Part shown: piece by piece, positions 1-64,000 of the stretch
How positions within the stretch are numbered: the first letter of the stretch is position 1
How the letters are laid out: each line of letters begins with the position of its first letter
DNA from: Candidatus Latescibacterota bacterium
Lineage (GTDB): Bacteria; Latescibacterota; UBA2968; UBA8231
Assembly: GCA_965261395.1 (NCBI GenBank)
Contig: OZ253462.1
Location: 2,400,001 to 2,464,000, forward strand
Reading direction: 5' to 3'
DNA: 64,000 bases
Program-made: the position numbers and the translations under genes
Notes under the pieces: generated by a model
What the model was told of the DNA's origin: nothing
Database searches by the model: none
The model's input: only the letters and a program-made list of their open reading frames with translations

Positions 1-96
1 GAACTTGGCATACAGCGATCGTTCCAGCTCGCTGGCTGGATACATGATGGCGTTGAGGCGGACGAAGCGGAAGGGCGATGTGATGTCAGACGCCAT
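1..96 (-). CDS. N-terminus of a gene running off the window edge (MASDITSPFRFVRLNAIMYP...), product unknown
   Basis: ATG at 96, 13 nt after the MBL gene stop; frame stays open to position 1. Confidence 0.5.
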   Translation of the reverse strand, partial: MASDITSPFRFVRLNAIMYPASELERSLYAKF

Positions 97-109
97 GATC
101 TTGGACCAA

Positions 110-973
110 TCACCAGGCCACTTCCATCATGTCCCGCGCCCAGTACATAGGCCCGCTGAAGACGCTTTTTACCTCGGCGATGCCCTCGGTGGTCTCTTCT
201 TCCGAATCGAGGGTCGGGGACTGGTGGTTGATTACCAAGCGCTTGGCACCGGCCTCGGTGGCCATGCGCCCGGCATTTAGGGTGCCGGTTTCGGAGATGA
301 CGCTGGGGAAGGTTTGGATCTTTTCCTCCCGATGCACGGCCTCCATCACGAACAGGTCCGCATCCCTTGCTAATTCGACTACGGACTCGATCGGCGCTGT
401 ATCGCCGCTAAAGGCGACGATGCCTTCGTCGGTCTCAAAGCGGAAGCCGTAGCATTCGATATAGGGCTGGGCGTGCTTGACTTCGCGCGTGTAGCAGGTC
501 CAGCCTTCCCCTGCGGCCACTTTTCCCTCGGCGTATTCGACTGCGTGAACTACCGGTTCTGGCCTGGACTCGCCTACGCCGCCGCGCATCTGATAGGCGT
601 GAACGCTCATGGGATGATTGGTGCGGGCGATCACGTCGTACCAGAAGAGGCCATCGGGACTCCAGATACCGTCGGTGATGCGCTTGATCGGGGGAGGCCC
701 ATAGACGTGGAGGTCTGGCTCAGTGCCGATGCACTGGTCGAAGCGCGTCATCAAGAAGCAGAGATAATCGGAGATATGGTCGGAGTGCAGGTGGGTGAAA
801 AACAGGTTGTGTACCGAGGTACAGGGGATGCCCATGCGGTGCATCTTAAAGGTCGATGCAGGGCCGCAGTCGATCATCAGCCGCTGGTCGCAGATCTCGA
901 GAATGAAACAGGTACCCCAGCGGTCGCGAGTGGGGGTGGGCGTACCGGCACCGACAATGTTTAGCTTTGGCAT
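110..973 (-). CDS. MBL-fold metallo-hydrolase (RNase Z/arylsulfatase AtsA-like)
   Basis: GAGTP start, IDCG, THLHSDH motif, FSGDT, LVINH. Confidence 0.85.
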   Translation of the reverse strand: MPKLNIVGAGTPTPTRDRWGTCFILEICDQRLMIDCGPASTFKMHRMGIPCTSVHNLFFTHLHSDHISDYLCFLMTRFDQCIGTEPDLHVYGPPPIKRITDGIWSPDGLFWYDVIARTNHPMSVHAYQMRGGVGESRPEPVVHAVEYAEGKVAAGEGWTCYTREVKHAQPYIECYGFRFETDEGIVAFSGDTAPIESVVELARDADLFVMEAVHREEKIQTFPSVISETGTLNAGRMATEAGAKRLVINHQSPTLDSEEETTEGIAEVKSVFSGPMYWARDMMEVAW

Positions 974-1158
974 GGGATCGTCTCCAAATTGTAGGGCAAA
1001 TAAATAGGCATTATTGATAGAGGGTCAAGCTCGTCGGCAGGTATTTGCACAACGGCTTATTGCAGGAAAATAGTGGAAAGAAATCCTTCCCGCAGGTGTT
1101 GAACGTGGTATTTTTAGGAGGGAATCCTTCAGCCTCTACTATTCGGGAGAATCCGCCT

Positions 1159-1553
1159 TTGGAATTCGACACTAAAAAACTACCCGCCACCCCTGACGTG
1201 ACCGCCCCCGACGGCTCGGATGTGCGCATTCTATTGGGCCTGCAAGGCGGCGGCATGGCGCATTTTGAACTCCAACCCAGCCAGACGTCCAAAGCCGTTA
1301 CCCACCGCACGGTCGAAGAGATCTGGTTTTTTTCGCCGGCCGCGGTCAAATGTGGCGGCGGCAGAACGACCGCGAGGAAATCGTGGCGGTCGAGCCGGGC
1401 GTCTGCCTGACCATTCCGCTGGGCACCCACTTCCAGTTCCGCGCCTTGGGCGACGAGCCGCTCGCCGAGATTGCCGTTACCCTGCCCCCTTGGCCCGGCG
1501 AGGACGAAGCGTACCCGGTCGAGGGGATGTGGCCAGAGACTGCGTCCCGTTAG
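1159..1553 (+). pseudogene. Cupin-domain protein, frameshifted at a T7 tract (1327-1333)
   Basis: APDGSDVRIL...HRTVEEIWFF in one frame continues as AGRGQMWRRQ...IPLGTHFQFR in another; one extra T restores a single ORF. Confidence 0.8.
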
Positions 1554-1639
1554 GCGAATACAGGGCCTTCAGGCTGGAGATTGGGCGTATCAGCGGCGGC
1601 GACATTACCGTATATTACAAGGCGACTGGAGGCATTATT

Positions 1640-1873
1640 ATGATTGAATCCTCTATTACAAAAAAAGGACAGACGACACTACCTAAGTGCGTGCGGGAGA
1701 CGCTTGGTCTAAAGGCCGGAGACCGGGTACGCTACGTCATTTCCGATGGCGAGGTGCGAATGCTGCCCGTGCGTCCTATCCGTCGGCTGTTCGGCGCGCT
1801 CCAGCACGACGGCCCCGCCGTCACTGTGGAGGAAATGGAACAGGCCGCAGCCGATGGGGCGTGTGAGGAGTGA
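1640..1873 (+). CDS. vapB: AbrB/MazE/SpoVT-family antitoxin
   Basis: SITKKGQTTLPK...LGLKAGDRV motif; GGAGG RBS; 4-nt overlap with PIN gene. Confidence 0.85.
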   Translation: MIESSITKKGQTTLPKCVRETLGLKAGDRVRYVISDGEVRMLPVRPIRRLFGALQHDGPAVTVEEMEQAAADGACEE

Positions 1874-2277
1874 TCGCACTCGATACCAATGTTCTCGTCC
1901 GCTATCTGGTACGCGACGACATCGAACAGGCGGAAGCCGCCCGATCGCTACTGGAGTCGCTCTCGGTGGACCGTCCCGGCTACGTTTGTCGTGAAGTTAC
2001 CATCGAGGTCGTCTGGGTGCTGGAACGAGCCTACGGCTATTCCCGTGACCAGATTGCGGCGATATTGGAAGAACTGGTAGCGACAGAGGAACTCATAATT
2101 GAGGCAGCCGACGATGTGGGCCGTACGGCCTCTCGCTACTGGACGGGTGGCGCGGGTTTTTCCGACCTGATGATCCTGGCTGCCGCCGAACGAGTGGGTG
2201 CCCACCCCCTATATACCTTTGATCAGAAGGCAGCACGGCTTGAGGGTGCGACGCTGGTGATGAATAAGGCCGACTAG
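1870..2277 (+). CDS. vapC: PIN-domain toxin
   Basis: IALDTNVLVRYL, EVVWVL, FSDLMI, LYTFD acidic PIN residues. Confidence 0.9.
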   Translation: MIALDTNVLVRYLVRDDIEQAEAARSLLESLSVDRPGYVCREVTIEVVWVLERAYGYSRDQIAAILEELVATEELIIEAADDVGRTASRYWTGGAGFSDLMILAAAERVGAHPLYTFDQKAARLEGATLVMNKAD

Positions 2278-2290
2278 TACGGCTTTAGCT

Positions 2291-2566
2291 ATGCCCCTCA
2301 AAAGCCACCCCGTCCACCTGCACACGTCCCGCCTGCACCTGCGTCCCATGACCGACGCCGATTGGGACACCTTGCTGCGCTGGAACCAAGATCCCGAAGT
2401 GTTGTATTACGCCGATTACAATCCCCGCAGCCGAACCGCGTTCGCCAAAGTAGGCTTCCGCGTCGTGGCTCACATCGCCTTGCCGCCCGGCGGCAAGGCG
2501 CGCTCCACCTGCGATATGTGTATCGCTCGAACCGAGTGGGCGGCGGGTGCCAATCCGCTGGCTTAG
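2291..2566 (+). pseudogene. RimJ/RimL-type GNAT acetyltransferase with in-frame internal deletion
   Basis: N-terminal TSRLHLRPMTDADW...WNQDPEV is fused directly to C-terminal DYNPRSRTAFAKVGF; the central acetyl-CoA-binding segment is missing. Confidence 0.65.
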
Positions 2567-2579
2567 GTCTGTGGAGAAT

Positions 2580-2618
2580 GCCGACCTATGCGCTTAGTCG
2601 TCCCGTCGTACAGCCACC
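2580..2618 (+). repeat. Dead copy of the 5' end of the oxidoreductase starting at 4584 (direct repeat of 4576-4614)
   Basis: GCCGACCTATGCGC(T/C)TAGTCGTCC(C/T)GTCGTACAGCCACC, 37/39 identical. Confidence 0.9.
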
Positions 2619-2680
2619 GCAACGCCGCGCAAGCCGCGCTGTTATCAGTTGTGGACCCGCACGATAGCCCGTTGTCCATC

Positions 2681-2950
2681 TCAGAGTCTCTTGAGAAGCT
2701 GATCATATTTGGCGTGCGAGCCAATCCAGAACCAAATCATGGAGTCGTTGCGGCGAACACCCAGGGCGCGATAATCTCTGCTGATTCGAACGGCGAAAAT
2801 CGGTTTAGTCGGATGAACTTTCTTGAACCGGAGACTTGGGTGATAAGGATCGGCTTGGAATTGCCGGTAGGCTGATCTGGCTTGGTCTCGGACGCCGCGC
2901 GGCAAACCTTGAAGTGCCGCGCGAAATCGCTCCGTGGTCCGAGAGGTCAT
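2681..2950 (-). CDS. RelE/ParE-superfamily toxin
   Basis: TTERFR...DPYHPSLRFKKV...VRISRDYRALG...WFWIGSHAKYD. Confidence 0.8.
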   Translation of the reverse strand: MTSRTTERFRAALQGLPRGVRDQARSAYRQFQADPYHPSLRFKKVHPTKPIFAVRISRDYRALGVRRNDSMIWFWIGSHAKYDQLLKRL

Positions 2951-3165
2951 ATCTGCTCTGGGTCGAGAGGCTCAGTCTTGTTATCGCTGTATTCTTTGAG
3001 TGCCTCTTCAGCAAGTTGGTCCAACTCGGCCCTAGAGTTCTCAAAGGCGTTGTCCCACTGTCGCTCAGATTCTAGCTCTGCCATTATGACGGCGGCGATG
3101 GCGTCTTGCTCCTCGTCTGGGAGCTTCTTGATCTCTAAAATGGCCTTCTCAAGGAATTGGGTCAT
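2947..3165 (-). CDS. Acidic antitoxin of the RelE-like toxin
   Basis: 72 aa, acidic (LEKAI..KLPDEEQDAIA..QWD..LAEEAL); 4-nt overlap with toxin. Confidence 0.75.
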   Translation of the reverse strand: MTQFLEKAILEIKKLPDEEQDAIAAVIMAELESERQWDNAFENSRAELDQLAEEALKEYSDNKTEPLDPEQI

Positions 3166-3252
3166 GATAAGTGTCTCCTCACTCAGATCGTCGGGTACCT
3201 TCTGGTCGTCCTTTCATTATAATTAAATAGTCAACCTGAGAAAGGACAGACC

Positions 3253-4593
3253 ATGTTGTACCACCGCTTGCGCCAACTCGACCAAAGGGGCACACCCATT
3301 CAGATCGGCCTCATCGCGGCCGGCACCTTTGGCACCCAGATCGCCTCGCAACTGGCCCATGCCCCCGGCATGCGCTTGGCCGCCATTGCCGAATTGGATC
3401 TAACCAAAGCCCGGCGCGCGTACGGCCGGGGCGATGTCCCCGACGACCAGATAGACACAGCCGACGATCCTGCGGCCATTGACGCGGCTATGGAGGCGGG
3501 CCGCTACGCCGTCACCGTTGATGCCCACGCCCTGATGGAGAGCCGCATTGACCTAGTTATCGAAGCCACGGGCAACGTCGAGGCCGGAGCGGCCCACGCC
3601 CGCTATGCCATCGCGCAAAAAAAGCATCTAGTCATGGTCACGGTGGAGGCCGATGTAGTCGTCGGCAGCCAACTGAAAAAACTGGCCGACCAGGCCGGCG
3701 TACTCTACAGCGCCGCGTACGGCGATGAGCCGGCCTGCGCCTTGGAACTGTGGGACTGGGCCCGTGCCCTCGGCTTCAGGGTAATAGCCGCCGGCAAGGG
3801 CACGCGCTTTAAGACCGCCTTCCGCAAAGCCAATCCCGACGACGTGCCGCGTCTGTACGGCTTTACCGGACGCGATTACAACGCCCAGATGTTTGGTTCA
3901 TTTTTAGACGGCACTAAGCACGCCATTGAAATGGCCTGTCTGGCCAATATGAGCGGCCTCGTGCCCGATGTGCGCGGGATGCACTTCCCAGCCGCGGACT
4001 TGCGCCAGATCCCCGACATCTTGTGCCATCGGAGCAAGGGCGGCCTGCTCAACGCGGAAGGCGTGGTCGAGGCGGTCAGTCTAATCGACGAGAACGAACG
4101 GCCCGTCGAGCGCGGTCTGCGCGGCGGCCTGTACTGCGTCGTCGATGGGGCCACGCCCTTTGCCATGGAATCGCTCGGTTCGTACGGCGAAATCATCGGC
4201 ATGATTATCGGCCAGCGCAGCGGCTACGGCATGATCTATCGCCCACAGCACTGGATTGGCCACGAAATGCCCATCAGCGCGGCGCGCATCGCCCTCGACG
4301 GCCAGACATCGGGTCACCCCATCGGCCATTACGCCGAAGTCGTGACCGCGGCCAAAAAGCCCCTCGCCGCTGGCACTATGCTCGACGGCGAGGGCGGTTA
4401 TTGCGCGTATGGCCTGTTGGAAAAAGCCACCCTCGCCCGCTCCGGCAACCTACTGCCCATAGGTCTGTCGCAACGGGCCGTGCTCACCCGCGATATCCCC
4501 GAGGACGCCCTGATCACCTACGACGATGTCGAACTGCCCGATTCCGAATTGCTCACCTTGCGCCGCCAGCAGGAGGCCGACCTATGCGCCTAG
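3253..4593 (+). CDS. NAD(P)-dependent oxidoreductase, homoserine-dehydrogenase-like, with C-terminal SAF domain
   Basis: IGLIAAGTFG Rossmann motif, EATG, DGTKHAIEMA, AAKKPL..G..LDGEGGY, LPIGL. Confidence 0.85.
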   Translation: MLYHRLRQLDQRGTPIQIGLIAAGTFGTQIASQLAHAPGMRLAAIAELDLTKARRAYGRGDVPDDQIDTADDPAAIDAAMEAGRYAVTVDAHALMESRIDLVIEATGNVEAGAAHARYAIAQKKHLVMVTVEADVVVGSQLKKLADQAGVLYSAAYGDEPACALELWDWARALGFRVIAAGKGTRFKTAFRKANPDDVPRLYGFTGRDYNAQMFGSFLDGTKHAIEMACLANMSGLVPDVRGMHFPAADLRQIPDILCHRSKGGLLNAEGVVEAVSLIDENERPVERGLRGGLYCVVDGATPFAMESLGSYGEIIGMIIGQRSGYGMIYRPQHWIGHEMPISAARIALDGQTSGHPIGHYAEVVTAAKKPLAAGTMLDGEGGYCAYGLLEKATLARSGNLLPIGLSQRAVLTRDIPEDALITYDDVELPDSELLTLRRQQEADLCA

Positions 4594-5654
4594 TCGTCCT
4601 GTCGTACAGCCACCACGGCCGCAGCATCGGCCAGACCGCCCGTGCCTTGGGGCACGATATAATCGGGGTTATGGATGGGGAAGAAGCCCCGCGCCAACAA
4701 CTCGCAGAAATTTTCCAATGCCCAGGCTTTGCTACCGCTGGCGAGTGCCTCGACGCCATGCAGCCCGCCGCCGCTATAGTCGCTGGCAAGCACATTGAAA
4801 TGCCGGATCACGTGCAGGCCTGCGTCGATCGGCGCAGCCCCTACCTGCTCGACAAACCCTTTGCCGATTGCGCTGCTCGGCTCCGACCCGCGGCCGCAGC
4901 GTCAGCCAAATACGGGGTCTTCAGCGCTCTCACCCTGCCCAATCGCGCTAGCCGCATCGTCGCTACTGTGGAGCGGTTGCTGGCGGATGGCACGCTGGGC
5001 GATTTGGTCCAGTATAGCTGCCGCCTCAACAACGGCCCACCTTCGCGCTACGACCCGACGCCCTCGGCTTGGCACAACGACCCGGCCATTTCCGGCGGCG
5101 GCAGTTGGGCCGTAGAGGCGGCCCACGGCATTGACACCTTCCTGCAATTCGTCGGCGAGCAGACGGTACACGTGGTCGGCGCGATCATGTCCAATGCCAC
5201 TCACGGCCGGACAGTGGAGGATATTGGCTTGGGAATGCTGCGCACGGACGGGGGCGTGACCGGCTTTATTGAAAGCGGCTACGCCTACCCGGCAGGAGTG
5301 CGCGGCGGCGACCACTTCTTCCGCTTTATCGGCACCCGTGCCATGGTCTTCCAGCAGTACGGCAAAGAGGGCGAGCCTCTCATCGAAGTCCACACTACCG
5401 AAGGCGTACAATTCAGTGAAGATCTGTCGCACGGCGAGCGCATGAAGAACATTGTCGATCAAGCCCTGACCGCTTTGGCAGATGGGCGGCCCTTCACTCC
5501 CAACATCGATCAAGCTATGCGCATTCTCGAAATACAGGACGCAGTGTACGACCACGCCCGCAGAAGCGCTCTGACCAACGGTCCGCATCCCATGGGCACC
5601 CCGCCTATGGCATCTAATGATGATGATGCGACGGCGAAAAACTACGGGCTATAG
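4584..5654 (+). CDS. Gfo/Idh/MocA-family oxidoreductase
   Basis: LLDKPFA, SGGGSW...AHGID; GGAGG RBS before ATG 4584; overlaps the SAF gene stop. Confidence 0.8.
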   Translation: MRLVVLSYSHHGRSIGQTARALGHDIIGVMDGEEAPRQQLAEIFQCPGFATAGECLDAMQPAAAIVAGKHIEMPDHVQACVDRRSPYLLDKPFADCAARLRPAAAASAKYGVFSALTLPNRASRIVATVERLLADGTLGDLVQYSCRLNNGPPSRYDPTPSAWHNDPAISGGGSWAVEAAHGIDTFLQFVGEQTVHVVGAIMSNATHGRTVEDIGLGMLRTDGGVTGFIESGYAYPAGVRGGDHFFRFIGTRAMVFQQYGKEGEPLIEVHTTEGVQFSEDLSHGERMKNIVDQALTALADGRPFTPNIDQAMRILEIQDAVYDHARRSALTNGPHPMGTPPMASNDDDATAKNYGL

Positions 5655-6800
5655 CTGCTTGTATAGTTGAATGGTGCGGTGGGCCGCGTCTTCCCACGTG
5701 AAGGCTGCGGCCCGGTGGCGTCCTTGATGCGATAGCCGTTGGCGGAGCACGGAATCGGTCAGTAGGCGCTGCATCCCGGCGGCGATGGACGCGATGTCGA
5801 GCGGATCAACGAGCACGGTGCTTTCCCCAGCGACTTCGGCGAGCGAGGAACAGTTCGACGTGAGCACCGGACAGCCGCTGGCCATCGCTTCGAGCACGGG
5901 CAAGCCGAATCCTTCTATCAGTGACGGAAATGCAAAGAAGAGCGCATGGGCAAAACAGGCGCGGATTTGATCGTCGCTGAGCTGGCCGACGAGGAGCACC
6001 CGGTCGCTCAGGCCAAGTTGATGTGCTAGGCGCACAAGCGCAGGATTGCCCTCGCCGCGGCCGGCGAACACGAGGGCGAGATCGGGATGGTCCGGGGCGA
6101 CTTGGGCAAAAGCGCGCACCAGCCGAGGCAGGTTTTTGTACGGCAAGCTGTTGCCCAGGCCAAAGGCAAAAGGCCGTTCTGCAAGACCGTCGAGAATATC
6201 CTGCTGCGCACGGTCTTGGTCGGTCGCGTTGCCCAAGTCAAACGGGGCCGGTTCCGCGTTGTCCGAGTGCCAGGCGGGAGCTACGCCGTGGAGGATGGCT
6301 GTTACTTTGTCGGCTGGCACGCCGTGGTCGAGCGCAGCTTGGCGCGTGGTTTGGGAGACGGCGACGATGTGGTCGGCTGTGGTAATGGCCCGGCGGATAC
6401 CCATACTCCCGAGCGACCCCTTGACCCACCGCCGCCAGCGCCGGCCATCGGCGAGGTAGGAGTGATCCACCCATATCAGGTCGTGCAAGGTGATGACGAC
6501 GCGCCGGGCGCGCACGCCGATGGGGAGAAAGTGGTACAGGGAGTGATACACGTCGGCGTCGAGGGCGTTGATGACCCGGGCACCGGCGAGGATGTTGTGT
6601 GCCGAGGAAATATCGTGCGGTGAGAAAATCTCCCTGAAGTTGGCCTGATCGGCGATGGGGCCGTGACGCGAGGGTCGGCGGACGACGATGTACTCGTTTT
6701 CGCGGTCCAGCTTGGCGATGTGGCTGACGAGGTCGGCAGCGTAGCGGCCGAGGCTGGTGGGCACGTCGCGCAGTGAGCGGGCGTCGATACAGATTCTCAT
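5649..6800 (-). CDS. Glycosyltransferase family 4
   Basis: MRICIDAR, ITLHDLI, YKNL, PSLIEGFGLPVLEAMASG. Confidence 0.9.
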   Translation of the reverse strand: MRICIDARSLRDVPTSLGRYAADLVSHIAKLDRENEYIVVRRPSRHGPIADQANFREIFSPHDISSAHNILAGARVINALDADVYHSLYHFLPIGVRARRVVITLHDLIWVDHSYLADGRRWRRWVKGSLGSMGIRRAITTADHIVAVSQTTRQAALDHGVPADKVTAILHGVAPAWHSDNAEPAPFDLGNATDQDRAQQDILDGLAERPFAFGLGNSLPYKNLPRLVRAFAQVAPDHPDLALVFAGRGEGNPALVRLAHQLGLSDRVLLVGQLSDDQIRACFAHALFFAFPSLIEGFGLPVLEAMASGCPVLTSNCSSLAEVAGESTVLVDPLDIASIAAGMQRLLTDSVLRQRLSHQGRHRAAAFTWEDAAHRTIQLYKQL

Positions 6801-7546
6801 GGAGCGAGGCTAGCACAGTAGTTGGGGATGTGCGCCAGCGCCGCCCGCGGCCAGACCCGGAAGTCGGCGTAGGCGGCTACGGCGTGTCCCTGGGTCGAAT
6901 TGGCATCAGTGAGCAACGCTATGCCGATGGTCTTTTTAGGTAGGTTGGACGACAAAACGCGCTCGTGATCCCTTGCTAGATCGACCTGCTCTTGCAGCCA
7001 TTGCCCTAGCTTCTCCGGTCCGCTTTCGAGCACGACAAACCAGGGGCGGGCAATGCCTTTGCGGCGGGCGACGGTGCCGAGGGCCAAGGTCGTGCTCCAC
7101 ACGTATTTGATCTGTCGCGGGATGCCGAGCCAGTTGTGCGAAAAAATGACGTGTACTCCGGCGGCGCTGTCGTTGGTCTCGGTATAGCGCTCGTCGCCTC
7201 CCGGCGGCAGGGCGTCGGCGCGCCAGCACCAAGTCATAATTGGGTATTGCCGGGGATCCCAGTGGAATCTCTTCATAAGGACGACCGAGTGGCCGGTATC
7301 CTGTGCGGCTAGGTAGCGGTGGCCGTTGGCCTCGCGGACGGCGTAGAGCTTGGGTTTGTCGTCGTCTTTGCCACGCCAGCGCCAGCCACGGGGCAGGCTG
7401 TCTAGAGGCGTGGTGGCAAAGTCTTCGATGACTATGTAGGAGGGGGCTTCACGCTCACCTTCATCCGGCGGCGCGTCTTGGGCTGAGGCAGTGTTGAGAG
7501 AGAGGACGCAGCAGCCCGCTAGGCAAGCGAGTATGTGTCGACGCAT
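6797..7546 (-). CDS. Secreted DUF3047-type protein
   Basis: Signal peptide; YPIMTWCWRAD, DSAAGV, IKYVWS, IALLTDANST. Confidence 0.7.
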   Translation of the reverse strand: MRRHILACLAGCCVLSLNTASAQDAPPDEGEREAPSYIVIEDFATTPLDSLPRGWRWRGKDDDKPKLYAVREANGHRYLAAQDTGHSVVLMKRFHWDPRQYPIMTWCWRADALPPGGDERYTETNDSAAGVHVIFSHNWLGIPRQIKYVWSTTLALGTVARRKGIARPWFVVLESGPEKLGQWLQEQVDLARDHERVLSSNLPKKTIGIALLTDANSTQGHAVAAYADFRVWPRAALAHIPNYCASLAP

Positions 7547-7570
7547 TGCTCCATCTCTTGTGGGTCCGGG

Positions 7571-8602
7571 TCAGCGCGGGTTTTCTTGTTCCTGGAGCAT
7601 GGTTAAGGCCGTCGAGGGGCGGCGCTGGAGCGCGGTGCGACTCATGTAGCTGAGAAAGATCCAGCCGATGAAAATCCAGAATACGCGGCGCATGCGGCGC
7701 GTAAGACCCAAGGACAGGCCGAGAGACGGGTCCAACCCCAAGCTGGAGAACAGGAATACGAGGCTGCCTTCCATGACCCCAATATTGGAGGGCATGAAAA
7801 AGAACAGGCCGTTGATGACCGCGCCCAAGGCGTTGAGCAGAAAACAAAACCAAAAACCAATGCCCGCGTCCAGTGCCCAGAGGATGGCGTAGGTCTCACA
7901 GGTGCCCATAAACCAGCCGATGCTCTGAAAGAACAAGGCGCGGAGGAAGCGGGTGCGGTGGGTGCGGTAAAAGGTGCCGATATTGGTGTCGATGCGCGCT
8001 GCGCGCCCCATATTGCGCTCGATCATGTCGGTGCGTAGGCCGGCCGAGCGAAGCAGTTTGAGCAGGGACGTGAACATGCGATCTTGACGCTTGTAGAAGA
8101 CCCAGAAGGCCGCCAAGCTGACAATGAGCAGACCGGCGAAAAAGACCCGGTACTCCAAGGGAATAAGCTCGGACACGTCGTGGTAGTAGAACAACAACCC
8201 TAGGCCGAGGACGGTGAAGGACAGGCCAACTGCAATTTGCGCGGTTTTGTCAACGACCACCGAGGCCATGCCGCGCGGGCCGGGCGTCCGGTGGGAGAGC
8301 AAATAGGCCTTGACCGGCTCGCCGCCGAGATTGGCCAGCGGCGTGAGTTGATTGACCGCCTCGCCGGCCAGCTTGGCTGCAAAAAGGGTGGGCAGCCGTG
8401 GTTTGAAGGCGTCGGGCGGGAAGGCGAAGTTCCAAGCGATCGTGTTGGAGAGGTGCCAAGCGCACGAGGGCAGCAACAGCAAGGGGAACGCCCACTTGAT
8501 CGCATCTAAGTGGTGGAGGACCTCCTCGACCCCGAGCTGGCCGACGAGATAGCCCAGCAGCAGGAAGCCCAAGGCAACCATGGAAATTTGCAGGGCTTTC
8601 AC
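7571..8602 (-). CDS. Lysylphosphatidylglycerol-synthase TM-region (flippase-like) membrane protein
   Basis: AGEAVNQLTP..GGEPVKAYLL, PSNIGVMEG, RRMRRVFW; multiple TM segments. Confidence 0.8.
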   Translation of the reverse strand: MKALQISMVALGFLLLGYLVGQLGVEEVLHHLDAIKWAFPLLLLPSCAWHLSNTIAWNFAFPPDAFKPRLPTLFAAKLAGEAVNQLTPLANLGGEPVKAYLLSHRTPGPRGMASVVVDKTAQIAVGLSFTVLGLGLLFYYHDVSELIPLEYRVFFAGLLIVSLAAFWVFYKRQDRMFTSLLKLLRSAGLRTDMIERNMGRAARIDTNIGTFYRTHRTRFLRALFFQSIGWFMGTCETYAILWALDAGIGFWFCFLLNALGAVINGLFFFMPSNIGVMEGSLVFLFSSLGLDPSLGLSLGLTRRMRRVFWIFIGWIFLSYMSRTALQRRPSTALTMLQEQENPR

Positions 8603-9891
8603 GCGGTCTCCTCCCGGTTGACGGCCGGTGCCGGAAGCGAGGCGATCTGCGGCTCAGCAGCGCGTTGATTGCCCATTAGTCGATAGTGGGTCGTCAAAAC
8701 GCCCAGCGCTGCCACGTGCAGCAGGACGACCAAGAGCCAATAAACAACCGCCAACAGATTGGCCACCAAGCCGACGGCGATGAACAACGAAAGGAAGTCC
8801 CGCTTGGTAATAAAGCCGGCGCGCTCTAGGAACCGATAGCTCCAGTCCTTTTCGCCATCGGGAACCTTGTTGCCCAAGTCGCCTAGGTAGTATTGTAAGC
8901 TGCCAGTGCCGGTTTTTAGGGCATAGCTGTAGAGCAGGACTAGGGTCAGGACCATCGAGGCGATGGCGGAGATGCCGGCGTAGATGGGCAGGTAATTGTC
9001 GGGATAAAGATGCCACATACCGGCCATCAGCGCGGCGTAGCCGAAGAGATAGGCGAGGTTGTCGGTGACCGTATCGAACCAAGCGCCGAATTTGGTCTCG
9101 GCTAGCTTGACCCGAGCGATCTCGCCGTCGCAGCCGTCGAGGATGGAGGCGAGCTGCCAAAGGATGCCGGCGACGGCGAGCCGCAGGTAGTCGTCGGGCT
9201 GCGTCGCCAGATAGGCGGCGAACAGGCCCGGGCACAGGACCATAAAAAAGGTCACCATGTTGGGCGAGACGCCGGTATCGACGATGAGTTTGCTGATGGG
9301 CACGGAGATGCGCACATTGAGCAGGCGTGCCACCGTGCCGCTGGTGGTCTTGCTCACTTGCTCGAAGAGCATGTTCTTAGCGGCGCGCGCGCTGCGCTTG
9401 TCGGTTACGTGTTGCCACAGGTTCGGCGCGATGTCTTCGCGGCGGTGCGGACGCTCTTCGAATGCGCTCCAGAGGTCGCCGGTTAGCGCATCCGGGGGCA
9501 ACGCGCCTGGGGCGCAGAGAAACGCTCCGCTGCTGACGCGGCCGTCGCCGCTGGTCTGCGCGACGAGGTCATCTCGTTGCAGGCCCGCGGCGATGAGGGC
9601 TTGCAGTGAAGAGGGGTGGTGGACGCAATCGCCCCTGAGCAGCAGCAAGGGCACTTCGGGTAGGCAAGCGGCCTCCGGGGTGGTTTGCTCTACTTGAATG
9701 TCGAGGTCGGGGACTGGGGATTTGCCGCTGGGGGCGTGGCCGGGGGGAAGCACGAGCAAGAGGCGCTTGATGCCCGCGCTGGCCACGGTGCGGATCCCGC
9801 GCTGGAGGAGGGTGCGGCCAGCGACCTGCACATCGGTTGCAGCGCCAGCGGGGAAAATCAAAATGCCTTGCTCAATTGCGCGCTTTCGCAT
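8599..9891 (-). CDS. CDP-alcohol phosphatidyltransferase with degenerate N-terminal nucleotidyltransferase-like domain (IPCT/DIPPS-like layout)
   Basis: SPNMVT and DGCDGEIARx8GAWFDTVTD signature; start inferred at ATG 9891. Confidence 0.8.
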   Translation of the reverse strand: MRKRAIEQGILIFPAGAATDVQVAGRTLLQRGIRTVASAGIKRLLLVLPPGHAPSGKSPVPDLDIQVEQTTPEAACLPEVPLLLLRGDCVHHPSSLQALIAAGLQRDDLVAQTSGDGRVSSGAFLCAPGALPPDALTGDLWSAFEERPHRREDIAPNLWQHVTDKRSARAAKNMLFEQVSKTTSGTVARLLNVRISVPISKLIVDTGVSPNMVTFFMVLCPGLFAAYLATQPDDYLRLAVAGILWQLASILDGCDGEIARVKLAETKFGAWFDTVTDNLAYLFGYAALMAGMWHLYPDNYLPIYAGISAIASMVLTLVLLYSYALKTGTGSLQYYLGDLGNKVPDGEKDWSYRFLERAGFITKRDFLSLFIAVGLVANLLAVVYWLLVVLLHVAALGVLTTHYRLMGNQRAAEPQIASLPAPAVNREETA

Positions 9892-9994
9892 GCGTTTGCC
9901 GTTCAATTTGGGGAGTGAATAGAAGAAGTGCTTATTAAAGAAACACTTAGTATAAAGAATTTTGCATTGTTTGTCGGACCTTAATTTCATGTGG

Positions 9995-10011
9995 CCATTG
10001 TGTTACAATGG
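9995..10011 (+). promoter_or_regulatory. 7-3-7 inverted repeat overlapping an extended -10 (TGnTACAAT)
   Basis: CCATTGT-GTT-ACAATGG in the divergent intergenic region, 16 nt before ATG 10028. Confidence 0.45.
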
Positions 10012-10027
10012 ACAGAAAGGGCGCGTC

Positions 10028-12046
10028 ATGGTGGTTAAGATCCTCACATGGCTGCTGCTGGTATGCTGGGCCACGGCTAGCAGTGCCCAGCGGCAAAATT
10101 GGCAAATCGGCGGCGCGGGCTTGGCTTGGAGCGAGGGCGATTCTTCCACGGTGCTCGTCGATTTCGACTCAGTGCCCGGCGCTATTCAGCCCGTCTATAT
10201 CGACCCCGACCAAAGTCTGTTTTCGCTCTTTACCGACTGGGAGCCGCTCAAAGAGCCGCGCGAGTTGACCTATGTCGAAGGCGAGACGCCACGGGCTTGG
10301 AAGGGTGCGCAGGGCAACGAGACGACGGCCCACAATGGCACCTATATGGTCGATGGCGACAGTATGTCTTTCAATCCGCCGGTCTCTTCCAATCCCGAAT
10401 CGGTCTGGTACACCATTGATCTAGCCGTACCGGTGCCTGCGCACCGCTTTGGTTTTTTCACTCCGCCTCGGGGCTTTCGCGCCGACGGCATCCCCTTTGC
10501 CCAAGATGCCGTGCCGGCCTACGAGGTGTCTATCGCGGCGGAAGGCGATCCGAGTTGGCTCGAAGGGAGCCAACCCTACAAGCGCATTGGTCCATTGATT
10601 GCCGACGTGGCCGAAAATTTTATCGCCCGGGTGCAGATCGAATTTCCCAGACAATACGTGCGCTTCGTGCGCTACAAGCGGAAGACCTCGCTGTTGGATT
10701 CGGGGAGGGGAGGCAACACTAGCGTGAGTTCGGGGACCGCTTTCAAGGGGTCCATCGGCGACTTTGAACTCTTTGGCGAGGGGGTGCCGCGCAAGGCGGT
10801 TTACCGCTCGCGGATTTTCGCCTTGGAAAAGCCCGTCAACTTCGGTCGCCTGTCCTGGGCGGCAACGGCGCTGCGCCTAGTCGATGGAGAACGGGTGGAG
10901 GCACCCGATGCCGAGGTGGGGGTGGAGATTGAGGTGCGTACGGGGCGCGACGGGGATCCAAATATCTACCACGAATACACCGACCGCGGGGGTGAGGAAG
11001 TGGTGACGCGCGAGCGCTACGATTTGGTTTTGCAGCCGCGCTGGCGCGCGGGTCTCCTGCGCGACCCCCGGCCGGGAATGCGGGCCCCGATTACCTACGA
11101 TAGCGACAACTGGTCTTTCTGGTCGTTGCCCTTTTTTGAGTCGGGGCTGGTGCTTGACCTCAAGGGGGGGACCCATTTCCAGTTGCGGATTACACTCAAA
11201 AGCGAGGACTCCGCCGCATTCGTGCGGCTCGACTCGTTGTGGGTTGAGACCGCGCCGCTACTGGCTAGCCGGGTCGTGGGCGAGGTCGCGCTAGCCGGCG
11301 ACGTGCAGCCGGCCGGGGGCTTGACCCAAGTGCCGTTGGGGGAAGCGGCGGAACTGATCTACGACATCCGCGGCGAATTTGCCGGTGAGGGAGCAGGCTT
11401 TGACGCGCTGAGGATTCGCACTGGGACGCGGGCTGTGTTTACCCGGCTAGAGATGGGGAACCCTCCAAGGGCGATCGAGCCGGTTGAAGTCGTCGAGGGC
11501 GACGGGGAACTAGCGGTGGTGTTGCCGGAGCGGATCGGACCGGGAGACGCGGAGGGGGCACGGGTCGTCTTTGTCGCCGATGTGTTCTCGCTGGCCTGGA
11601 CGTTTGCGGGCGAGGTCTATAATGCAGGCGTCGATGCGCTACCCCAGCCCGTCGAACCGGGCGATGCCAGCGCCGAACTGGGGACCAATAGTCTGCGGGT
11701 TTTAGGGATGGCTGGGCAAAGCGATGGGCCGGTGGTAGGATTGGATCTTTCCACTAGGGTGCTGACGCCCAATGGCGACGGAGTCCACGACGAGGTCGAG
11801 ATCAGCTATGCGCTGGTGGGGTTGCCCGAGGATGTCCCCGTGGTGTTTAAGGTGTATTCGCTCGACGGGAGGCGGGTAGCCCAGCGGTCGTTGGGTGCGC
11901 AGCGCTTCGGTGCGCAGCGGGTGCGCTGGGATGGGCGCAATGGGGACGGGGTTTTATTGTCGCCCGGTCTCTATCTAGTTGAAGTAGCGCCTGAAGCCGA
12001 GCGGCAGGGGGTGCGTCGGTTGCGCCCATTAACACTAATCTACTGA
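10028..12046 (+). CDS. Secreted protein with discoidin-like region and C-terminal FlgD-Ig/gliding-motility-CTD-like tail
   Basis: Signal peptide (ASSA); LTPNGDGVHD...VYSLDGRRV...WDGRNGDG..LSPGLY. Confidence 0.7.
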   Translation: MVVKILTWLLLVCWATASSAQRQNWQIGGAGLAWSEGDSSTVLVDFDSVPGAIQPVYIDPDQSLFSLFTDWEPLKEPRELTYVEGETPRAWKGAQGNETTAHNGTYMVDGDSMSFNPPVSSNPESVWYTIDLAVPVPAHRFGFFTPPRGFRADGIPFAQDAVPAYEVSIAAEGDPSWLEGSQPYKRIGPLIADVAENFIARVQIEFPRQYVRFVRYKRKTSLLDSGRGGNTSVSSGTAFKGSIGDFELFGEGVPRKAVYRSRIFALEKPVNFGRLSWAATALRLVDGERVEAPDAEVGVEIEVRTGRDGDPNIYHEYTDRGGEEVVTRERYDLVLQPRWRAGLLRDPRPGMRAPITYDSDNWSFWSLPFFESGLVLDLKGGTHFQLRITLKSEDSAAFVRLDSLWVETAPLLASRVVGEVALAGDVQPAGGLTQVPLGEAAELIYDIRGEFAGEGAGFDALRIRTGTRAVFTRLEMGNPPRAIEPVEVVEGDGELAVVLPERIGPGDAEGARVVFVADVFSLAWTFAGEVYNAGVDALPQPVEPGDASAELGTNSLRVLGMAGQSDGPVVGLDLSTRVLTPNGDGVHDEVEISYALVGLPEDVPVVFKVYSLDGRRVAQRSLGAQRFGAQRVRWDGRNGDGVLLSPGLYLVEVAPEAERQGVRRLRPLTLIY

Positions 12047-12050
12047 GAGC

Positions 12051-14414
12051 ATGGCGATGCGCTCGTTTTATGCGCTATGGGTGATGCTGCTATTGGGAAT
12101 AAGCGGCGCGGTATGGGCCGATGAGCTGCGCTTCGACCGTGCGGCAGCGTGGCGGACTTGGCAGATGCCCAACGACTTGATACAGATCGATGCCGACGGT
12201 AGGCTGCGGCTGACGAAGTTCCGCAAGGAAATCAACGCCGTGGCCAACGCCGGAGATTTTCGCCACGAGACGAAGGAGCGGGGCGAGGTGGTCGGCGGGA
12301 TCTGGGAGGCCAAGAGCAACCCGCAGACGGCAAATTTGATTGTCGATGGCGATCTGGAAACCTTCTGGCAACCCAACCCCGACGATGCGCTTGATCAGTG
12401 GTCGGTGCAGATCGATTTGGGCCGTCCGGTACTGGCGCGTCAGATTCGCTTGGTCTTTCCCGACCGCGAGGGGGCGCGGCCCTTGCGGCAATTCAGCGTC
12501 TTTCTCGCCTCGGGTGCCCGAATCCAGGCGCTCAACGATGTCTTCAAGTTTGAAGCGATCTATCGCACATCCAGACCCCATACCGCTACCGAACTGGTGA
12601 TTCCCTTGGAGTATCTAGGAACCGACAGCACCTATGTACTCGACGAGGGGCTGGCGCTCGATTTTGAGCGCGAGAAGCGCTTTCAAGTGATCCAGTATAT
12701 CATTATCGAAATCGACGAGCACAGCCCGGGCGTGGCGCTGGCGGAGGTCGAGGTTTTGGCGGTGGGGGACAATGTGAGCTTGGGCACGGCGGGTCGCGGT
12801 GGCAGTTTTCTCGAAGGCGGACGGACTACGGGCGCGGCCCTGATGTTCGACGGCGATATGGACAGCTTCGCGCTGTTGACCAGTGCCGAAGGCGGCTGGC
12901 ACGACGCGGGTGTGTGGTGGCGGGTAGATTTAGGGGCGGTGTTTTTTCTCGACGAGCTTTTCATTTACTTCAGCCAGCTAGGCGAAGGGCTACGCAGTCA
13001 GGTCCAAGGCGGCAACCCTTCGGCAGCGGGCGGGCTTTTCTTGGTCTCCGATGGCCGCCCGGCCGCGGGATCGGGATTGCCGGTACCCGAGCAGGTTGAC
13101 TACGAGGTACTGGTCGAAGATCGCTGTCGGCCCCAGTGTTTGGGGCGACTTTTTCACCAGCGCTACCTATTCGCCCCGCGCAAGATCCGCTACCTGCTCT
13201 GGCACGAGATAGACGGGGCGGCAACAGGCTTTGGTTGGGGCCTAGAGACCATGCTTTTTTCTCCAGGGTACCCGGCGCGCGTGGAGATGCGCTCGGGCTT
13301 TGTCGATTTAGCGACAGAAGCTGGCGACGGGCGGCCCCAGGTGATTGAGCGGCTGACGTGGGAAGCCCACCTGCCGCCGCAGACTAGAATCCAACTGCGC
13401 TCGCGGGCGGGCAACGCACTGCAGGAGGTGTACACTTTCTCCGACCGCAAAGGCGATATCGTCACCGAGGAGAAGTGGAACAGCTTGCCCAAGGTGTTAA
13501 AAGGCCCGATTGATACGACCTTGGTCGGCGGTGAAGATTGGGACGCTTGGAGCAATGTTTACCAGGCTTCGGGCGAGGCCTTCCAATCGGCGAGCCCGCG
13601 TCGCTTCGTGCAATTGGAGATGATTCTTGCAAGCGACGACCCGCACGTGGCTCCGGCAGTGGATGCGCTGACGATAGAGTTTACCGACGCGCTAGTGCAG
13701 TCGGCGCGGGGGCAAATCTGGCCACGGGAAGCTCGGCTCAACGAGGATACGCGCTTTACCTATACGCTGTGGCCGAGCACCGACGGGCAGGATAGCGGCT
13801 TTGATCGCTTGCGCTTTCGCATTCCCGGCGCGACCACGGGCAACGTGGCCCTGCGGATCGCCGGTGAGGACGTAGCGCCTCAGCAGGTGGCGCTGAGCGG
13901 CGATTCACTGTTGGTCTTGTTGCCGCACGTGGTGGTCGCCGATTCGGTGGAAGTGGATTTTACGGTGCGTCTTTGGGACAATGCAGCGCTGTTCGCACTC
14001 GACCTAGGCGCGAGTGAGCGCCCCGGGATCTGGCAGTCGGTAGTGCCGAGCGAACGACGGGCCAATATCGTGTTGTTACCCGGCCTGCCCGTCCAGGCTG
14101 CGCTCGTCGGCGACGTGAAGATCGCGCCCGCGGCGTTTACGCCCAACGGTGATGGGGTCAATGACTCGGTGGAGATCGACTTTATAGTTTTCAAGGCGCA
14201 GGGCATCCAGCCACAGGTACGGATTTTTGATGTTGCCGGTCGGTTGGTCGCCCAGCCGGGTGGCACCAAGGTTGCCGGACGCTGGCACTTTCGCTGGTCG
14301 GGGCACGCTGCGGACGGCGCGTTGGCGTTGCCGGGGATGTACCTCTGCCGGATTGATCTAGGGACGGCGAGCGGTAGCGCAGCGGTCTTGCGGCCGCTCG
14401 CCTTGGCCTATTAG
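12051..14414 (+). CDS. Secreted protein, paralogue of 40641-42965, discoidin-like domains plus FlgD-Ig tail
   Basis: Signal peptide; VDGDLETFW...IDLGR; RSRAGN...WSNVY...FQSASPRRF; FTPNGDGVND...PGMY. Confidence 0.7.
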   Translation: MAMRSFYALWVMLLLGISGAVWADELRFDRAAAWRTWQMPNDLIQIDADGRLRLTKFRKEINAVANAGDFRHETKERGEVVGGIWEAKSNPQTANLIVDGDLETFWQPNPDDALDQWSVQIDLGRPVLARQIRLVFPDREGARPLRQFSVFLASGARIQALNDVFKFEAIYRTSRPHTATELVIPLEYLGTDSTYVLDEGLALDFEREKRFQVIQYIIIEIDEHSPGVALAEVEVLAVGDNVSLGTAGRGGSFLEGGRTTGAALMFDGDMDSFALLTSAEGGWHDAGVWWRVDLGAVFFLDELFIYFSQLGEGLRSQVQGGNPSAAGGLFLVSDGRPAAGSGLPVPEQVDYEVLVEDRCRPQCLGRLFHQRYLFAPRKIRYLLWHEIDGAATGFGWGLETMLFSPGYPARVEMRSGFVDLATEAGDGRPQVIERLTWEAHLPPQTRIQLRSRAGNALQEVYTFSDRKGDIVTEEKWNSLPKVLKGPIDTTLVGGEDWDAWSNVYQASGEAFQSASPRRFVQLEMILASDDPHVAPAVDALTIEFTDALVQSARGQIWPREARLNEDTRFTYTLWPSTDGQDSGFDRLRFRIPGATTGNVALRIAGEDVAPQQVALSGDSLLVLLPHVVVADSVEVDFTVRLWDNAALFALDLGASERPGIWQSVVPSERRANIVLLPGLPVQAALVGDVKIAPAAFTPNGDGVNDSVEIDFIVFKAQGIQPQVRIFDVAGRLVAQPGGTKVAGRWHFRWSGHAADGALALPGMYLCRIDLGTASGSAAVLRPLALAY

Positions 14415-14446
14415 TTCCCAAACTCCAACGAGTAAAGGTAGGTATC

Positions 14447-15472
14447 ATGGCAGTTAAGACGTGTTTGATGATCGGTGCCAGCGGCATGGCTGGCGGTTGG
14501 ATCGAGCGGCTGACTCAGCGCCTCGGCGACAGAGTCCAGATCGTCGGGTTGGTGGATGTCAACGAGGAAGTGCTCGCCGCCCAAGGAGCCAAGCTCGGCT
14601 TGGGGGCCGAGCAGCTTTTTACCGATTACGAAGAGGCTTGCGCCAAGGTGCAGGCTGATTTCTGCGGCATTGCCACCCCGCCGCAGTTCCACAGCCCGCA
14701 GGCCATCGCCGCGCTGGAAGCGGGGATGCCGGTTATCTGCGAGAAGCCGATTGCCGATACCTTAGCAGCGGCCAAGGCCATGGCCGCCAAGGCCGAGGAG
14801 ACGGGGTTGCCCTGCGCGATTATCCAGAATTACCGCTACGCGCCCAACAAGCAGGAGGTGGTGCGGATTCGCGACGAAGGGAGACTGGGGCGGCTGCAGC
14901 ACATCTTTGGCCGCTACGCCTGCGACTATCGCGAATACATGTCGTGGGGCAAGGCGTGGCGACACGACATGGATTTCAGCTTGCTCTTTGAAGGCTCGGT
15001 GCATCACTTCGATATGATGCTCTTCTTGTCGGGGGGGAATTGCGAGGTGTTTCAAGGATTTGGGTGGAACCCGGCGTGGTCGAGCTTTAAACACTATTCG
15101 AGCGGATTTTATCTGATGAGGATGGACAATGGAGTGCACACAGCGTACGAGGGGAACAGTTCGGCGGCGGGGATTAAGAGTTGTTGGCACAGCGAGTACT
15201 ATCGCTTGGAGTTCGAGGAAGGGACGGTGGAGATAGGCGCGGGAGACGAGGTGCGAATTTATCGGGTGGGGCAGGAGGTGGAGGTGTATCCGGCGCCAGC
15301 CATGGAGTGGGCCGGGCACGAGTATTTGCTCAAGGAGTTTGTGGATTGGCTGGAGGGGGGCAAGGCGTCGGCGACGAGGATTGAAGATAATTTGCAGAGT
15401 TTCGCGCTAGTGATTGCGGCGATGGAGACGACAGAGGATGGGGAGCCCAAGCGAATTGCGGATTATTTGTAA
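14447..15472 (+). CDS. Gfo/Idh/MocA-family oxidoreductase
   Basis: IGASGMA, ATPPQFH, CEKPIA, QNYRY, SVHHFD. Confidence 0.9.
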   Translation: MAVKTCLMIGASGMAGGWIERLTQRLGDRVQIVGLVDVNEEVLAAQGAKLGLGAEQLFTDYEEACAKVQADFCGIATPPQFHSPQAIAALEAGMPVICEKPIADTLAAAKAMAAKAEETGLPCAIIQNYRYAPNKQEVVRIRDEGRLGRLQHIFGRYACDYREYMSWGKAWRHDMDFSLLFEGSVHHFDMMLFLSGGNCEVFQGFGWNPAWSSFKHYSSGFYLMRMDNGVHTAYEGNSSAAGIKSCWHSEYYRLEFEEGTVEIGAGDEVRIYRVGQEVEVYPAPAMEWAGHEYLLKEFVDWLEGGKASATRIEDNLQSFALVIAAMETTEDGEPKRIADYL

Positions 15473-15587
15473 AGTCTCGGCTTTAGAAACTAAGACGCAG
15501 ACGCACGGCTCTGGTCGTGCCATTGAAACTGAACAGGAATCGCGGAATCGCCTGTCCTAGCCGTCGTTGTTGCCGCGCAGCAGGAAC
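15355..15587 (+). repeat. Left copy of a three-block mosaic direct repeat
   Basis: 15355-15472 matches 17428-17545; 15481-15534 matches 17570-17623; 15549-15587 matches 17650-17688. Confidence 0.9.
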
Positions 15588-15693
15588 TTGCCGGGGTATG
15601 GAAAAAAGTACATCATATTCTGTTGAATCATCTCTATGTCGCTTTTGCGAGACGATCTGCACACGATTGTCTTGACAACCAAGGAGAGTCGCC

Positions 15694-17436
15694 ATGATTC
15701 GCTTCATCCTTTTTGTCCTCGTCCTCACCCTAGTCGCCTGCTCCGACCCTGCACCGGTAGCACCCCACCCTGCGGGCAAAGCCAACTGTGCCTTGTGCGG
15801 GTTCTTGGGCGACGACACCCACACCATTGCCGATGGGCAAGGTGCCCACGAAAGCCCCGAGCCCGACAGCCTGTCCGTTGTGTTCGCGGACTCCACTCTA
15901 GAGGGCGCAGTGAGGCAAGCATTGGATCGACTCCAAGGACGCCTCACACCGGAAGACGTCGCGTCCCTAACCCGTATATCGGCCAGTGGTAAGACCATTC
16001 ACAGTTTAGCCGGACTGGAGCACTTTACAGCCCTGAAAAAGCTAGATCTAAAGGACAACCAGATCGCCGATATAACACCGTTGGCGACCTTGGCCGAGGT
16101 GGATTCGTTGGCTCTGCAGGACAACCAGATTGTCGATGTGACGCCGCTAACCGGCTTGACCGGCCTGTCTTGGCTGGAACTAGGGAACAACCTGATTGAA
16201 GACGTGGCACCCTTGGTTGCCAACACCGGTCTGGGTGAAGGCGATCATGTCAACTTGGAGAACAACCCCCTCAGCGCCCAAGCTCTCAGTGAACAGATCC
16301 CCGCCTTGCAAGCACGAGGCGTCGAGGTTGAGTACACCATTGCCGACGAGCAAGACACTGATACAAGCTCCGACGGCGCTTCCATATTCGACGCTTTTAA
16401 CGCCATAAGCTCCGAATTGCCATCAATTGGTAGTATAGAGACTCGTCTTCTCACACATAGTGGGCGTGGGCCAAGATGGTCATCAGATGGTCAACGTATT
16501 GTTTTTTACTCCAGTCGTAACGGCCGGTGGGATATATATAGTATCGACTCTGATGGAACAAACGAAATCCGCCTAACGACACACGAAACTGGTGAATGGT
16601 CTCCGACGTGGTCGCCTGACGGTCTCAGAATTGCCTTCGTGTCTTACCGCGACGGTTACGCCGGTCACCAGAGTATTCATATCATGGACTCTGATGGAAA
16701 AAACGAAACTCGACTAACAGAAAATAACCGTCATGACGAATATCCAAGGTGGTCACCTGATGGTCGGCGTATAGCATACGTATCTGTTCTTCGTGAAAAT
16801 AATCGTCAAAACAGAGAGATATATGTCATGGACGCCGATGGTTCCAACAAGACCCGGCTCACGCAACATGTTGAGGATGACTGGTTGCCGGCGTGGTCGC
16901 CCGATGGTCAAAGTATTGCATTCTTGTCTCTACGCAATCTTGACATTGAGGTATATATCATGGATGCCGATGGGCGCAACAAGAAAAGACTCACGCAAAG
17001 GAATCCCAGCCATTACCCAGCGTGGTCCCCTGCACCTGATAGCAGACGCATTGCTTACAATTCACTTCCTTCATTTGATGATTATGGTAAGGGGCGTATT
17101 GCCTGGGGAGCGAACCATGAGATATATGTCATGGATGCCGATGGCCGCAACAAGAAAAGACTCACATGGGTTGAAGGCTCAGATTTCTGGCCAGCGTGGT
17201 CGCCTGATGGGGAACGTATTGCCTTTGTGTCTGAGCGTGATGGCGATATGGAGATATATGTCATGGACGCTGATGGGCGCAACGAGAAAAGACTCACATA
17301 CGGCGCTGGGAACGATGGTAATGTACCAAACGCCCTTGCGTGGTCGCCTGATCCTGATAGTCATAGAATCGTCTTTGAGCGAGGTCGGGACGAAGAAATA
17401 TATATCGTGGAGTTCATGGAAATTGAAGGGCGGTAA
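15694..17436 (+). CDS. Lipoprotein with internalin-like leucine-rich repeats fused to a TolB-like (PD40) beta-propeller
   Basis: LVAC lipobox; LxLxDNQIxDITPL repeats; about seven PxWSPDG/EIYVMDADG repeats; AAGGAG RBS. Confidence 0.85.
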   Translation: MIRFILFVLVLTLVACSDPAPVAPHPAGKANCALCGFLGDDTHTIADGQGAHESPEPDSLSVVFADSTLEGAVRQALDRLQGRLTPEDVASLTRISASGKTIHSLAGLEHFTALKKLDLKDNQIADITPLATLAEVDSLALQDNQIVDVTPLTGLTGLSWLELGNNLIEDVAPLVANTGLGEGDHVNLENNPLSAQALSEQIPALQARGVEVEYTIADEQDTDTSSDGASIFDAFNAISSELPSIGSIETRLLTHSGRGPRWSSDGQRIVFYSSRNGRWDIYSIDSDGTNEIRLTTHETGEWSPTWSPDGLRIAFVSYRDGYAGHQSIHIMDSDGKNETRLTENNRHDEYPRWSPDGRRIAYVSVLRENNRQNREIYVMDADGSNKTRLTQHVEDDWLPAWSPDGQSIAFLSLRNLDIEVYIMDADGRNKKRLTQRNPSHYPAWSPAPDSRRIAYNSLPSFDDYGKGRIAWGANHEIYVMDADGRNKKRLTWVEGSDFWPAWSPDGERIAFVSERDGDMEIYVMDADGRNEKRLTYGAGNDGNVPNALAWSPDPDSHRIVFERGRDEEIYIVEFMEIEGR

Positions 17437-17688
17437 GGCATCGGCGACGAGGATTGAAGATAATTTGCAGAGTTTTGCGCTGGTGATTGCGGCGCTGGAG
17501 ACGACGGTGGATGGGAAGCCCAAGCGAATTGCGGATTATCTGTAAGAAGCAATTCGCTTGGGCGCACTACTTTAGAAACTGAGGCGCAGACGCACGGCTC
17601 TGGTCGCGCCGTTAAAACCGAACTGATTCACTTCCCAAGGATACTGAAGCGCCTGTCCTAGCCGTCGTTGCCTCCCCGCAGCAGGAAC
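17428..17688 (+). repeat. Right copy of the mosaic direct repeat, including a dead allele of the oxidoreductase 3' end
   Basis: Translates GGKASATRIEDNLQSFALVIAALETTVDGKPKRIADYL* versus ...AAMETTEDGEPKRIADYL* at 15472. Confidence 0.9.
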
Positions 17689-18098
17689 ACGCCCATCGCG
17701 CCCGCAAGCAGCGGCAGCGTGGCGTCGATGAGGATCCACACGAGGCTGGCCGTATCCCCTCCTGCGGCGGTGAATGCAGGACTGAGCAGGATAAACCAGT
17801 TCCAGAAGAACAGGATGCCCACGAACAGGAAGCCGTAGAATTGCGCGTTGGCGGCAACAAACTCGCGCGTCACCGCGCCGCTGTCCCCCTCGCTGTCAGC
17901 GGCTTTCTTGCGGAGGTAGCCGAATATCACGCCCAAGGCGATGGCCAGCGCCATCAACGGGTCCAAGATGTCCCAAAGCGGGCTATACGGCTGCCCTTTG
18001 CTCGAGGTGTGATAGAGCGGTTCGACTACGGTGTGGACTGCGACCGCAACCGCCATCAGGACGAGAAATATGCCACTAATTCGCTTGAGCGTATCCAT
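17658..18098 (-). CDS. Hypothetical 4-TM membrane protein
   Basis: 146 aa, four hydrophobic helices; AGGAGG RBS. Confidence 0.75.
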   Translation of the reverse strand: MDTLKRISGIFLVLMAVAVAVHTVVEPLYHTSSKGQPYSPLWDILDPLMALAIALGVIFGYLRKKAADSEGDSGAVTREFVAANAQFYGFLFVGILFFWNWFILLSPAFTAAGGDTASLVWILIDATLPLLAGAMGVFLLRGGNDG

Positions 18099-18101
18099 GA
18101 T

Positions 18102-18115
18102 TCCCTCCTATGTGA
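18102..18115 (+). repeat. 14-bp direct repeat (RBS region of the membrane-protein gene), second copy at 21562-21575
   Basis: TCCCTCCTATGTGA identical at both sites; 17/19 with extension. Confidence 0.7.
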
Positions 18116-18151
18116 TGTGGTTGAATTTTCCCTCAAGTTAAGCACCTATGC

Positions 18152-19029
18152 CTATGGTGATTCAATAGGAAAGGAACGCGTCCGCACATTGACTTCGAGG
18201 CGGGTTCCGCCGCCGCCTTGGAGGACGCCGCGCGTCGGCGACACGTCGCGGTAATCGCGCCCTACTGCGATATGTACTTTCCCCCCTTGCCAGCGAAGCT
18301 CTGGTTGGTCGGATCGAAGCCGATCCAGCCCAGCTCTGGCAGCCGGCTTTCGACCCAGGCGTGCGTGGCATTGTTTAGCGCCTGCTCGCCGGGATCGGTT
18401 GGGTTCAGGTAGCCCGAGACATAGCGGGCGGGGATACCCCAAGAGCGCGCGATAGCGATCATCAGGTGGGCATAATCTTGGCAGACGCCCCGACCGGTTT
18501 CGAGGATGTGCTCGACGGGGGATTCCGCCGAGGTGCTTCCCGGAATGTATTGCAAGCAGGTGTGGAGCGTGTGCGACAGTTGCAGCAGACTTTCGAGCGG
18601 GTCGTCCATAGGCGCGATGTGATGCCGGTCGACGAATGCGGTGAGTGCGGGCGAGGGGCGCACCAATGCGCTCGGGTGCGTGAAGTCCCAATAGACGCAC
18701 GATTCTCCAAGGGAGCGGATCTCTTCCCAGGCACCGGGGTGCAAACGCGCTGGGAGTGGCGGGGCGGACGCGACCTCGACCGTGGCGCGGGTCGTGATTT
18801 CCAAGGTTTGGTGCGCTTGGTGGAGGTCGAGGAGGTGCCGCGTGTTGCCGAAAGAGTCCGTCTCGCGGTTTAGGTTGGCCGGAGGTTGCGTCTCAATCTC
18901 AAAGTCTAGGAGCCGCTGCCCTCGATCTTCGCGCGGCTCCAGACACAGGAGCATCACGCACTGCTGGGCTAGGGCTGTGTAGCAGTAGCGAGAGAGGTGT
19001 TCGATCTCGTAACGGACGGCTCTAGTCAT
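18152..19029 (-). pseudogene. Transglutaminase-family protein, frameshifted near the 3' end (G6 tract, 18281-18286)
   Basis: GVCQDYAH, ARYVSGY, HAWVE, FDPTN; the conserved tail HIAVGRDYRDVSPTRG lies in another frame ending at 18152. Confidence 0.8.
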
Positions 19030-19033
19030 GGCG

Positions 19034-20002
19034 TTAGTGGACTGGAGAGTCTTCGACGGCATAATCGATATACGCCGTGGTCACGAGCGCGTGGAGCTTG
19101 CGGCACTCCTCGCCCACCTGCACGAGAAGTGCTTCCCGATCTTCCCGGTCCGGCCACTCGTAGCGGACTAGGGTACACAGTCGGCCGGCGAGCCGCTCGG
19201 CCGCGGCTCCAGCGTGCGAGTTAGGGCTCGCCCCGATGGCTGCCAGCTCTGCTGCTAGCGCGTCGAGCGCACAGCACAATGAACTGGGCAGCAGAGGGTC
19301 GGTGACTAGCAGGTCCAACACCCGGTCCGGCTGGATTTCGACACTATAGTTGCGTTTGTAAGCGTCGAATGCCTGGCATGAACGCAACAGGCTCGTCCAG
19401 TCCGTGTCCGCGGTCTCGCCCTGCGCACGGCCAGCGGCGAACTGGGCGAGGAGCAATGCGACCAGAAACTGGGCGCGTTCGATGAACTGGCCGAGCCGCA
19501 TGAAGTGCCAGCCCTCGTCGCGGTACATGGTTGCGTCGGCCACCCCGGTGAAGGTGTTGATCTCGCGCGTGGTCTCCGCGTAAAAGCTCTCTGGGGAGAC
19601 CTTCCAGATGTCTTCGATGTCGAGGTCGCGGATGCGCAGCCAAGCCAAATTCAGGCAGGTCCACATTTCGGCGCTGATGCAGTGGCGCACTTGGCGGGCG
19701 TTCTCGCGGCCGAAGGCGAGGTAGTTCCGCACTGAATTGGAGTTGTCGCGCTCAAACGTGAGATCGCCCGCTAGGGTGTAGGAATCGGCCAAGGTGTAGT
19801 CGTCGCTCTCGTTGGTCTCGATATCGCCCCAAGGCGGCTGCTGCCCTAGGGCCGTGTAGATCCGACTCCAGCCGAAGTGAATTTCAGCGATCGGTCGATC
19901 CACCAGCGCTTCCACCTGCAAACGCAGCAGGCCGCACAGATATTTCGTCCGCTCGAGGTAGCGGCCTACCCAGTACAGTCCTTGGGCGCTGCGCGAGAGC
20001 AT
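19034..20002 (-). CDS. Alpha-E domain protein
   Basis: MLSRSAQGLYWVGRYLER, RENARQVR, LGQFIERA (paired ER motifs). Confidence 0.9.
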   Translation of the reverse strand: MLSRSAQGLYWVGRYLERTKYLCGLLRLQVEALVDRPIAEIHFGWSRIYTALGQQPPWGDIETNESDDYTLADSYTLAGDLTFERDNSNSVRNYLAFGRENARQVRHCISAEMWTCLNLAWLRIRDLDIEDIWKVSPESFYAETTREINTFTGVADATMYRDEGWHFMRLGQFIERAQFLVALLLAQFAAGRAQGETADTDWTSLLRSCQAFDAYKRNYSVEIQPDRVLDLLVTDPLLPSSLCCALDALAAELAAIGASPNSHAGAAAERLAGRLCTLVRYEWPDREDREALLVQVGEECRKLHALVTTAYIDYAVEDSPVH

Positions 20003-21431
20003 TCAGTCCTCCAGCACCCAGAGGTCCTTGCCGCCGCCTTGGCTGGAATTGACCACGAGGCTGCCCCGACGTAGCGCCACGCGGCAAAAGGCCCCGGGCA
20101 CGATGCGGGTCTCGCGGCCGTGGAGGACAAAAGGACGCAGATCAACGTGGCGCGGCGCGGCCCTCAATGAAGCAGGGCGCGCTTGAGAGCGCGAGCACCG
20201 GCTGAGAAATAAAATCGGCTGGGTTGGCGCGAAGCTCCTCGGCGTAGGCTGCGCGCTCTGCGGGCGTTGCGTGCGGACCGATGAGCATACCGTAGCCGCC
20301 GGATTCGCCCACGCGCTTCACTACTAGGTTTTCGAGGTTGTCGAGGGTGTAATCTAGATCCTCCGGCCGTCGGCACAGGTGGGTCTGCACGTTGGCGAGG
20401 ATTGGCTCTTCGCCTAGATAGTAGCGGATCATGTCGGGGACGTAGGCATAGACACTCTTGTCATCGGCCACGCCCGTCCCCGGTGCGTTTGCCAAAGCTA
20501 CGTGCCCGAGCTTAAAGGCGTGCAGCAGCCCAGGCACCCCGAGTAGGGAGTCGGGGCGGAAGACGAGGGGGTCGAGGAAGTCGTCGTCCACCCGGCGGTA
20601 GATCACATCGACGCGCCGTAGTCCCGTGGTGGTGCGCATGTACACGAAGCCGTCCTTGACTAGCAGGTCGCGGCCTTCCACGAGTGATGCGCCAATCTCA
20701 TGCGCTAGGAACATATGTTCGTAAAAGGCTGAGTTATAGACTCCGGGCGTGAGCAGGACGATGCAGGGGTCGGTGCATCCATTGGGGGCGAGGTCGCGCA
20801 AGGTCTGGAGTAGCACCTGCCCGTAGTGCTCTACCTCTCGCACTCGGCAGCTCCGGTAGAGGCGACGCAAGCTGGTCTTCACCACCTTGCGGTTGGCGAT
20901 CATATAGGACACGCCCGAGGGCACTCGTAGGTTGTCCTCAAGCACCACGAAGCCGTCGTCTTGGGTGCGCACTAGGTCGGTGCCGCAGATGGCGACCCAC
21001 GTGCCGTGGGGGACGGAGACGCCGCGCATCTCGATGAGGTACTGGGGACAGCCGCGCACTACGTCGGCCGGGATCACGCCATCGGCGATGATGCGGGCTT
21101 CGCCGTACACGTCCTCTAGGAAGCGGTTCAGGGCAGCGATGCGCTGGGTGAGGCCGCTTTCGAGATGTTGCCACTCGGCAGCCGAGAGGAGCCGGGGCAC
21201 GCAGTCGATGGGAATGATGCGCTCGTCGGCCTCGTCGTCGTCATAGACGGTGAAGGTGATGCCTTCGGTAGAGAAGGAGTGCGTTACTCGCTCTTGGATT
21301 GCGCCGATTTCCTCGTCTGAGAGCCGGCACAAGGTGTCGTATAATTCGCGGCAGTGTGGGCGGGGCGTGCCGTCGGGCAGGAACATCTCATCGTAGGTTG
21401 CAGCATTGAGATCGTAGGCGTCGAAGTGCAT
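20003..21431 (-). pseudogene. Circularly permuted type 2 ATP-grasp protein, frameshifted at about 20160
   Basis: VLEDNLRVPSGVSY, IYRRVDDDFLDP, ESGGYG; conserved tail PRHVDLRPF...[27 protein letters not shown] is in another frame and abuts the alpha-E ATG. Confidence 0.85.
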
Positions 21432-21648
21432 GGGACGACTTTCCGATCGAGGGCCTTGCGGCTTGGGACGGGTTGCGAGGGCACGGCCGGAGGAGGGTAA
21501 TCCCGGCCGACCTCACATTTAGGTGAAATATATACTATTTACCTGTAGAAAAACAGATAAATCCCTCCTATGTGACGAGGAGCATCTTGCGCCCGTGGAC
21601 GACCGGACCGGCCTACAATTGGACTACGTGTAGCCCCTCAGGATCGCC

Positions 21649-22902
21649 TCATTCCGCCGTCATCACTGGCGACTCGGCGGCGCGGGCATGGAGATCGGCG
21701 AATTCGGCGCTGCCGTCGTCGTCGAGTAGCTCGGTGCTCGATCCCCATTCGTCAACGGGGTGGTTGCCGCCTTGGAAGAAGGTCCACTTCTGTCCCGAGT
21801 TGGCAAAGTAGATGTTGATGCCGCCGGCGCGGGTGACCTTGACCAGTCGTTTGGGCAGGCTGTGATCGGCTTGATCGACGCGGTACTTTGCCAGCGCCTC
21901 TTCGTCGATTTCAATGCCCAAGCCCGGCGCTTCGGGCACTCGGGCGTGGCCGCCGATGACCTCGATCCGCTGTTTGAGCAGGCTGTGCTCGTACAGCTCG
22001 TGGCAGGTGATGGTCGGCCACTGGGCTTGGACTAGCACCGCGCTCAAGTGCAGCGAAAGTGCGGTGGTTGGCCCGGCACCGACCATTTGCAGGAAGAAAG
22101 GCATGCGCAGTGCCGCGCAAGTGCTGCCTTGGCTGGTGATCTCGTTGACGCCGCCGCCCAAGATCCAGCCGTCGCAGACGCCGCCTAGCTCCAGGGCCTC
22201 GCGGGGGTGGATCACGCCGTAGTGGTGGGCGATGGCCGTTTTGATCTGGGTGCGCAGGAAGCGGTTGCCGGAGGCGTCGTGGCGCGGGATTGGGTCTTCG
22301 AAAATTTTGATTTTGGGGAAGGTCTGCTCCAGCTCGCGCAGCAAGGGGATGGCATTGGAGGCGTTGTTCAAAAAGGCGTTCCAGTCGGCGTCGATGCGAA
22401 AGTGGTCGGGAGTGACGGCGCTGATTTGGCGGATGGTCTCGCGGACATCGAACCACGGTCGGGTCTTGATTTTTATGGAGGTATAGCCGAGTTCAACCGC
22501 GGTTTGCGCCTCAATGGCGTAGCGCTCCGGCGACATATCGTGATCCCAAAACGAAATGGCGCACCAGTCGCGGCACTTGGTGCCCAATAGCTTATAAAGC
22601 GGCACGCCGGCCAGTTTGCCCGCGGCGTCGAAGAGGGCCATCTGTAGGCCGGCGCCCAAGGAGTCGTCCCACATGATGGCAAAGGGCGATTGACCGAGGA
22701 CGCGCTCGTGGGTTTGGACGCGGCCCCAAGTATAGTTCTGAATGGTCTCGCCCCAGCCGACGACGCCGGCGTCGGTTTCGACGCGGGTGATTTCAAGCTC
22801 GGACCAGGTGTGGATGCCAGCGCGTTCCATCTCGCGGCGGATGCGCTCGACAAACGGCACCTGTAGGGTGAAGCGTTCGACGTGGGTAATTTTGGCAGTC
22901 AT
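21649..22902 (-). CDS. Mandelate racemase/muconate lactonizing (enolase-superfamily) enzyme
   Basis: GWGET, MALFDAAGK, KIK, RIDADWN, FEDP, PEAPGLGIE. Confidence 0.85.
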   Translation of the reverse strand: MTAKITHVERFTLQVPFVERIRREMERAGIHTWSELEITRVETDAGVVGWGETIQNYTWGRVQTHERVLGQSPFAIMWDDSLGAGLQMALFDAAGKLAGVPLYKLLGTKCRDWCAISFWDHDMSPERYAIEAQTAVELGYTSIKIKTRPWFDVRETIRQISAVTPDHFRIDADWNAFLNNASNAIPLLRELEQTFPKIKIFEDPIPRHDASGNRFLRTQIKTAIAHHYGVIHPREALELGGVCDGWILGGGVNEITSQGSTCAALRMPFFLQMVGAGPTTALSLHLSAVLVQAQWPTITCHELYEHSLLKQRIEVIGGHARVPEAPGLGIEIDEEALAKYRVDQADHSLPKRLVKVTRAGGINIYFANSGQKWTFFQGGNHPVDEWGSSTELLDDDGSAEFADLHARAAESPVMTAE

Positions 22903-23060
22903 GGGTGGGTTTCCTTGGTGTGGGGTGATATGAGGCAGGTAGTGTCGAATAGGGTAGCGGAGGTGTCAAGGCCGACGCCCCGGCACAAGTGCGGTCTCGC
23001 TTGACGGACCAAGTGCTCCTCCCTTAATTCCCCCCCCTCACATTGCCAAAGGAAGGCCCT

Positions 23061-24020
23061 ATGTCTGCTACTAGTTGGCGGGATCACCCGTGGACGGGTG
23101 TGTTTCCCGCGACGTTGTGCCCCTTCCACGCCGACGAGTCGATTGACGAAGAAGGGCTGCGGGACTATATCGCCGAATTAGCCGCGGTCGATGGCGTCGA
23201 TGGATTGACCTGCAATGGCCACACCGGCGAGATCATGTCGCTGCGTGCGGCCGAGCGCAATCGGGTGACGCAGCTTGTGGCCGAGACGGTCAAAGCTTCC
23301 GGGCACGCGGTGAAGACGATCTCGGGCGTGTCGGTCGAGGGCAGCTTGGAGGGGATTGACCACGCGCTGGCGGCCAAGGAAGCCGGGGCCGATGCGATCT
23401 TGTTGATGCCGCCGCACCACTGGTTGCGCTTTGGCCGATCGAGCCAGACGGCAGTGGGCTTTTTTGAGGATGTAGCCTCGGCCGGGATCGACATTGTGGT
23501 GCATCAGTATCCGGCGTGGACCAAGGCTGGCTATACGCTCGACGAGATGAAGGCGCTCGTGCAGATCCCTAGGGTCAAGTGCATCAAGATGGGCACCCGC
23601 GATATGAGCCGCTGGCTCTACGACTATCAGGAATTGAAAAAGGTCAACGCCGACGTGCCGATCATCACCTGCCACGACGAGTTTTTACTCCCCAGCTTGC
23701 TGGAGGCGGCCGATGGGGCGCTGGTCGGCTTTGCCGGTTTTGTGCCCGAGCTGATCGTCGAGCTGGTGCAGCGGGCGTTGGACGGGGATTTGGCCGGGGC
23801 GAAAGAGGTGCAGAAAAAGGTCGAGCCGCTCAATCGCATCGTCTATGCTTTTGGCGAGCCGTCGTCGAGCGCGCATCAGCGCATGAAGTGCGCCCGCTGG
23901 CTGCTGGGCAAGTTCCCCTCGCCCAAGATGCGGCGGCCCTTGCGGGACTTAGCACCGGCGGAGATCGCGGGCATTCGGCAGGGGTTGGAAGTGCTTGGCT
24001 ACGAGTGCGTGCGCAAATAA
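23061..24020 (+). CDS. DHDPS/NAL-family aldolase or dehydratase
   Basis: GVFPA..PF, NGHTGE, AGADAILLMPP, Schiff-base Lys in CIKMG. Confidence 0.85.
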   Translation: MSATSWRDHPWTGVFPATLCPFHADESIDEEGLRDYIAELAAVDGVDGLTCNGHTGEIMSLRAAERNRVTQLVAETVKASGHAVKTISGVSVEGSLEGIDHALAAKEAGADAILLMPPHHWLRFGRSSQTAVGFFEDVASAGIDIVVHQYPAWTKAGYTLDEMKALVQIPRVKCIKMGTRDMSRWLYDYQELKKVNADVPIITCHDEFLLPSLLEAADGALVGFAGFVPELIVELVQRALDGDLAGAKEVQKKVEPLNRIVYAFGEPSSSAHQRMKCARWLLGKFPSPKMRRPLRDLAPAEIAGIRQGLEVLGYECVRK

Positions 24021-24035
24021 AAGAGCAGGTCTGTC

Positions 24036-25316
24036 ATGGAAGTTCCCAAGTTAGATGATCCGGTAAAAGTCGCCCTGATCGGCACGGGCAATCGCGCCAG
24101 CACCATCTATCAGCCCTTGCTGCCGTCGCTTAAAGACTGGGTCGAGGTGGTGGCCTGCGTCGATCCGGTCCAGGAGTATTGCGACCGGGCGGCAGCAGCC
24201 CTCGGCGCGCGGGCTTATTACGATGTGCGCGAGTTGGTCAAGGACGGAATCGCCGAGGCGGCATTGGTCGTAACGCCGGTGCCCTCGCACTACGCCTATT
24301 CGATATATCTGTCGAGCCACGGCATCCACAACATGTGCGAGACGACTTGGTGCAGCTTGGTGGCGCAGGCGCGGGAGATGATCCGGGTGGCGCGGGAGCA
24401 GGAGGTGGTGGTGCGAGTGGCGGAAAACTTCTTCCGCTTTGCCTGCGACCGCTTCGCGCAAACCGTAAAGGACAGCGGGTTTATCGGTCGCATCGGCCGC
24501 ATCTTCAGCTACGCCGACCACACTGGGTATCACAACAACTCGCGCTGGGTGCGGTTTTTTGGGCATCCGGTATGGGCGCAGGCCATCGGGCATTCGATAG
24601 AGACGCCGTCCTTCCGCTCCATGCCGCACCGCTTTCACTCCGGCGAGCACTTCAAGGCGCATTACTTCGGCTTTGCGGGAGGAGAGATGGTCGCCGATCA
24701 GCTTGCCAATGGCAAAGGCTGGTTGGGGCGGCATCCACGGCCTGGGTACACCGAATGGCAGGGCGAGCGGGGGACACTGCTCTACCGGGCGCAGGATCCG
24801 GGGGTGGGAGCGAGCACAAGGGGCTTTACGCTTGCCAAGATGCAGCTTAGGCGCTGTTCGGATGCCGGGGTTGACCACGAGCACGGGGTGGAGACGATCC
24901 GCTCGATTGCCGACGAGATCGTCGATGTCATTGACGAGGACGACGGCTATAGCTGGACCCGGAGCTATGCCGACACTAGCACGGGCCGGATCGAATACGA
25001 AAATCCCTTCCGCACCCGTGAGTTTGCGAATCTGCGCAAGGACTACGGCGCGTCGGCCATGAGCCATATCGCCGACTTTGCGCTCGCCGTGCGGGGGGTG
25101 CAGCCAAGCGAGTTCGACGACGAAGACGCGTTGATGTCGCTGGTGATGAATGTGGCCTGCGATTTGTCGGCGGGGAATCAGGGGCAGCGGGTGGCTCTGC
25201 CATTGGCCGACGAGGCGGCCGCGGATGCTCCGCTGCACCAGCATCTCACCAAACAATACGGCATCGATCCCATGGATGTAGAGGGCATGATGTCGGTCAA
25301 CTACGCCCAGCCCTGA
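24036..25316 (+). CDS. Gfo/Idh/MocA-family oxidoreductase
   Basis: VKVALIGTGNRA, VVTPVPSH, VAENF; CET replaces the usual EKP. Confidence 0.75.
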   Translation: MEVPKLDDPVKVALIGTGNRASTIYQPLLPSLKDWVEVVACVDPVQEYCDRAAAALGARAYYDVRELVKDGIAEAALVVTPVPSHYAYSIYLSSHGIHNMCETTWCSLVAQAREMIRVAREQEVVVRVAENFFRFACDRFAQTVKDSGFIGRIGRIFSYADHTGYHNNSRWVRFFGHPVWAQAIGHSIETPSFRSMPHRFHSGEHFKAHYFGFAGGEMVADQLANGKGWLGRHPRPGYTEWQGERGTLLYRAQDPGVGASTRGFTLAKMQLRRCSDAGVDHEHGVETIRSIADEIVDVIDEDDGYSWTRSYADTSTGRIEYENPFRTREFANLRKDYGASAMSHIADFALAVRGVQPSEFDDEDALMSLVMNVACDLSAGNQGQRVALPLADEAAADAPLHQHLTKQYGIDPMDVEGMMSVNYAQP

Positions 25317-25317
25317 C

Positions 25318-26409
25318 GTGGGACGGGGCACGCTTTATCCGCCCGAGTCGCGGACTTTGCGCGACGCACAGACGGGTGCCGAAATCCGCCAGATTACGGC
25401 GCACCCGTCGATCCACCACCATCCGTTCTATTATATTCCCGCGTACGACGACGCGATGCGGCATCTGGTGTTTGTCTCGCACCGCACGGGCCGTCCAGAA
25501 CTTTTTCTGGAATTGCGCGATTCCGGGCAGTTGCTGCAACTAACCGAGCACGAGGGGCTGGCCGAGTTTTCGATCGCGCCGTCGCACGATGGCCGCTATG
25601 TCTATTTCACCGACGGGCAAGGGGCTTGGCGGGTGGATACCGAGACCTGCGAGGAAGAGCAGTTGGCTTCTTTTGCCACGGTTGCCATGCGCGAAAAAGG
25701 CATGGTCGCAGCGGCGATGGGGACGACGGCACTTAGTTATGACGATGCGTGGTGGGCGGTGCCGGTGAAGATGGGTGCTGTGGCGCGCTTGGTGGTGATT
25801 GATACCCGTAGCGGTGCTAGTGAAGTGATTGTAGAGCGGGATTCGATTGGCCATCCAGAGTTTCATCCCAATGACAGTTCGCTGTTGCGCTATGCTGGGC
25901 CGTATTACGAGCGGATGTGGGTGATAAATCGGGATGGCAACAACCATCGGCTGGCGTATAGGCGCGAGGGCAACGAGTGGATCGTCCACGAGACTTGGCA
26001 TCCGCACAAGCGGGAGCTGCTGACGACGCGCTGGCCGCACGGGGTGATCGGCGTCGATGTCGATAGCGGGGCCGTGCGCCCGGTCTGTTCGTTCAACGCT
26101 TGGCATCCGATGGTCAGCCGCGACGGCGCGCGGATGGTGGCGGATACGACGTTTCCCGATAGCGGATTGCAGGTGTTTGATCCCAACGACGGCGTTGGCA
26201 CGCCGCAATTGCTCTGCCTGTCGGAGTCGAGCAACGAGGGCAAACATTGGAATATTGACCACTGTCCGTACGACGACGGTCCGGTCGAGGTTTATGCGCC
26301 GCAGCACACGCATCCGCACCCGAACTTTTCGCCGGATGGGTGCTACGTGGTTTTTGCATCGGATCGGAGCGGTTGGGCGCAGATATACGAGTGTAAGATT
26401 GAGATTTAA
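25318..26409 (+). CDS. Oligogalacturonate lyase-family beta-propeller
   Basis: DAQTGAEIRQIT, HHPFYY, VHETW, HPHPNFSPDG..VVFASDRSG. Confidence 0.75.
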   Translation: MGRGTLYPPESRTLRDAQTGAEIRQITAHPSIHHHPFYYIPAYDDAMRHLVFVSHRTGRPELFLELRDSGQLLQLTEHEGLAEFSIAPSHDGRYVYFTDGQGAWRVDTETCEEEQLASFATVAMREKGMVAAAMGTTALSYDDAWWAVPVKMGAVARLVVIDTRSGASEVIVERDSIGHPEFHPNDSSLLRYAGPYYERMWVINRDGNNHRLAYRREGNEWIVHETWHPHKRELLTTRWPHGVIGVDVDSGAVRPVCSFNAWHPMVSRDGARMVADTTFPDSGLQVFDPNDGVGTPQLLCLSESSNEGKHWNIDHCPYDDGPVEVYAPQHTHPHPNFSPDGCYVVFASDRSGWAQIYECKIEI

Positions 26410-26430
26410 CCACTAAATAGAGGAAGGATT

Positions 26431-27327
26431 ATGCTACCTATCGTCGATACGCATCAACACATGTGGGATTTGGCGCAGTTCGCGCTGCCGTGGCTGGAGG
26501 GTGAGGGCATAGAGCCGCTGCGGAAAAATTACTTGATGAGCGATTACTTGGCGGCGGCCGCAGGAGCCGGCATTGCCCGCACCGTCTATATGGAAGTGGA
26601 TGTCGCCGCTGCGCAGCGCATTGCGGAGGCGGAGTTTGTGGCCGGCCTGTGTAGGGCCGACGACAACCTAATGGCCGCGGCGGTGATCGGAGGCAGTCCG
26701 GGGGAGGAAAGTTTCCGCGCCTATATCGATCGCTTTAAGGGCAATGATTTCATTAGGGGCGTGCGGCAGGTGTTGCACGTGCCCGCCGCCGAGCCGGGCC
26801 GTTGTCTGCAGGAAAGTTTCGTCCGCGACGTGCAGTACCTGGGCGAGATCGGCCTAAGTTTCGATCTGTGCCTGCGACCGAGCGAGTTGGGAGACGCGGT
26901 CGGCTTGGTGGATCAGTGTCTGGGTACGCGCTTCATCGTCGATCACTGCGGCAATGCCGACCCGCAGATCGTCAACGGCGCGGCTGAGCACGATCCGGCC
27001 AACCCCTTTAGCCACACCAAAGAGCAATGGCAGCGCGACATGGCCGCACTGGGCGCACGAGAGCACGTAGTCTGCAAAGTATCCGGGATCATCGCCCGGG
27101 CACCCGCAGGGTGGAGCGCCGACACGCTGGCACCGACGGTCAATCACTGCTTGGACAGCTTTGGGCCGGACCGGGTGGTGTTCGGCGGCGATTGGCCGGT
27201 GTGCAACTTCGGGGCGAGTTTGGGCGCGTGGGTGGCTGCGCTGCGAGAAATCGTCTCCGGGAGACCGGAGGAAGAGCAGGCCAAATTGCTCGCTGGCAAT
27301 GCCGAGTGGCTCTACGGATTGGAGTGA
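26431..27327 (+). CDS. Amidohydrolase (sugar-lactonase-like)
   Basis: IVDTHQHMWD, VDHCG, CKVSG, FGPDRVVFGGDWPV. Confidence 0.85.
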   Translation: MLPIVDTHQHMWDLAQFALPWLEGEGIEPLRKNYLMSDYLAAAAGAGIARTVYMEVDVAAAQRIAEAEFVAGLCRADDNLMAAAVIGGSPGEESFRAYIDRFKGNDFIRGVRQVLHVPAAEPGRCLQESFVRDVQYLGEIGLSFDLCLRPSELGDAVGLVDQCLGTRFIVDHCGNADPQIVNGAAEHDPANPFSHTKEQWQRDMAALGAREHVVCKVSGIIARAPAGWSADTLAPTVNHCLDSFGPDRVVFGGDWPVCNFGASLGAWVAALREIVSGRPEEEQAKLLAGNAEWLYGLE

Positions 27328-27329
27328 GT

Positions 27330-28343
27330 ATGGACCCTTTTGAAAAAGTAGCGATTGGCGATACGGGCGTGGAGGTGACACGGCTGGGGTTGGGCGGCGC
27401 GCCGTTGGGCGGGATGATCTTGGCCGACGGGATTTTTGAGGGTAGCGGGTACGACGAGGCATTGGCCATCATCCGCCGGGCCTATGAAATGGGCGTGCGC
27501 TATTTCGATACCGCGCCGATGTACGGCGACGGGCGCAGCGAGGTGCGCTACGGGCGGGTGCTGGGCGAGTTCCCGCGCGAGTCTTTCGCCATCTCGACCA
27601 AGGGATCACGGGTGTTGCGGCCTGTAGACCCGGACGACTTGGCACCCTACAGCGAGGACAGGATCCCGCACTATACCTACGATTTCGATTTCAGCGCCGA
27701 GGGCTTGCGGGCCTCGCTCGATTCGAGCTTGGAACGGCTGGGCTTGGCGGCGGTGGATATTTTCTTTGTCCACGACAGCGACTTCAAGGGGCAGCACACC
27801 GACGAGGAATTTATCGAAGCACTAGAGGCGGCGGTCGAATTGCGTGCAGCGGGTACGGTCAAGGCCATCGGCATGGGCATGAACGAGTGGGAGCGCACCG
27901 GGCGGATGGTCGAGCGCTTTGATCTGGATTACATCCTCTTGGCCGGGCGCTACACGCTGCTGGACCAGTCGGCGCTGCCCGAGTTTTTGCCGCTGTGCGT
28001 AGAGCGCGGAGTGAAGCTGACCATGGGCGGGCCGTACAACAGCGGCATCCTCGCCCGCGATTTGAGCCAGCCGGTTTCTTTTGATTACCAGCCCGCGCCC
28101 GCGCATCTGGTGCAACAGGCCCAGGCGCTCAAGGCGATCTGCGACCGGCACGGCGTTGAGCTACGGGCGGCGGCATTGCAATTTCCCTTTGGGCACGAGG
28201 CGGTGATTTCGGCGGTGCCTGGCGCGGCGTCCGTGGCCGAGTTAGAGGACAACGCGCGCGTGATGCAGGCGGAGATTCCGCCGGCTCTGTGGGACGAGTT
28301 CAAGGCCGAGGGGTTGTTGCCAGAGGGGGCACCGACGCCGTAA
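27330..28343 (+). CDS. Aldo/keto reductase (D-threo-aldose/L-fucose dehydrogenase-like)
   Basis: LGLGGAPLG, FDTAPMYG, STKG, LLAGRYTLLDQ, YNSGILA. Confidence 0.85.
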   Translation: MDPFEKVAIGDTGVEVTRLGLGGAPLGGMILADGIFEGSGYDEALAIIRRAYEMGVRYFDTAPMYGDGRSEVRYGRVLGEFPRESFAISTKGSRVLRPVDPDDLAPYSEDRIPHYTYDFDFSAEGLRASLDSSLERLGLAAVDIFFVHDSDFKGQHTDEEFIEALEAAVELRAAGTVKAIGMGMNEWERTGRMVERFDLDYILLAGRYTLLDQSALPEFLPLCVERGVKLTMGGPYNSGILARDLSQPVSFDYQPAPAHLVQQAQALKAICDRHGVELRAAALQFPFGHEAVISAVPGAASVAELEDNARVMQAEIPPALWDEFKAEGLLPEGAPTP

Positions 28344-28500
28344 GAAAAGGACAGGGGTATCGGGGTCGGCTCCAGCGAAAAGCGCGCGATTGTCTTCGGC
28401 GCGGCTATTTAATATTCGAATTTCAAATTATATCTGATCGCTCTAGGCCAGATAGCCTTTGACCTTTCGGGCAAGGGTTATCTGGTCTTTCTTTACGGCT

Positions 28501-30432
28501 ATGAGTGCGGTCTCTGTGGACTCGGCAAAGGGCTGTACTGCCAAGGCGCTTTTCGTCGGGCTGGCCGGGGCAGTCTGCCTGGGCTTAGGGTCGACCTACA
28601 ACGATATGATCATCAAAGGTTCCGGCTTGGCGGTTTGGAACCTGACGCCGGGGGCGATCTTTTTATTTTTCTCAGTCGTTGTCGGCAATGGGCTGGTGCG
28701 TTGGGTCTATCCCCGTTTGGCGCTGGTGCGGGGAGAGTTGGCGGTGGTGTTTTTCCTGTTGCTGTTGGCCAATACGCTTTCCGGGCGCGGTTTGCCGGTG
28801 CAACTGCTGCCGGTGATGACCGGAGCCTATTATTACGCGACCCCCGAAAATAATTGGCGAGAGCTGGTCCAGCCCTTTCTGCCGGATTGGCCGCTGCCGC
28901 AGGGGGATGAGGCTGTTCGCCGGTTTTACGAGGGCGCACCCGACGGGGCGATCCCCTGGGATGTATGGGTGGCGCCATTATGCTGGTGGGCCATTTTCGG
29001 GTTGGCGCTCTTTTGGGCGATGATCTGCCTGATGGTCATCGTCAGGCGCCAGTGGGTTGAGCACGAGCGGCTGAGTTATCCGATGGTGCAGTTGCCGCTG
29101 GCGCTCTTGGGCGGCGAGAGGCAGAAGCCTCTATTGCGGCGGGGACTGGTGTGGATTGGTTTTGCCGTGCCCTTTCTGCTCGGCTCGATCAACGCCCTGC
29201 ATAATTATTATGGGATCTTTCCCCAGGTGAGCTTGTCGCTGGGCTCGGTGGAGATCGTGCGCGGCATGCCCACGCTCGGGTTGGGGCTCAACTCCTCGAT
29301 GATCGGTTTCTCGTATTTCGTGCCGCAGAACGTCGCCTCGGGTTTGGTGGTCTTCTTTTTGTTCAATCGCTTACAGAGCGGGTTGCTGACGCAGTTTGCC
29401 TGGGGCGGCAGGGATGCCAGCATGGGCCCCTACAGCCAGTATACGGATTCGGTTATTATCTACCAGGCAATGGGGGGTATGATCGTGCTGGTGCTGGGGA
29501 TGTTATGGGTGGGTCGGGAGCATTTGCGGGCGGTGTTGCGCCGCGCTCTACGCGGCGCTGCGGATGTCGAAGACGGCGACGAGATCATGTCCTATCGCGC
29601 GGCGGTCGCTGGCGCGATAATTAGCTTTATGGTGATGACCGTCTGGCTCTGGCGCACGGGAATGCCATTGCCGGTGGCAGTGATGTTGTTAGTCGGCTCG
29701 TTTGTCGGTTTTATAACCATCACGCGGGTGGTCGCCCAAGGGGGGGTGGCTTCGATGTTTCCGCCGAGCAACGGCCCGGATTTCGTCATCTCGGGGGTCG
29801 GGGCCTCGCTATTGGGTTTCAAGGGCACAGTGGGGCTGGCGCTGAGCTATGCCTGGGGAGTGGATCAGTTGATCTTGCTGATGGCGGCCTGCGCCAATGG
29901 CCTGAAGCTGTTTACCGAGATAGACCTGGCCGGCCGGCGGCGGATGTTTTGGGGTGTTTTGGCGGTGATCGGGCTGACGCTGAGTTCGGTGATCGGGCTG
30001 ACGCTCTATCTGGCCTACGAACACGGGGCGATCAATCTGTCGAATTTTTATTTTAATAATGTCGCCCAGTATCCGTACAATTTTATGAGTAAGAACGTGC
30101 AGACCCCCGAGGGGCCGAGTCCAGGTATGTGGTCGCATACTTGGGTCGGGGCGGGAATTATGGGCGCGTTGATGTGGTTGCAATATCGCTTCGTGTGGTG
30201 GCCTTTTCACCCGCTGGGTTTTCCGATCAGTTGCGTCTTCGGCTCAATGTGGTTTTCGGTATTCGTCGCTTGGGCGATTAAAGGCACAGTACTCAAATAC
30301 GGGGGTTTGGGGCTTTTCGAGCGCTTGAAGCCATTGTTTTTGGGCTTGATCCTAGGCGAGGCGGTCGTCGCCGGCTTCTGGGTGGTCGTCGATTATTGCA
30401 CCGGGATGCAGGGCAATATCACCATGAGGTAG
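28501..30432 (+). CDS. Multi-pass membrane protein (DUF6785-like), possible transporter
   Basis: Many TM helices; RRQWVEHERLSYP, DEIMSYR, WWPFHPLG, PLFLGLILGE. Confidence 0.65.
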   Translation: MSAVSVDSAKGCTAKALFVGLAGAVCLGLGSTYNDMIIKGSGLAVWNLTPGAIFLFFSVVVGNGLVRWVYPRLALVRGELAVVFFLLLLANTLSGRGLPVQLLPVMTGAYYYATPENNWRELVQPFLPDWPLPQGDEAVRRFYEGAPDGAIPWDVWVAPLCWWAIFGLALFWAMICLMVIVRRQWVEHERLSYPMVQLPLALLGGERQKPLLRRGLVWIGFAVPFLLGSINALHNYYGIFPQVSLSLGSVEIVRGMPTLGLGLNSSMIGFSYFVPQNVASGLVVFFLFNRLQSGLLTQFAWGGRDASMGPYSQYTDSVIIYQAMGGMIVLVLGMLWVGREHLRAVLRRALRGAADVEDGDEIMSYRAAVAGAIISFMVMTVWLWRTGMPLPVAVMLLVGSFVGFITITRVVAQGGVASMFPPSNGPDFVISGVGASLLGFKGTVGLALSYAWGVDQLILLMAACANGLKLFTEIDLAGRRRMFWGVLAVIGLTLSSVIGLTLYLAYEHGAINLSNFYFNNVAQYPYNFMSKNVQTPEGPSPGMWSHTWVGAGIMGALMWLQYRFVWWPFHPLGFPISCVFGSMWFSVFVAWAIKGTVLKYGGLGLFERLKPLFLGLILGEAVVAGFWVVVDYCTGMQGNITMR

Positions 30433-30467
30433 CGATCGCGTCGCGATCATATCACAGGGAGGCAGCT

Positions 30468-31406
30468 ATGGCTGAACGATTGGTGTATTTCAACGGCGAG
30501 TTCGTCCCCGAGTCGGAGGCGCGGATCTCGATTTTTGACTGCGCCCTGATGTATGGGGACATGGTTTTTGAGATGACGCGGAGCTTTGGGCAAAAGCCCT
30601 TTCGGCTGCACGAGCATCTGGAGCGGCTCTACGGCTCGCTCAAATACGCGCAGATCGACTGCGGGCTGGATATCGACGCGATGGAGGAGGCGACCCACGA
30701 GACCATTGCCCGCAACCTGCCCGCGATCGGCGCGCTGGACTTCCAAATCATGCACGATGTCACGCGCGGTGCTCTGCCGCTGTACAATACTATCGTCAAG
30801 GAAGGCGCGGCCCCGATTGTCACCATCAATGTCTTCCCACTGGTGCGGCACACCGGCGGGATGGCGCATCTCTATCAACAGGGCGCGCACTTTGTCGTCC
30901 CGCCTCAGCAGTCGGTGCCTTCGCGCTACATCGACCCCAAGGCCAAAAACCGCAGCCGCATCTTCTACAAGCTCGCCGAGCTACAGGCCGCGCAGATGGA
31001 AGCCGGGGCCCAAGCGCTGCTGACCGACGAGCACGGCTTTATCACCGAGGGGACGGGCAACAACTTCTTCATGGTTCGCGACGGTCAGGTAATCACGCCC
31101 AAAGGACATAACATCCTGCGCGGCGTATCGCGCGGCACGTGTATAGAACTGGCCGCTAAGCTCGGCCTGCCCCTGTGCGAAGCCGATATCGAACCCTACG
31201 ACGTGCGCGAAGCCGACGAGGCGTGGTTTACCAGCACCACGATCTGCATGGTGCCGATTACGCGCTTTAACTTTCAGGCGGTGGGCGACGGCCAAGTGGG
31301 GCCAGTGTATCGTCGGTTGCTGGCGGCGTGGTCTGAGGAGGTGGGCGTGGACATCGCCGCTCAAGCGCGTCAGTACGCCGAGATGATGGAGGGGTGGACC
31401 CCCTAG
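30468..31406 (+). CDS. Aminotransferase class IV (branched-chain/D-amino-acid type)
   Basis: YFNGEFV, YGDMVFE, HLERL, DPKAK, TEGTGNN, ILRGVSR. Confidence 0.85.
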   Translation: MAERLVYFNGEFVPESEARISIFDCALMYGDMVFEMTRSFGQKPFRLHEHLERLYGSLKYAQIDCGLDIDAMEEATHETIARNLPAIGALDFQIMHDVTRGALPLYNTIVKEGAAPIVTINVFPLVRHTGGMAHLYQQGAHFVVPPQQSVPSRYIDPKAKNRSRIFYKLAELQAAQMEAGAQALLTDEHGFITEGTGNNFFMVRDGQVITPKGHNILRGVSRGTCIELAAKLGLPLCEADIEPYDVREADEAWFTSTTICMVPITRFNFQAVGDGQVGPVYRRLLAAWSEEVGVDIAAQARQYAEMMEGWTP

Positions 31407-31419
31407 GAAGGCTTCGATT

Positions 31420-32205
31420 ATGACCGACCATCCTACAGATGCCGAGCGCTTCTTCTTCGACAACAACGGCTACTTGGTGCTAGAAGATTTCCTCGCGCCG
31501 GATCGGGTCGCGGCCCTCGACGCGGCCCTGGAACGCACCATCGAGCGTCGCCGCGACCCCCAGTTCAAGCGCGAGCACGATCCGGCCTTTGCCGACCGGC
31601 TCGACGCGGCCAACGTGCGGGTCATGCACCTTTTGGCCGAGGATCCGCTCTTTTTGGAGATGCTCGACTACGAGCCGATGATGGCCTATGTCCACGGTCT
31701 CTTTAACGAGATGCCGCACCTGCACTCGACGGACGCCTTCTACGAGGTCGAACCCGCTGACTACCACGGGCAGGGCTGGCACATCGACGGGATTCAGGAT
31801 GGCTTCCGCAACCTCAAGCCGCATATCCCACTGTTGCAGTTCAAGGTGGGCTATTACCTGAGCGACATGAGCGCGCCCGACCAAGGCAACCTGACTTTAG
31901 TGCCCGGCAGCCACAAGGCGCTGCTAGAGCCAGGCACAGGGGATGGTATGCCCGGGGCTGTGCAAATATGTGGCGGCCCGGGGACGGCGGTGCTTTTTCA
32001 CAACGCGGTGTGGCATACGGTCGGCCCCTTTGTGCGTCGCGGGGGCAAGCGGGTGATGCTGTACTATGGATACGAACATCCCTGGATGCTGGCGTGTGCC
32101 GAGCAGTGGCGCTACGACCAAGCCTTTTTGCAGGAGCTTTCGCCCGCGCAGCGGCGCTTTTTCCACGGGTTTGTCTTCGACCCGCCTGAGTATCGCTGGG
32201 GATGA
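31420..32205 (+). CDS. Phytanoyl-CoA dioxygenase (PhyH) family
   Basis: NGYLVLEDFL, WHID, LVPGSHK, VWH. Confidence 0.85.
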   Translation: MTDHPTDAERFFFDNNGYLVLEDFLAPDRVAALDAALERTIERRRDPQFKREHDPAFADRLDAANVRVMHLLAEDPLFLEMLDYEPMMAYVHGLFNEMPHLHSTDAFYEVEPADYHGQGWHIDGIQDGFRNLKPHIPLLQFKVGYYLSDMSAPDQGNLTLVPGSHKALLEPGTGDGMPGAVQICGGPGTAVLFHNAVWHTVGPFVRRGGKRVMLYYGYEHPWMLACAEQWRYDQAFLQELSPAQRRFFHGFVFDPPEYRWG

Positions 32206-32768
32206 ACTGGAACTCGCCCGATCTGCGGGGGCGTCGCCAACTGGGCCTGACCCTGTTTTTGGCCTCACTGGCCGTGCTCTTTGGGGCCAGCATCGCGGCT
32301 TTTGCCTACCTGCGGCTGACCAGCCCGGTGCTGCAGGGGAGCGAGCGCATGGAGCTGCCGCTGGTGCTGGGTGTTTCGACGGTGGTGCTGTTGGGGGCTG
32401 GGCTGGCAATGTACAAGGCGACGCAGAACGCCCGGCGCGGACACTTTCCGCTGCTGCAGCGGTGGTTGGCCTGGGCTTGGGGGACGAGCGTGTTGTTTAT
32501 CGCTGTGCAGGTGCCGGCGCTGATGCAGCTACTCGACCGCCATCGGGCGCTGGAGGCGAGTACCTACGGCATTGCGTTCGCCCTAGTCGTGGTTCACGCG
32601 CTGCACGTGGTGGGTGGCATGGTGCCGTTGTCGGCGCTGGCGTGGAAGGCGCGCATGAATCGGCTCGACAGCGAACACTTGCTCTCGGTGCGGGCCTGCG
32701 CCGCGTATTGGCATTTCCTCGAAGCGGTGTGGATCGCGCTGTTGGCTGCGTTTTTTTTGTGGGGGTGA
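32202..32768 (+). CDS. Heme-copper oxidase subunit III-like protein
   Basis: LFLASL..LF, HALHVVGG, YWHFLEAVW. Confidence 0.8.
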   Translation: MNWNSPDLRGRRQLGLTLFLASLAVLFGASIAAFAYLRLTSPVLQGSERMELPLVLGVSTVVLLGAGLAMYKATQNARRGHFPLLQRWLAWAWGTSVLFIAVQVPALMQLLDRHRALEASTYGIAFALVVVHALHVVGGMVPLSALAWKARMNRLDSEHLLSVRACAAYWHFLEAVWIALLAAFFLWG

Positions 32769-33096
32769 GGGGGCGTGAGGGCATTGGCCGGTTGCTATCT
32801 GCGCCACGCCATTCGCTTGGTCGTTATCCTTGCACCGACATCCCGCGTTATTAATTTAGCCCTAGAAGTGAAATGACCGCGTCCGTCGTCAGATCGAGTT
32901 GTTATAGGAATACCCACACCCGCCTGATTGCTGATGTAATCACCGGCCAACGGAACGTAGGTGGAGTAGCGGCCAACCTATCCGATCATGCCAATGGGAC
33001 GGAGCAACTTGATGGGCTTGACGACGTAACAGGTGAGACCGACACTCCAGATTGGACATGGGCAGCGAGAAACGAATGCAGAGAGGCCAATCGGGA

Positions 33097-33984
33097 ATGA
33101 GATTCGATAGTCCGCTTAGATACCCTGGTGGGAAGGCCTCCCTTACGGCCTTCCTTGGCCGGGTAATCGAATTGAATGACCTCTCTGACTGTTCGTACTT
33201 CGAACCCTTTGCTGGAGGTGCAGGCGCTGCGTTACGCCTTCTTCGTGAAGGTGTTGTCTCAGAGCTTTACCTGAACGATATAGACCATCGCATCACCGCC
33301 TTCTGGAATGCTGTCCTTGACGAGCCAGAGCGGTTCGTCGAGGCCATCCGATCAGTCCCGGTAAGTATCCCAGAGTGGAAACGACAACAGCGCATTTATC
33401 TGAATGCTGAGACCAGTGAGTCTTTTGACCTTGGCTTTTCTGTCTTCTACCTGAACCGTTGCAATCGCTCTGGCGTCCTTTTCGGAAGCGCTCCTATCGG
33501 CGGCTACGAGCAAACAGGAAAATGGCAGATTGATGCTCGTTTCTACAGAGAGAGTCTCGCGAAGCGCGTTCTCGCAATTGCGAAAAAACGCGAGCAAATC
33601 CACGTAACCAACATGGACGCGATTAGCTTCCTTGTTAAACATCTGCCTCGTGGAAAAGAACGGAAACGTGTCTTCGCATATCTCGATCCTCCCTACTGGT
33701 CAAACGGCAATCGTCTTTATATGAATTTTTATAAGGAGCAAGACCACAAAAACCTTTCCCGCTATGTACGGCAGCAGAAAGCGCTCAACTGGGTTATGTC
33801 CTACGACGATGCGCATTTCATCAGAGATTTATATAAAACCTGTGGCACCTTCCATCTCTCGCTTCAGTACAGTCTCCAGCGCAAGCAAAAGGCGCAGGAG
33901 CTACTAATCGCGCCGTCCCATGTTCGACTTCCTGACTCTGTTGCATTAATTGACACGCATAATGAGGAAGCAGTGCCGGCTTAA
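33097..33984 (+). CDS. D12-class N6-adenine DNA methyltransferase (Dam family)
   Basis: SPLRYPGGK, YFEPFAGG, NDID, FYLNR, YLDPPY, MSYD; alternative start 33076. Confidence 0.9.
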   Translation: MRFDSPLRYPGGKASLTAFLGRVIELNDLSDCSYFEPFAGGAGAALRLLREGVVSELYLNDIDHRITAFWNAVLDEPERFVEAIRSVPVSIPEWKRQQRIYLNAETSESFDLGFSVFYLNRCNRSGVLFGSAPIGGYEQTGKWQIDARFYRESLAKRVLAIAKKREQIHVTNMDAISFLVKHLPRGKERKRVFAYLDPPYWSNGNRLYMNFYKEQDHKNLSRYVRQQKALNWVMSYDDAHFIRDLYKTCGTFHLSLQYSLQRKQKAQELLIAPSHVRLPDSVALIDTHNEEAVPA

Positions 33985-33996
33985 AAGGAGAGCTCA

Positions 33997-35100
33997 ATGA
34001 ATACCGCAGAGATTAACCCGATGAAAGTCTCGGATCTGACATTCGACCTCAAAAACCCCCGACTGCCTGAGTTTGATCTGACTGACAATGCGACGGAAAC
34101 CGAAGTGATAAAGGTTCTGTGGGAAGCGATGGACGTAAAGGAATTGGTGATGTCCATCGCGGCCAGTGGTTTTTTTTCTCACGAGCCCTTGGTCGTCGCG
34201 CAGGAGGGTGGGAAGAACGTCGTTATTGAAGGGAATCGTCGCCTCGCCGCAGTCAAGGTCCTTCTAAATCCGGCACTTGTTGAAGACCTGAAGGCGGACC
34301 TCCCTGCCATCACCGAAGATGCAAAGAAAGCGCTCCAAGAGCTTCCTACTATGCGGGGTACCCACAAAGATGCTTGGCGCTATCTCGGTTTCAAGCATGT
34401 AAACGGCCCAGCCAAATGGAGCAGCTACGCCAAATCCCTATACATTGCTAAGATACACCGAAATTTTGGCATCGAGTTGGAGAACATTGCGAAACAGATT
34501 GGCGATACCCACAGGACCGTCCAGAGGCTATTCCGCGGCCTTATGGTGATTGAACAAGCGGAACACATGGAGGTATTCCGTCGCGAAGACCGCTGGCACA
34601 ATCATTTTTCCTTCTCCCATCTCTACACCGGACTCGACTACGACGGCATCAGCACCTTTATCGGCTTACGACCGGAGACTGAGGAGGACCAGGAGCCGGT
34701 CCCAGATGAGAAGAAGAAAGAACTAGGTGAGATTTGTCTCTGGATGTACGGTAGCAAGAAGGAGAAGACACCTCCCGTCATCGAAACACAGAACCCCCAT
34801 CTCCGGTGGCTCGATGCAGTCGTGAGCAACAAGGAGGCTGTCGCCGCCCTTCGGGATGGGCAGACCCTCACCTATGCCTATGAGGCGAGCCGTCCATCAT
34901 CCACTGTTTTCGAGGAGTCCCTGCTTGCCTCGAAGAGAAACCTTGAGAAGGCACGCGGCCTGCTTTCCACTGGCTACGACGGTTCCGAGGAACTGCTCAG
35001 AATTGCCGGAGCGGTGGCGAATCTCGCGGATGACCTATACGACGAGATGGAACGCAAGCACAATCCTGGTAAGAAGACGCGCCTCACGGAGGACGGTTGA
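33997..35100 (+). CDS. ParB/Srx N-terminal-domain protein
   Basis: DLKNPRL, SIAASGF..EPL, VIEGNRRLAA; AAGGAG RBS. Confidence 0.8.
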   Translation: MNTAEINPMKVSDLTFDLKNPRLPEFDLTDNATETEVIKVLWEAMDVKELVMSIAASGFFSHEPLVVAQEGGKNVVIEGNRRLAAVKVLLNPALVEDLKADLPAITEDAKKALQELPTMRGTHKDAWRYLGFKHVNGPAKWSSYAKSLYIAKIHRNFGIELENIAKQIGDTHRTVQRLFRGLMVIEQAEHMEVFRREDRWHNHFSFSHLYTGLDYDGISTFIGLRPETEEDQEPVPDEKKKELGEICLWMYGSKKEKTPPVIETQNPHLRWLDAVVSNKEAVAALRDGQTLTYAYEASRPSSTVFEESLLASKRNLEKARGLLSTGYDGSEELLRIAGAVANLADDLYDEMERKHNPGKKTRLTEDG

Positions 35101-36026
35101 TGTTCAAATGGCCAGGGACGCCATCCGCCCGTCCGCCCGAACATGAGCTTGCCGACTACGCCGAACTGGTTTGTTGGAAGGACAACACCACATCAACGAC
35201 TGTCCTAACCGCTGACCTCGGCAGACTTGAGGAAAACGACTACTCTGAGGGTGTGCCGGGAGAGGAAGAAGCACCGCAAATCGTTGAAGAGGCGTACTTG
35301 GAAATTGAACGACGTGAAGAGGCTTGCAGATATGGCTATCCGTTTGTGGTCGGAGAACAGGGATATACGCTTCATGCCAGCCAGGAAGCCGGGAACCACA
35401 AGCACATCATTTACAAGTACCTGCTCCTAGCGACCCGACTGAACATGAAAGACGACCGCGAACACGCGGGTATTGACGGCGCATCCCTCTTTGAGGAACT
35501 CTCCTCGGAAGTGGCCCGGAAGTACCTTGGTGCTCGTGCGGAGAGCATCGTGTTCGGCACAGCCACTGGGATGGCTGATTTTCCAGGGAAGGTTAATGAT
35601 CTTTGCAAACGAATGAAGGAAGGTATCCGATTCTGTAAAAAAAGCGATTCCTCGTCAAACGAGCGAGACGGCAAACTGGATGTTGTTGCGTGGAAAGACT
35701 TCACTGATGGTTTACCTGGAAAGCTAATTACTTTTGGGCAGTGCAAGACCGGGACGAACTATAAGGACGAACTCACACAGCTTCAGCCCGATTCATTCTG
35801 CGACAAGTGGTTATTCAGAAATCCGGCTGTTCCCCCCGTACGTATGTTCTTGATTTCAGAGGCGTTGTCTCGGGTTGGTTGGTACGACGTTACACGCGAC
35901 GCTGGCTTGCTCTTCGACCGCTGTCGAATTGTCGATTTCTGTGACGACATCAGCGAAGACGTATTAGAGAAGGCAACAACGTGGACTGAGGCCGCGGCCA
36001 AGGTAAACGAATTGCCGGGTCTATAG
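35097..36026 (+). CDS. Putative PD-(D/E)XK restriction-endonuclease-like protein
   Basis: FEEL...DGKLDVVAW...FGQCKTG (Mrr-like D..QxK), LFDRCRI; overlaps the ParB gene stop. Confidence 0.6.
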   Translation: MMFKWPGTPSARPPEHELADYAELVCWKDNTTSTTVLTADLGRLEENDYSEGVPGEEEAPQIVEEAYLEIERREEACRYGYPFVVGEQGYTLHASQEAGNHKHIIYKYLLLATRLNMKDDREHAGIDGASLFEELSSEVARKYLGARAESIVFGTATGMADFPGKVNDLCKRMKEGIRFCKKSDSSSNERDGKLDVVAWKDFTDGLPGKLITFGQCKTGTNYKDELTQLQPDSFCDKWLFRNPAVPPVRMFLISEALSRVGWYDVTRDAGLLFDRCRIVDFCDDISEDVLEKATTWTEAAAKVNELPGL

Positions 36027-36028
36027 TG

Positions 36029-36150
36029 TTCTCTGGCGTCGCTGGCAGGTAGAAGCTGTTCTTGGTCCCGAAGTGAAGGCATTGGCGGATTCGACTCTTT
36101 CGTGAAGATTCTGTTCGATCAAGGGACGCCAGGGACTCTACGGCGTCGCT
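36029..36150 (+). pseudogene. Remnant of a DUF433/DUF5615-type TA pair
   Basis: FSGVA.QVEAVL (DUF433-like tail, 36029-36063), then GTG 36102 VKILFDQGTP..LRR (DUF5615 PIN-like start), truncated. Confidence 0.5.
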
Positions 36151-36226
36151 ATTCCGTTGGTTCGCCCACGGATGCCAGAAGCTCGGAGTCCGTGTGTATC
36201 TAGGACGAGGTATCGACGAGGATCAA
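36150..36226 (-). pseudogene. vapC: Truncated VapC PIN toxin
   Basis: TTG 36226 LILVDTSS*IH, with TAG where Trp is expected; directly follows the antitoxin. Confidence 0.7.
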
Positions 36227-36230
36227 CGGC

Positions 36231-36434
36231 TCAGCCTTGCCGACGCGTGGCCTGAAGCTCTTGCGGTGTGATCAGATCCAGGCAGGTGCCGGCGTATTGG
36301 ACGAGTTCCGCCATGCGCATGCGGCGGTTGAAGTCCGCGACGGCTCCGACGATGGCTTCGCGTTTGGTCTTTGCTTTCGTGAACCTGATGGCATCCTCAA
36401 GCTCATCCTCGGGAATATCAACAGTAGTTTTCAT
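36231..36434 (-). CDS. vapB: VapB-family antitoxin (orphaned)
   Basis: MKTTVDIPEDELEDA..TKAKTKREAI. Confidence 0.8.
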   Translation of the reverse strand: MKTTVDIPEDELEDAIRFTKAKTKREAIVGAVADFNRRMRMAELVQYAGTCLDLITPQELQATRRQG

Positions 36435-36467
36435 GTTGCTAAAGTAGCCATCTATAGAAGCTTGATC

Positions 36468-36534
36468 GAGAATAATTATATTCTCTATGTTACATAAAAA
36501 TCTAGGGTTTTACAGGCTATCTAGGGTTTTACAG
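36468..36534 (+). promoter_or_regulatory. Operator-like cluster upstream of the TonB receptor
   Basis: GAGAATA-ATTA-TATTCTC (36468-85); TATGT-T-ACATA (36486-96); ATCTAGGGTTTTACAG twice (36500-15, 36519-34). Confidence 0.55.
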
Positions 36535-36564
36535 CTCCAAGCACTTAACTCGGGAGGGTTTATT

Positions 36565-39237
<2,673 letters not shown>

Positions 39238-40644
39238 TTGCAAACTCGACGCTGTCATACCGTAGGCGGTAACGACATCACCGTCCTCTGGGCTGCTGAG
39301 GCGGAACTCCACGGAAAGCTCAAGCCGCCCGAGGACGGCGACGAGACGCAGGGCGAGCGCCCCTATCTTTGGGTCGAAGGCTGGCACAGTCGGGACGATT
39401 GGTTTAGCTGGACGGTGGAGCTTGACGAGCCGCAGAATTTCCAGCTAGCGATAACCTATTCCTGCGGTGCCGACGCGGTTGGCTCTGAGCTTGAGATCAG
39501 GGCCGGTGCCAGCACTGTCGCGTTCGTCGCGGAATCGACTCGTGGCTGGATGCCGGACTGGGGAATGGAGTGGAGCAGCTTTGCCAAGCATTCGCTCGCG
39601 GGTTCGCTCCAGTTGGACAAAGGCGTCAGCACGATTGAGTTCCGCGCTAGGAAAAAGGCCGGCACCGGGGAACTGCCCCGCCTTTATACCCTCAAACTGA
39701 CACCAGAGACCGAGGTTGCGCGGTTCGCCGGTATTGCCGAACGGGCGCGGAGCGGACGCGCTAGCACCGATTGGTTTGCCGACGCCCAGTACGGCTTGAG
39801 TTTTCACTGGACCGCCATGTCGCAGGCCCGCCGCGGCAAGCCCAAGCCCTTCCCACAGGCTGTTGCCGACTTTGCCGTCGAGCCTTTCGCCGACATGGTG
39901 GAAGAAGCGGGGGCTGGATACGTCATCTTTACCTCGACCCATGCGCCGCACTTCTATCCAGCGCCAATTGAGGCGATAGAGCGCATCCTACCGGGGAATA
40001 CCTGCGAGCGCGACCTGATTGGCGATCTAGCCGATGTCTTACAGCGCCGCCGCGTTCCGCTGATTCTCTACTATCCCGGCGGCCGGAGCAGCGACGATAC
40101 CCCTGCAATACCGTGGGGACAGGCCTCCGGCTGGAACGACGACCGGGAATCCTATTTTCGCAACTTTTGCGCCATATTCGCGGAAATAGGCGAGCGCTAC
40201 GGCAGCAAGGTCGCTGGGTACTGGTTCGACTTTTGTCCCTTCAACGTCTCCCATCGCTTTGAACCACTGTACGCAGCCGCTAAGACGGGCAATCCAGACC
40301 GCATCGTCGCTTGGAATAGCTGGCTCAATCGCAAGCCAAGTGACTTCCAAGATTACTGGGCCGGCGAAGTCGGGGAATTTCTCGCCCTTCCCGCTCCCGA
40401 ACATCACGGCGATCTCCAGCCCCACGTCTGGTTTTTTCTCGATGATGAATGGACCCACGAAGAGCCGGATACCGATATTCCGCCGCCGCTCTACCGCACC
40501 GCCGATTTAATTGACCACATCAAAACGGCTGGCGAGCGCAGAATCCCCGTGTCGATGAATGTCGGGGTGTATCAGGATGGCACGGTGTCCAAGGCGACGA
40601 TGCAACAGTTACTGGAGATTAAGAAAGTGATCAGGCGTACCTAG
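39238..40644 (+). CDS. GH29-like alpha-L-fucosidase with N-terminal beta-sandwich/CBM-like domain
   Basis: WFADAQYGLSFHW, GAGYVIFTSTH, RDLIGDL, GYWFD; start uncertain. Confidence 0.7.
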   Translation: MQTRRCHTVGGNDITVLWAAEAELHGKLKPPEDGDETQGERPYLWVEGWHSRDDWFSWTVELDEPQNFQLAITYSCGADAVGSELEIRAGASTVAFVAESTRGWMPDWGMEWSSFAKHSLAGSLQLDKGVSTIEFRARKKAGTGELPRLYTLKLTPETEVARFAGIAERARSGRASTDWFADAQYGLSFHWTAMSQARRGKPKPFPQAVADFAVEPFADMVEEAGAGYVIFTSTHAPHFYPAPIEAIERILPGNTCERDLIGDLADVLQRRRVPLILYYPGGRSSDDTPAIPWGQASGWNDDRESYFRNFCAIFAEIGERYGSKVAGYWFDFCPFNVSHRFEPLYAAAKTGNPDRIVAWNSWLNRKPSDFQDYWAGEVGEFLALPAPEHHGDLQPHVWFFLDDEWTHEEPDTDIPPPLYRTADLIDHIKTAGERRIPVSMNVGVYQDGTVSKATMQQLLEIKKVIRRT

Positions 40645-42965
40645 TAGGCTACGGCCACGATCCGTCGCACGCTGCGATCTCCGGCGTCGCCAGCGATGTG
40701 CAGCTCGGCTATGTAGAGGCCGGGCGGCACGCGCTGGCCGTCTTGGTCGCGGCCGTCCCAGTGCCATGCGATGTGGCCAGCTTGGCCGTCCCGCTCTTGG
40801 CTAAAAAGCGGCCGGCCGGACAAATCATAGAGCCGCAGGTGCAAGGGGCGGTCGGAGAGTACGTTGATGAGGTCGAAGGAGATGCGGAGCTGGTCGTTGA
40901 TCCCGTCGCCGTTGGGCGTAATGAGCGCGGGGCTGAACGAGAGGCTGGCAAAGAGCTGGTCGGCGATAGGTAGGCGCACGACGTTGGAACTGCTCTCGAC
41001 TTGGGGTGCGTCGTCGCCTGGGTCCACAAGCTGGCGCGTCTGTGCCTTTTGGCTGTCTTCGAGAAAGGCATCAAAGCGGGTCGCCTGTAGGTAGATAGGG
41101 GCGGTGAAACGCAGTTCGACGAGCTGGCGGCTGCGGATGCGGCGCGGGAAGGTGGCGCGAAAGCCCTGAGCGAGGTCTTCGGTGGTGACCTCGACGGGCT
41201 CGCCATCGACAAAGGCGGCGTCAAAGCGGGGGGCTGTGGTGGCTTCAATTGCGATCTGGTCGAAGCCGTCTCGGGTCGTCGCGGGCCGCAGGAAGTAAGA
41301 AAACAAGGTCTCTTGGCCGGGCGCGACTTGGAGGGGGAACACCTCACCGACGACCTCGGAAGCGAGTGGATCGCTGAAGTTGACGGCCAGCCAGTCGAAG
41401 TGGGCCGCCTGCGTCGGGCTGTCGGACACCAAGCGCACATCGAGTTCCATGAAGCGGCGCGGCGAAGGCGACTGGAAGGCCGCGCCCGAAGCGCTGTAGA
41501 TATTGCTCCAGGGGCTCCAGTCCGTACCGGGGATGCGCGTGGTGTCGATTCTGCCCTTGAAACTGGGGATCAGTTTGTCGTAGCGCTTCTGGGTTACTTT
41601 CCTGCCATTTTTATCGTAAAAAGTGTATTGCTCTACTACCTCGTTGCCCGTGCGCGAGCGGATTTCGATGTGGGTGCCCGAGGGGGTCTGGGCCTGCCAC
41701 TCAATCGAGTTGAGATTCTTGCCACTGCCCAAGTCGATGAGCGGTGAGCGGAGACGGACCGCGAGGGGGTAGCCCTCGCCGTACACTTGGATTTCTTCGG
41801 CCGAGCCAGATGCTCGGCAGCCCCAGCTCGCGGCGGCGTCGGGCACGGTTGCGGCGCAGGTGGCGTCCCAAACTAGCCAAGCGATGCGTACGTAGCGGGC
41901 CGGCAGGGTGGGGAACTGGTGGTCGGCTAGCCCGGCCCTGTGGTTTTCGCTGTCGGGGTACCCGGCAAAGTGCCGCGTCCAGCGGCGAGTGCCGTCGGGG
42001 GCAATGGTGCCGTCCGAAGTGAGGACCTCGTAATTTTTGTAGCTGAAGGACCGCGGACCGCTGGCCCCGGCCCGGGTGCGCAGCAGGTGTTCGCCAAAGC
42101 CGCCGCGGATGGCTATGCCGGTAATCAGGCGCACGAAGTCCACTGGATAGACGGCCCCTAAGTCGATGGTGATGTGGCTCCAGGTGTTGTAGGTGTTGCG
42201 CGGTTCGCGCCCGTTGCGCCAGCGGTTGAAGATTGAGCCATCGACTAGGTTTAGCGCGTTGCCCAAAGTGACTTCTTCGGCGCGGACAAAGGCGTCGATT
42301 ACTATGTCGATAGCTCCACCTCGCTCGATGAGGTTGAGGGTGAGATTGTCGCCGATACTCTCGACCTCGACGGCGACAAGCCGGGCGTCGGGAACGTGCT
42401 TAAGGTTGCGGATTTGCAGGTAGCGGATCGGTGTCAGGTAGAGTGCGTCGCCCGGGGCGAATGCGACGCGGTGGCGTGCGTTTTCCTTGAAGCGTTCCTT
42501 AATGCGGTAGATCAGGGAGCCTTTGATCGGACTGGCTACTTGGTCGAGCTGCGGCTCGCCGGAGGAGAGCAAGAGATCGAACAGTTCAAAAGGGGGCGCG
42601 TCGTCGGCAAAGACCAAGGCAATGCTGCGCGCCGAGACGCTGCGGCCGAGATCGATTTCCACGAACCAGTCGTCTGGGTCGTCGTCCGGGTTGGGTGCCC
42701 AGCCGGTCGCTGGGTTGCCGTCGAGGAGTGCGTGGGCGTCCCTCGGATTGGAGCCAGCCCGGTGGATGCCGCCGCCTAGCTGGAGCGCGTCGCGTGCAGC
42801 GTTGGTATTTTTTGCAACGCGCACCGGCTGAATCGAGCCGGTGGCCGCAATTTCGACCGCGCCGAGGGGCAGTTGCCAATCGCTCCACTGGCGCGCCGAG
42901 CTAAAGCGCAGTTGGTCGGCGTCAGCAGCGGCGACCAAGAAGAGGAACAACAGGGCGGAGGACAT
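40641..42965 (-). CDS. Secreted protein, paralogue of 12051-14414, discoidin-like domains plus FlgD-Ig tail
   Basis: Signal peptide; LDGNPATGW..IDLGR; RSRTGN..WSNIY..FQSPSPRRF; ITPNGDGIND..WDGRD..PPGLY. Confidence 0.7.
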   Translation of the reverse strand: MSSALLFLFLVAAADADQLRFSSARQWSDWQLPLGAVEIAATGSIQPVRVAKNTNAARDALQLGGGIHRAGSNPRDAHALLDGNPATGWAPNPDDDPDDWFVEIDLGRSVSARSIALVFADDAPPFELFDLLLSSGEPQLDQVASPIKGSLIYRIKERFKENARHRVAFAPGDALYLTPIRYLQIRNLKHVPDARLVAVEVESIGDNLTLNLIERGGAIDIVIDAFVRAEEVTLGNALNLVDGSIFNRWRNGREPRNTYNTWSHITIDLGAVYPVDFVRLITGIAIRGGFGEHLLRTRAGASGPRSFSYKNYEVLTSDGTIAPDGTRRWTRHFAGYPDSENHRAGLADHQFPTLPARYVRIAWLVWDATCAATVPDAAASWGCRASGSAEEIQVYGEGYPLAVRLRSPLIDLGSGKNLNSIEWQAQTPSGTHIEIRSRTGNEVVEQYTFYDKNGRKVTQKRYDKLIPSFKGRIDTTRIPGTDWSPWSNIYSASGAAFQSPSPRRFMELDVRLVSDSPTQAAHFDWLAVNFSDPLASEVVGEVFPLQVAPGQETLFSYFLRPATTRDGFDQIAIEATTAPRFDAAFVDGEPVEVTTEDLAQGFRATFPRRIRSRQLVELRFTAPIYLQATRFDAFLEDSQKAQTRQLVDPGDDAPQVESSSNVVRLPIADQLFASLSFSPALITPNGDGINDQLRISFDLINVLSDRPLHLRLYDLSGRPLFSQERDGQAGHIAWHWDGRDQDGQRVPPGLYIAELHIAGDAGDRSVRRIVAVAY

Positions 42966-42977
42966 GGGTTTAGACGC

Positions 42978-45410
42978 TCAGCGCAACAGGAGCAACTTGC
43001 GCACCTGGACCTGCTCACCAGCGCGCAGGCGGTAGATGTAAGCACCAGTGGCTAAGCGCCCGCCCGCATCGTTGCGCCCGTCCCAATGGACCGTGTAGTG
43101 TCCGGCCGCGTGCCAGCCGCGTGCGAGGCGGGCGATCTTTTGGCCGGTGAGGTTGTAGATGGCCAATTCGATGTCGGCTGCTTGCGATAGTGCGAAGCGG
43201 AGGGCGGTGGTGCTATTGAAGGGGTTGGGGACGTTCTGGGTAAGGACGAAGGCGGCAGGTTGGTCCGCGCTGAATACTTCGGCGACGGCCGTTGGCACGT
43301 GCGGCACGGACGGGATGCGCGTTACTAGGCGCACATCGTCTAGGTAGAAGGTACCCGTCATGTTGCCCTCAAAGCGGAGGGCGTCAATCCAGTCCACTTG
43401 GTCGCGGAGGCCGGGACCGTAATAATTGGGCTGGTCGAAGGCCGTAAAGGGGATTTCTAGGACCTGCCACTCGCGGCGCAAAAAATCGATTTGAAACTGC
43501 TCGGGATCGCGCGCCAAATCCACGCCAATGCCGTCGATGAAGAGAACGAAGATGGGAAAGGTCGGCAGTTCGCTGTCGCCGGGATGGAAGGCGAAGCGCA
43601 GGCCGGCAAAACCGAGGGGATCAACGGGCGCGTCTGGACGGAATTCGATGGCCCACGGAGTGTAGAAGTTTTTGGGCTCCGCCTCGACGGCAGCGACGCG
43701 GGTGCCGTCGAAGATGGGGCCATCGCCGGTGGCTTGCACTTGGGCACCCTTGTCGCCGGCCAACTGCCAGTTGGCCGCTATGCTCTCGTCAAAGACGGAC
43801 AAGTCCGGCGGCAAGAGGGCGATTGAGTGGATGAAATCGAAGCCCTTGAAGACGCCGTCGATCTCTTGTTCGAGGCGCACGACCACTTCGTACAAGCCCT
43901 TGGACAGGTCGGCAGTCTCCAAGCGGGTGTCGAGTTGGTAGGTATGGTCGTCGAGGGCGACCAGCGGCAGGGCTGCCGGACCGCCCAAGGAGCTTAAATC
44001 CGCGGTCAGGCGAGGCGGTCCGCCGTCGGGAACGAGCCGTTCGACGCGTACCGTAGCGCGGACTTGGAGCGCATCGCCGATGGACAGGGTGTCGGGTATC
44101 TGGGGTTCCCACGAGCCGCCGATGGGGCTATAGGTGATCTTGATGACGAGGTCATTGCGGTTGTCGCTGGTGACGTATAGACTGCCCTCGGCGTCGGTGG
44201 CAAGCCCGACGGGGAAGCCCCAGACATCGCCTTGGGTCTGCCCGGCCTGGAAGCCGGTGATAAAGCTGCCCATGCGGGCGTCGCTGCCATCGGGTTGGCT
44301 AAAGAGGGCGGCCACTTGGTAGCCGGGGTGCGACGAGAGCTTGGCTTTGCCGGCGCGGAAGGCGACGAGGGCGGTGTTGTGGTAGCGGGTGGGGAACTGG
44401 TCGCCGGTGTAGAAGTGGAGGCCCATCGGCGCGTAGTGGGCCGGCACCAAGGCCACCGGGCGTTTTTGGGTGGCGACGAGGAGGCTGTCATCGCGGGTGA
44501 TGGGCAGTACTTTTTCGTAGCCATCAATGGCGAAGTCGCTCCAGACTTGATGGCTGTGGACCAAAGGATAGCCCATAAAGTCTTGGTCGCCGATGATGTC
44601 AATCCACTCAGGCGGACGAGTGCGGCCTTCGAGATCGTGACCGTTGTGGTTGGCCCACAGCGCATTGGTCTGCGGGTGGAAGTCCATGCCGATGACGTGG
44701 CGGATGCCAGTGGCAAAGATGCGGCGGCCGCTGCCGTCGGGATTGAATTGCACGATGGTGCCGCGCTCGGGGTGGTGGGGCACTCGGTTGGTGGTGTTGC
44801 CGACGACCTGAAAGCCCTCGTCCATGCGGCACAGGTCGCAGGGCGAGCCGACCGACAGATACATTTTGTCGTTGCGGCGATCGACGACGAGGGTGCGGGT
44901 ATCGTGCCAGCCCTCCCAAGGAACGTCGGGCAGGACGACTTCTTCTTGCTCGTATACTAGGTCGCCGTCGGTGTCGCGCACGCGGATGACTTGGTGTTCC
45001 TCGGCGACGTAGAGCGCGCCTTTGTAGAACAGTAGGCTGTGGGCTTCTTTGAGTCCGCGCAGGGCGACGATGCGCTCGTCGGCGACGCCATCGCGGTCGC
45101 GGTCGGGCAGGGCGACGATCTGGCCGGCACTCATGTTGGCCACGTGCAACACGCCATTGGCGTCAAAGGCCATAAAGCGGGGTTTGCGTAGCCCCTCGTG
45201 GGCGAAGACGTGGGCCGAGAAGCCAGGGGGAAGGTTGAGCATCAAGTCTTGGGGCACGGCACCGCGAAAGGACTCGGGTACGATGAGCGGGGTCGGCTGT
45301 AAGCCCAGATCGACTGCGGGGACTAGCGTTCCGGCGGGGTAGCCTTCGTCTTGGGCCATCCCGGCAGCGGCTAAGCTGAGGGCGAGAGCGAATGATCTGA
45401 CGATGTACAT
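42978..45410 (-). CDS. Secreted PQQ-dependent sugar (glucose/sorbosone) dehydrogenase-like protein with FlgD-Ig/secretion tail
   Basis: LPPGF, PRFMAF, SVGSPCD, ATGIR, HYAPMGLHFY; QNVPNPFNSTT..IYNLTGQ..WDGRN..GAYIYRL. Confidence 0.8.
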   Translation of the reverse strand: MYIVRSFALALSLAAAGMAQDEGYPAGTLVPAVDLGLQPTPLIVPESFRGAVPQDLMLNLPPGFSAHVFAHEGLRKPRFMAFDANGVLHVANMSAGQIVALPDRDRDGVADERIVALRGLKEAHSLLFYKGALYVAEEHQVIRVRDTDGDLVYEQEEVVLPDVPWEGWHDTRTLVVDRRNDKMYLSVGSPCDLCRMDEGFQVVGNTTNRVPHHPERGTIVQFNPDGSGRRIFATGIRHVIGMDFHPQTNALWANHNGHDLEGRTRPPEWIDIIGDQDFMGYPLVHSHQVWSDFAIDGYEKVLPITRDDSLLVATQKRPVALVPAHYAPMGLHFYTGDQFPTRYHNTALVAFRAGKAKLSSHPGYQVAALFSQPDGSDARMGSFITGFQAGQTQGDVWGFPVGLATDAEGSLYVTSDNRNDLVIKITYSPIGGSWEPQIPDTLSIGDALQVRATVRVERLVPDGGPPRLTADLSSLGGPAALPLVALDDHTYQLDTRLETADLSKGLYEVVVRLEQEIDGVFKGFDFIHSIALLPPDLSVFDESIAANWQLAGDKGAQVQATGDGPIFDGTRVAAVEAEPKNFYTPWAIEFRPDAPVDPLGFAGLRFAFHPGDSELPTFPIFVLFIDGIGVDLARDPEQFQIDFLRREWQVLEIPFTAFDQPNYYGPGLRDQVDWIDALRFEGNMTGTFYLDDVRLVTRIPSVPHVPTAVAEVFSADQPAAFVLTQNVPNPFNSTTALRFALSQAADIELAIYNLTGQKIARLARGWHAAGHYTVHWDGRNDAGGRLATGAYIYRLRAGEQVQVRKLLLLR

Positions 45411-45574
45411 GGGGGATCTTTTGGGATGGGATAGATATTCGTCCCTAAATTAGCATTTTTTGTACTAGGTGTGTCAATAATTCTAATTGTAGAATAAGTC
45501 ACCAGTGGCAAGTGCCCCTATTGAAAGCAGACAGGCATTTTCCACTTTCTACTCAGTCGAAGGATCTGATACTG

Positions 45575-46414
45575 ATGTCCTTTATGCCGCTCATAGGACG
45601 CATTGTGCTAGGAATCGCCGTGCTGGCTGTGGTGGGCTACGTTTTGGCCGCGGCCTATCTCTATTTTTTTCAGGAAAAATTCGTCTATAAGCCGAGTGCC
45701 CGCATAGAGGTCACGCCGGCCTCGGTGGGGATGCACTACGAAGAAGTCGCGTTGGTCGCCAGCGACGGGGTGCGGCTGACTGGGTGGTATCTGCCATTGG
45801 CCGATGCGAGGGGCACGGTGCTTTTTTGTCACGGCAATGCGGGTAACATATCGCATCTGCTCGCAGTGGCCGAGGACGCGCACCGGTTGGGCTTGGGGAT
45901 TTTGCTGTTTGACTATCGCGGCTATGGCCAGAGCGAGGGCACACTCTCTGAGGAAGGTACATACCTCGATGTAGAGGCGGCTTGGAATTACTTGGTGCAA
46001 GAAGCCGGGCTGGCCCCGGATCAAATTGCGATTGTCGGCCGCTCGCTGGGTGGGCCGATCGCCGCGCGGTTGGCGCGGGACAAGATGCCGGCTGCCCTGT
46101 TCTTAGAGGAGACCTTTACCTCCATACCCGAGCTGGGCCGAGAGCTGTATCCGATCTTTCCGGTCGGTCTGCTCGCCCGCTACGAGTATCCCACGCTGGA
46201 GTACCTAAAGCAGGTCCAATGCCCGGTGCTGATTTCCCACAGCCGCGACGACGGGTTTATTGTATTCGCGCACGGCCAGCGGCTGTACGAGGCCGCCAGT
46301 CAGCCCAAGGCGTTTACGGAGTTGCGAGGTGGCCATAGCTCGGCCTTTAGCGAGGATGCCGCCGCGTATGAGGCCGGGGTGGAGGCGTTCTTGACGGAGG
46401 TGCTGGGGTGGTGA
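45575..46414 (+). CDS. Membrane-anchored alpha/beta hydrolase
   Basis: CHGNAGN, DYRGYG, GRSLGG, HSRDD, GGH. Confidence 0.85.
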   Translation: MSFMPLIGRIVLGIAVLAVVGYVLAAAYLYFFQEKFVYKPSARIEVTPASVGMHYEEVALVASDGVRLTGWYLPLADARGTVLFCHGNAGNISHLLAVAEDAHRLGLGILLFDYRGYGQSEGTLSEEGTYLDVEAAWNYLVQEAGLAPDQIAIVGRSLGGPIAARLARDKMPAALFLEETFTSIPELGRELYPIFPVGLLARYEYPTLEYLKQVQCPVLISHSRDDGFIVFAHGQRLYEAASQPKAFTELRGGHSSAFSEDAAAYEAGVEAFLTEVLGW

Positions 46415-46441
46415 TGGAGAGGATTTCATTTATGACGTTAC

Positions 46442-46469
46442 GTAGGGGCGACCGGCCGGTCGCCCCTAC
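46442..46469. repeat. GTAG-family REP-like perfect palindrome
   Basis: GTAGGGGCGACCGGCCGGTCGCCCCTAC is its own reverse complement; intergenic. Confidence 0.8.
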
Positions 46470-46495
46470 CACAAAACCAACCTGTGGAGGTAGAG

Positions 46496-47716
46496 ATGAA
46501 CGAAACAAAGAAGGGTGAGGTCGTCCAATTGGCGATGGTGGGTTGCGGCGGCATGGCCGGGGCGCACCTACGGGGATACGAAGAGCTGTTGGAAAAGGGC
46601 GAGACGCGGTTTCGCATTGTCGCGGCCGTAGATGAGGTGCCCGCACGCGCCGAGGAGTTTGCCGCGCGGATCAATGGGTTTGCTGGGTGGGAGGTCAATA
46701 CCTATGCGAGCGTGACCGAATTGCTGGCCGGAGAAGACGCGCTCGACGGGGCCGATATATGCAGCCCGCACGGCTTGCACCACGTGCTGGCCTGCGAACT
46801 GCTAGAGGGCGGGGTTAACGTGCTGGTCGAAAAGCCGATTGGCGTCACAGTGCGGGCTTCGAAGAAGATCGCGCAGACGGCGCAGCGCTGCGGTCGGGTT
46901 GCTGCCACGGCCGAGCAGTGCCGCCGCGCCTTGGGCCAGCGCACGATTCACTGGGCCTTCAACGACGGCCTGTTGGGCGCGCCGAAGATGTGGTGGGCCG
47001 TGCAGGCGGGGTGGAACGATCCGGCCCAAGTGCCCAATTGGCACTGGCGAATCGATCGCAAATTAGGCGGCTGCGGCATGGTCATGGATAGCGGGGCACA
47101 CTGGGTTGACACCATGCGCTATTGGTTTGGCGAGATCGACAGCGTGTACGCCCGGGTCGAGCAGATCTACCCGCGCCCCCATAGCAAAGGCGAGGAAATT
47201 GTCAATAGTGCGTCCGAGGACTTTTGGACCAGCATATTCAACTTCGAAAGCGGCTTGATTGGCACTTGGTCGTGGACGATCAGTGCGCCGGGCAAGGGCT
47301 TTACCCAACTGACGCTGAGCGGCGAGAAGGGGTCAATCATCGACACGGATATTTTCCACCCGGCGGCCTTTCAGGCGCGCGGCGAGTGCCAGCTCGCCGA
47401 CGGTACCACGCACAGCATGGACGAGCTGCAGGAAATGTATTTGGCGACCCTGAGCGAGGAGAAAAAGGACGCGCTCTTCCCGTATGGGATCACTGGTGGG
47501 GTGACGCTGGAATTGTGGGATTTTATCGACGCGTTGAGCAAGGGTCGGCCGGTAGAAATCGACGCGGAGGAAGGTTTGCGCAGCAAGGCCGTCAGCGAGG
47601 CCATCTACGAATCCGGCCAGTCCGGGCAGGTGGTGCAGGTCGCCGATGTGCTGGCGGGCAAGGTCGACGGGTACCAGCGCGATGTCGATCAGGCGTGGGG
47701 GTTAGTCGCCGGTTAA
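46496..47716 (+). CDS. Gfo/Idh/MocA-family oxidoreductase
   Basis: VGCGGMA, CSPHGLH, VEKPI, DSGAHWVD. Confidence 0.9.
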   Translation: MNETKKGEVVQLAMVGCGGMAGAHLRGYEELLEKGETRFRIVAAVDEVPARAEEFAARINGFAGWEVNTYASVTELLAGEDALDGADICSPHGLHHVLACELLEGGVNVLVEKPIGVTVRASKKIAQTAQRCGRVAATAEQCRRALGQRTIHWAFNDGLLGAPKMWWAVQAGWNDPAQVPNWHWRIDRKLGGCGMVMDSGAHWVDTMRYWFGEIDSVYARVEQIYPRPHSKGEEIVNSASEDFWTSIFNFESGLIGTWSWTISAPGKGFTQLTLSGEKGSIIDTDIFHPAAFQARGECQLADGTTHSMDELQEMYLATLSEEKKDALFPYGITGGVTLELWDFIDALSKGRPVEIDAEEGLRSKAVSEAIYESGQSGQVVQVADVLAGKVDGYQRDVDQAWGLVAG

Positions 47717-48721
47717 GCGGCACCAGAGCCGCTTTAGGGCTTGGTCGGTGCGCTGGGCGTCGAATGGGTTGTTGGTGCGCTGGAGGTCGGCGATGCGCTC
47801 GGGATGGGATGGGTCCGGCAACAGGCGGAACGTGAAGAAGTAGGCACCGGTGGAATCGAGATAGAAGTCGGAGCGGCCAAAGCGCAGGTCGTAGAAGTAA
47901 AGCGCGTCGTCGCGTCGCTCCACCTGATAGTACCCGCGCGAAAACCAGAACAGGCGCTGGACGGGTGGGTCGGCGCGCCGGGGGGCGATGAGGTGGGTGT
48001 TGCGCTCGATGCGGCGGAAGCGGATCGCCGAGTCGTCGTCGAGCAGGGAGTACAGCCCGGCCCACAGGTGGTCGTCCGCGCCGGCCAAGCCCGACCACAG
48101 CACGGCGTTGAATGGGGTCGGCGCGACGTACAGGCGTTCGTAGGCAATGTCTTGGTCGGCGAGGGCATGGGCAAAGGTACTGCGCACGTGCAGGCAAATC
48201 GCGGTGGTAGCGAGCAGATACGCCGTGCTCAAGCCGAGGCCTAGCGCGTTGAGCCGCCGCCGCCAGGGCAGTCGCCGCTGGCACAGGGCGGCGATGAGGC
48301 CAATGGCTAAGGGCAGGGTATAGAGCGGGTCTATGACGAAGATGGCACTGAAGGCGACCGGGTAGTTGCTGAACGGACTGAACAATTGGGTGCCGTACCC
48401 GGTGAAGCAGTCGAGGAGGGCGTGCGTGAGGATTGCCCAGAACGCCAGCGCGGCCCACTCGCGCCCACTCGCGCCCCGGTGTAGCTTGGACAGCGTCCAG
48501 CCCACCCCGAGGCCACCGACCACCGCAAAGAGCAGGGAGTGCGACACCCAGCGGTGAACGACCAGTTGGGCCGTCCCCGACAGAAAGGCCGCGCCCAACA
48601 CATCGAGGTCTGGAAGGATGCCGACGGCCGCGCCCCACAGGGGGGCCTTGTTGCCAACCTTTTTGCCTAAGACCTTTTCGCCGACGGCCGCGCCGAGCGC
48701 GATTTGCGTAACGCTATCCAT
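47702..48721 (-). CDS. Membrane-bound metal-dependent hydrolase (YdjM-like)
   Basis: MDSVTQIALGAA, LPDLD, HRWVSHS, HALLD..TGYGT, IDPLYT. Confidence 0.85.
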   Translation of the reverse strand: MDSVTQIALGAAVGEKVLGKKVGNKAPLWGAAVGILPDLDVLGAAFLSGTAQLVVHRWVSHSLLFAVVGGLGVGWTLSKLHRGASGREWAALAFWAILTHALLDCFTGYGTQLFSPFSNYPVAFSAIFVIDPLYTLPLAIGLIAALCQRRLPWRRRLNALGLGLSTAYLLATTAICLHVRSTFAHALADQDIAYERLYVAPTPFNAVLWSGLAGADDHLWAGLYSLLDDDSAIRFRRIERNTHLIAPRRADPPVQRLFWFSRGYYQVERRDDALYFYDLRFGRSDFYLDSTGAYFFTFRLLPDPSHPERIADLQRTNNPFDAQRTDQALKRLWCRLTGD

Positions 48722-48734
48722 GGGAGCTTTAGAT

Positions 48735-49562
48735 TTGCAGAGAACAACGTACGAAGAAAACGCCGCGAGTGCATTGTGGCGGCCCGTGGGGCCGGACGAG
48801 TGCGCCGACCCGCTCCGCGCCTTGGCCCGGGCGGATATACCGGCAATCCTGTTGCCCCAGGTCTGCAAGCCAGCCGATTGCCAGCGGCTAATAGAGCGCT
48901 TTGGCGAGCGCGGGTTGCTGCGCGCCCCGGGCAACGAGCGCTCGCGCATCGACATTGGCACTAGCCTCGGTAACTTGGGTGGCGACCAAGAGGCATTCTT
49001 GGCTGATGCAGAGGAGACGCACGCGCTTTTTGCCACCCTTTTTGAGGGTTTGCTCGATCCAGTGCAACTGCTCTATCGGCACTTGCAGGGGTTGGCACCA
49101 AACAAGGCGGTTAAGACGGCACGCGAGCGCGACGGACGCTTGTATGGCCCGGCCATCTTCCGCATCCACTACGAGACCCACTCCTATAGTCCGCACATCG
49201 ACCACGTGGTCCTGCGCGAAAAGCGGTTCAACTATGCGGTGGCTCGCTTTACCCACCAATTTGCCGGCGTGCTATGCGTGCAGAACGCGGATTCTGCGGG
49301 CCCCGGGGTGCAAGCTGTGTTGCACCGTTGCCTGTGGACCGAGGAGATACAGCCGTATATCGCCGAGGGCGGTTTTCACGAGTACGCGGCCGCGCACGGC
49401 GTGGAGCACTGCGAGGTCGCGCTTGAGCCGGGCGATCTGTATTTCTTCAATACGCGCTGCATCCACGAGGTCCCAGCGGTGCAGGGGGACGATCCGCGAG
49501 TAGTGCTCGCCGCCTTCATTGGCTATGCCGAAGACGACGACGAAATCTACGTGTGGTCTTAA
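48735..49562 (+). CDS. 2OG-Fe(II) oxygenase-like protein
   Basis: HID...PGDLYFFN..IHEV...R facial-triad pattern; start TTG 48735 or ATG 48720. Confidence 0.65.
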   Translation: MQRTTYEENAASALWRPVGPDECADPLRALARADIPAILLPQVCKPADCQRLIERFGERGLLRAPGNERSRIDIGTSLGNLGGDQEAFLADAEETHALFATLFEGLLDPVQLLYRHLQGLAPNKAVKTARERDGRLYGPAIFRIHYETHSYSPHIDHVVLREKRFNYAVARFTHQFAGVLCVQNADSAGPGVQAVLHRCLWTEEIQPYIAEGGFHEYAAAHGVEHCEVALEPGDLYFFNTRCIHEVPAVQGDDPRVVLAAFIGYAEDDDEIYVWS

Positions 49563-49565
49563 CTC

Positions 49566-50663
49566 GTGTTGCCGTTCACGCGCATCGTCCGCGCGCTGCC
49601 GCCGACCGTCCCTTTTGTGCCGCCCGAGGCCTTGGAGAGGCAACAGGGGCAGCCGCTCGCTCTGCGGGTTGGGGCCAATGAGAGCAATTTCGGGATCTCG
49701 CCGCGAGCGCGGCAGGCCATGGTGGAGGCGGTGGATCAAGTGCATTGGTACAACGACCCGGAGGGATACGAGCTGCGCTCGGCGCTGGCGGTGCGGCACG
49801 GGGTGGCGCTGGAAGAGGTCGCCTTGGGCGCGGGTATCGATGAAATCTTGGGACTTTTGGTGCGCCTTTTCGCCGAGCCGGGCGACGCGGTGGTGACCTC
49901 GCTGGGGGCCTATCCCACGTTCAATTACCACGTCGAGGGGTACGGGGCGGTGCTGCACAAGGTGCCCTATCGCGCGGATCGGGAGGACTTGCCGGCCCTG
50001 TTGGATAAGGCGCGGCAAGTGCGTCCCAAGCTGCTTTACGTGGCCAATCCCGACAATCCCATGGGCACCTATCAGCGGGCCGACGAGTTGCGGGATCTTA
50101 TCGCGGAGTTGCCGCCGGGCTGTGTGTTGCTGCTCGACGAAGCGTACATCGACTTCGCGCCTGTGGATGCGCATCTACCGCTGGACACGGAACGGGCGCA
50201 GGTGGTGCGGCTGCGGACGTTTTCCAAGGCACACGGCATGGCCGGGGCGAGAATCGGCTATGCGCTGGCGCACCGCGACATGGTGGCCGCGCTCGACAAA
50301 ATCCGCAACCACTTTGGCGTCAACCGCATCGCCCAGGCTGGCGCGCTCGCTTCGCTGGGCGACGACGAGTTTGTGCGGCAAGTGGTGCGGCAAGTGGAGG
50401 AAGGTCGGCGGGAATACGCTTCGCTGGCGGTGGAATTGGGACTGAAAACGGTGCCTTCGGCGACCAATTTCGTGGCACTCGACGTGGGCAGTGGTAAGCG
50501 TGCGCGGTGCCTGATGCAGGTGCTTTTGCAGCGCGGAGTCTTCGTGCGGATGCCGGGCGTGGCCCCGCTCGACCGCTGCATCCGCCTGACCGTGGGACCA
50601 GCCGCCGAGCGGCAAGCCTTTGCGAAGGTGTTGCGCGAGGTGTTGCCGAAATTAGATACGTGA
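49566..50663 (+). CDS. Class I/II PLP aminotransferase (HisC-like)
   Basis: GANES, ANPDNPMG, LDEAY, RTFSKAHGMAGARIGY. Confidence 0.85.
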   Translation: MLPFTRIVRALPPTVPFVPPEALERQQGQPLALRVGANESNFGISPRARQAMVEAVDQVHWYNDPEGYELRSALAVRHGVALEEVALGAGIDEILGLLVRLFAEPGDAVVTSLGAYPTFNYHVEGYGAVLHKVPYRADREDLPALLDKARQVRPKLLYVANPDNPMGTYQRADELRDLIAELPPGCVLLLDEAYIDFAPVDAHLPLDTERAQVVRLRTFSKAHGMAGARIGYALAHRDMVAALDKIRNHFGVNRIAQAGALASLGDDEFVRQVVRQVEEGRREYASLAVELGLKTVPSATNFVALDVGSGKRARCLMQVLLQRGVFVRMPGVAPLDRCIRLTVGPAAERQAFAKVLREVLPKLDT

Positions 50664-50796
50664 GGAAGGGGCAAACGCCCAACTTAAAAGCATAAACTAA
50701 TGAAAATTCCCGTTTTTGAGTCGGCTATGAACATAGGGGTCGAAGGACAATACGCCGAGTTGCTTTTCATGCAGCAAGGCCTTGGAGATATTGCAA

Positions 50797-53700
50797 ATGG
50801 AACATCTGGATCGAATCGTTGCCTATTGGCGTGCATGTCTTGCAGACAGTGCTCGTCGTAATATTGACTCAAGCAGACTTGAAAAGGCTCATTCAGTTGA
50901 GATTACTATAGAGCCATCAAGGAGTTATATACCCTCACAGATAGCCAGCAGAATGGTGGATGATTTTAAGAGGAAAGAGAAGAAAAAAACATCGCGTCAG
51001 AAAGCTGTTTCTCAAGAAAAATCGACTGAAGAAGGTGAGCTTGTCAGTGTATTGATATGCCCAATTGTTGCACGTCCAAAAACCGATCATACGATCCGCA
51101 GGGTAGGGAGAGAAAAGCCATTGACACCTGTGTGGATACCAGCTCGGTTATCGCGGGATGGGGATCTCACTCCTTCCGACGAGTTCATGCCGTGGATTCC
51201 ACGAGATCTACTAGCGCCAGCTCAGGTGGCAGAGACTATTGGCAATGTTGAAGCGATGGATCACTTCCTCACACACAATCCGACGATTCAAAATGGAGAA
51301 AACCCTGACAATGAACCTCGCTGGATCGATGTGTGTCAATACAGTAATGATATGCTACAACGCGTTGTCGGACAGACGGTTGAAGAGTTCGATGTTAAAG
51401 GTTATGAAAGAGAGGTAACTCCCCGCATTTTACTCAATGAGGATGTATGGTTCATCCCGTCTCATATTATCAGACTATACGACGCGATTTTGCTCAGACT
51501 CGAGGATGAGTCGTTAGCACCTCCCAAACTTTTACCTCGCTTAACGTCTTTGCGTGATGAACCGCTGCGTCCCTTGCTGGATGAGAACCAAAGGGTTGAA
51601 AAATCAGCTCAACATCTCGGGTACATGGAGTGGCGTCATCCGTTATCCGTATCTCAACGTGAAGCTGTCGATCACTTTTTAACTTTGTCGGATGGGGGAA
51701 TACTAGCGATCAATGGCCCACCGGGAACGGGTAAGACGACATTGCTGCAAAGTGTTGTCGCCTCATTGTGGGTTGATGCAGCTTTACATGAGCGTGAACC
51801 GCCGGTTATTTTTGCGTCTTCGTCGAACAACCAAGCTGTCACCAATGTTATAGACAGCTTTGGAGACGTACCTGAAGATAAATCTTTGTTGAGAGGCCGA
51901 TGGATTCCAGAGCTCAAGAGTTATGGCCTCTTTTGTCCATCTTCAAGCAGAGCACAGGAAGCTCTGGACAGACAGTATCAAATAACAACGAGCTGGCCCA
52001 ATCCCAGCGGATTTTTCCTACCGCCAAGTTCTGAAAATTCTGAAAAATGGAATGGAGGCAATATCGAGGACGAAGTATTTATTTCTCTCGCTGAGCAGTA
52101 TTTTCTCGAGCGTTGTCGTGACTATATGAAGAGTTGTGGAAATATGAATGTCGTCAATGTCAAGGACGCGGTCAGATTGCTGCATCGACAACTTGAGGAG
52201 AAGACCAATGTTATTTACCAAGGGGTTCAAACATGGTTGCAGGTGGAGCGTATCAAAACCGAATTATCGGACCGTTATGGCAGTCGTGGAGGTATTGAAA
52301 CACATCTGACCCAGTGTGCAAATGATTTGGAAGTATGCCAGAAGGAAATCGTTCAATACAGAGAAGCTCAACAAGGCTGGCTGAACCATGTAGATACCGT
52401 TGTTTCATTCTTCAAACAGCTTGTTAAGGGTGCTCGAAACCAAGAACAGGGTTTCGCCGAGAAACTACGTCAAGCTGGACGTGATTGGCGAGATCATGCG
52501 GATACCATTCTTTTATTCTTCGAGCAGCGTGTCAAGGAGGCTGGGAATCAAGAACGAGATTTCGCCGAGAAACTACATCAAATACAAACTGGATTATCAG
52601 ACCTCTATGGCGGCGGTCATAGGGGCATTGAAACACATCTGACCCAGTGTGCAAATGATTTGGAGACATGTCAGAAAAAGATAGTTCAATACAGAGAAGT
52701 CCAACAAGGCTGGCTGGACCATGTAGATACCGTTCTTTCTTTCTTCAAGCAGCTTGTCGAGGACGCTGAGAACCAGGAACAGGGTTTCGCCGAGAAACTA
52801 CATCAAGCTGGACGTGATTGGCGAGATCATGCGGATACCATTCTTTTATTCTTCGAGCAGCGTGTCAAGGAGGCTGGGAATCAGGAACGGGGTTTCGCCG
52901 AGAAACTACATCAAATACAAACTGGATTATCGGACCTCTATGGTAGTCACGGGGGCATTGAAACGCGCCTGACCCAGTGTGCAAATGATTTGGAAGTATG
53001 CCAGAAGGAAATCGTTCAATACAGAGAAGCCCAACACGACTGGCTGGACCATGTGGATACCGTTATTCCATTCTTCAAGCAGCTTGTCAAGGACGCTGAG
53101 AACCAGGAACAGGGTTTCGCCGAGAAACTACATCAAGCTGGACGTGATTGGCGAGATCATGCGGATACCATTCTTTTATTCTTCGAGCAGCGTGTCAAGG
53201 AGGCTGGGAATCAGGAACGGGGTTTCGCCGAGAAACTACATCAAATACAAACTGGATTATCGGACCTCTATGGTAGTCGCGGAGGCGTTGAAACACATCT
53301 GACCCAGTGTGCAAATGATTTGGAGACATGTCAGAAAAAGATCGTTCAATACAGAGAAGCTCAACAAGGCTGGCTGGACCATGTGGATACCATGCCATGG
53401 TGGATGACACTATTTGGATTTCTCCCATGGGTCAAAGGCCGTATCGAGATACGCAATCGACGTTATCTTTTGTCTATTCGTTCGACGTGTCTAGTTGATC
53501 CATTGGATATCAAAGGTATCATGGATTTCTTCGACGGGTGTGTCAAGGAGGCTGAGAACCAAGAACGGGATTGCGCCGAAAGACTGCATCAAATCGAACG
53601 CGATTGGCGAGATCATGCGGACACCATTTTTTCATTCTTCGACGGGTGTGTCAAGGAGGCTGAGAACCAAGAACGGGATTGTGCCGAAAGACTGCATCAA

Positions 53701-55314
53701 ATCGAACGCGATTGGCGAGATCATGCGGACACCATTTTTTCATTCTTCGACGGGTGTGTCAAGGAGGCTGAGAACCAGGAACGGGGTTTCATCGAAAAGC
53801 TGCGTCAAGTCGAACGCGACTGGCGAGACCATGCGGACACCATTTTTTCATTCTTCGACGGGTGTGTCAAGGAGGCTGAGAACCAGGAACGGGGTTTCAT
53901 CGAAAAGCTGCGTCAAGTCGAACGCGACTGGCGAGACTATGCAGGCACCATTCTTTCATTCTTCGAGCAGCGTATCAAGGACGTTCGGAACCAAGAACAG
54001 GGTTTTGCCGAAAAGCTGCGTCAGGCCAAACGCGATTGGGCGAGATTGCAGAGAGAGGAACAGGCATGGGACGCTTGGTGTGCTCAACATGAATTTTCTA
54101 CCGATCGTTCTTCTCTGCTCGATACCATGGATACCCGCTTGCGCTATACTGCCTTTAAATTGGCAACCCATTACTGGGAAGGCCGGTGGTTGCTTGAAAT
54201 GCGTGAGCAGTTCAATACAGACTACAAAGAAAGTCAATCAGAAAAAAAACAGAAGAAACGGTGGCGGCGTTATGCAAAGTTGGCCCCCTGCTTTGTCTCA
54301 ACCCTATACACACTGCCTAACCTAATGCATGCTTTTAACGGTAAACATGTAACATTGTTCGACTTCATCGACCTTCTTATTATTGATGAAGCTGGCCAAG
54401 TTTCCCCTGATGTGAGTGGCGCGACGTTTGCATTAGCCAAAAAAGCTCTCGTTGTGGGGGACATGCAGCAAATTGAACCTATATGGGGCATCACTGAGTC
54501 TATTGATATTGGTAACTTACGCGAGAAAAAGGTGGTCTCCACCGGCGATGAAGATGAAATATCAGCATTTTTTTCTACAGGTCTTGCGGCCTCAAGCGGA
54601 AATCTTATGAAAGTCGCACAGCGCGCTAGCCCATATCAAAAATCTGATGAGCGTGGCCTCTTTGAGCGTGGTATGTTTTTGACGGAACATCGTCGCTGTG
54701 TACCAGAGATTATTCAGTACTGCAACCGACTCGCGTATGGAGGACGTCTGATCCCGATGCGGGAGAGTGAGGTGGATTATCCACTACCTCATCTTGGCTA
54801 CGCACATATTTCTGGACAATCACGTCGAGTGGGAGGCAGTCGGGACAATCGAGATGAGGCGACTGTTATTGTAAGATGGATTGCAGAGCATCGTGACATG
54901 CTTGCATCGCATTACTCTAAGAAGAGCTTGAGCTTGGATCAGATCGTCGCAATCGTTACGCCTTTTAGACCGCAGGCCAACCTGCTCCAGGAGCTGCTGA
55001 AGAAGTCCGGTATTACTGAGTCGTTAAAGGTTGGTACCGTCCATATCTTACAAGGAGCAGAGTGCCCCGTCGTGATCTTTTCTCCTGTATATGGTATCGA
55101 TGATCGCCCACCGTATTTTTTTGATCGTGGCAATTCCATGCTCAATGTGGCAGTTTCACGTGCTAAAGACAGCTTTCTCGTTTTTGGGAACATGAACAAT
55201 TTTGATCAGAAGGCTTCTTCAAAACCATCAGGCCTCTTAGCCAGTTTCTTGTTTCAAGATGAAGCAAATGGAATCACTCAAGCTGCGTCCGTGCGTGACC
55301 CTCTATTCGGATAA
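50797..55314 (+). CDS. SF1 (DNA2/NAM7-like) helicase with a large internal helical repeat expansion
   Basis: SQREAV, GPPGTGKTT, SSNNQAV, IDEAGQ, VGDMQQ, HRRC, VTPF, TVHILQGAE, LNVAVSRAK; visibly lower GC. Confidence 0.9.
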   Translation: MEHLDRIVAYWRACLADSARRNIDSSRLEKAHSVEITIEPSRSYIPSQIASRMVDDFKRKEKKKTSRQKAVSQEKSTEEGELVSVLICPIVARPKTDHTIRRVGREKPLTPVWIPARLSRDGDLTPSDEFMPWIPRDLLAPAQVAETIGNVEAMDHFLTHNPTIQNGENPDNEPRWIDVCQYSNDMLQRVVGQTVEEFDVKGYEREVTPRILLNEDVWFIPSHIIRLYDAILLRLEDESLAPPKLLPRLTSLRDEPLRPLLDENQRVEKSAQHLGYMEWRHPLSVSQREAVDHFLTLSDGGILAINGPPGTGKTTLLQSVVASLWVDAALHEREPPVIFASSSNNQAVTNVIDSFGDVPEDKSLLRGRWIPELKSYGLFCPSSSRAQEALDRQYQITTSWPNPSGFFLPPSSENSEKWNGGNIEDEVFISLAEQYFLERCRDYMKSCGNMNVVNVKDAVRLLHRQLEEKTNVIYQGVQTWLQVERIKTELSDRYGSRGGIETHLTQCANDLEVCQKEIVQYREAQQGWLNHVDTVVSFFKQLVKGARNQEQGFAEKLRQAGRDWRDHADTILLFFEQRVKEAGNQERDFAEKLHQIQTGLSDLYGGGHRGIETHLTQCANDLETCQKKIVQYREVQQGWLDHVDTVLSFFKQLVEDAENQEQGFAEKLHQAGRDWRDHADTILLFFEQRVKEAGNQERGFAEKLHQIQTGLSDLYGSHGGIETRLTQCANDLEVCQKEIVQYREAQHDWLDHVDTVIPFFKQLVKDAENQEQGFAEKLHQAGRDWRDHADTILLFFEQRVKEAGNQERGFAEKLHQIQTGLSDLYGSRGGVETHLTQCANDLETCQKKIVQYREAQQGWLDHVDTMPWWMTLFGFLPWVKGRIEIRNRRYLLSIRSTCLVDPLDIKGIMDFFDGCVKEAENQERDCAERLHQIERDWRDHADTIFSFFDGCVKEAENQERDCAERLHQIERDWRDHADTIFSFFDGCVKEAENQERGFIEKLRQVERDWRDHADTIFSFFDGCVKEAENQERGFIEKLRQVERDWRDYAGTILSFFEQRIKDVRNQEQGFAEKLRQAKRDWARLQREEQAWDAWCAQHEFSTDRSSLLDTMDTRLRYTAFKLATHYWEGRWLLEMREQFNTDYKESQSEKKQKKRWRRYAKLAPCFVSTLYTLPNLMHAFNGKHVTLFDFIDLLIIDEAGQVSPDVSGATFALAKKALVVGDMQQIEPIWGITESIDIGNLREKKVVSTGDEDEISAFFSTGLAASSGNLMKVAQRASPYQKSDERGLFERGMFLTEHRRCVPEIIQYCNRLAYGGRLIPMRESEVDYPLPHLGYAHISGQSRRVGGSRDNRDEATVIVRWIAEHRDMLASHYSKKSLSLDQIVAIVTPFRPQANLLQELLKKSGITESLKVGTVHILQGAECPVVIFSPVYGIDDRPPYFFDRGNSMLNVAVSRAKDSFLVFGNMNNFDQKASSKPSGLLASFLFQDEANGITQAASVRDPLFG
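52255..53391 (+). repeat. In-frame tandem repeat, about 330-bp unit, three copies plus a partial
   Basis: Anchor GACCCAGTGT at 52308, 52641, 52971, 53301. Confidence 0.92.
53525..54040 (+). repeat. In-frame tandem repeat, 108-bp unit, about five copies
   Basis: GA following TTCTTC at 53533, 53641, 53749, 53857, 53965. Confidence 0.92.
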
Positions 55315-55357
55315 AATCCATGGCCACCGATCCAGCGCTCCTCCACCGTGATCCCCA
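55309..55357 (+). repeat. Dead allele of the 5' end of the class III aminotransferase (direct repeat of 56044-56092)
   Basis: 42/49 identical; MATDPALLHRDP versus MTTDPALLHRDP. Confidence 0.9.
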
Positions 55358-55379
55358 CTCGGCGCGTACCCTCAACTGA

Positions 55380-55512
55380 CTGTTGAGTTAAAACGAAATC
55401 CCCGTAACATCAGACGATTTTACGGGGATTTCAGGACCCGGTGGCCCTGCAAAAGAGGCTTATATCGCTAAAATCAGCCCTTTTCCGTAGATTATTCCAA
55501 ATAACTCAACAG
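55380..55512. mobile_element. Putative MITE or IS remnant with 11-bp terminal inverted repeats and an internal hairpin
   Basis: CTGTTGAGTTA (55380-90) and TAACTCAACAG (55502-12); GAAATCCCCGTAA...TTACGGGGATTTC (55395-55432). Confidence 0.5.
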
Positions 55513-55570
55513 CTTCTAAAGGGAGTAGAGGCGGCATTTGAAACGAAATCTGAGGAAGGGAGCCTACACT

Positions 55571-55771
55571 ATGCCACCTGTCAAAGAGCAGTATATCATC
55601 GACGAAAATGGTCAGCGCGTCAGCGTGGTGCTCGAAATCGGTGCCTACCAAAAGCTGCTGGAAGAGCTAGAGGAGCTAGAATCGATTCGGGCCTACGACC
55701 AAGCTAAGTCGAGAGACGATGAGGCGATTCCTTTTGAGCAAGCGGTGGAAGAAATCGAAAGGGAGCGCTGA
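55571..55771 (+). CDS. Antitoxin of a RelE-type toxin
   Basis: QYIIDENGQRVSVVL..YQKLLEELEE..IPFEQ; immediately upstream of the toxin. Confidence 0.8.
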   Translation: MPPVKEQYIIDENGQRVSVVLEIGAYQKLLEELEELESIRAYDQAKSRDDEAIPFEQAVEEIERER

Positions 55772-55773
55772 AA

Positions 55774-56025
55774 TTGTACGATCTTAGAATCCGGCGGCAA
55801 GCGCAGAGAGAGTTGGCCCAATTGCCGTCTGGGATCTATGAGAAGGTGCGCGATGCTGTGCGGATGCTGGCCAACCAACCCCGTCCAGCAGGATGCCGCA
55901 AACTGAAGGGTCGTGAAGGCTGGCGCATCCGGGCTGGGGATTACCGAGTAATTTATGAAATTGACGATCAGCAGAGTACAGTGACGGTTTTACACATTGG
56001 ACATCGTCGAGATGTTTACCGCTGA
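55774..56025 (+). CDS. relE: RelE/ParE-family toxin
   Basis: PRPAGCRKLKG..WRIRAGDYRVIYEIDD..IGHRRDVY. Confidence 0.9.
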   Translation: MYDLRIRRQAQRELAQLPSGIYEKVRDAVRMLANQPRPAGCRKLKGREGWRIRAGDYRVIYEIDDQQSTVTVLHIGHRRDVYR

Positions 56026-56054
56026 ATGCGAGACTGGCTACTTGGATAAAACCC

Positions 56055-57410
56055 ATGACTACCGACCCAGCGCTCCTCCACCGCGACCCGCAATACACCT
56101 ACCCGGTCCTCGTCAAAGGCGAGGGGATTTATTTGTACGACGAAACCGGCAATCGCTATATCGACGGCACGGCCGGGGCCGGCAACGTCACCTTGGGCCA
56201 CGGTCGCCATGCTATCGTCGAGGCCATGGCCGCCCAAGGGCGGGAGTTGGCGTATTGCTTTTCGACGTTCTTTACCAATAAGCCGGCCCTCGAGTACGCC
56301 CGCCGCTTGGCCGAGCTGGCTCCCGGAGATTTGAACCACGCGTACTTTGTCTCAGGCGGCTCCGAAGGCGTGGAGACGACTATTAAACTGGCCCGTTTGT
56401 ACCATTTGCAGAGGGGCCAGGCGCAAAAACACCAGATCATTGGTCGCTGGCGCGGCTATCACGGCGCTACTTTGGGTGCCTTGGCCGCTACCGGGATGCC
56501 GGGACTGCGGGCACCCTTTGAGCCTTATCTGCCGGCTTTTCCGCACATTGCCTCTTGCTATCCCTACCGCTGCGCTTTTGCTGGTTGCGCGGATCGCTGC
56601 AATTTGACCTGTGCCCGACAGTTAGAAGAGACCATCCGCGAGGTAGGGGCTGACAACATCGCCGCCTTTATCGCCGAGCCGGTGGTCATGGCCGGGATCG
56701 CTGCCGGGGCTCCGCCGCCCGATTACTATCCCCTCATCCGCCAGATCTGCGACGAGCACGACGTCCTCTTTATCGCCGACGAGATCATCACCGGCTTTGG
56801 CCGCACCGGCAAACTCTTTGCCATTGAGCACTGGGATGTGGTGCCCGATATGATTGTTTTCGGCAAAGGGGCCAGCAGTGGGTATGCGCCCTTGGGAGGG
56901 GTATTGCTGAGCGAACAGATGAGGGAGGGTCTCACTCGCAACGGCCAAGCCCTACCGCACGTTTTTACCTATGTCAACAACCCAGTGTCTATGCGGGCCG
57001 GCTTGGCCGTACTGGAGTTGCTGGAAGAAGAAGGCATCGTGGAACACGCCGCTCAGGTCGGGGCCTATTTGCAGGAAAAGGCCCAGGGCTTGACGCGCCA
57101 TCCTTGCGTCGGCCAAGTGCGTGGCAAGGGCCTGATGTTGGGCATTGAACTGGTCCAGGATCGCCGCAGTCGCAAGCCCTTTCCCTCCGAGTGGGGCGCG
57201 TCGCGTCGCGTGCCCCAACTTACTTTGGAACGGGGCTTGGCCATTTCGGGCACTAGCGGGGGAGCCGACTGGATTGAGGGCGACGATTTGCGCTTTTACC
57301 CGCCGCTGATCATTACCCGGCAACAGCTCGACGAGTCCTTGGCCATCATCGACGAGTGTTTGGGCCTGCTGGAAGGGGAAATGCGGCAAAAGGGCTGGGT
57401 GCCAACCTAG
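56055..57410 (+). CDS. Aminotransferase class III
   Basis: GEGIYL, SGGSE, YHG, FIAEPV, ADEIITGFGRTG, FGKG. Confidence 0.9.
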   Translation: MTTDPALLHRDPQYTYPVLVKGEGIYLYDETGNRYIDGTAGAGNVTLGHGRHAIVEAMAAQGRELAYCFSTFFTNKPALEYARRLAELAPGDLNHAYFVSGGSEGVETTIKLARLYHLQRGQAQKHQIIGRWRGYHGATLGALAATGMPGLRAPFEPYLPAFPHIASCYPYRCAFAGCADRCNLTCARQLEETIREVGADNIAAFIAEPVVMAGIAAGAPPPDYYPLIRQICDEHDVLFIADEIITGFGRTGKLFAIEHWDVVPDMIVFGKGASSGYAPLGGVLLSEQMREGLTRNGQALPHVFTYVNNPVSMRAGLAVLELLEEEGIVEHAAQVGAYLQEKAQGLTRHPCVGQVRGKGLMLGIELVQDRRSRKPFPSEWGASRRVPQLTLERGLAISGTSGGADWIEGDDLRFYPPLIITRQQLDESLAIIDECLGLLEGEMRQKGWVPT

Positions 57411-57443
57411 CCAGTGTTCCGCAACCGAAACCGCGAAACGACC

Positions 57444-58937
57444 CTATTCAATAGGCCAGATTGCCCCCATCTGCCATACGTCCAGTGATCGCACCGTCGC
57501 CTTGCCGCCTCGTGCAAATAGCTGTACGCCGAGACTATCCGGGCGGGCGGGATAGATGCGCTTGGCCAAATAATGGCGGTCATTGGCGAAAACCTCCACC
57601 ACGCTCCGATCCACGAATACCCGCAATTCTATCGGCTTGCCGTAAGGGAGATCAAACGCACACCGTTGCGATTCGCGATTGCTCACCTCTGGACTGGTGC
57701 TGGACCGATTCACGTCCAAAATCAACTCCCTGAGCGGTCTAATCTCTTGCGGCGCACGGTTGGCAGACCATGGATTGAGGTTGAAACGAATAAGGGTTTG
57801 CTCTGCGCCGTCCGGCGAACAGCAAACTTTCAACCCGAATTCTTCGGCACTCTCCCATTCAAACACCGCTCGAATTTCCAGCCGGTTCCCTTTGATCTCG
57901 TCGAGTTGATTCTCTTCGTTTGCGGTCAATTGGATGTCGGAAAAATGCGCGTGCTCACCTCGCAACGCCTCTAATTCTGGAACGGGTTCCATGAGCAGAT
58001 CGCCGTCAGCGGACAACGACAGAACCATTGGGAGGGCAAATATCCCCGCCCAGCTAGAGGCGCGTTGGACGTAACTATAGCGTCCTTCATGGAGGCGGCC
58101 GAATAGAATGCGGCGGCCTTGGTCATCCAGTAACGTTAAGCCCTCGTTGTACACACCCGGGCGACCTACTTCGCCGAGTGCTAACCGCTTATGGCGTTCC
58201 GGAGTGAACCTGTGGTTGGCGTACGTGCCGATGTAGAATTGCGCCCCACGCGGGTGACTGGTGAAGGACAGTACATGTTTGTCCCCCAAACGGAAAAAGT
58301 CAGGGCAGCCGCAGTCCTCGCCCCACTCTGTGAAACGGCCTCCCTCGTAGAAGGGATGCAAATACTCCCAATGAGCGAGGTCTGTGGAGGTAAATAGATA
58401 CGCCGCATCTGGGGGGGCCGCACCGCTGTTTCCAGTCAGCGCGTAGTAGGTATCTCCTTCGACCCAAGCACATGGGGCACCAGCGATCCGATATTCATCT
58501 CCTGCCTGCGGATTAGGTATAATCGGGTTCGCCGGATGCTTTTCCCAATGGATAAGCAGATCATCGTCGCTGGTGGCGAGACAGATACCATCCGGCAAGC
58601 CGTGATAGATAAATGTGGGCACCCCTTCTTTATTGATAAACGCGGCACCGCTGTAGCATTGGTCCCGGTCTGCCCCCTCCGGCCCGGGCGGCAGCGCAAT
58701 CGGATGGTCCGTCCAGAGAACCAAATCCGCACTGGAGGCGTGGCCCCAATGGATCGTGCCGTGGAAAGCCCCATTGGGATTGTACTGGTAAAAGATGTGG
58801 TATCTGCCTTGCCAGAAAATGGTTCCGTTCGGGTCGTTCATCCAGTTGATCGGGGCTAGAAAATGGTACGCTGGACGGTGCGGGTCCGACGCCAGTTGCA
58901 GACGGCGTGGATCCATGTCGCTTTTCGATTCAGTCAT
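57444..58937 (-). CDS. GH32-family protein with non-canonical catalytic motifs
   Basis: WMNDPNG, HWGHA, YSG, CPDFF, FVDRSVVEVFAN. Confidence 0.85.
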   Translation of the reverse strand: MTESKSDMDPRRLQLASDPHRPAYHFLAPINWMNDPNGTIFWQGRYHIFYQYNPNGAFHGTIHWGHASSADLVLWTDHPIALPPGPEGADRDQCYSGAAFINKEGVPTFIYHGLPDGICLATSDDDLLIHWEKHPANPIIPNPQAGDEYRIAGAPCAWVEGDTYYALTGNSGAAPPDAAYLFTSTDLAHWEYLHPFYEGGRFTEWGEDCGCPDFFRLGDKHVLSFTSHPRGAQFYIGTYANHRFTPERHKRLALGEVGRPGVYNEGLTLLDDQGRRILFGRLHEGRYSYVQRASSWAGIFALPMVLSLSADGDLLMEPVPELEALRGEHAHFSDIQLTANEENQLDEIKGNRLEIRAVFEWESAEEFGLKVCCSPDGAEQTLIRFNLNPWSANRAPQEIRPLRELILDVNRSSTSPEVSNRESQRCAFDLPYGKPIELRVFVDRSVVEVFANDRHYLAKRIYPARPDSLGVQLFARGGKATVRSLDVWQMGAIWPIE

Positions 58938-58939
58938 CT

Positions 58940-61162
58940 TCAGTCGCTGCCGAGATAATAGCTGGTCATTGGTACTTGGTCGTACCCCATCGCCTTTAAA
59001 GCCACGTCGATCCGATAGAGTGGATCTTGCATGAGACAGACGCGGCGGTCGATGGCTGGTATGATCGTGGTGTAGATGCGCAGTTCGCCAGAGGTATAGG
59101 TTATAATCTCTTCGCGCCAGTCGCCGAGGATATCGGCCCAGGCCATCACATTACCCTCGATATCGCTGGTCAGAACTGGACCCTGCCACTTGGAGACGCG
59201 GCCTCGGGTTTGTAGTTCGCGCAGCGGGTCGGCGTCCCACCAGACTAGACCATTCAGCGGCGGGATGTCCCCCGGGATGGCTTCGCCCTTGGCCGTATAA
59301 AAGAAACGGTCCGCCCAGACTTCCATACCCGGATAGGCGGGGTCAATGTCGCCGACGAGGGCGCGGTCAATTTCGTTGTCGATCGTTTCGCTGTCCGTAC
59401 CGAAAATGAGGTTGCCGGTGCGAGCGTCCCAGAGACTGACCCCGTTCTGCGGGTGGGGGTCCTCATAGCTGTACCACACTTCTAGGCCGGGGCGCTCGGG
59501 ATCTATATCCGTTACGTAGAACCGGTCCCCGTGGCCCAAGCCGGTACTCCACATAGTGCGGCCGTCGTTGTCGATGGCCAGCGAGCCGTTGAGGATTTCG
59601 TCGCGACCGTCATTGTCAATATCGGCGACGTGAATACTGTGCTGCCCCTGACCCTGGTACTTCCAGCCGGCGCTTTCGTTGGTCCAGCTCCAGGCCTTAT
59701 CGAGCTGGGCGTCTTGTAAAAGCCAAGCTTCTACTTTCATCAGGCCGTAGATCCCGCGCAACACGAGCAGGCTGGGGGTTTTGCCGTCGAGGTAGGCCAC
59801 GCCCAGCATATTGCGGTTCATGCGGTTGCCCACGTCGTCGCCCCAATCGCTGGGTTTGCCCCGTGCGATCCAGGCTACTTTGGCGATTTCCGCGCCGGTC
59901 TCGCCATTCCAGACGGAGCAGTATTCTGGCCCGGTGAGGATGCGCTCGTTGGCTCCGCGCGGATCTCCCTCGCCGGTCTTCAGGGCAACCTCGGCTTTGC
60001 CGTCGCCATTGAAATCGTAAACGATCATCGGCGAGGTCCAGGTACCCAGCTCGATGGACCAGCCCAAGTCGTTGCGCCATAGATAGGTCCCGTCGCGTTT
60101 ATACGCTTCAACTTTGAAGGTGTCCGGGCTGGGGCGCGGAATGCCCGGATCCACCCGGCCCCTCGGACGCTTGACGACAAAATCGTATTCGCCGTCGCCA
60201 TCGAGGTCGCCGATGCCGATCTTGTGGATTCCGTCTTCGGGCAAGTCGTCGCGCAGCTTGATTGAGATGTATTGTCGCGCGGGAGCATTGGCTGGCAACG
60301 TGGCGGACGCAGTCGCCTCCTGCTGTTGTTCCTGTCCTGCTATGATTGACCGCACCCACCAAGTATTCTCCCGATCTAGGGGGGCCGCGGCGTCTGCGAA
60401 ATCCGTAGTTTCTTTTAGAGGTGCAGCATTGAGTTTTATGGCCTTGCCGCCGTCGGTCGCGCGATAGACGTTGAAGGCGATGTCCTCGGGGTCTTGTTGG
60501 CGCAACCGCCAGCCCAAGTAGATCTGGCCCTCGTCGCTGGCGATGGCCACCATGCCGCGTCCGAGATCCTCCGCGACGCGTTCTTGGGCCCAGCCCAATA
60601 ATTTTGCTTTGCGGCCTGGGTTGATCGAATAAAAGTTGAAGTTTGGCGGTATGAATTCTCGCGGACCGACGGGTTCGTCTTGGGTGTAGATCAGGGTTGC
60701 TTTGGTCTCGCGCCGGGGGGAATTGGATACGTACCCGATGGCTAATACTTGCCCGTCTTCTTGCAGACTCCACGTTTCGCTCGTAGCGATTTCGAATTCA
60801 TTGCCTCGGCGACGAAAGGTGGTTTTGGCTGCGATGAGGAGGCTTTGTCCGTCTGCGGTCCAGTTGGCTCTGGATAGGCGCGGGGAGTTTCTGAATTCGG
60901 ACCGGCTTTCCGTACCATCGAGGGGGAAGTTTTCATAGACGGTGAAGCTATTATACATTCGGTCGATCGCGATGTCGTCTTGCTCTTGGATAACAACGAG
61001 CTTAAGAGAAGCGGTCCGGCTGCCGATATCGGAGGGTTCACTTCTGTCCTTCTGTAGATACCAAACTCCGGAAAAATCGACCTTTGCGTCTTGTGCAGGA
61101 GAGTTGGTTGCGATAAAAAATAGGCATAGGGCTGGTAAAGAAAAAAATTTGCTAGTTTTCAT
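58940..61162 (-). CDS. Secreted PL11 rhamnogalacturonan-lyase-like protein with an extra N-terminal domain
   Basis: EDLGRG, LGWRL, FNVYR, DLDGDGEY, YDFNGDGKAE, LGHGD, DILGDWREE, LMQDPLYR. Confidence 0.85.
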   Translation of the reverse strand: MKTSKFFSLPALCLFFIATNSPAQDAKVDFSGVWYLQKDRSEPSDIGSRTASLKLVVIQEQDDIAIDRMYNSFTVYENFPLDGTESRSEFRNSPRLSRANWTADGQSLLIAAKTTFRRRGNEFEIATSETWSLQEDGQVLAIGYVSNSPRRETKATLIYTQDEPVGPREFIPPNFNFYSINPGRKAKLLGWAQERVAEDLGRGMVAIASDEGQIYLGWRLRQQDPEDIAFNVYRATDGGKAIKLNAAPLKETTDFADAAAPLDRENTWWVRSIIAGQEQQQEATASATLPANAPARQYISIKLRDDLPEDGIHKIGIGDLDGDGEYDFVVKRPRGRVDPGIPRPSPDTFKVEAYKRDGTYLWRNDLGWSIELGTWTSPMIVYDFNGDGKAEVALKTGEGDPRGANERILTGPEYCSVWNGETGAEIAKVAWIARGKPSDWGDDVGNRMNRNMLGVAYLDGKTPSLLVLRGIYGLMKVEAWLLQDAQLDKAWSWTNESAGWKYQGQGQHSIHVADIDNDGRDEILNGSLAIDNDGRTMWSTGLGHGDRFYVTDIDPERPGLEVWYSYEDPHPQNGVSLWDARTGNLIFGTDSETIDNEIDRALVGDIDPAYPGMEVWADRFFYTAKGEAIPGDIPPLNGLVWWDADPLRELQTRGRVSKWQGPVLTSDIEGNVMAWADILGDWREEIITYTSGELRIYTTIIPAIDRRVCLMQDPLYRIDVALKAMGYDQVPMTSYYLGSD

Positions 61163-61196
61163 CTCTCATCTCCATTAGTGAAGGTATTGGTAGCTG

Positions 61197-62651
61197 CTAC
61201 TCGCCTAGCGGGAGTCGTTCTCCCGCGTCCGCGAGCTTGTCCCAATCCCTTACTGGCCCTCGGGATAGCAATTCTGAGAGCGTAAGGCAGGCTAGGTCGC
61301 GGCCGTCCTCCAGCGCCTTGTCAATAGTGCGTCGGCCGCCTTTGATCTTCTTTTGCCCATGCACAATGGCCGAACGGACTCCATAGAAGGACTTTACTCT
61401 GTTGGACATCCAGCCGCGTTTGTCGGTGCCTTGGCCGAGCAGTCGTTCTGCCCGGGTCGCCAGTTGGTGGGTCAGTTTCTGTTTGATCGGACCGTACATG
61501 ATTTCCAAGGCGATGGAGACGTCGAGGATTCGGTCCTCTGTACTAAATGGGCCGCCGACCCGGGCAAAAGAGGCGGCGAGCCGACGGATCGCAAGGTCGA
61601 TAACATCGCGTCTGCCTCGATAAGCGCACCAGCGGCTGGCCAATGTAACGAAAGCAGCCGCGTCATGCTGGCAGAGTTGGCGTTCCTTGGGCGATGCGTC
61701 GGGCAAGGAGGCGGAGGCGCTACGAGAACCGAACGCGAAGTTGGGATCGATCTCCTCTACCCACTCGGCGACGCGGACAAAGCTCGTGTGGGAGATCAGC
61801 GGACTCCTCGTTGCGATCGACAGCAGATCCACTAGGACTTTGTTGTCGTCTGCAGATCGGTTCGCAAGGTCGATCTCGTAGTCGCCGGGGAAGCGGTACT
61901 TCACTTTCGGAGCGCAAACTCGGCGGGGCTTATTGGAAAAATCGCTATCGTCTGGAGGGGGTGCGACGCCTGGTCCCCAACTTAGACTGCGCACGAGCAC
62001 AGTAGTGCTCACGGGACGGTGTGACCGACTTGGATTTCGGCCGGCACCGTTAAGCCGCTTCTCGGGTTCGTCGGGCAGATCGAACGTCGCCTTGGCGTCC
62101 TCGTAGGGTGCCAGATAGGCATCGCTGCCTAGATCGAAGCGCCTGTCGAGTTTCAAGCCGTGCAAGAGCGTGATCTCGGATGCCGGGAGATTGGCATCCT
62201 CGCCGGCCGTTAGGTAGCGGTGCAGCAGTTTTGCTGCTTGCTCTCCGCTATCCTTCATTGCGCGTTTGGCTAGATGGGCTACGAGGGACTTCAGATCGAC
62301 GTGGAACCAGTCGTGGGTGGACAGAATGAAGCCGACCCCTTCGCGCTTGCTCAAGCCTATCAGTCCCGGTCGTAGCAAGGGATGCTCCCGCAGGATCGCT
62401 CTTGCTTCTAAAGGATCGGATTTGAGCCAGAGGTGGGATTCTGCGAAGATCTTCGCGGCGGCGGGGTCGTACTTTGCGCGAGCGGCGAGATCCCGGTATT
62501 GTCGGCGGATACTCGACCAGTATTCGTCTATCGGGCCATAGTGTGGGGTTTCCGGCGAAAGGGGGAAAGAGGGTCTCGCGTTTGCCGCGACATCCTCAAG
62601 CCCTGCTGCTAGCCGGCCGAGCCAATTCGCTGCATCAAAAGGCTGTGTCAT
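61197..62651 (-). CDS. Apea-like HEPN-domain protein
   Basis: DRILDVSIALE...YGVRSAIVHG (Rx4H). Confidence 0.7.
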   Translation of the reverse strand: MTQPFDAANWLGRLAAGLEDVAANARPSFPLSPETPHYGPIDEYWSSIRRQYRDLAARAKYDPAAAKIFAESHLWLKSDPLEARAILREHPLLRPGLIGLSKREGVGFILSTHDWFHVDLKSLVAHLAKRAMKDSGEQAAKLLHRYLTAGEDANLPASEITLLHGLKLDRRFDLGSDAYLAPYEDAKATFDLPDEPEKRLNGAGRNPSRSHRPVSTTVLVRSLSWGPGVAPPPDDSDFSNKPRRVCAPKVKYRFPGDYEIDLANRSADDNKVLVDLLSIATRSPLISHTSFVRVAEWVEEIDPNFAFGSRSASASLPDASPKERQLCQHDAAAFVTLASRWCAYRGRRDVIDLAIRRLAASFARVGGPFSTEDRILDVSIALEIMYGPIKQKLTHQLATRAERLLGQGTDKRGWMSNRVKSFYGVRSAIVHGQKKIKGGRRTIDKALEDGRDLACLTLSELLSRGPVRDWDKLADAGERLPLGE

Positions 62652-62707
62652 TAGCTATCATATCGGATAAAAGAAGAGCTTCAACAAGAAAAAATTAGGA
62701 GTTGGGA

Positions 62708-64000
62708 ATGAACCGGGAGTGGAACCTGCGAAATGCAAGACCAGACTTGCTGGCCCTGCTCTGGCTGTGCGCCGGCCTGTCCGTCGCACCTCGGGTCTGT
62801 GAAGGCCGCGATCCCCACGTGGCCTTTGGCACTAGGGGAGCCGTGGTAGCCAATGATCCGCTCGCCGTGAATGCTGGCATGAGGGTGCTCCAGGAGGGCG
62901 GCAATGCCTTTGATGCGGCGGTGGCGGTGGGCACGGCCATAAACGTGGTAGAACCGGACAACAGCCATCTGGGCGGCCATGCCCTCATCATGCTCTACCA
63001 CGCTGCGAGCGGCAAAGTGATGGCCATCAACGGAACCGGTCCGGCCCCCAGAAAGGCCAAGTTGGAGGACTTTGTGCCGGAGGGCGTGCCACAGCGCGGG
63101 ATAGCGGCGGCCTTGGTGCCGGGAGAAATCGATGCCTATGCATTGATGCTCGAGGAATACGGCACCATGTCGCTGCGCCAAGTGCTGCAGCCGGCCATTG
63201 AGTTGGCCGAGCGGATGCCGGTGGCGCCCTGGTTTGCCCGGAGAGTGAAGAGCTATGCCGGGTTCGAGTCGATCTTCCCCAAATCAGTAGCGAGCTTTTT
63301 GGCCGGCGCTGGGGGCCAGCCGCCGGGGATCGGCGCTTCCTTCAGCCAACCCGACTTGGCGAGAACCCTGCGCCACTTAGCCGAAGGGGGGAGAGATAGC
63401 TTTTATCGTGGGGAAATCGCCGCGGCAATCCTGGCCCAATCGCAGCGAGGCGATGGCTACTTCACCGAGGAAGACTTCCGGGAGTACCCGGCCCGCCTCA
63501 TGGAACCGATCGCAACCACGTACCGCGGTTACACTGTGTACGAACAGCCGCTGGTGTCCCAGGGTTTTCTGCTCCTCGAAGCCCTCAACATCGCCGAGGG
63601 CTACGATCTGCCGCAAATGGGGCCGCGTTCGGTCGATGGGATACACGCCTTGGTGGAATCCATGAAGTTGGCCTTTGCCGACCGCTACGCCTTTGTCGGC
63701 GACCCGGATTTCGTCGACGTACCCATGGAGCGTCTGCTGTCCAAGGGGTACGCCCAAAAACGACGCGTGGATATATCTATGCGCAGCACCTTGGGCGGAA
63801 TTCCCGCGGGTCAGCCTAAAAAACGCGGCGGCGATACCACGACCTATGCAGTAGCGGACGGAGAGGGCAATTTGGTCTCGGTTGTGCAGAGTTTGTGGAA
63901 CGGATTCGGGGCCGCGGTCATACCCGAAGGTACGGGTATATTCATGAACAACCGGATGACTGATTTCAGTTTGGACCCGCACAGCCCGAATGTGCTGGCC
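62708..64000 (+). CDS. ggt: Gamma-glutamyltransferase (partial, runs off the window; absent from the ORF track)
   Basis: AGGAG RBS; GGNAFDAAVA, EPDNSHLGG, FADR..GDP, DTTT nucleophile followed by DGEGN..S, MNNRM. Confidence 0.9.
   Translation, partial: MNREWNLRNARPDLLALLWLCAGLSVAPRVCEGRDPHVAFGTRGAVVANDPLAVNAGMRVLQEGGNAFDAAVAVGTAINVVEPDNSHLGGHALIMLYHAASGKVMAINGTGPAPRKAKLEDFVPEGVPQRGIAAALVPGEIDAYALMLEEYGTMSLRQVLQPAIELAERMPVAPWFARRVKSYAGFESIFPKSVASFLAGAGGQPPGIGASFSQPDLARTLRHLAEGGRDSFYRGEIAAAILAQSQRGDGYFTEEDFREYPARLMEPIATTYRGYTVYEQPLVSQGFLLLEALNIAEGYDLPQMGPRSVDGIHALVESMKLAFADRYAFVGDPDFVDVPMERLLSKGYAQKRRVDISMRSTLGGIPAGQPKKRGGDTTTYAVADGEGNLVSVVQSLWNGFGAAVIPEGTGIFMNNRMTDFSLDPHSPNVLA

What the first reader, a model, noticed from the sequence alone, without database searches (positions are those of the whole stretch)
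2580..56092. Recurrent cassette architecture: accessory genes bracketed by duplicated ends of the neighbouring gene
Seen: four independent loci where cargo lies between direct copies of a neighbour's start, end or RBS: 2580/4576 (TA plus SAF gene), 15355/17428 (LRR-TolB), 18102/21562 (ATP-grasp operon) and 55309/56044 (RelE TA). The repeats are unrelated to one another, 14 to about 250 bp long, and the resident gene stays intact. At the 15/17 kb and 55/56 kb loci the differences are mostly synonymous third-position changes, so both copies evolved as coding DNA. In three cases an adjacent ORF's stop codon lies inside a repeat copy (4591-93, 17434-36, 55312-14). No integrase is in the window. 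Inference: a sequence-nonspecific route for gene acquisition that carries a replacement gene end from a related strain, distinct from IS target duplications or att-site integration.
Basis: partly seen in the sequence, partly recalled or inferred. Interest (0 to 1): 0.8.

Follow-up and report, generated by a model that had tools for sequence, protein, structure and literature searches.

The report
Gene-end scars flanking imported accessory genes
Accessory genes in this bacterium, mostly toxin-antitoxin and defence genes, sit between two slightly different copies of a neighbouring gene's end, which looks like the scar of DNA imported from related species by recombination without any integrase.

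Summary
Three of the four loci are real: 2575-2618/4571-4614 (44 nt, 91%), 15351-15592/17424-17693 (about 260 nt, three blocks of 85-91%) and 55292-55357/56027-56092 (66 nt, 80%). The fourth (18101/21561) is a 14-nt ribosome-binding-site match at chance level, and its "cargo" is syntenic in 14 of 14 congeners examined.

All three real loci are insertion hot spots with empty or differently filled sites in congeners. The pattern is genome-wide: 93 direct against 3 inverted isolated two-copy repeat pairs. None is 100% identical. Copy differences are enriched at third codon positions (141:109:289).

Cargo at 40 further loci is rich in defence and toxin-antitoxin genes. It holds 0 tyrosine or serine recombinases among 114 proteins, and the cargo edges share no motif.

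Best reading (0.55): one-ended recombination. This is a homologous exchange in the resident gene plus a non-homologous joint inside that gene's terminal part. It places the donor's gene end and cargo beside the recipient's own gene end, which stays as a remnant.

Rivals are single crossover of a circularised fragment, in-situ duplication with later divergence, and decayed integrase islands.

The mechanism class is known from experiments. What appears unreported, in the three literature searches I ran, is its genome-wide scar.

The parts
2291..2566 (+). L1 left flank: GNAT acetyltransferase fragment. It lacks about 300 nt that congeners have.
   Evidence: Pfam Acetyltransf_3 N-terminal part. 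In congeners the two halves are about 300 nt apart.
2575..2618 (+). L1 copy 1: remnant of the ribosome-binding site and first 10-11 codons of the GFO/IDH/MocA gene (MRLVVPSYSHR).
   Evidence: 44 nt, 91% to 4571-4614. It follows the GNAT gene as the single copy does in the empty-site congeners G004 and G012.
2681..3165 (-). L1 cargo: ParE-like toxin (2681-2950) and its upstream partner ORF (2947-3165).
   Evidence: Pfam ParE_like, E 1.5e-12. Among the congeners searched it was found only in G022. Runs X15 and X16 also hold a form that skips 2565-3236.
3253..4593 (+). L1: DRL/SAF-domain oxidoreductase. Its stop codon lies in copy 2. It was resident before the ParE-type pair arrived.
   Evidence: Pfam DRL_cat, SAF. 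Present between GNAT and GFO without any duplication in G005, G009, G010, G011, G021, G024, G041 and G044.
4571..4614 (+). L1 copy 2: working start of the GFO/IDH/MocA gene (gene 4584-5654).
   Evidence: It is 94-100% identical to the single copy of congeners.
14447..15472 (+). L2 gene A, a GFO/IDH/MocA oxidoreductase. Its last 122 nt are part of copy 1.
   Evidence: Pfam. Ortholog in 20 of 20 congener loci.
15351..15592 (+). L2 copy 1: A 3' end, an intergenic stretch of the 'alpha' type, and a remnant of the last 12 codons of gene B.
   Evidence: The intergenic type is shared with G002 and G019.
15593..17423 (+). L2 cargo: LRR plus PD40 (TolB-like) lipoprotein gene (ORF 15694-17436). It is truncated in a PD40 blade and ends in codons derived from the second copy of the A end.
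   Evidence: Pfam PD40, LRR_4. The cargo/A' junction is shared with G002 and G010. Paralogs lie at G000 4.880-4.893 Mb.
17424..17693 (+). L2 copy 2: remnant of the A 3' end (still open, 4 amino-acid changes in 40 codons), an intergenic stretch of the 'beta' type, and the working 3' end of gene B.
   Evidence: The beta type is shared with G001, G009, G012 and G020 and in part with G022, the closest relative.
17658..18098 (-). L2 gene B, a small membrane protein, intact.
   Evidence: ORF. Ortholog next to A in 11 empty-site congeners.
49566..50663 (+). L4 gene U, a class I/II aminotransferase. In TA-less congeners it directly precedes the class III aminotransferase.
   Evidence: Pfam. Junction comparison.
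50782..55314 (+). L4 older insert: SF1 helicase gene with long internal tandem repeats, inserted at the U/aminotransferase junction. Its last 8 codons and stop lie in copy 1.
   Evidence: Pfam AAA_11, AAA_12. Repeats. Found at this place only in G019 among 19 congeners with a close ortholog.
55292..55357 (+). L4 copy 1: remnant of the upstream 28 nt and first 13 codons of the class III aminotransferase (MATDPALLHRDPH).
   Evidence: The coding part is 96.6% identical to TA-less G010 over 29 nt.
55380..55525 (.). L4 cargo: a hairpin-bearing element of about 140 nt, present in many copies in several congeners.
   Evidence: Many hits of query 1081-1226 in G012, G006, G010, G000 and others.
55538..56025 (+). 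L4 cargo: RelB-like antitoxin (55538-55771) and ParE/RelE-family toxin (55774-56025).
   Evidence: Pfam RelB-like, ParE_toxin. Of 19 congeners, 4 have the pair (G022 with a truncated antitoxin), 5 have the antitoxin only, and 10 have neither.
56027..56092 (+). L4 copy 2: working start of the class III aminotransferase (gene 56055-57410), of the allele type linked to the toxin-antitoxin pair.
   Evidence: The start ATGACTACCGAC is shared with all 9 TA-bearing congeners. The 10 TA-less ones are one codon longer.

Best explanation
The repeats are scars of one-ended recombination with DNA from related species or strains.

Proposed steps:
1. An incoming fragment carries part of a conserved resident gene, including its end, plus whatever lay beside that gene in the donor.
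2. One side is resolved by homologous exchange inside the gene.
3. The other side has no homology and is joined illegitimately.
4. When that joint falls inside the terminal part of the recipient's own copy, the recipient's gene end and everything beyond it are kept.

The result is: gene body, donor gene end, cargo, recipient gene-end remnant, old neighbourhood. The gene stays intact, the two copies are direct, and they differ as alleles of different lineages do.

Repeats of the process push older cargo outward and build hot spots. Remnants then decay by small deletions.

Shown here: the architecture, empty and alternative sites in congeners, the non-identity and codon bias of the copies, the absence of recombinases and of shared motifs, and allele affinities at two loci.

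Inferred: the order of events, the linear one-ended mechanism itself, and the way the DNA entered the cell.
For: 1. Direct orientation. Among isolated two-copy pairs (78% identity or more, 35-700 nt, 150-12000 nt apart) there are 93 direct and 3 inverted.

2. Born different.
- 0 of 93 pairs are identical and 1 is at 98% or more. The bulk lie at 82-94%, the range of divergence between species of the genus (relatives are 83-95% identical).
- Mismatches by codon position in the frame of the working gene are 141:109:289 over 60 pairs, chi-square p 6e-23.
- At G000 4.512 Mb all 10 differences are third-position.

3. Insertion sites.
- L2 is empty in 11 of 20 congener loci.
- L4 lacks the toxin-antitoxin pair in 10 of 19.
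- L1 has three or more states.
- G000 5.642 Mb is empty in 10 congeners and holds other cargo in 5.

4. The structure reads as two alternative haplotypes set in tandem.
- At L4 the working copy has the allele of TA-bearing genomes. The remnant keeps the GCC codon of the TA-less alleles and shares GAT with three of them and CGT with G010.
- At 5.642 Mb the remnant is closer than the working copy to 19 of 24 congeners (3 ties, 2 reversed).
- At 4.512 Mb RmuC-X-gene occurs without a remnant in 5 congeners and X-gene without RmuC in 17. Only G000 has both in tandem.
- At L2 the remnant side carries the intergenic type seen in part in the closest relative G022.

5. Sequential displacement. At G000 2.869 Mb, G012, G009 and G021 have gene-X, then 2.5-7.5 kb of new cargo, then X'-old cargo.

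6. One cargo edge looks illegitimate. The L2 cargo gene is cut inside a PD40 blade and fused to A-derived codons.

7. No site-specific machinery.
- 0 recombinases in 52 window ORFs and in 114 cargo proteins of 40 loci.
- Only 4 PF00589 matches in the whole genome.
- No shared 8-mer at cargo edges beyond random expectation.

8. The repeat itself is often too poor a substrate for a crossover. The longest exact block is under 25 nt in 45 of 93 pairs, and is 14 nt at L1 and 17 nt at L4. The whole adjacent gene offers about 1 kb at roughly 90%.

9. The mechanism class is experimentally established (passages read in PMC3240628, PMC2884548 and PMC5361080).
Against: - No donor haplotype was found that shows the illegitimate joint with its microhomology. 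The key junction is therefore inferred, not seen.
- In the only experimental paper I read, most events in E. coli conjugation were single crossovers of circular molecules giving 109-950 bp duplications. True one-ended events were rare (PMC3240628).
- Allele affinities are mixed. At L2 the A-end remnant is closer than the working copy in only 8 of 20 congeners and less close in 11. At 4.512 Mb the working copy is closer in 19 of 23.
- The third-position excess (about 2.3 times the mean of positions 1 and 2) is weaker than expected for pure ortholog divergence, so part of the divergence is decay after the event.
- An identity profile along the gene at 5.642 Mb showed no clear crossover step.
- Only 42 of 93 pairs touch the end of a gene of 150 aa or more by my crude gene calls. 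Of the rest, 27 lie inside genes and 24 touch no large gene.
- I have no baseline count from other bacteria, and co-oriented paralogs may inflate the direct class.
- ComEC and DprA are present but are also found in 10 of 14 control genomes, so they say little about DNA uptake.
Confidence: 0.55

Rival explanations
1. Campbell-type insertion-duplication. A fragment carrying cargo plus a piece of the resident gene end is circularised, or is excised as a circle by recombination between existing repeats. It then integrates by a single homologous crossover within that piece, which duplicates the piece on both sides of the cargo.
For: It gives the same final architecture and the same direct orientation. 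Single crossovers of circular molecules gave 109-950 bp duplications in 56 of 60 clones in E. coli conjugation (PMC3240628, passages). The longer repeats here could serve as substrates: 36 of 93 are 100 nt or more, and L2 is about 260 nt with a 35-nt exact block. A contig of run X1 joins 17693 back to 15679 with 5 letters between, as a circle or tandem copy of cargo plus copy 2 would.
Against: The longest exact block is under 25 nt in 45 of 93 pairs, and under 20 nt at L1 and L4, which is poor for RecA-type crossover. At L4 and at 5.642 Mb the copies sort cleanly into a donor-like and a recipient-like allele rather than two chimeras, although the numbers are small. The back-joint is one contig at depth 7.8. 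It can equally come from a relative whose B-end remnant resembles copy 2.
Confidence: 0.2
2. In-situ duplication, by a long staggered-cut insertion or a tandem duplication with cargo inserted. The copies were identical at birth and became different later, by decay of the remnant and by allelic replacement of the working gene through ordinary homologous recombination with other lineages.
For: The genus is clearly mosaic: three intergenic haplotypes are shared across species at L2. Later replacement of the working copy would also give third-position-biased differences. Remnants do decay: a 2-nt deletion in G000, an internal deletion in G010, and complete loss by TAGC microhomology in G002. At 4.512 Mb the two copies are closer to each other (96.1%) than to any of 23 congeners.
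Against: No young, identical pairs exist: 0 of 93 at 100% and 1 at 98% or more. At 5.642 Mb the non-functional remnant is the more typical allele in 19 of 24 comparisons. At 4.512 Mb all 10 differences are third-position, so the remnant has not decayed at random. I know of no mechanism that gives target duplications of 36-663 nt.
Confidence: 0.1
3. Decayed integrase-borne islands. Elements that integrate into gene ends and carry a replacement end (attL/attR), which have since lost their recombinase or were mobilised in trans.
For: Replacement gene ends with mostly synonymous differences are classic for phages that integrate into protein genes (recalled: phage 21 and e14 in icd; no call). Of the 42 pairs that touch the end of a large gene, 34 involve a 3' end and 11 a 5' end (3 involve both).
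Against: 0 tyrosine or serine recombinases among 114 cargo proteins at 40 loci and 52 window ORFs. There are 4 PF00589 matches in the genome against 93 unrelated sites. No shared motif at cargo edges. Gene starts are used as well. Cargo can be as small as one toxin-antitoxin pair. Congeners with the same cargo lack recombinases in the stretches examined.
Confidence: 0.05
4. Assembly artefact: two strain haplotypes were joined in series by the assembler.
For: The runs that hold the window are mixed. Many variant letters and alternative joints appear, for example a form skipping 2565-3236 at about a third of the depth in X15 and X16.
Against: The same structures occur in independently assembled genomes of other species: L1 in G022, L4 in G019, and the L2 cargo/A' junction in G002 and G010. 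Contigs of other runs bridge the joints: X19 covers 2489-3165 across copy 1, and X15 covers 3745-5598 across copy 2.
Confidence: 0.02

Closest known systems
Homology-facilitated illegitimate recombination. It is described for Acinetobacter, Pseudomonas stutzeri and Streptococcus pneumoniae. I saw it only as cited and summarised in PMC2884548, PMC5361080 and PMC3240628; I did not read the primary papers.
   Same: One homologous anchor plus one non-homologous joint. No recombinase, no fixed site. Brings in foreign DNA beside a conserved gene.
   Different: The laboratory events, as summarised in the passages I read, are described mainly as insertions with deletion of recipient DNA. Here the joint falls inside the region homologous to the anchor, so the recipient's gene end survives as a direct, diverged repeat. 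Also, this is a natural, genome-wide record (93 loci) rather than a selected event.
Insertion-duplication by single crossover of a circular molecule (Campbell-type), as in PMC3240628
   Same: Duplication of 109-950 bp of the homologous segment on both sides of the inserted DNA.
   Different: It needs a circle and a crossover inside the repeat. Half of the repeats here have exact blocks under 25 nt.
Sequential displacement of T6SS effector-immunity modules in Vibrio cholerae, and 'C-terminal displacement' at Rhs loci (PMC5361080, passages)
   Same: A conserved upstream anchor. New 3' end plus neighbour gene arrive together. The old 3' end and neighbour are pushed downstream, giving arrays (compare G012, G009 and G021 at the 2.869-Mb locus).
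   Different: There the displaced tips are different toxin domains with immunity genes. Here any gene end, 3' or 5', serves. The displaced end is an allele of the same sequence, and the cargo is general accessory and defence DNA.
Core defence hot spots and integration hot spots without mobile-element marks (PMC10250203, passages; PMC5635113, search listing only). Neisseria 'minimal mobile elements' (recalled).
   Same: Different cargo between the same conserved flanking genes in related genomes. Defence-rich. No integrase.
   Different: Those are thought to turn over by double homologous recombination 'without scars' (PMC10250203, discussion). Here one side leaves a scar that reports the mechanism.
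Prophage or island integration into a gene end with a carried replacement end (recalled: phage 21 and e14 in icd)
   Same: A working gene end supplied by the incoming DNA. The displaced end is left on the far side. Differences are largely synonymous.
   Different: It requires a site-specific recombinase and a specific att core. Neither was found here.

Membership tests
Homology-facilitated illegitimate (one-ended) recombination product | One side of the insert is continuous with a resident gene through homologous sequence that carries donor-type polymorphisms. | tested here: met
   At L4 the working copy has the allele of the TA-bearing genomes. At 5.642 Mb the working copy and the adjacent 300 nt of the gene are 2-5 points less like congeners than the remnant and the far flank.
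Homology-facilitated illegitimate (one-ended) recombination product | The other side is a non-homologous joint, usually with a few bases of microhomology. | tested here: inconclusive
   The L2 cargo gene is cut within a PD40 blade and fused to A-derived codons. Without a donor sequence the microhomology cannot be read at any locus.
Homology-facilitated illegitimate (one-ended) recombination product | No recombinase, no terminal repeats of an element, no fixed target sequence. | tested here: met
Homology-facilitated illegitimate (one-ended) recombination product | Depends on uptake of linear DNA and on RecA. | not testable with these tools
   ComEC and DprA families are present but are also present in 10 of 14 control genomes.
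Campbell-type insertion-duplication | A homologous segment is duplicated on both sides of the insert. | tested here: met
Campbell-type insertion-duplication | The duplicated segment itself is an adequate substrate for a homologous crossover. | tested here: inconclusive
   Longest exact block is under 25 nt in 45 of 93 pairs (L1 14, L4 17, L2 35). The threshold of about 30 bp is for E. coli, as cited in PMC2884548.
Integrase-borne island with att duplication of a gene end | A tyrosine or serine recombinase in the element or in related copies. | tested here: not met
   0 of 52 window ORFs and 0 of 114 cargo proteins. 4 PF00589 matches genome-wide, none between a direct pair.
Integrase-borne island with att duplication of a gene end | A common att core for related elements. 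| tested here: not met
   The repeats are unrelated to each other. No 8-mer is shared at cargo edges beyond random sets.
Transposon or IS target-site duplication | A short, fixed-length, identical duplication with element ends and a transposase. | tested here: not met
   Repeats are 36-663 nt at 78-98% identity. No transposase at the three window loci. Transposase-related proteins are in 6 of 40 other cargo sets.
Sequential displacement arrays (Rhs / CDI / T6SS effector-immunity) | A conserved anchor gene with displaced older ends and neighbours kept distally. | tested here: met
   Nested arrangement in G012, G009 and G021. L4 has a helicase insert and then a toxin-antitoxin insert.
Sequential displacement arrays (Rhs / CDI / T6SS effector-immunity) | The variable end is a toxin domain paired with an immunity gene. 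| tested here: not met
   The anchor genes are oxidoreductases and an aminotransferase. The displaced ends are alleles of the same sequence.

The most novel reading that the evidence does not exclude
The diverged gene-end repeats are more than scars. They act as portable attachment sites for an integrase-free cassette cycle. Recombination between the two copies excises cargo plus one gene end as a circle. The circle is taken up by a related cell and re-enters at the same gene by homologous recombination. In this way any conserved gene end becomes an exchange point for defence and toxin-antitoxin genes within a community of related symbionts.
Probability: 0.12. Interest if true: 0.8.

Novelty: new variant of a known kind. 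Interest (0 to 1): 0.6.

Why it matters
How toxin-antitoxin pairs and defence systems move into chromosomal hot spots that carry no mobile-element marks is an open question. PMC10250203 calls such hot spots enigmatic and expects transfer "without scars".

Here one side of the event does leave a scar: a diverged copy of the neighbour's gene end. That scar can be counted (93 in one genome). It can be dated from its divergence and assigned to donor and recipient alleles.

If the pattern is general, a simple self-comparison of any genome would map past one-ended recombination events and show what they brought in. It would also give a natural measure of how much illegitimate recombination contributes to gene gain.

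Tried and rejected
- Locus 3 (18101/21561) was rejected as chance, and its operon is syntenic.
- Reads: only Logan contigs were on offer, not raw reads. Excised circles, empty sites within one strain and depth steps could therefore not be tested. Table 8 listed no contig bridging the L2 copies.
I draw no habitat from them.
- A sliding identity profile along the anchor gene at 5.642 Mb was meant to find the crossover point. It gave ordinary heterogeneity and no step.
- My first two crude gene callers mis-called the GFO gene. The third was used, but it is still rough for small genes and for start sites.
- Donor junctions: none of the 23-30 congeners carries the exact sequence next to the cargo at 4.512 Mb or 5.642 Mb, so microhomology could not be read.
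- The ComEC and DprA searches are uninformative, because the families ring in most control genomes.
- No whole genome of another taxon was available for a baseline of direct against inverted pairs.

Full report
**Setting.** The window is G000:C1:2400001-2464000 of a single-contig genome of 6.55 Mb. The genus holds at least 46 other species genomes, many of them complete.

**Observation.** The repeat finder and pairwise alignments confirm three of the four repeat pairs.
- L1: 2575-2618 vs 4571-4614, 44 nt, 91%.
- L2: three collinear blocks, 15351-15472, 15481-15534 and 15545-15592, against 17424-17545, 17570-17623 and 17646-17693. Identities are 91, 89 and 85%. The three-genome alignment extends the likeness about 16 nt to the left.
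- L4: 55292-55357 vs 56027-56092, 66 nt, 80%.

Each pair has exactly two copies in the genome.

L3 is only 14 identical bases, a ribosome-binding site plus start on the minus strand. Codon-block shuffles of the window give 0-5 such matches. The ATP-grasp operon is contiguous with gene B in 14 of 14 congener loci that reach it. I drop L3.

**What the genes are** (Pfam).
- L1 reads, in order: MazE/PIN pair (1640-2277), GNAT fragment (2291-2566), copy 1, ParE-like toxin and partner on the minus strand (2681-3165), DRL/SAF oxidoreductase (3253-4593), copy 2, GFO/IDH/MocA oxidoreductase (4584-5654). Copy 1 is a remnant of the ribosome-binding site and first 11 codons of the GFO gene.
- L2 reads: GFO/IDH/MocA gene A (14447-15472), LRR+PD40 lipoprotein (15694-17436), small membrane protein B on the minus strand (17658-18098). 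The repeat unit holds the convergent 3' ends of A and B and the spacer between them.
- L4 reads: class I/II aminotransferase U (49566-50663), an SF1 helicase of 1510 aa with internal tandem repeats (50782-55314), copy 1, an element of about 140 nt present in many copies, RelB/ParE pair (55538-56025), copy 2, class III aminotransferase (56055-57410). Copy 1 is a remnant of that gene's upstream 28 nt and first 13 codons.
- None of the 52 window ORFs scanned matches an integrase, resolvase or transposase. Window 62652-64000 was not scanned.

**L2 in congeners** (20 loci).
- A and B are adjacent with a single unit, the empty site, in 11: G001, G005, G009, G011, G012, G013, G019, G020, G021, G022 and G024.
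- G002 and G010 have a homolog of the cargo.
- G018 has about 1.1 kb of other DNA.
- In 6 (G004, G006, G007, G008, G014, G016) B is not next to A in the stretch fetched.

The three cargo-bearing genomes share the joint between the cargo and the second A end. The cargo ORF ends in A-derived codons: EFVD* in G002 and G010, and a frame shifted by a 2-nt deletion in G000.

The remnant has decayed differently in each genome. G002 lost it through a deletion between two TAGC. G010 has an internal deletion. So the structure arose once and has since been inherited or passed on.

The spacer occurs in at least three haplotypes across species. Copy 1 of G000 has the type of G002 and G019. Copy 2 has the type of G001, G009, G012 and G020, and in part of G022, the closest relative. 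The N-terminal LRR part of the G000 cargo differs from that of G002 and G010 and is 87% identical to a paralog at G000 4886665.

**L4 in congeners** (19 with a close ortholog).
- In 10 (G002, G004, G005, G006, G010, G011, G012, G018, G020, G044) U directly precedes the aminotransferase, which starts ATGACCGCCACCGA.
- Four have the toxin-antitoxin pair: G007, G019, G043, and G022 with a truncated antitoxin.
- Five keep only the antitoxin: G001, G009, G013, G021, G041.
- All nine of the last two groups start ATGACTACCGAC, one codon shorter, as copy 2 does.

Copy 1 reads ATGGCCACCGAT. It keeps the GCC codon of the TA-less alleles and the GAT and CGT states of G010 (96.6% over 29 nt). It is continuous with the old U/aminotransferase junction, into which the helicase gene was inserted.

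Only G019 shares the helicase, copy 1, the short element, the pair and copy 2. G043 has the pair next to the gene with no remnant within 1.5 kb.

The remnant is thus the resident allele. The working copy is the allele that travels with the cargo.

**L1 in congeners**.
- GNAT-X-GFO, the empty form, occurs in G004, G007, G012 and G018.
- GNAT-DRL-X-GFO without any duplication occurs in 8: G005, G009, G010, G011, G021, G024, G041 and G044.
- The full G000 structure occurs only in G022.

The DRL gene therefore arrived earlier. It took over the last codons and stop of the GNAT gene. The latest event added the ParE-type pair together with a displaced GFO start.

**Genome-wide.** I compared 30-kb chunks of the genome with themselves by BLASTN. 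I kept pairs of 35-700 nt, at 78% identity or more, 150-12000 nt apart, and unique within the chunk. That gave 165 direct and 8 inverted pairs.
- Removing pairs whose flanks also align at protein level took out 69 (65 direct, 4 inverted).
- Removing pairs with more than two genomic copies took out 43 (39 direct, 4 inverted). The two classes overlap.
- This leaves 93 direct and 3 inverted.

By my own arithmetic a 50:50 null gives about 2e-24. That null is generous, because co-oriented paralogs that escaped my filter would add to the direct class.

Other properties of the 93 direct pairs:
- Median repeat 79 nt (range 36-663). Median spacing 2167 nt (324-10041).
- Identity: 0 at 100%, 1 at 98-99.99, 16 at 94-98, 23 at 90-94, 19 at 86-90, 25 at 82-86, 9 at 78-82.
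- With a home-made gene caller, 42 of 93 have a copy that is the end of an outer gene of 150 aa or more. Of these, 34 involve a 3' end and 11 a 5' end. A further 27 lie inside such a gene and 24 touch none.
- In the 60 pairs where exactly one copy lies in a gene of 150 aa or more, mismatches fall 141:109:289 on codon positions 1:2:3, with equal numbers of sites (p 6e-23).
- No 8-mer is shared by the cargo edges more than in random sets: maximum 4, against a mean maximum of 5.4.

**Cargo.** I scanned 114 proteins between the copies at 40 further loci. These are 114 of 118 predicted; the other 4 are the same genes in overlapping loci.
- Defence and conflict genes: a type I restriction system with a PIN protein, two DNA methylases, Mrr with a caspase-like protease, a TIR-TPR protein, SMC/AAA_15 and AAA_21 ATPases, PglZ, HamA, Fic, Schlafen/AlbA_2, AHJR-like and Uma2 nucleases, RmuC, an IrrE-type regulator, and PIN pairs with PrlF or FitA antitoxins.
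- Other genes: PhyH dioxygenases, a sulfatase, secreted F5/8-type-C and FG-GAP proteins, and a giant WD40 protein.
- Transposase-related proteins occur in 6 of the 40 loci.
- No tyrosine or serine recombinase occurs. The genome has 4 PF00589 matches in all.

**Three further loci in congeners.**
- G000 4.512 Mb (23 congeners). None has two copies. Five have RmuC-X-gene and 17 have X-gene. G012 also has part of G000's outer flank next to X. G000 alone has flank-X-RmuC-X-gene. The copies are 96.1% alike and all 10 differences are third-position.
- G000 5.642 Mb. Ten congeners are empty and five hold other cargo. The non-functional remnant is closer than the working copy to 19 of 24 congeners (3 ties, 2 reversed; kin are not independent). 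The far flank is 92-95% identical where the gene next to the cargo is 88-91%.
- G000 2.869 Mb. G041, G001 and G043 have gene-X-AHJR nuclease without a second copy. G012, G009 and G021 have gene-X, then 2.5-7.5 kb of other DNA, then X'-AHJR. New cargo therefore enters next to the gene and pushes the old unit outward.

**Reads**. Only contigs were available.
- A contig of run X19 spans GNAT, copy 1 and the ParE-type pair (2489-3165, 9 differences).
- A contig of X15 spans DRL, copy 2 and GFO (3745-5598, 1 difference).
- X15 and X16 also hold a form that skips 2565-3236, at roughly a third of the local depth. It resembles the DRL-only state.
- X1, X15 and X16 hold a form that joins 2570 to 2962 with AGT between.
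- One contig of X1 joins 17693 back to 15679. This is ambiguous.

**Mechanism.** The copies are direct, non-identical from the start, allele-like, and tied to conserved genes. One copy is continuous with the cargo and the other with the old neighbourhood. No recombinase or motif is involved.

This fits a fragment from a related genome that shares only one flank with the recipient. There is a homologous exchange in the gene, and a non-homologous joint that happens to fall inside the recipient's copy of the gene end. The length of the scar is the distance from that joint to the end of homology. That explains the spread from 36 to 663 nt and why gene ends are so often included.

The main rival, single crossover of a circle within the repeat, gives the same picture and was the commoner event in E. 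coli conjugation (PMC3240628). But in 45 of 93 pairs the longest exact block is under 25 nt. At L4 and at 5.642 Mb the copies look like one donor and one recipient allele rather than two chimeras.

In-situ duplication followed by divergence is disfavoured by three results: the lack of any identical pair, the third-position bias, and the remnant being the more typical allele at 5.642 Mb. Duplication followed by allelic replacement of the working gene is not excluded.

**Literature.** I read passages of four papers.
- PMC3240628: duplications from single crossovers; one-ended events rare.
- PMC5361080: effector-immunity displacement, with one-ended recombination proposed.
- PMC2884548: "illegitimate recombination assisted by homology" proposed for dimorphic loci in E. 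coli; 10-18% of variable segments flanked by direct repeats.
- PMC10250203: core defence hot spots; transfer by flanking homology would leave no scars.

Other titles were seen only in search listings. In these three searches I found no description of genome-wide diverged gene-end repeats as a signature of such events. That is not proof that none exists.

**Verdict.** The interest lies in the scale, the defence-rich cargo and the readable scar.

Noticed in passing
window 55380-55525: A hairpin-bearing element of about 140 nt (AAATCCCCGTAA...TTACGGGGATTT) that occurs in many copies in several congeners (at least 8 listed in G012) and a few times in G000. It looks like a small non-autonomous mobile element.
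   Followed up: partly
window 52256-54066: The SF1 helicase gene carries long in-frame tandem repeats: periods of 330-333 nt, and four copies spaced 108 nt apart at 73-100% identity.
   Followed up: no
window 2291-2566: The GNAT gene of G000 lacks about 300 nt that lie between its two halves in congeners, including G022.
   Followed up: partly
L036, L039, L045 (G021, G041, G001), upstream of the class III aminotransferase: In five congeners only the antitoxin gene remains. In three of them it is 96-97% identical to G000, higher than the neighbouring housekeeping gene at about 90%. The toxin gene is gone.
   Followed up: partly
window 15694-16358; G000:C1:4880716-4893488: The LRR part of the cargo lipoprotein differs from that of G002 and G010. 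It is 87% identical to one member of a cluster of LRR/PD40 paralogs 2.47 Mb away, which suggests a module swap by recombination among paralogs.
   Followed up: partly
window 33172-36434: A D12-class adenine methyltransferase, followed by two genes without a Pfam match and a lone VapB antitoxin. This may be another small defence islet.
   Followed up: no
G000:C1:4226015-4229553: One of the three inverted pairs (46 nt, 91%) brackets a tyrosine recombinase gene (PF00589 match at 4226130-4226642). It may be an invertible segment.
   Followed up: no
window 2564-3237 and 2570-2962: Contigs of runs X15 and X16 (and X1 for the second) hold forms that skip the ParE-type pair with copy 1, or skip copy 1 plus the toxin gene only. 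Related genomes with other states of this hot spot therefore coexist in the same samples.
   Followed up: partly
window 17693 -> 15679: One contig of run X1 (depth 7.8) joins the end of copy 2 back to just upstream of the cargo gene, with 5 letters between. It could be a circle or tandem junction, or a relative with a different spacer.
   Followed up: no
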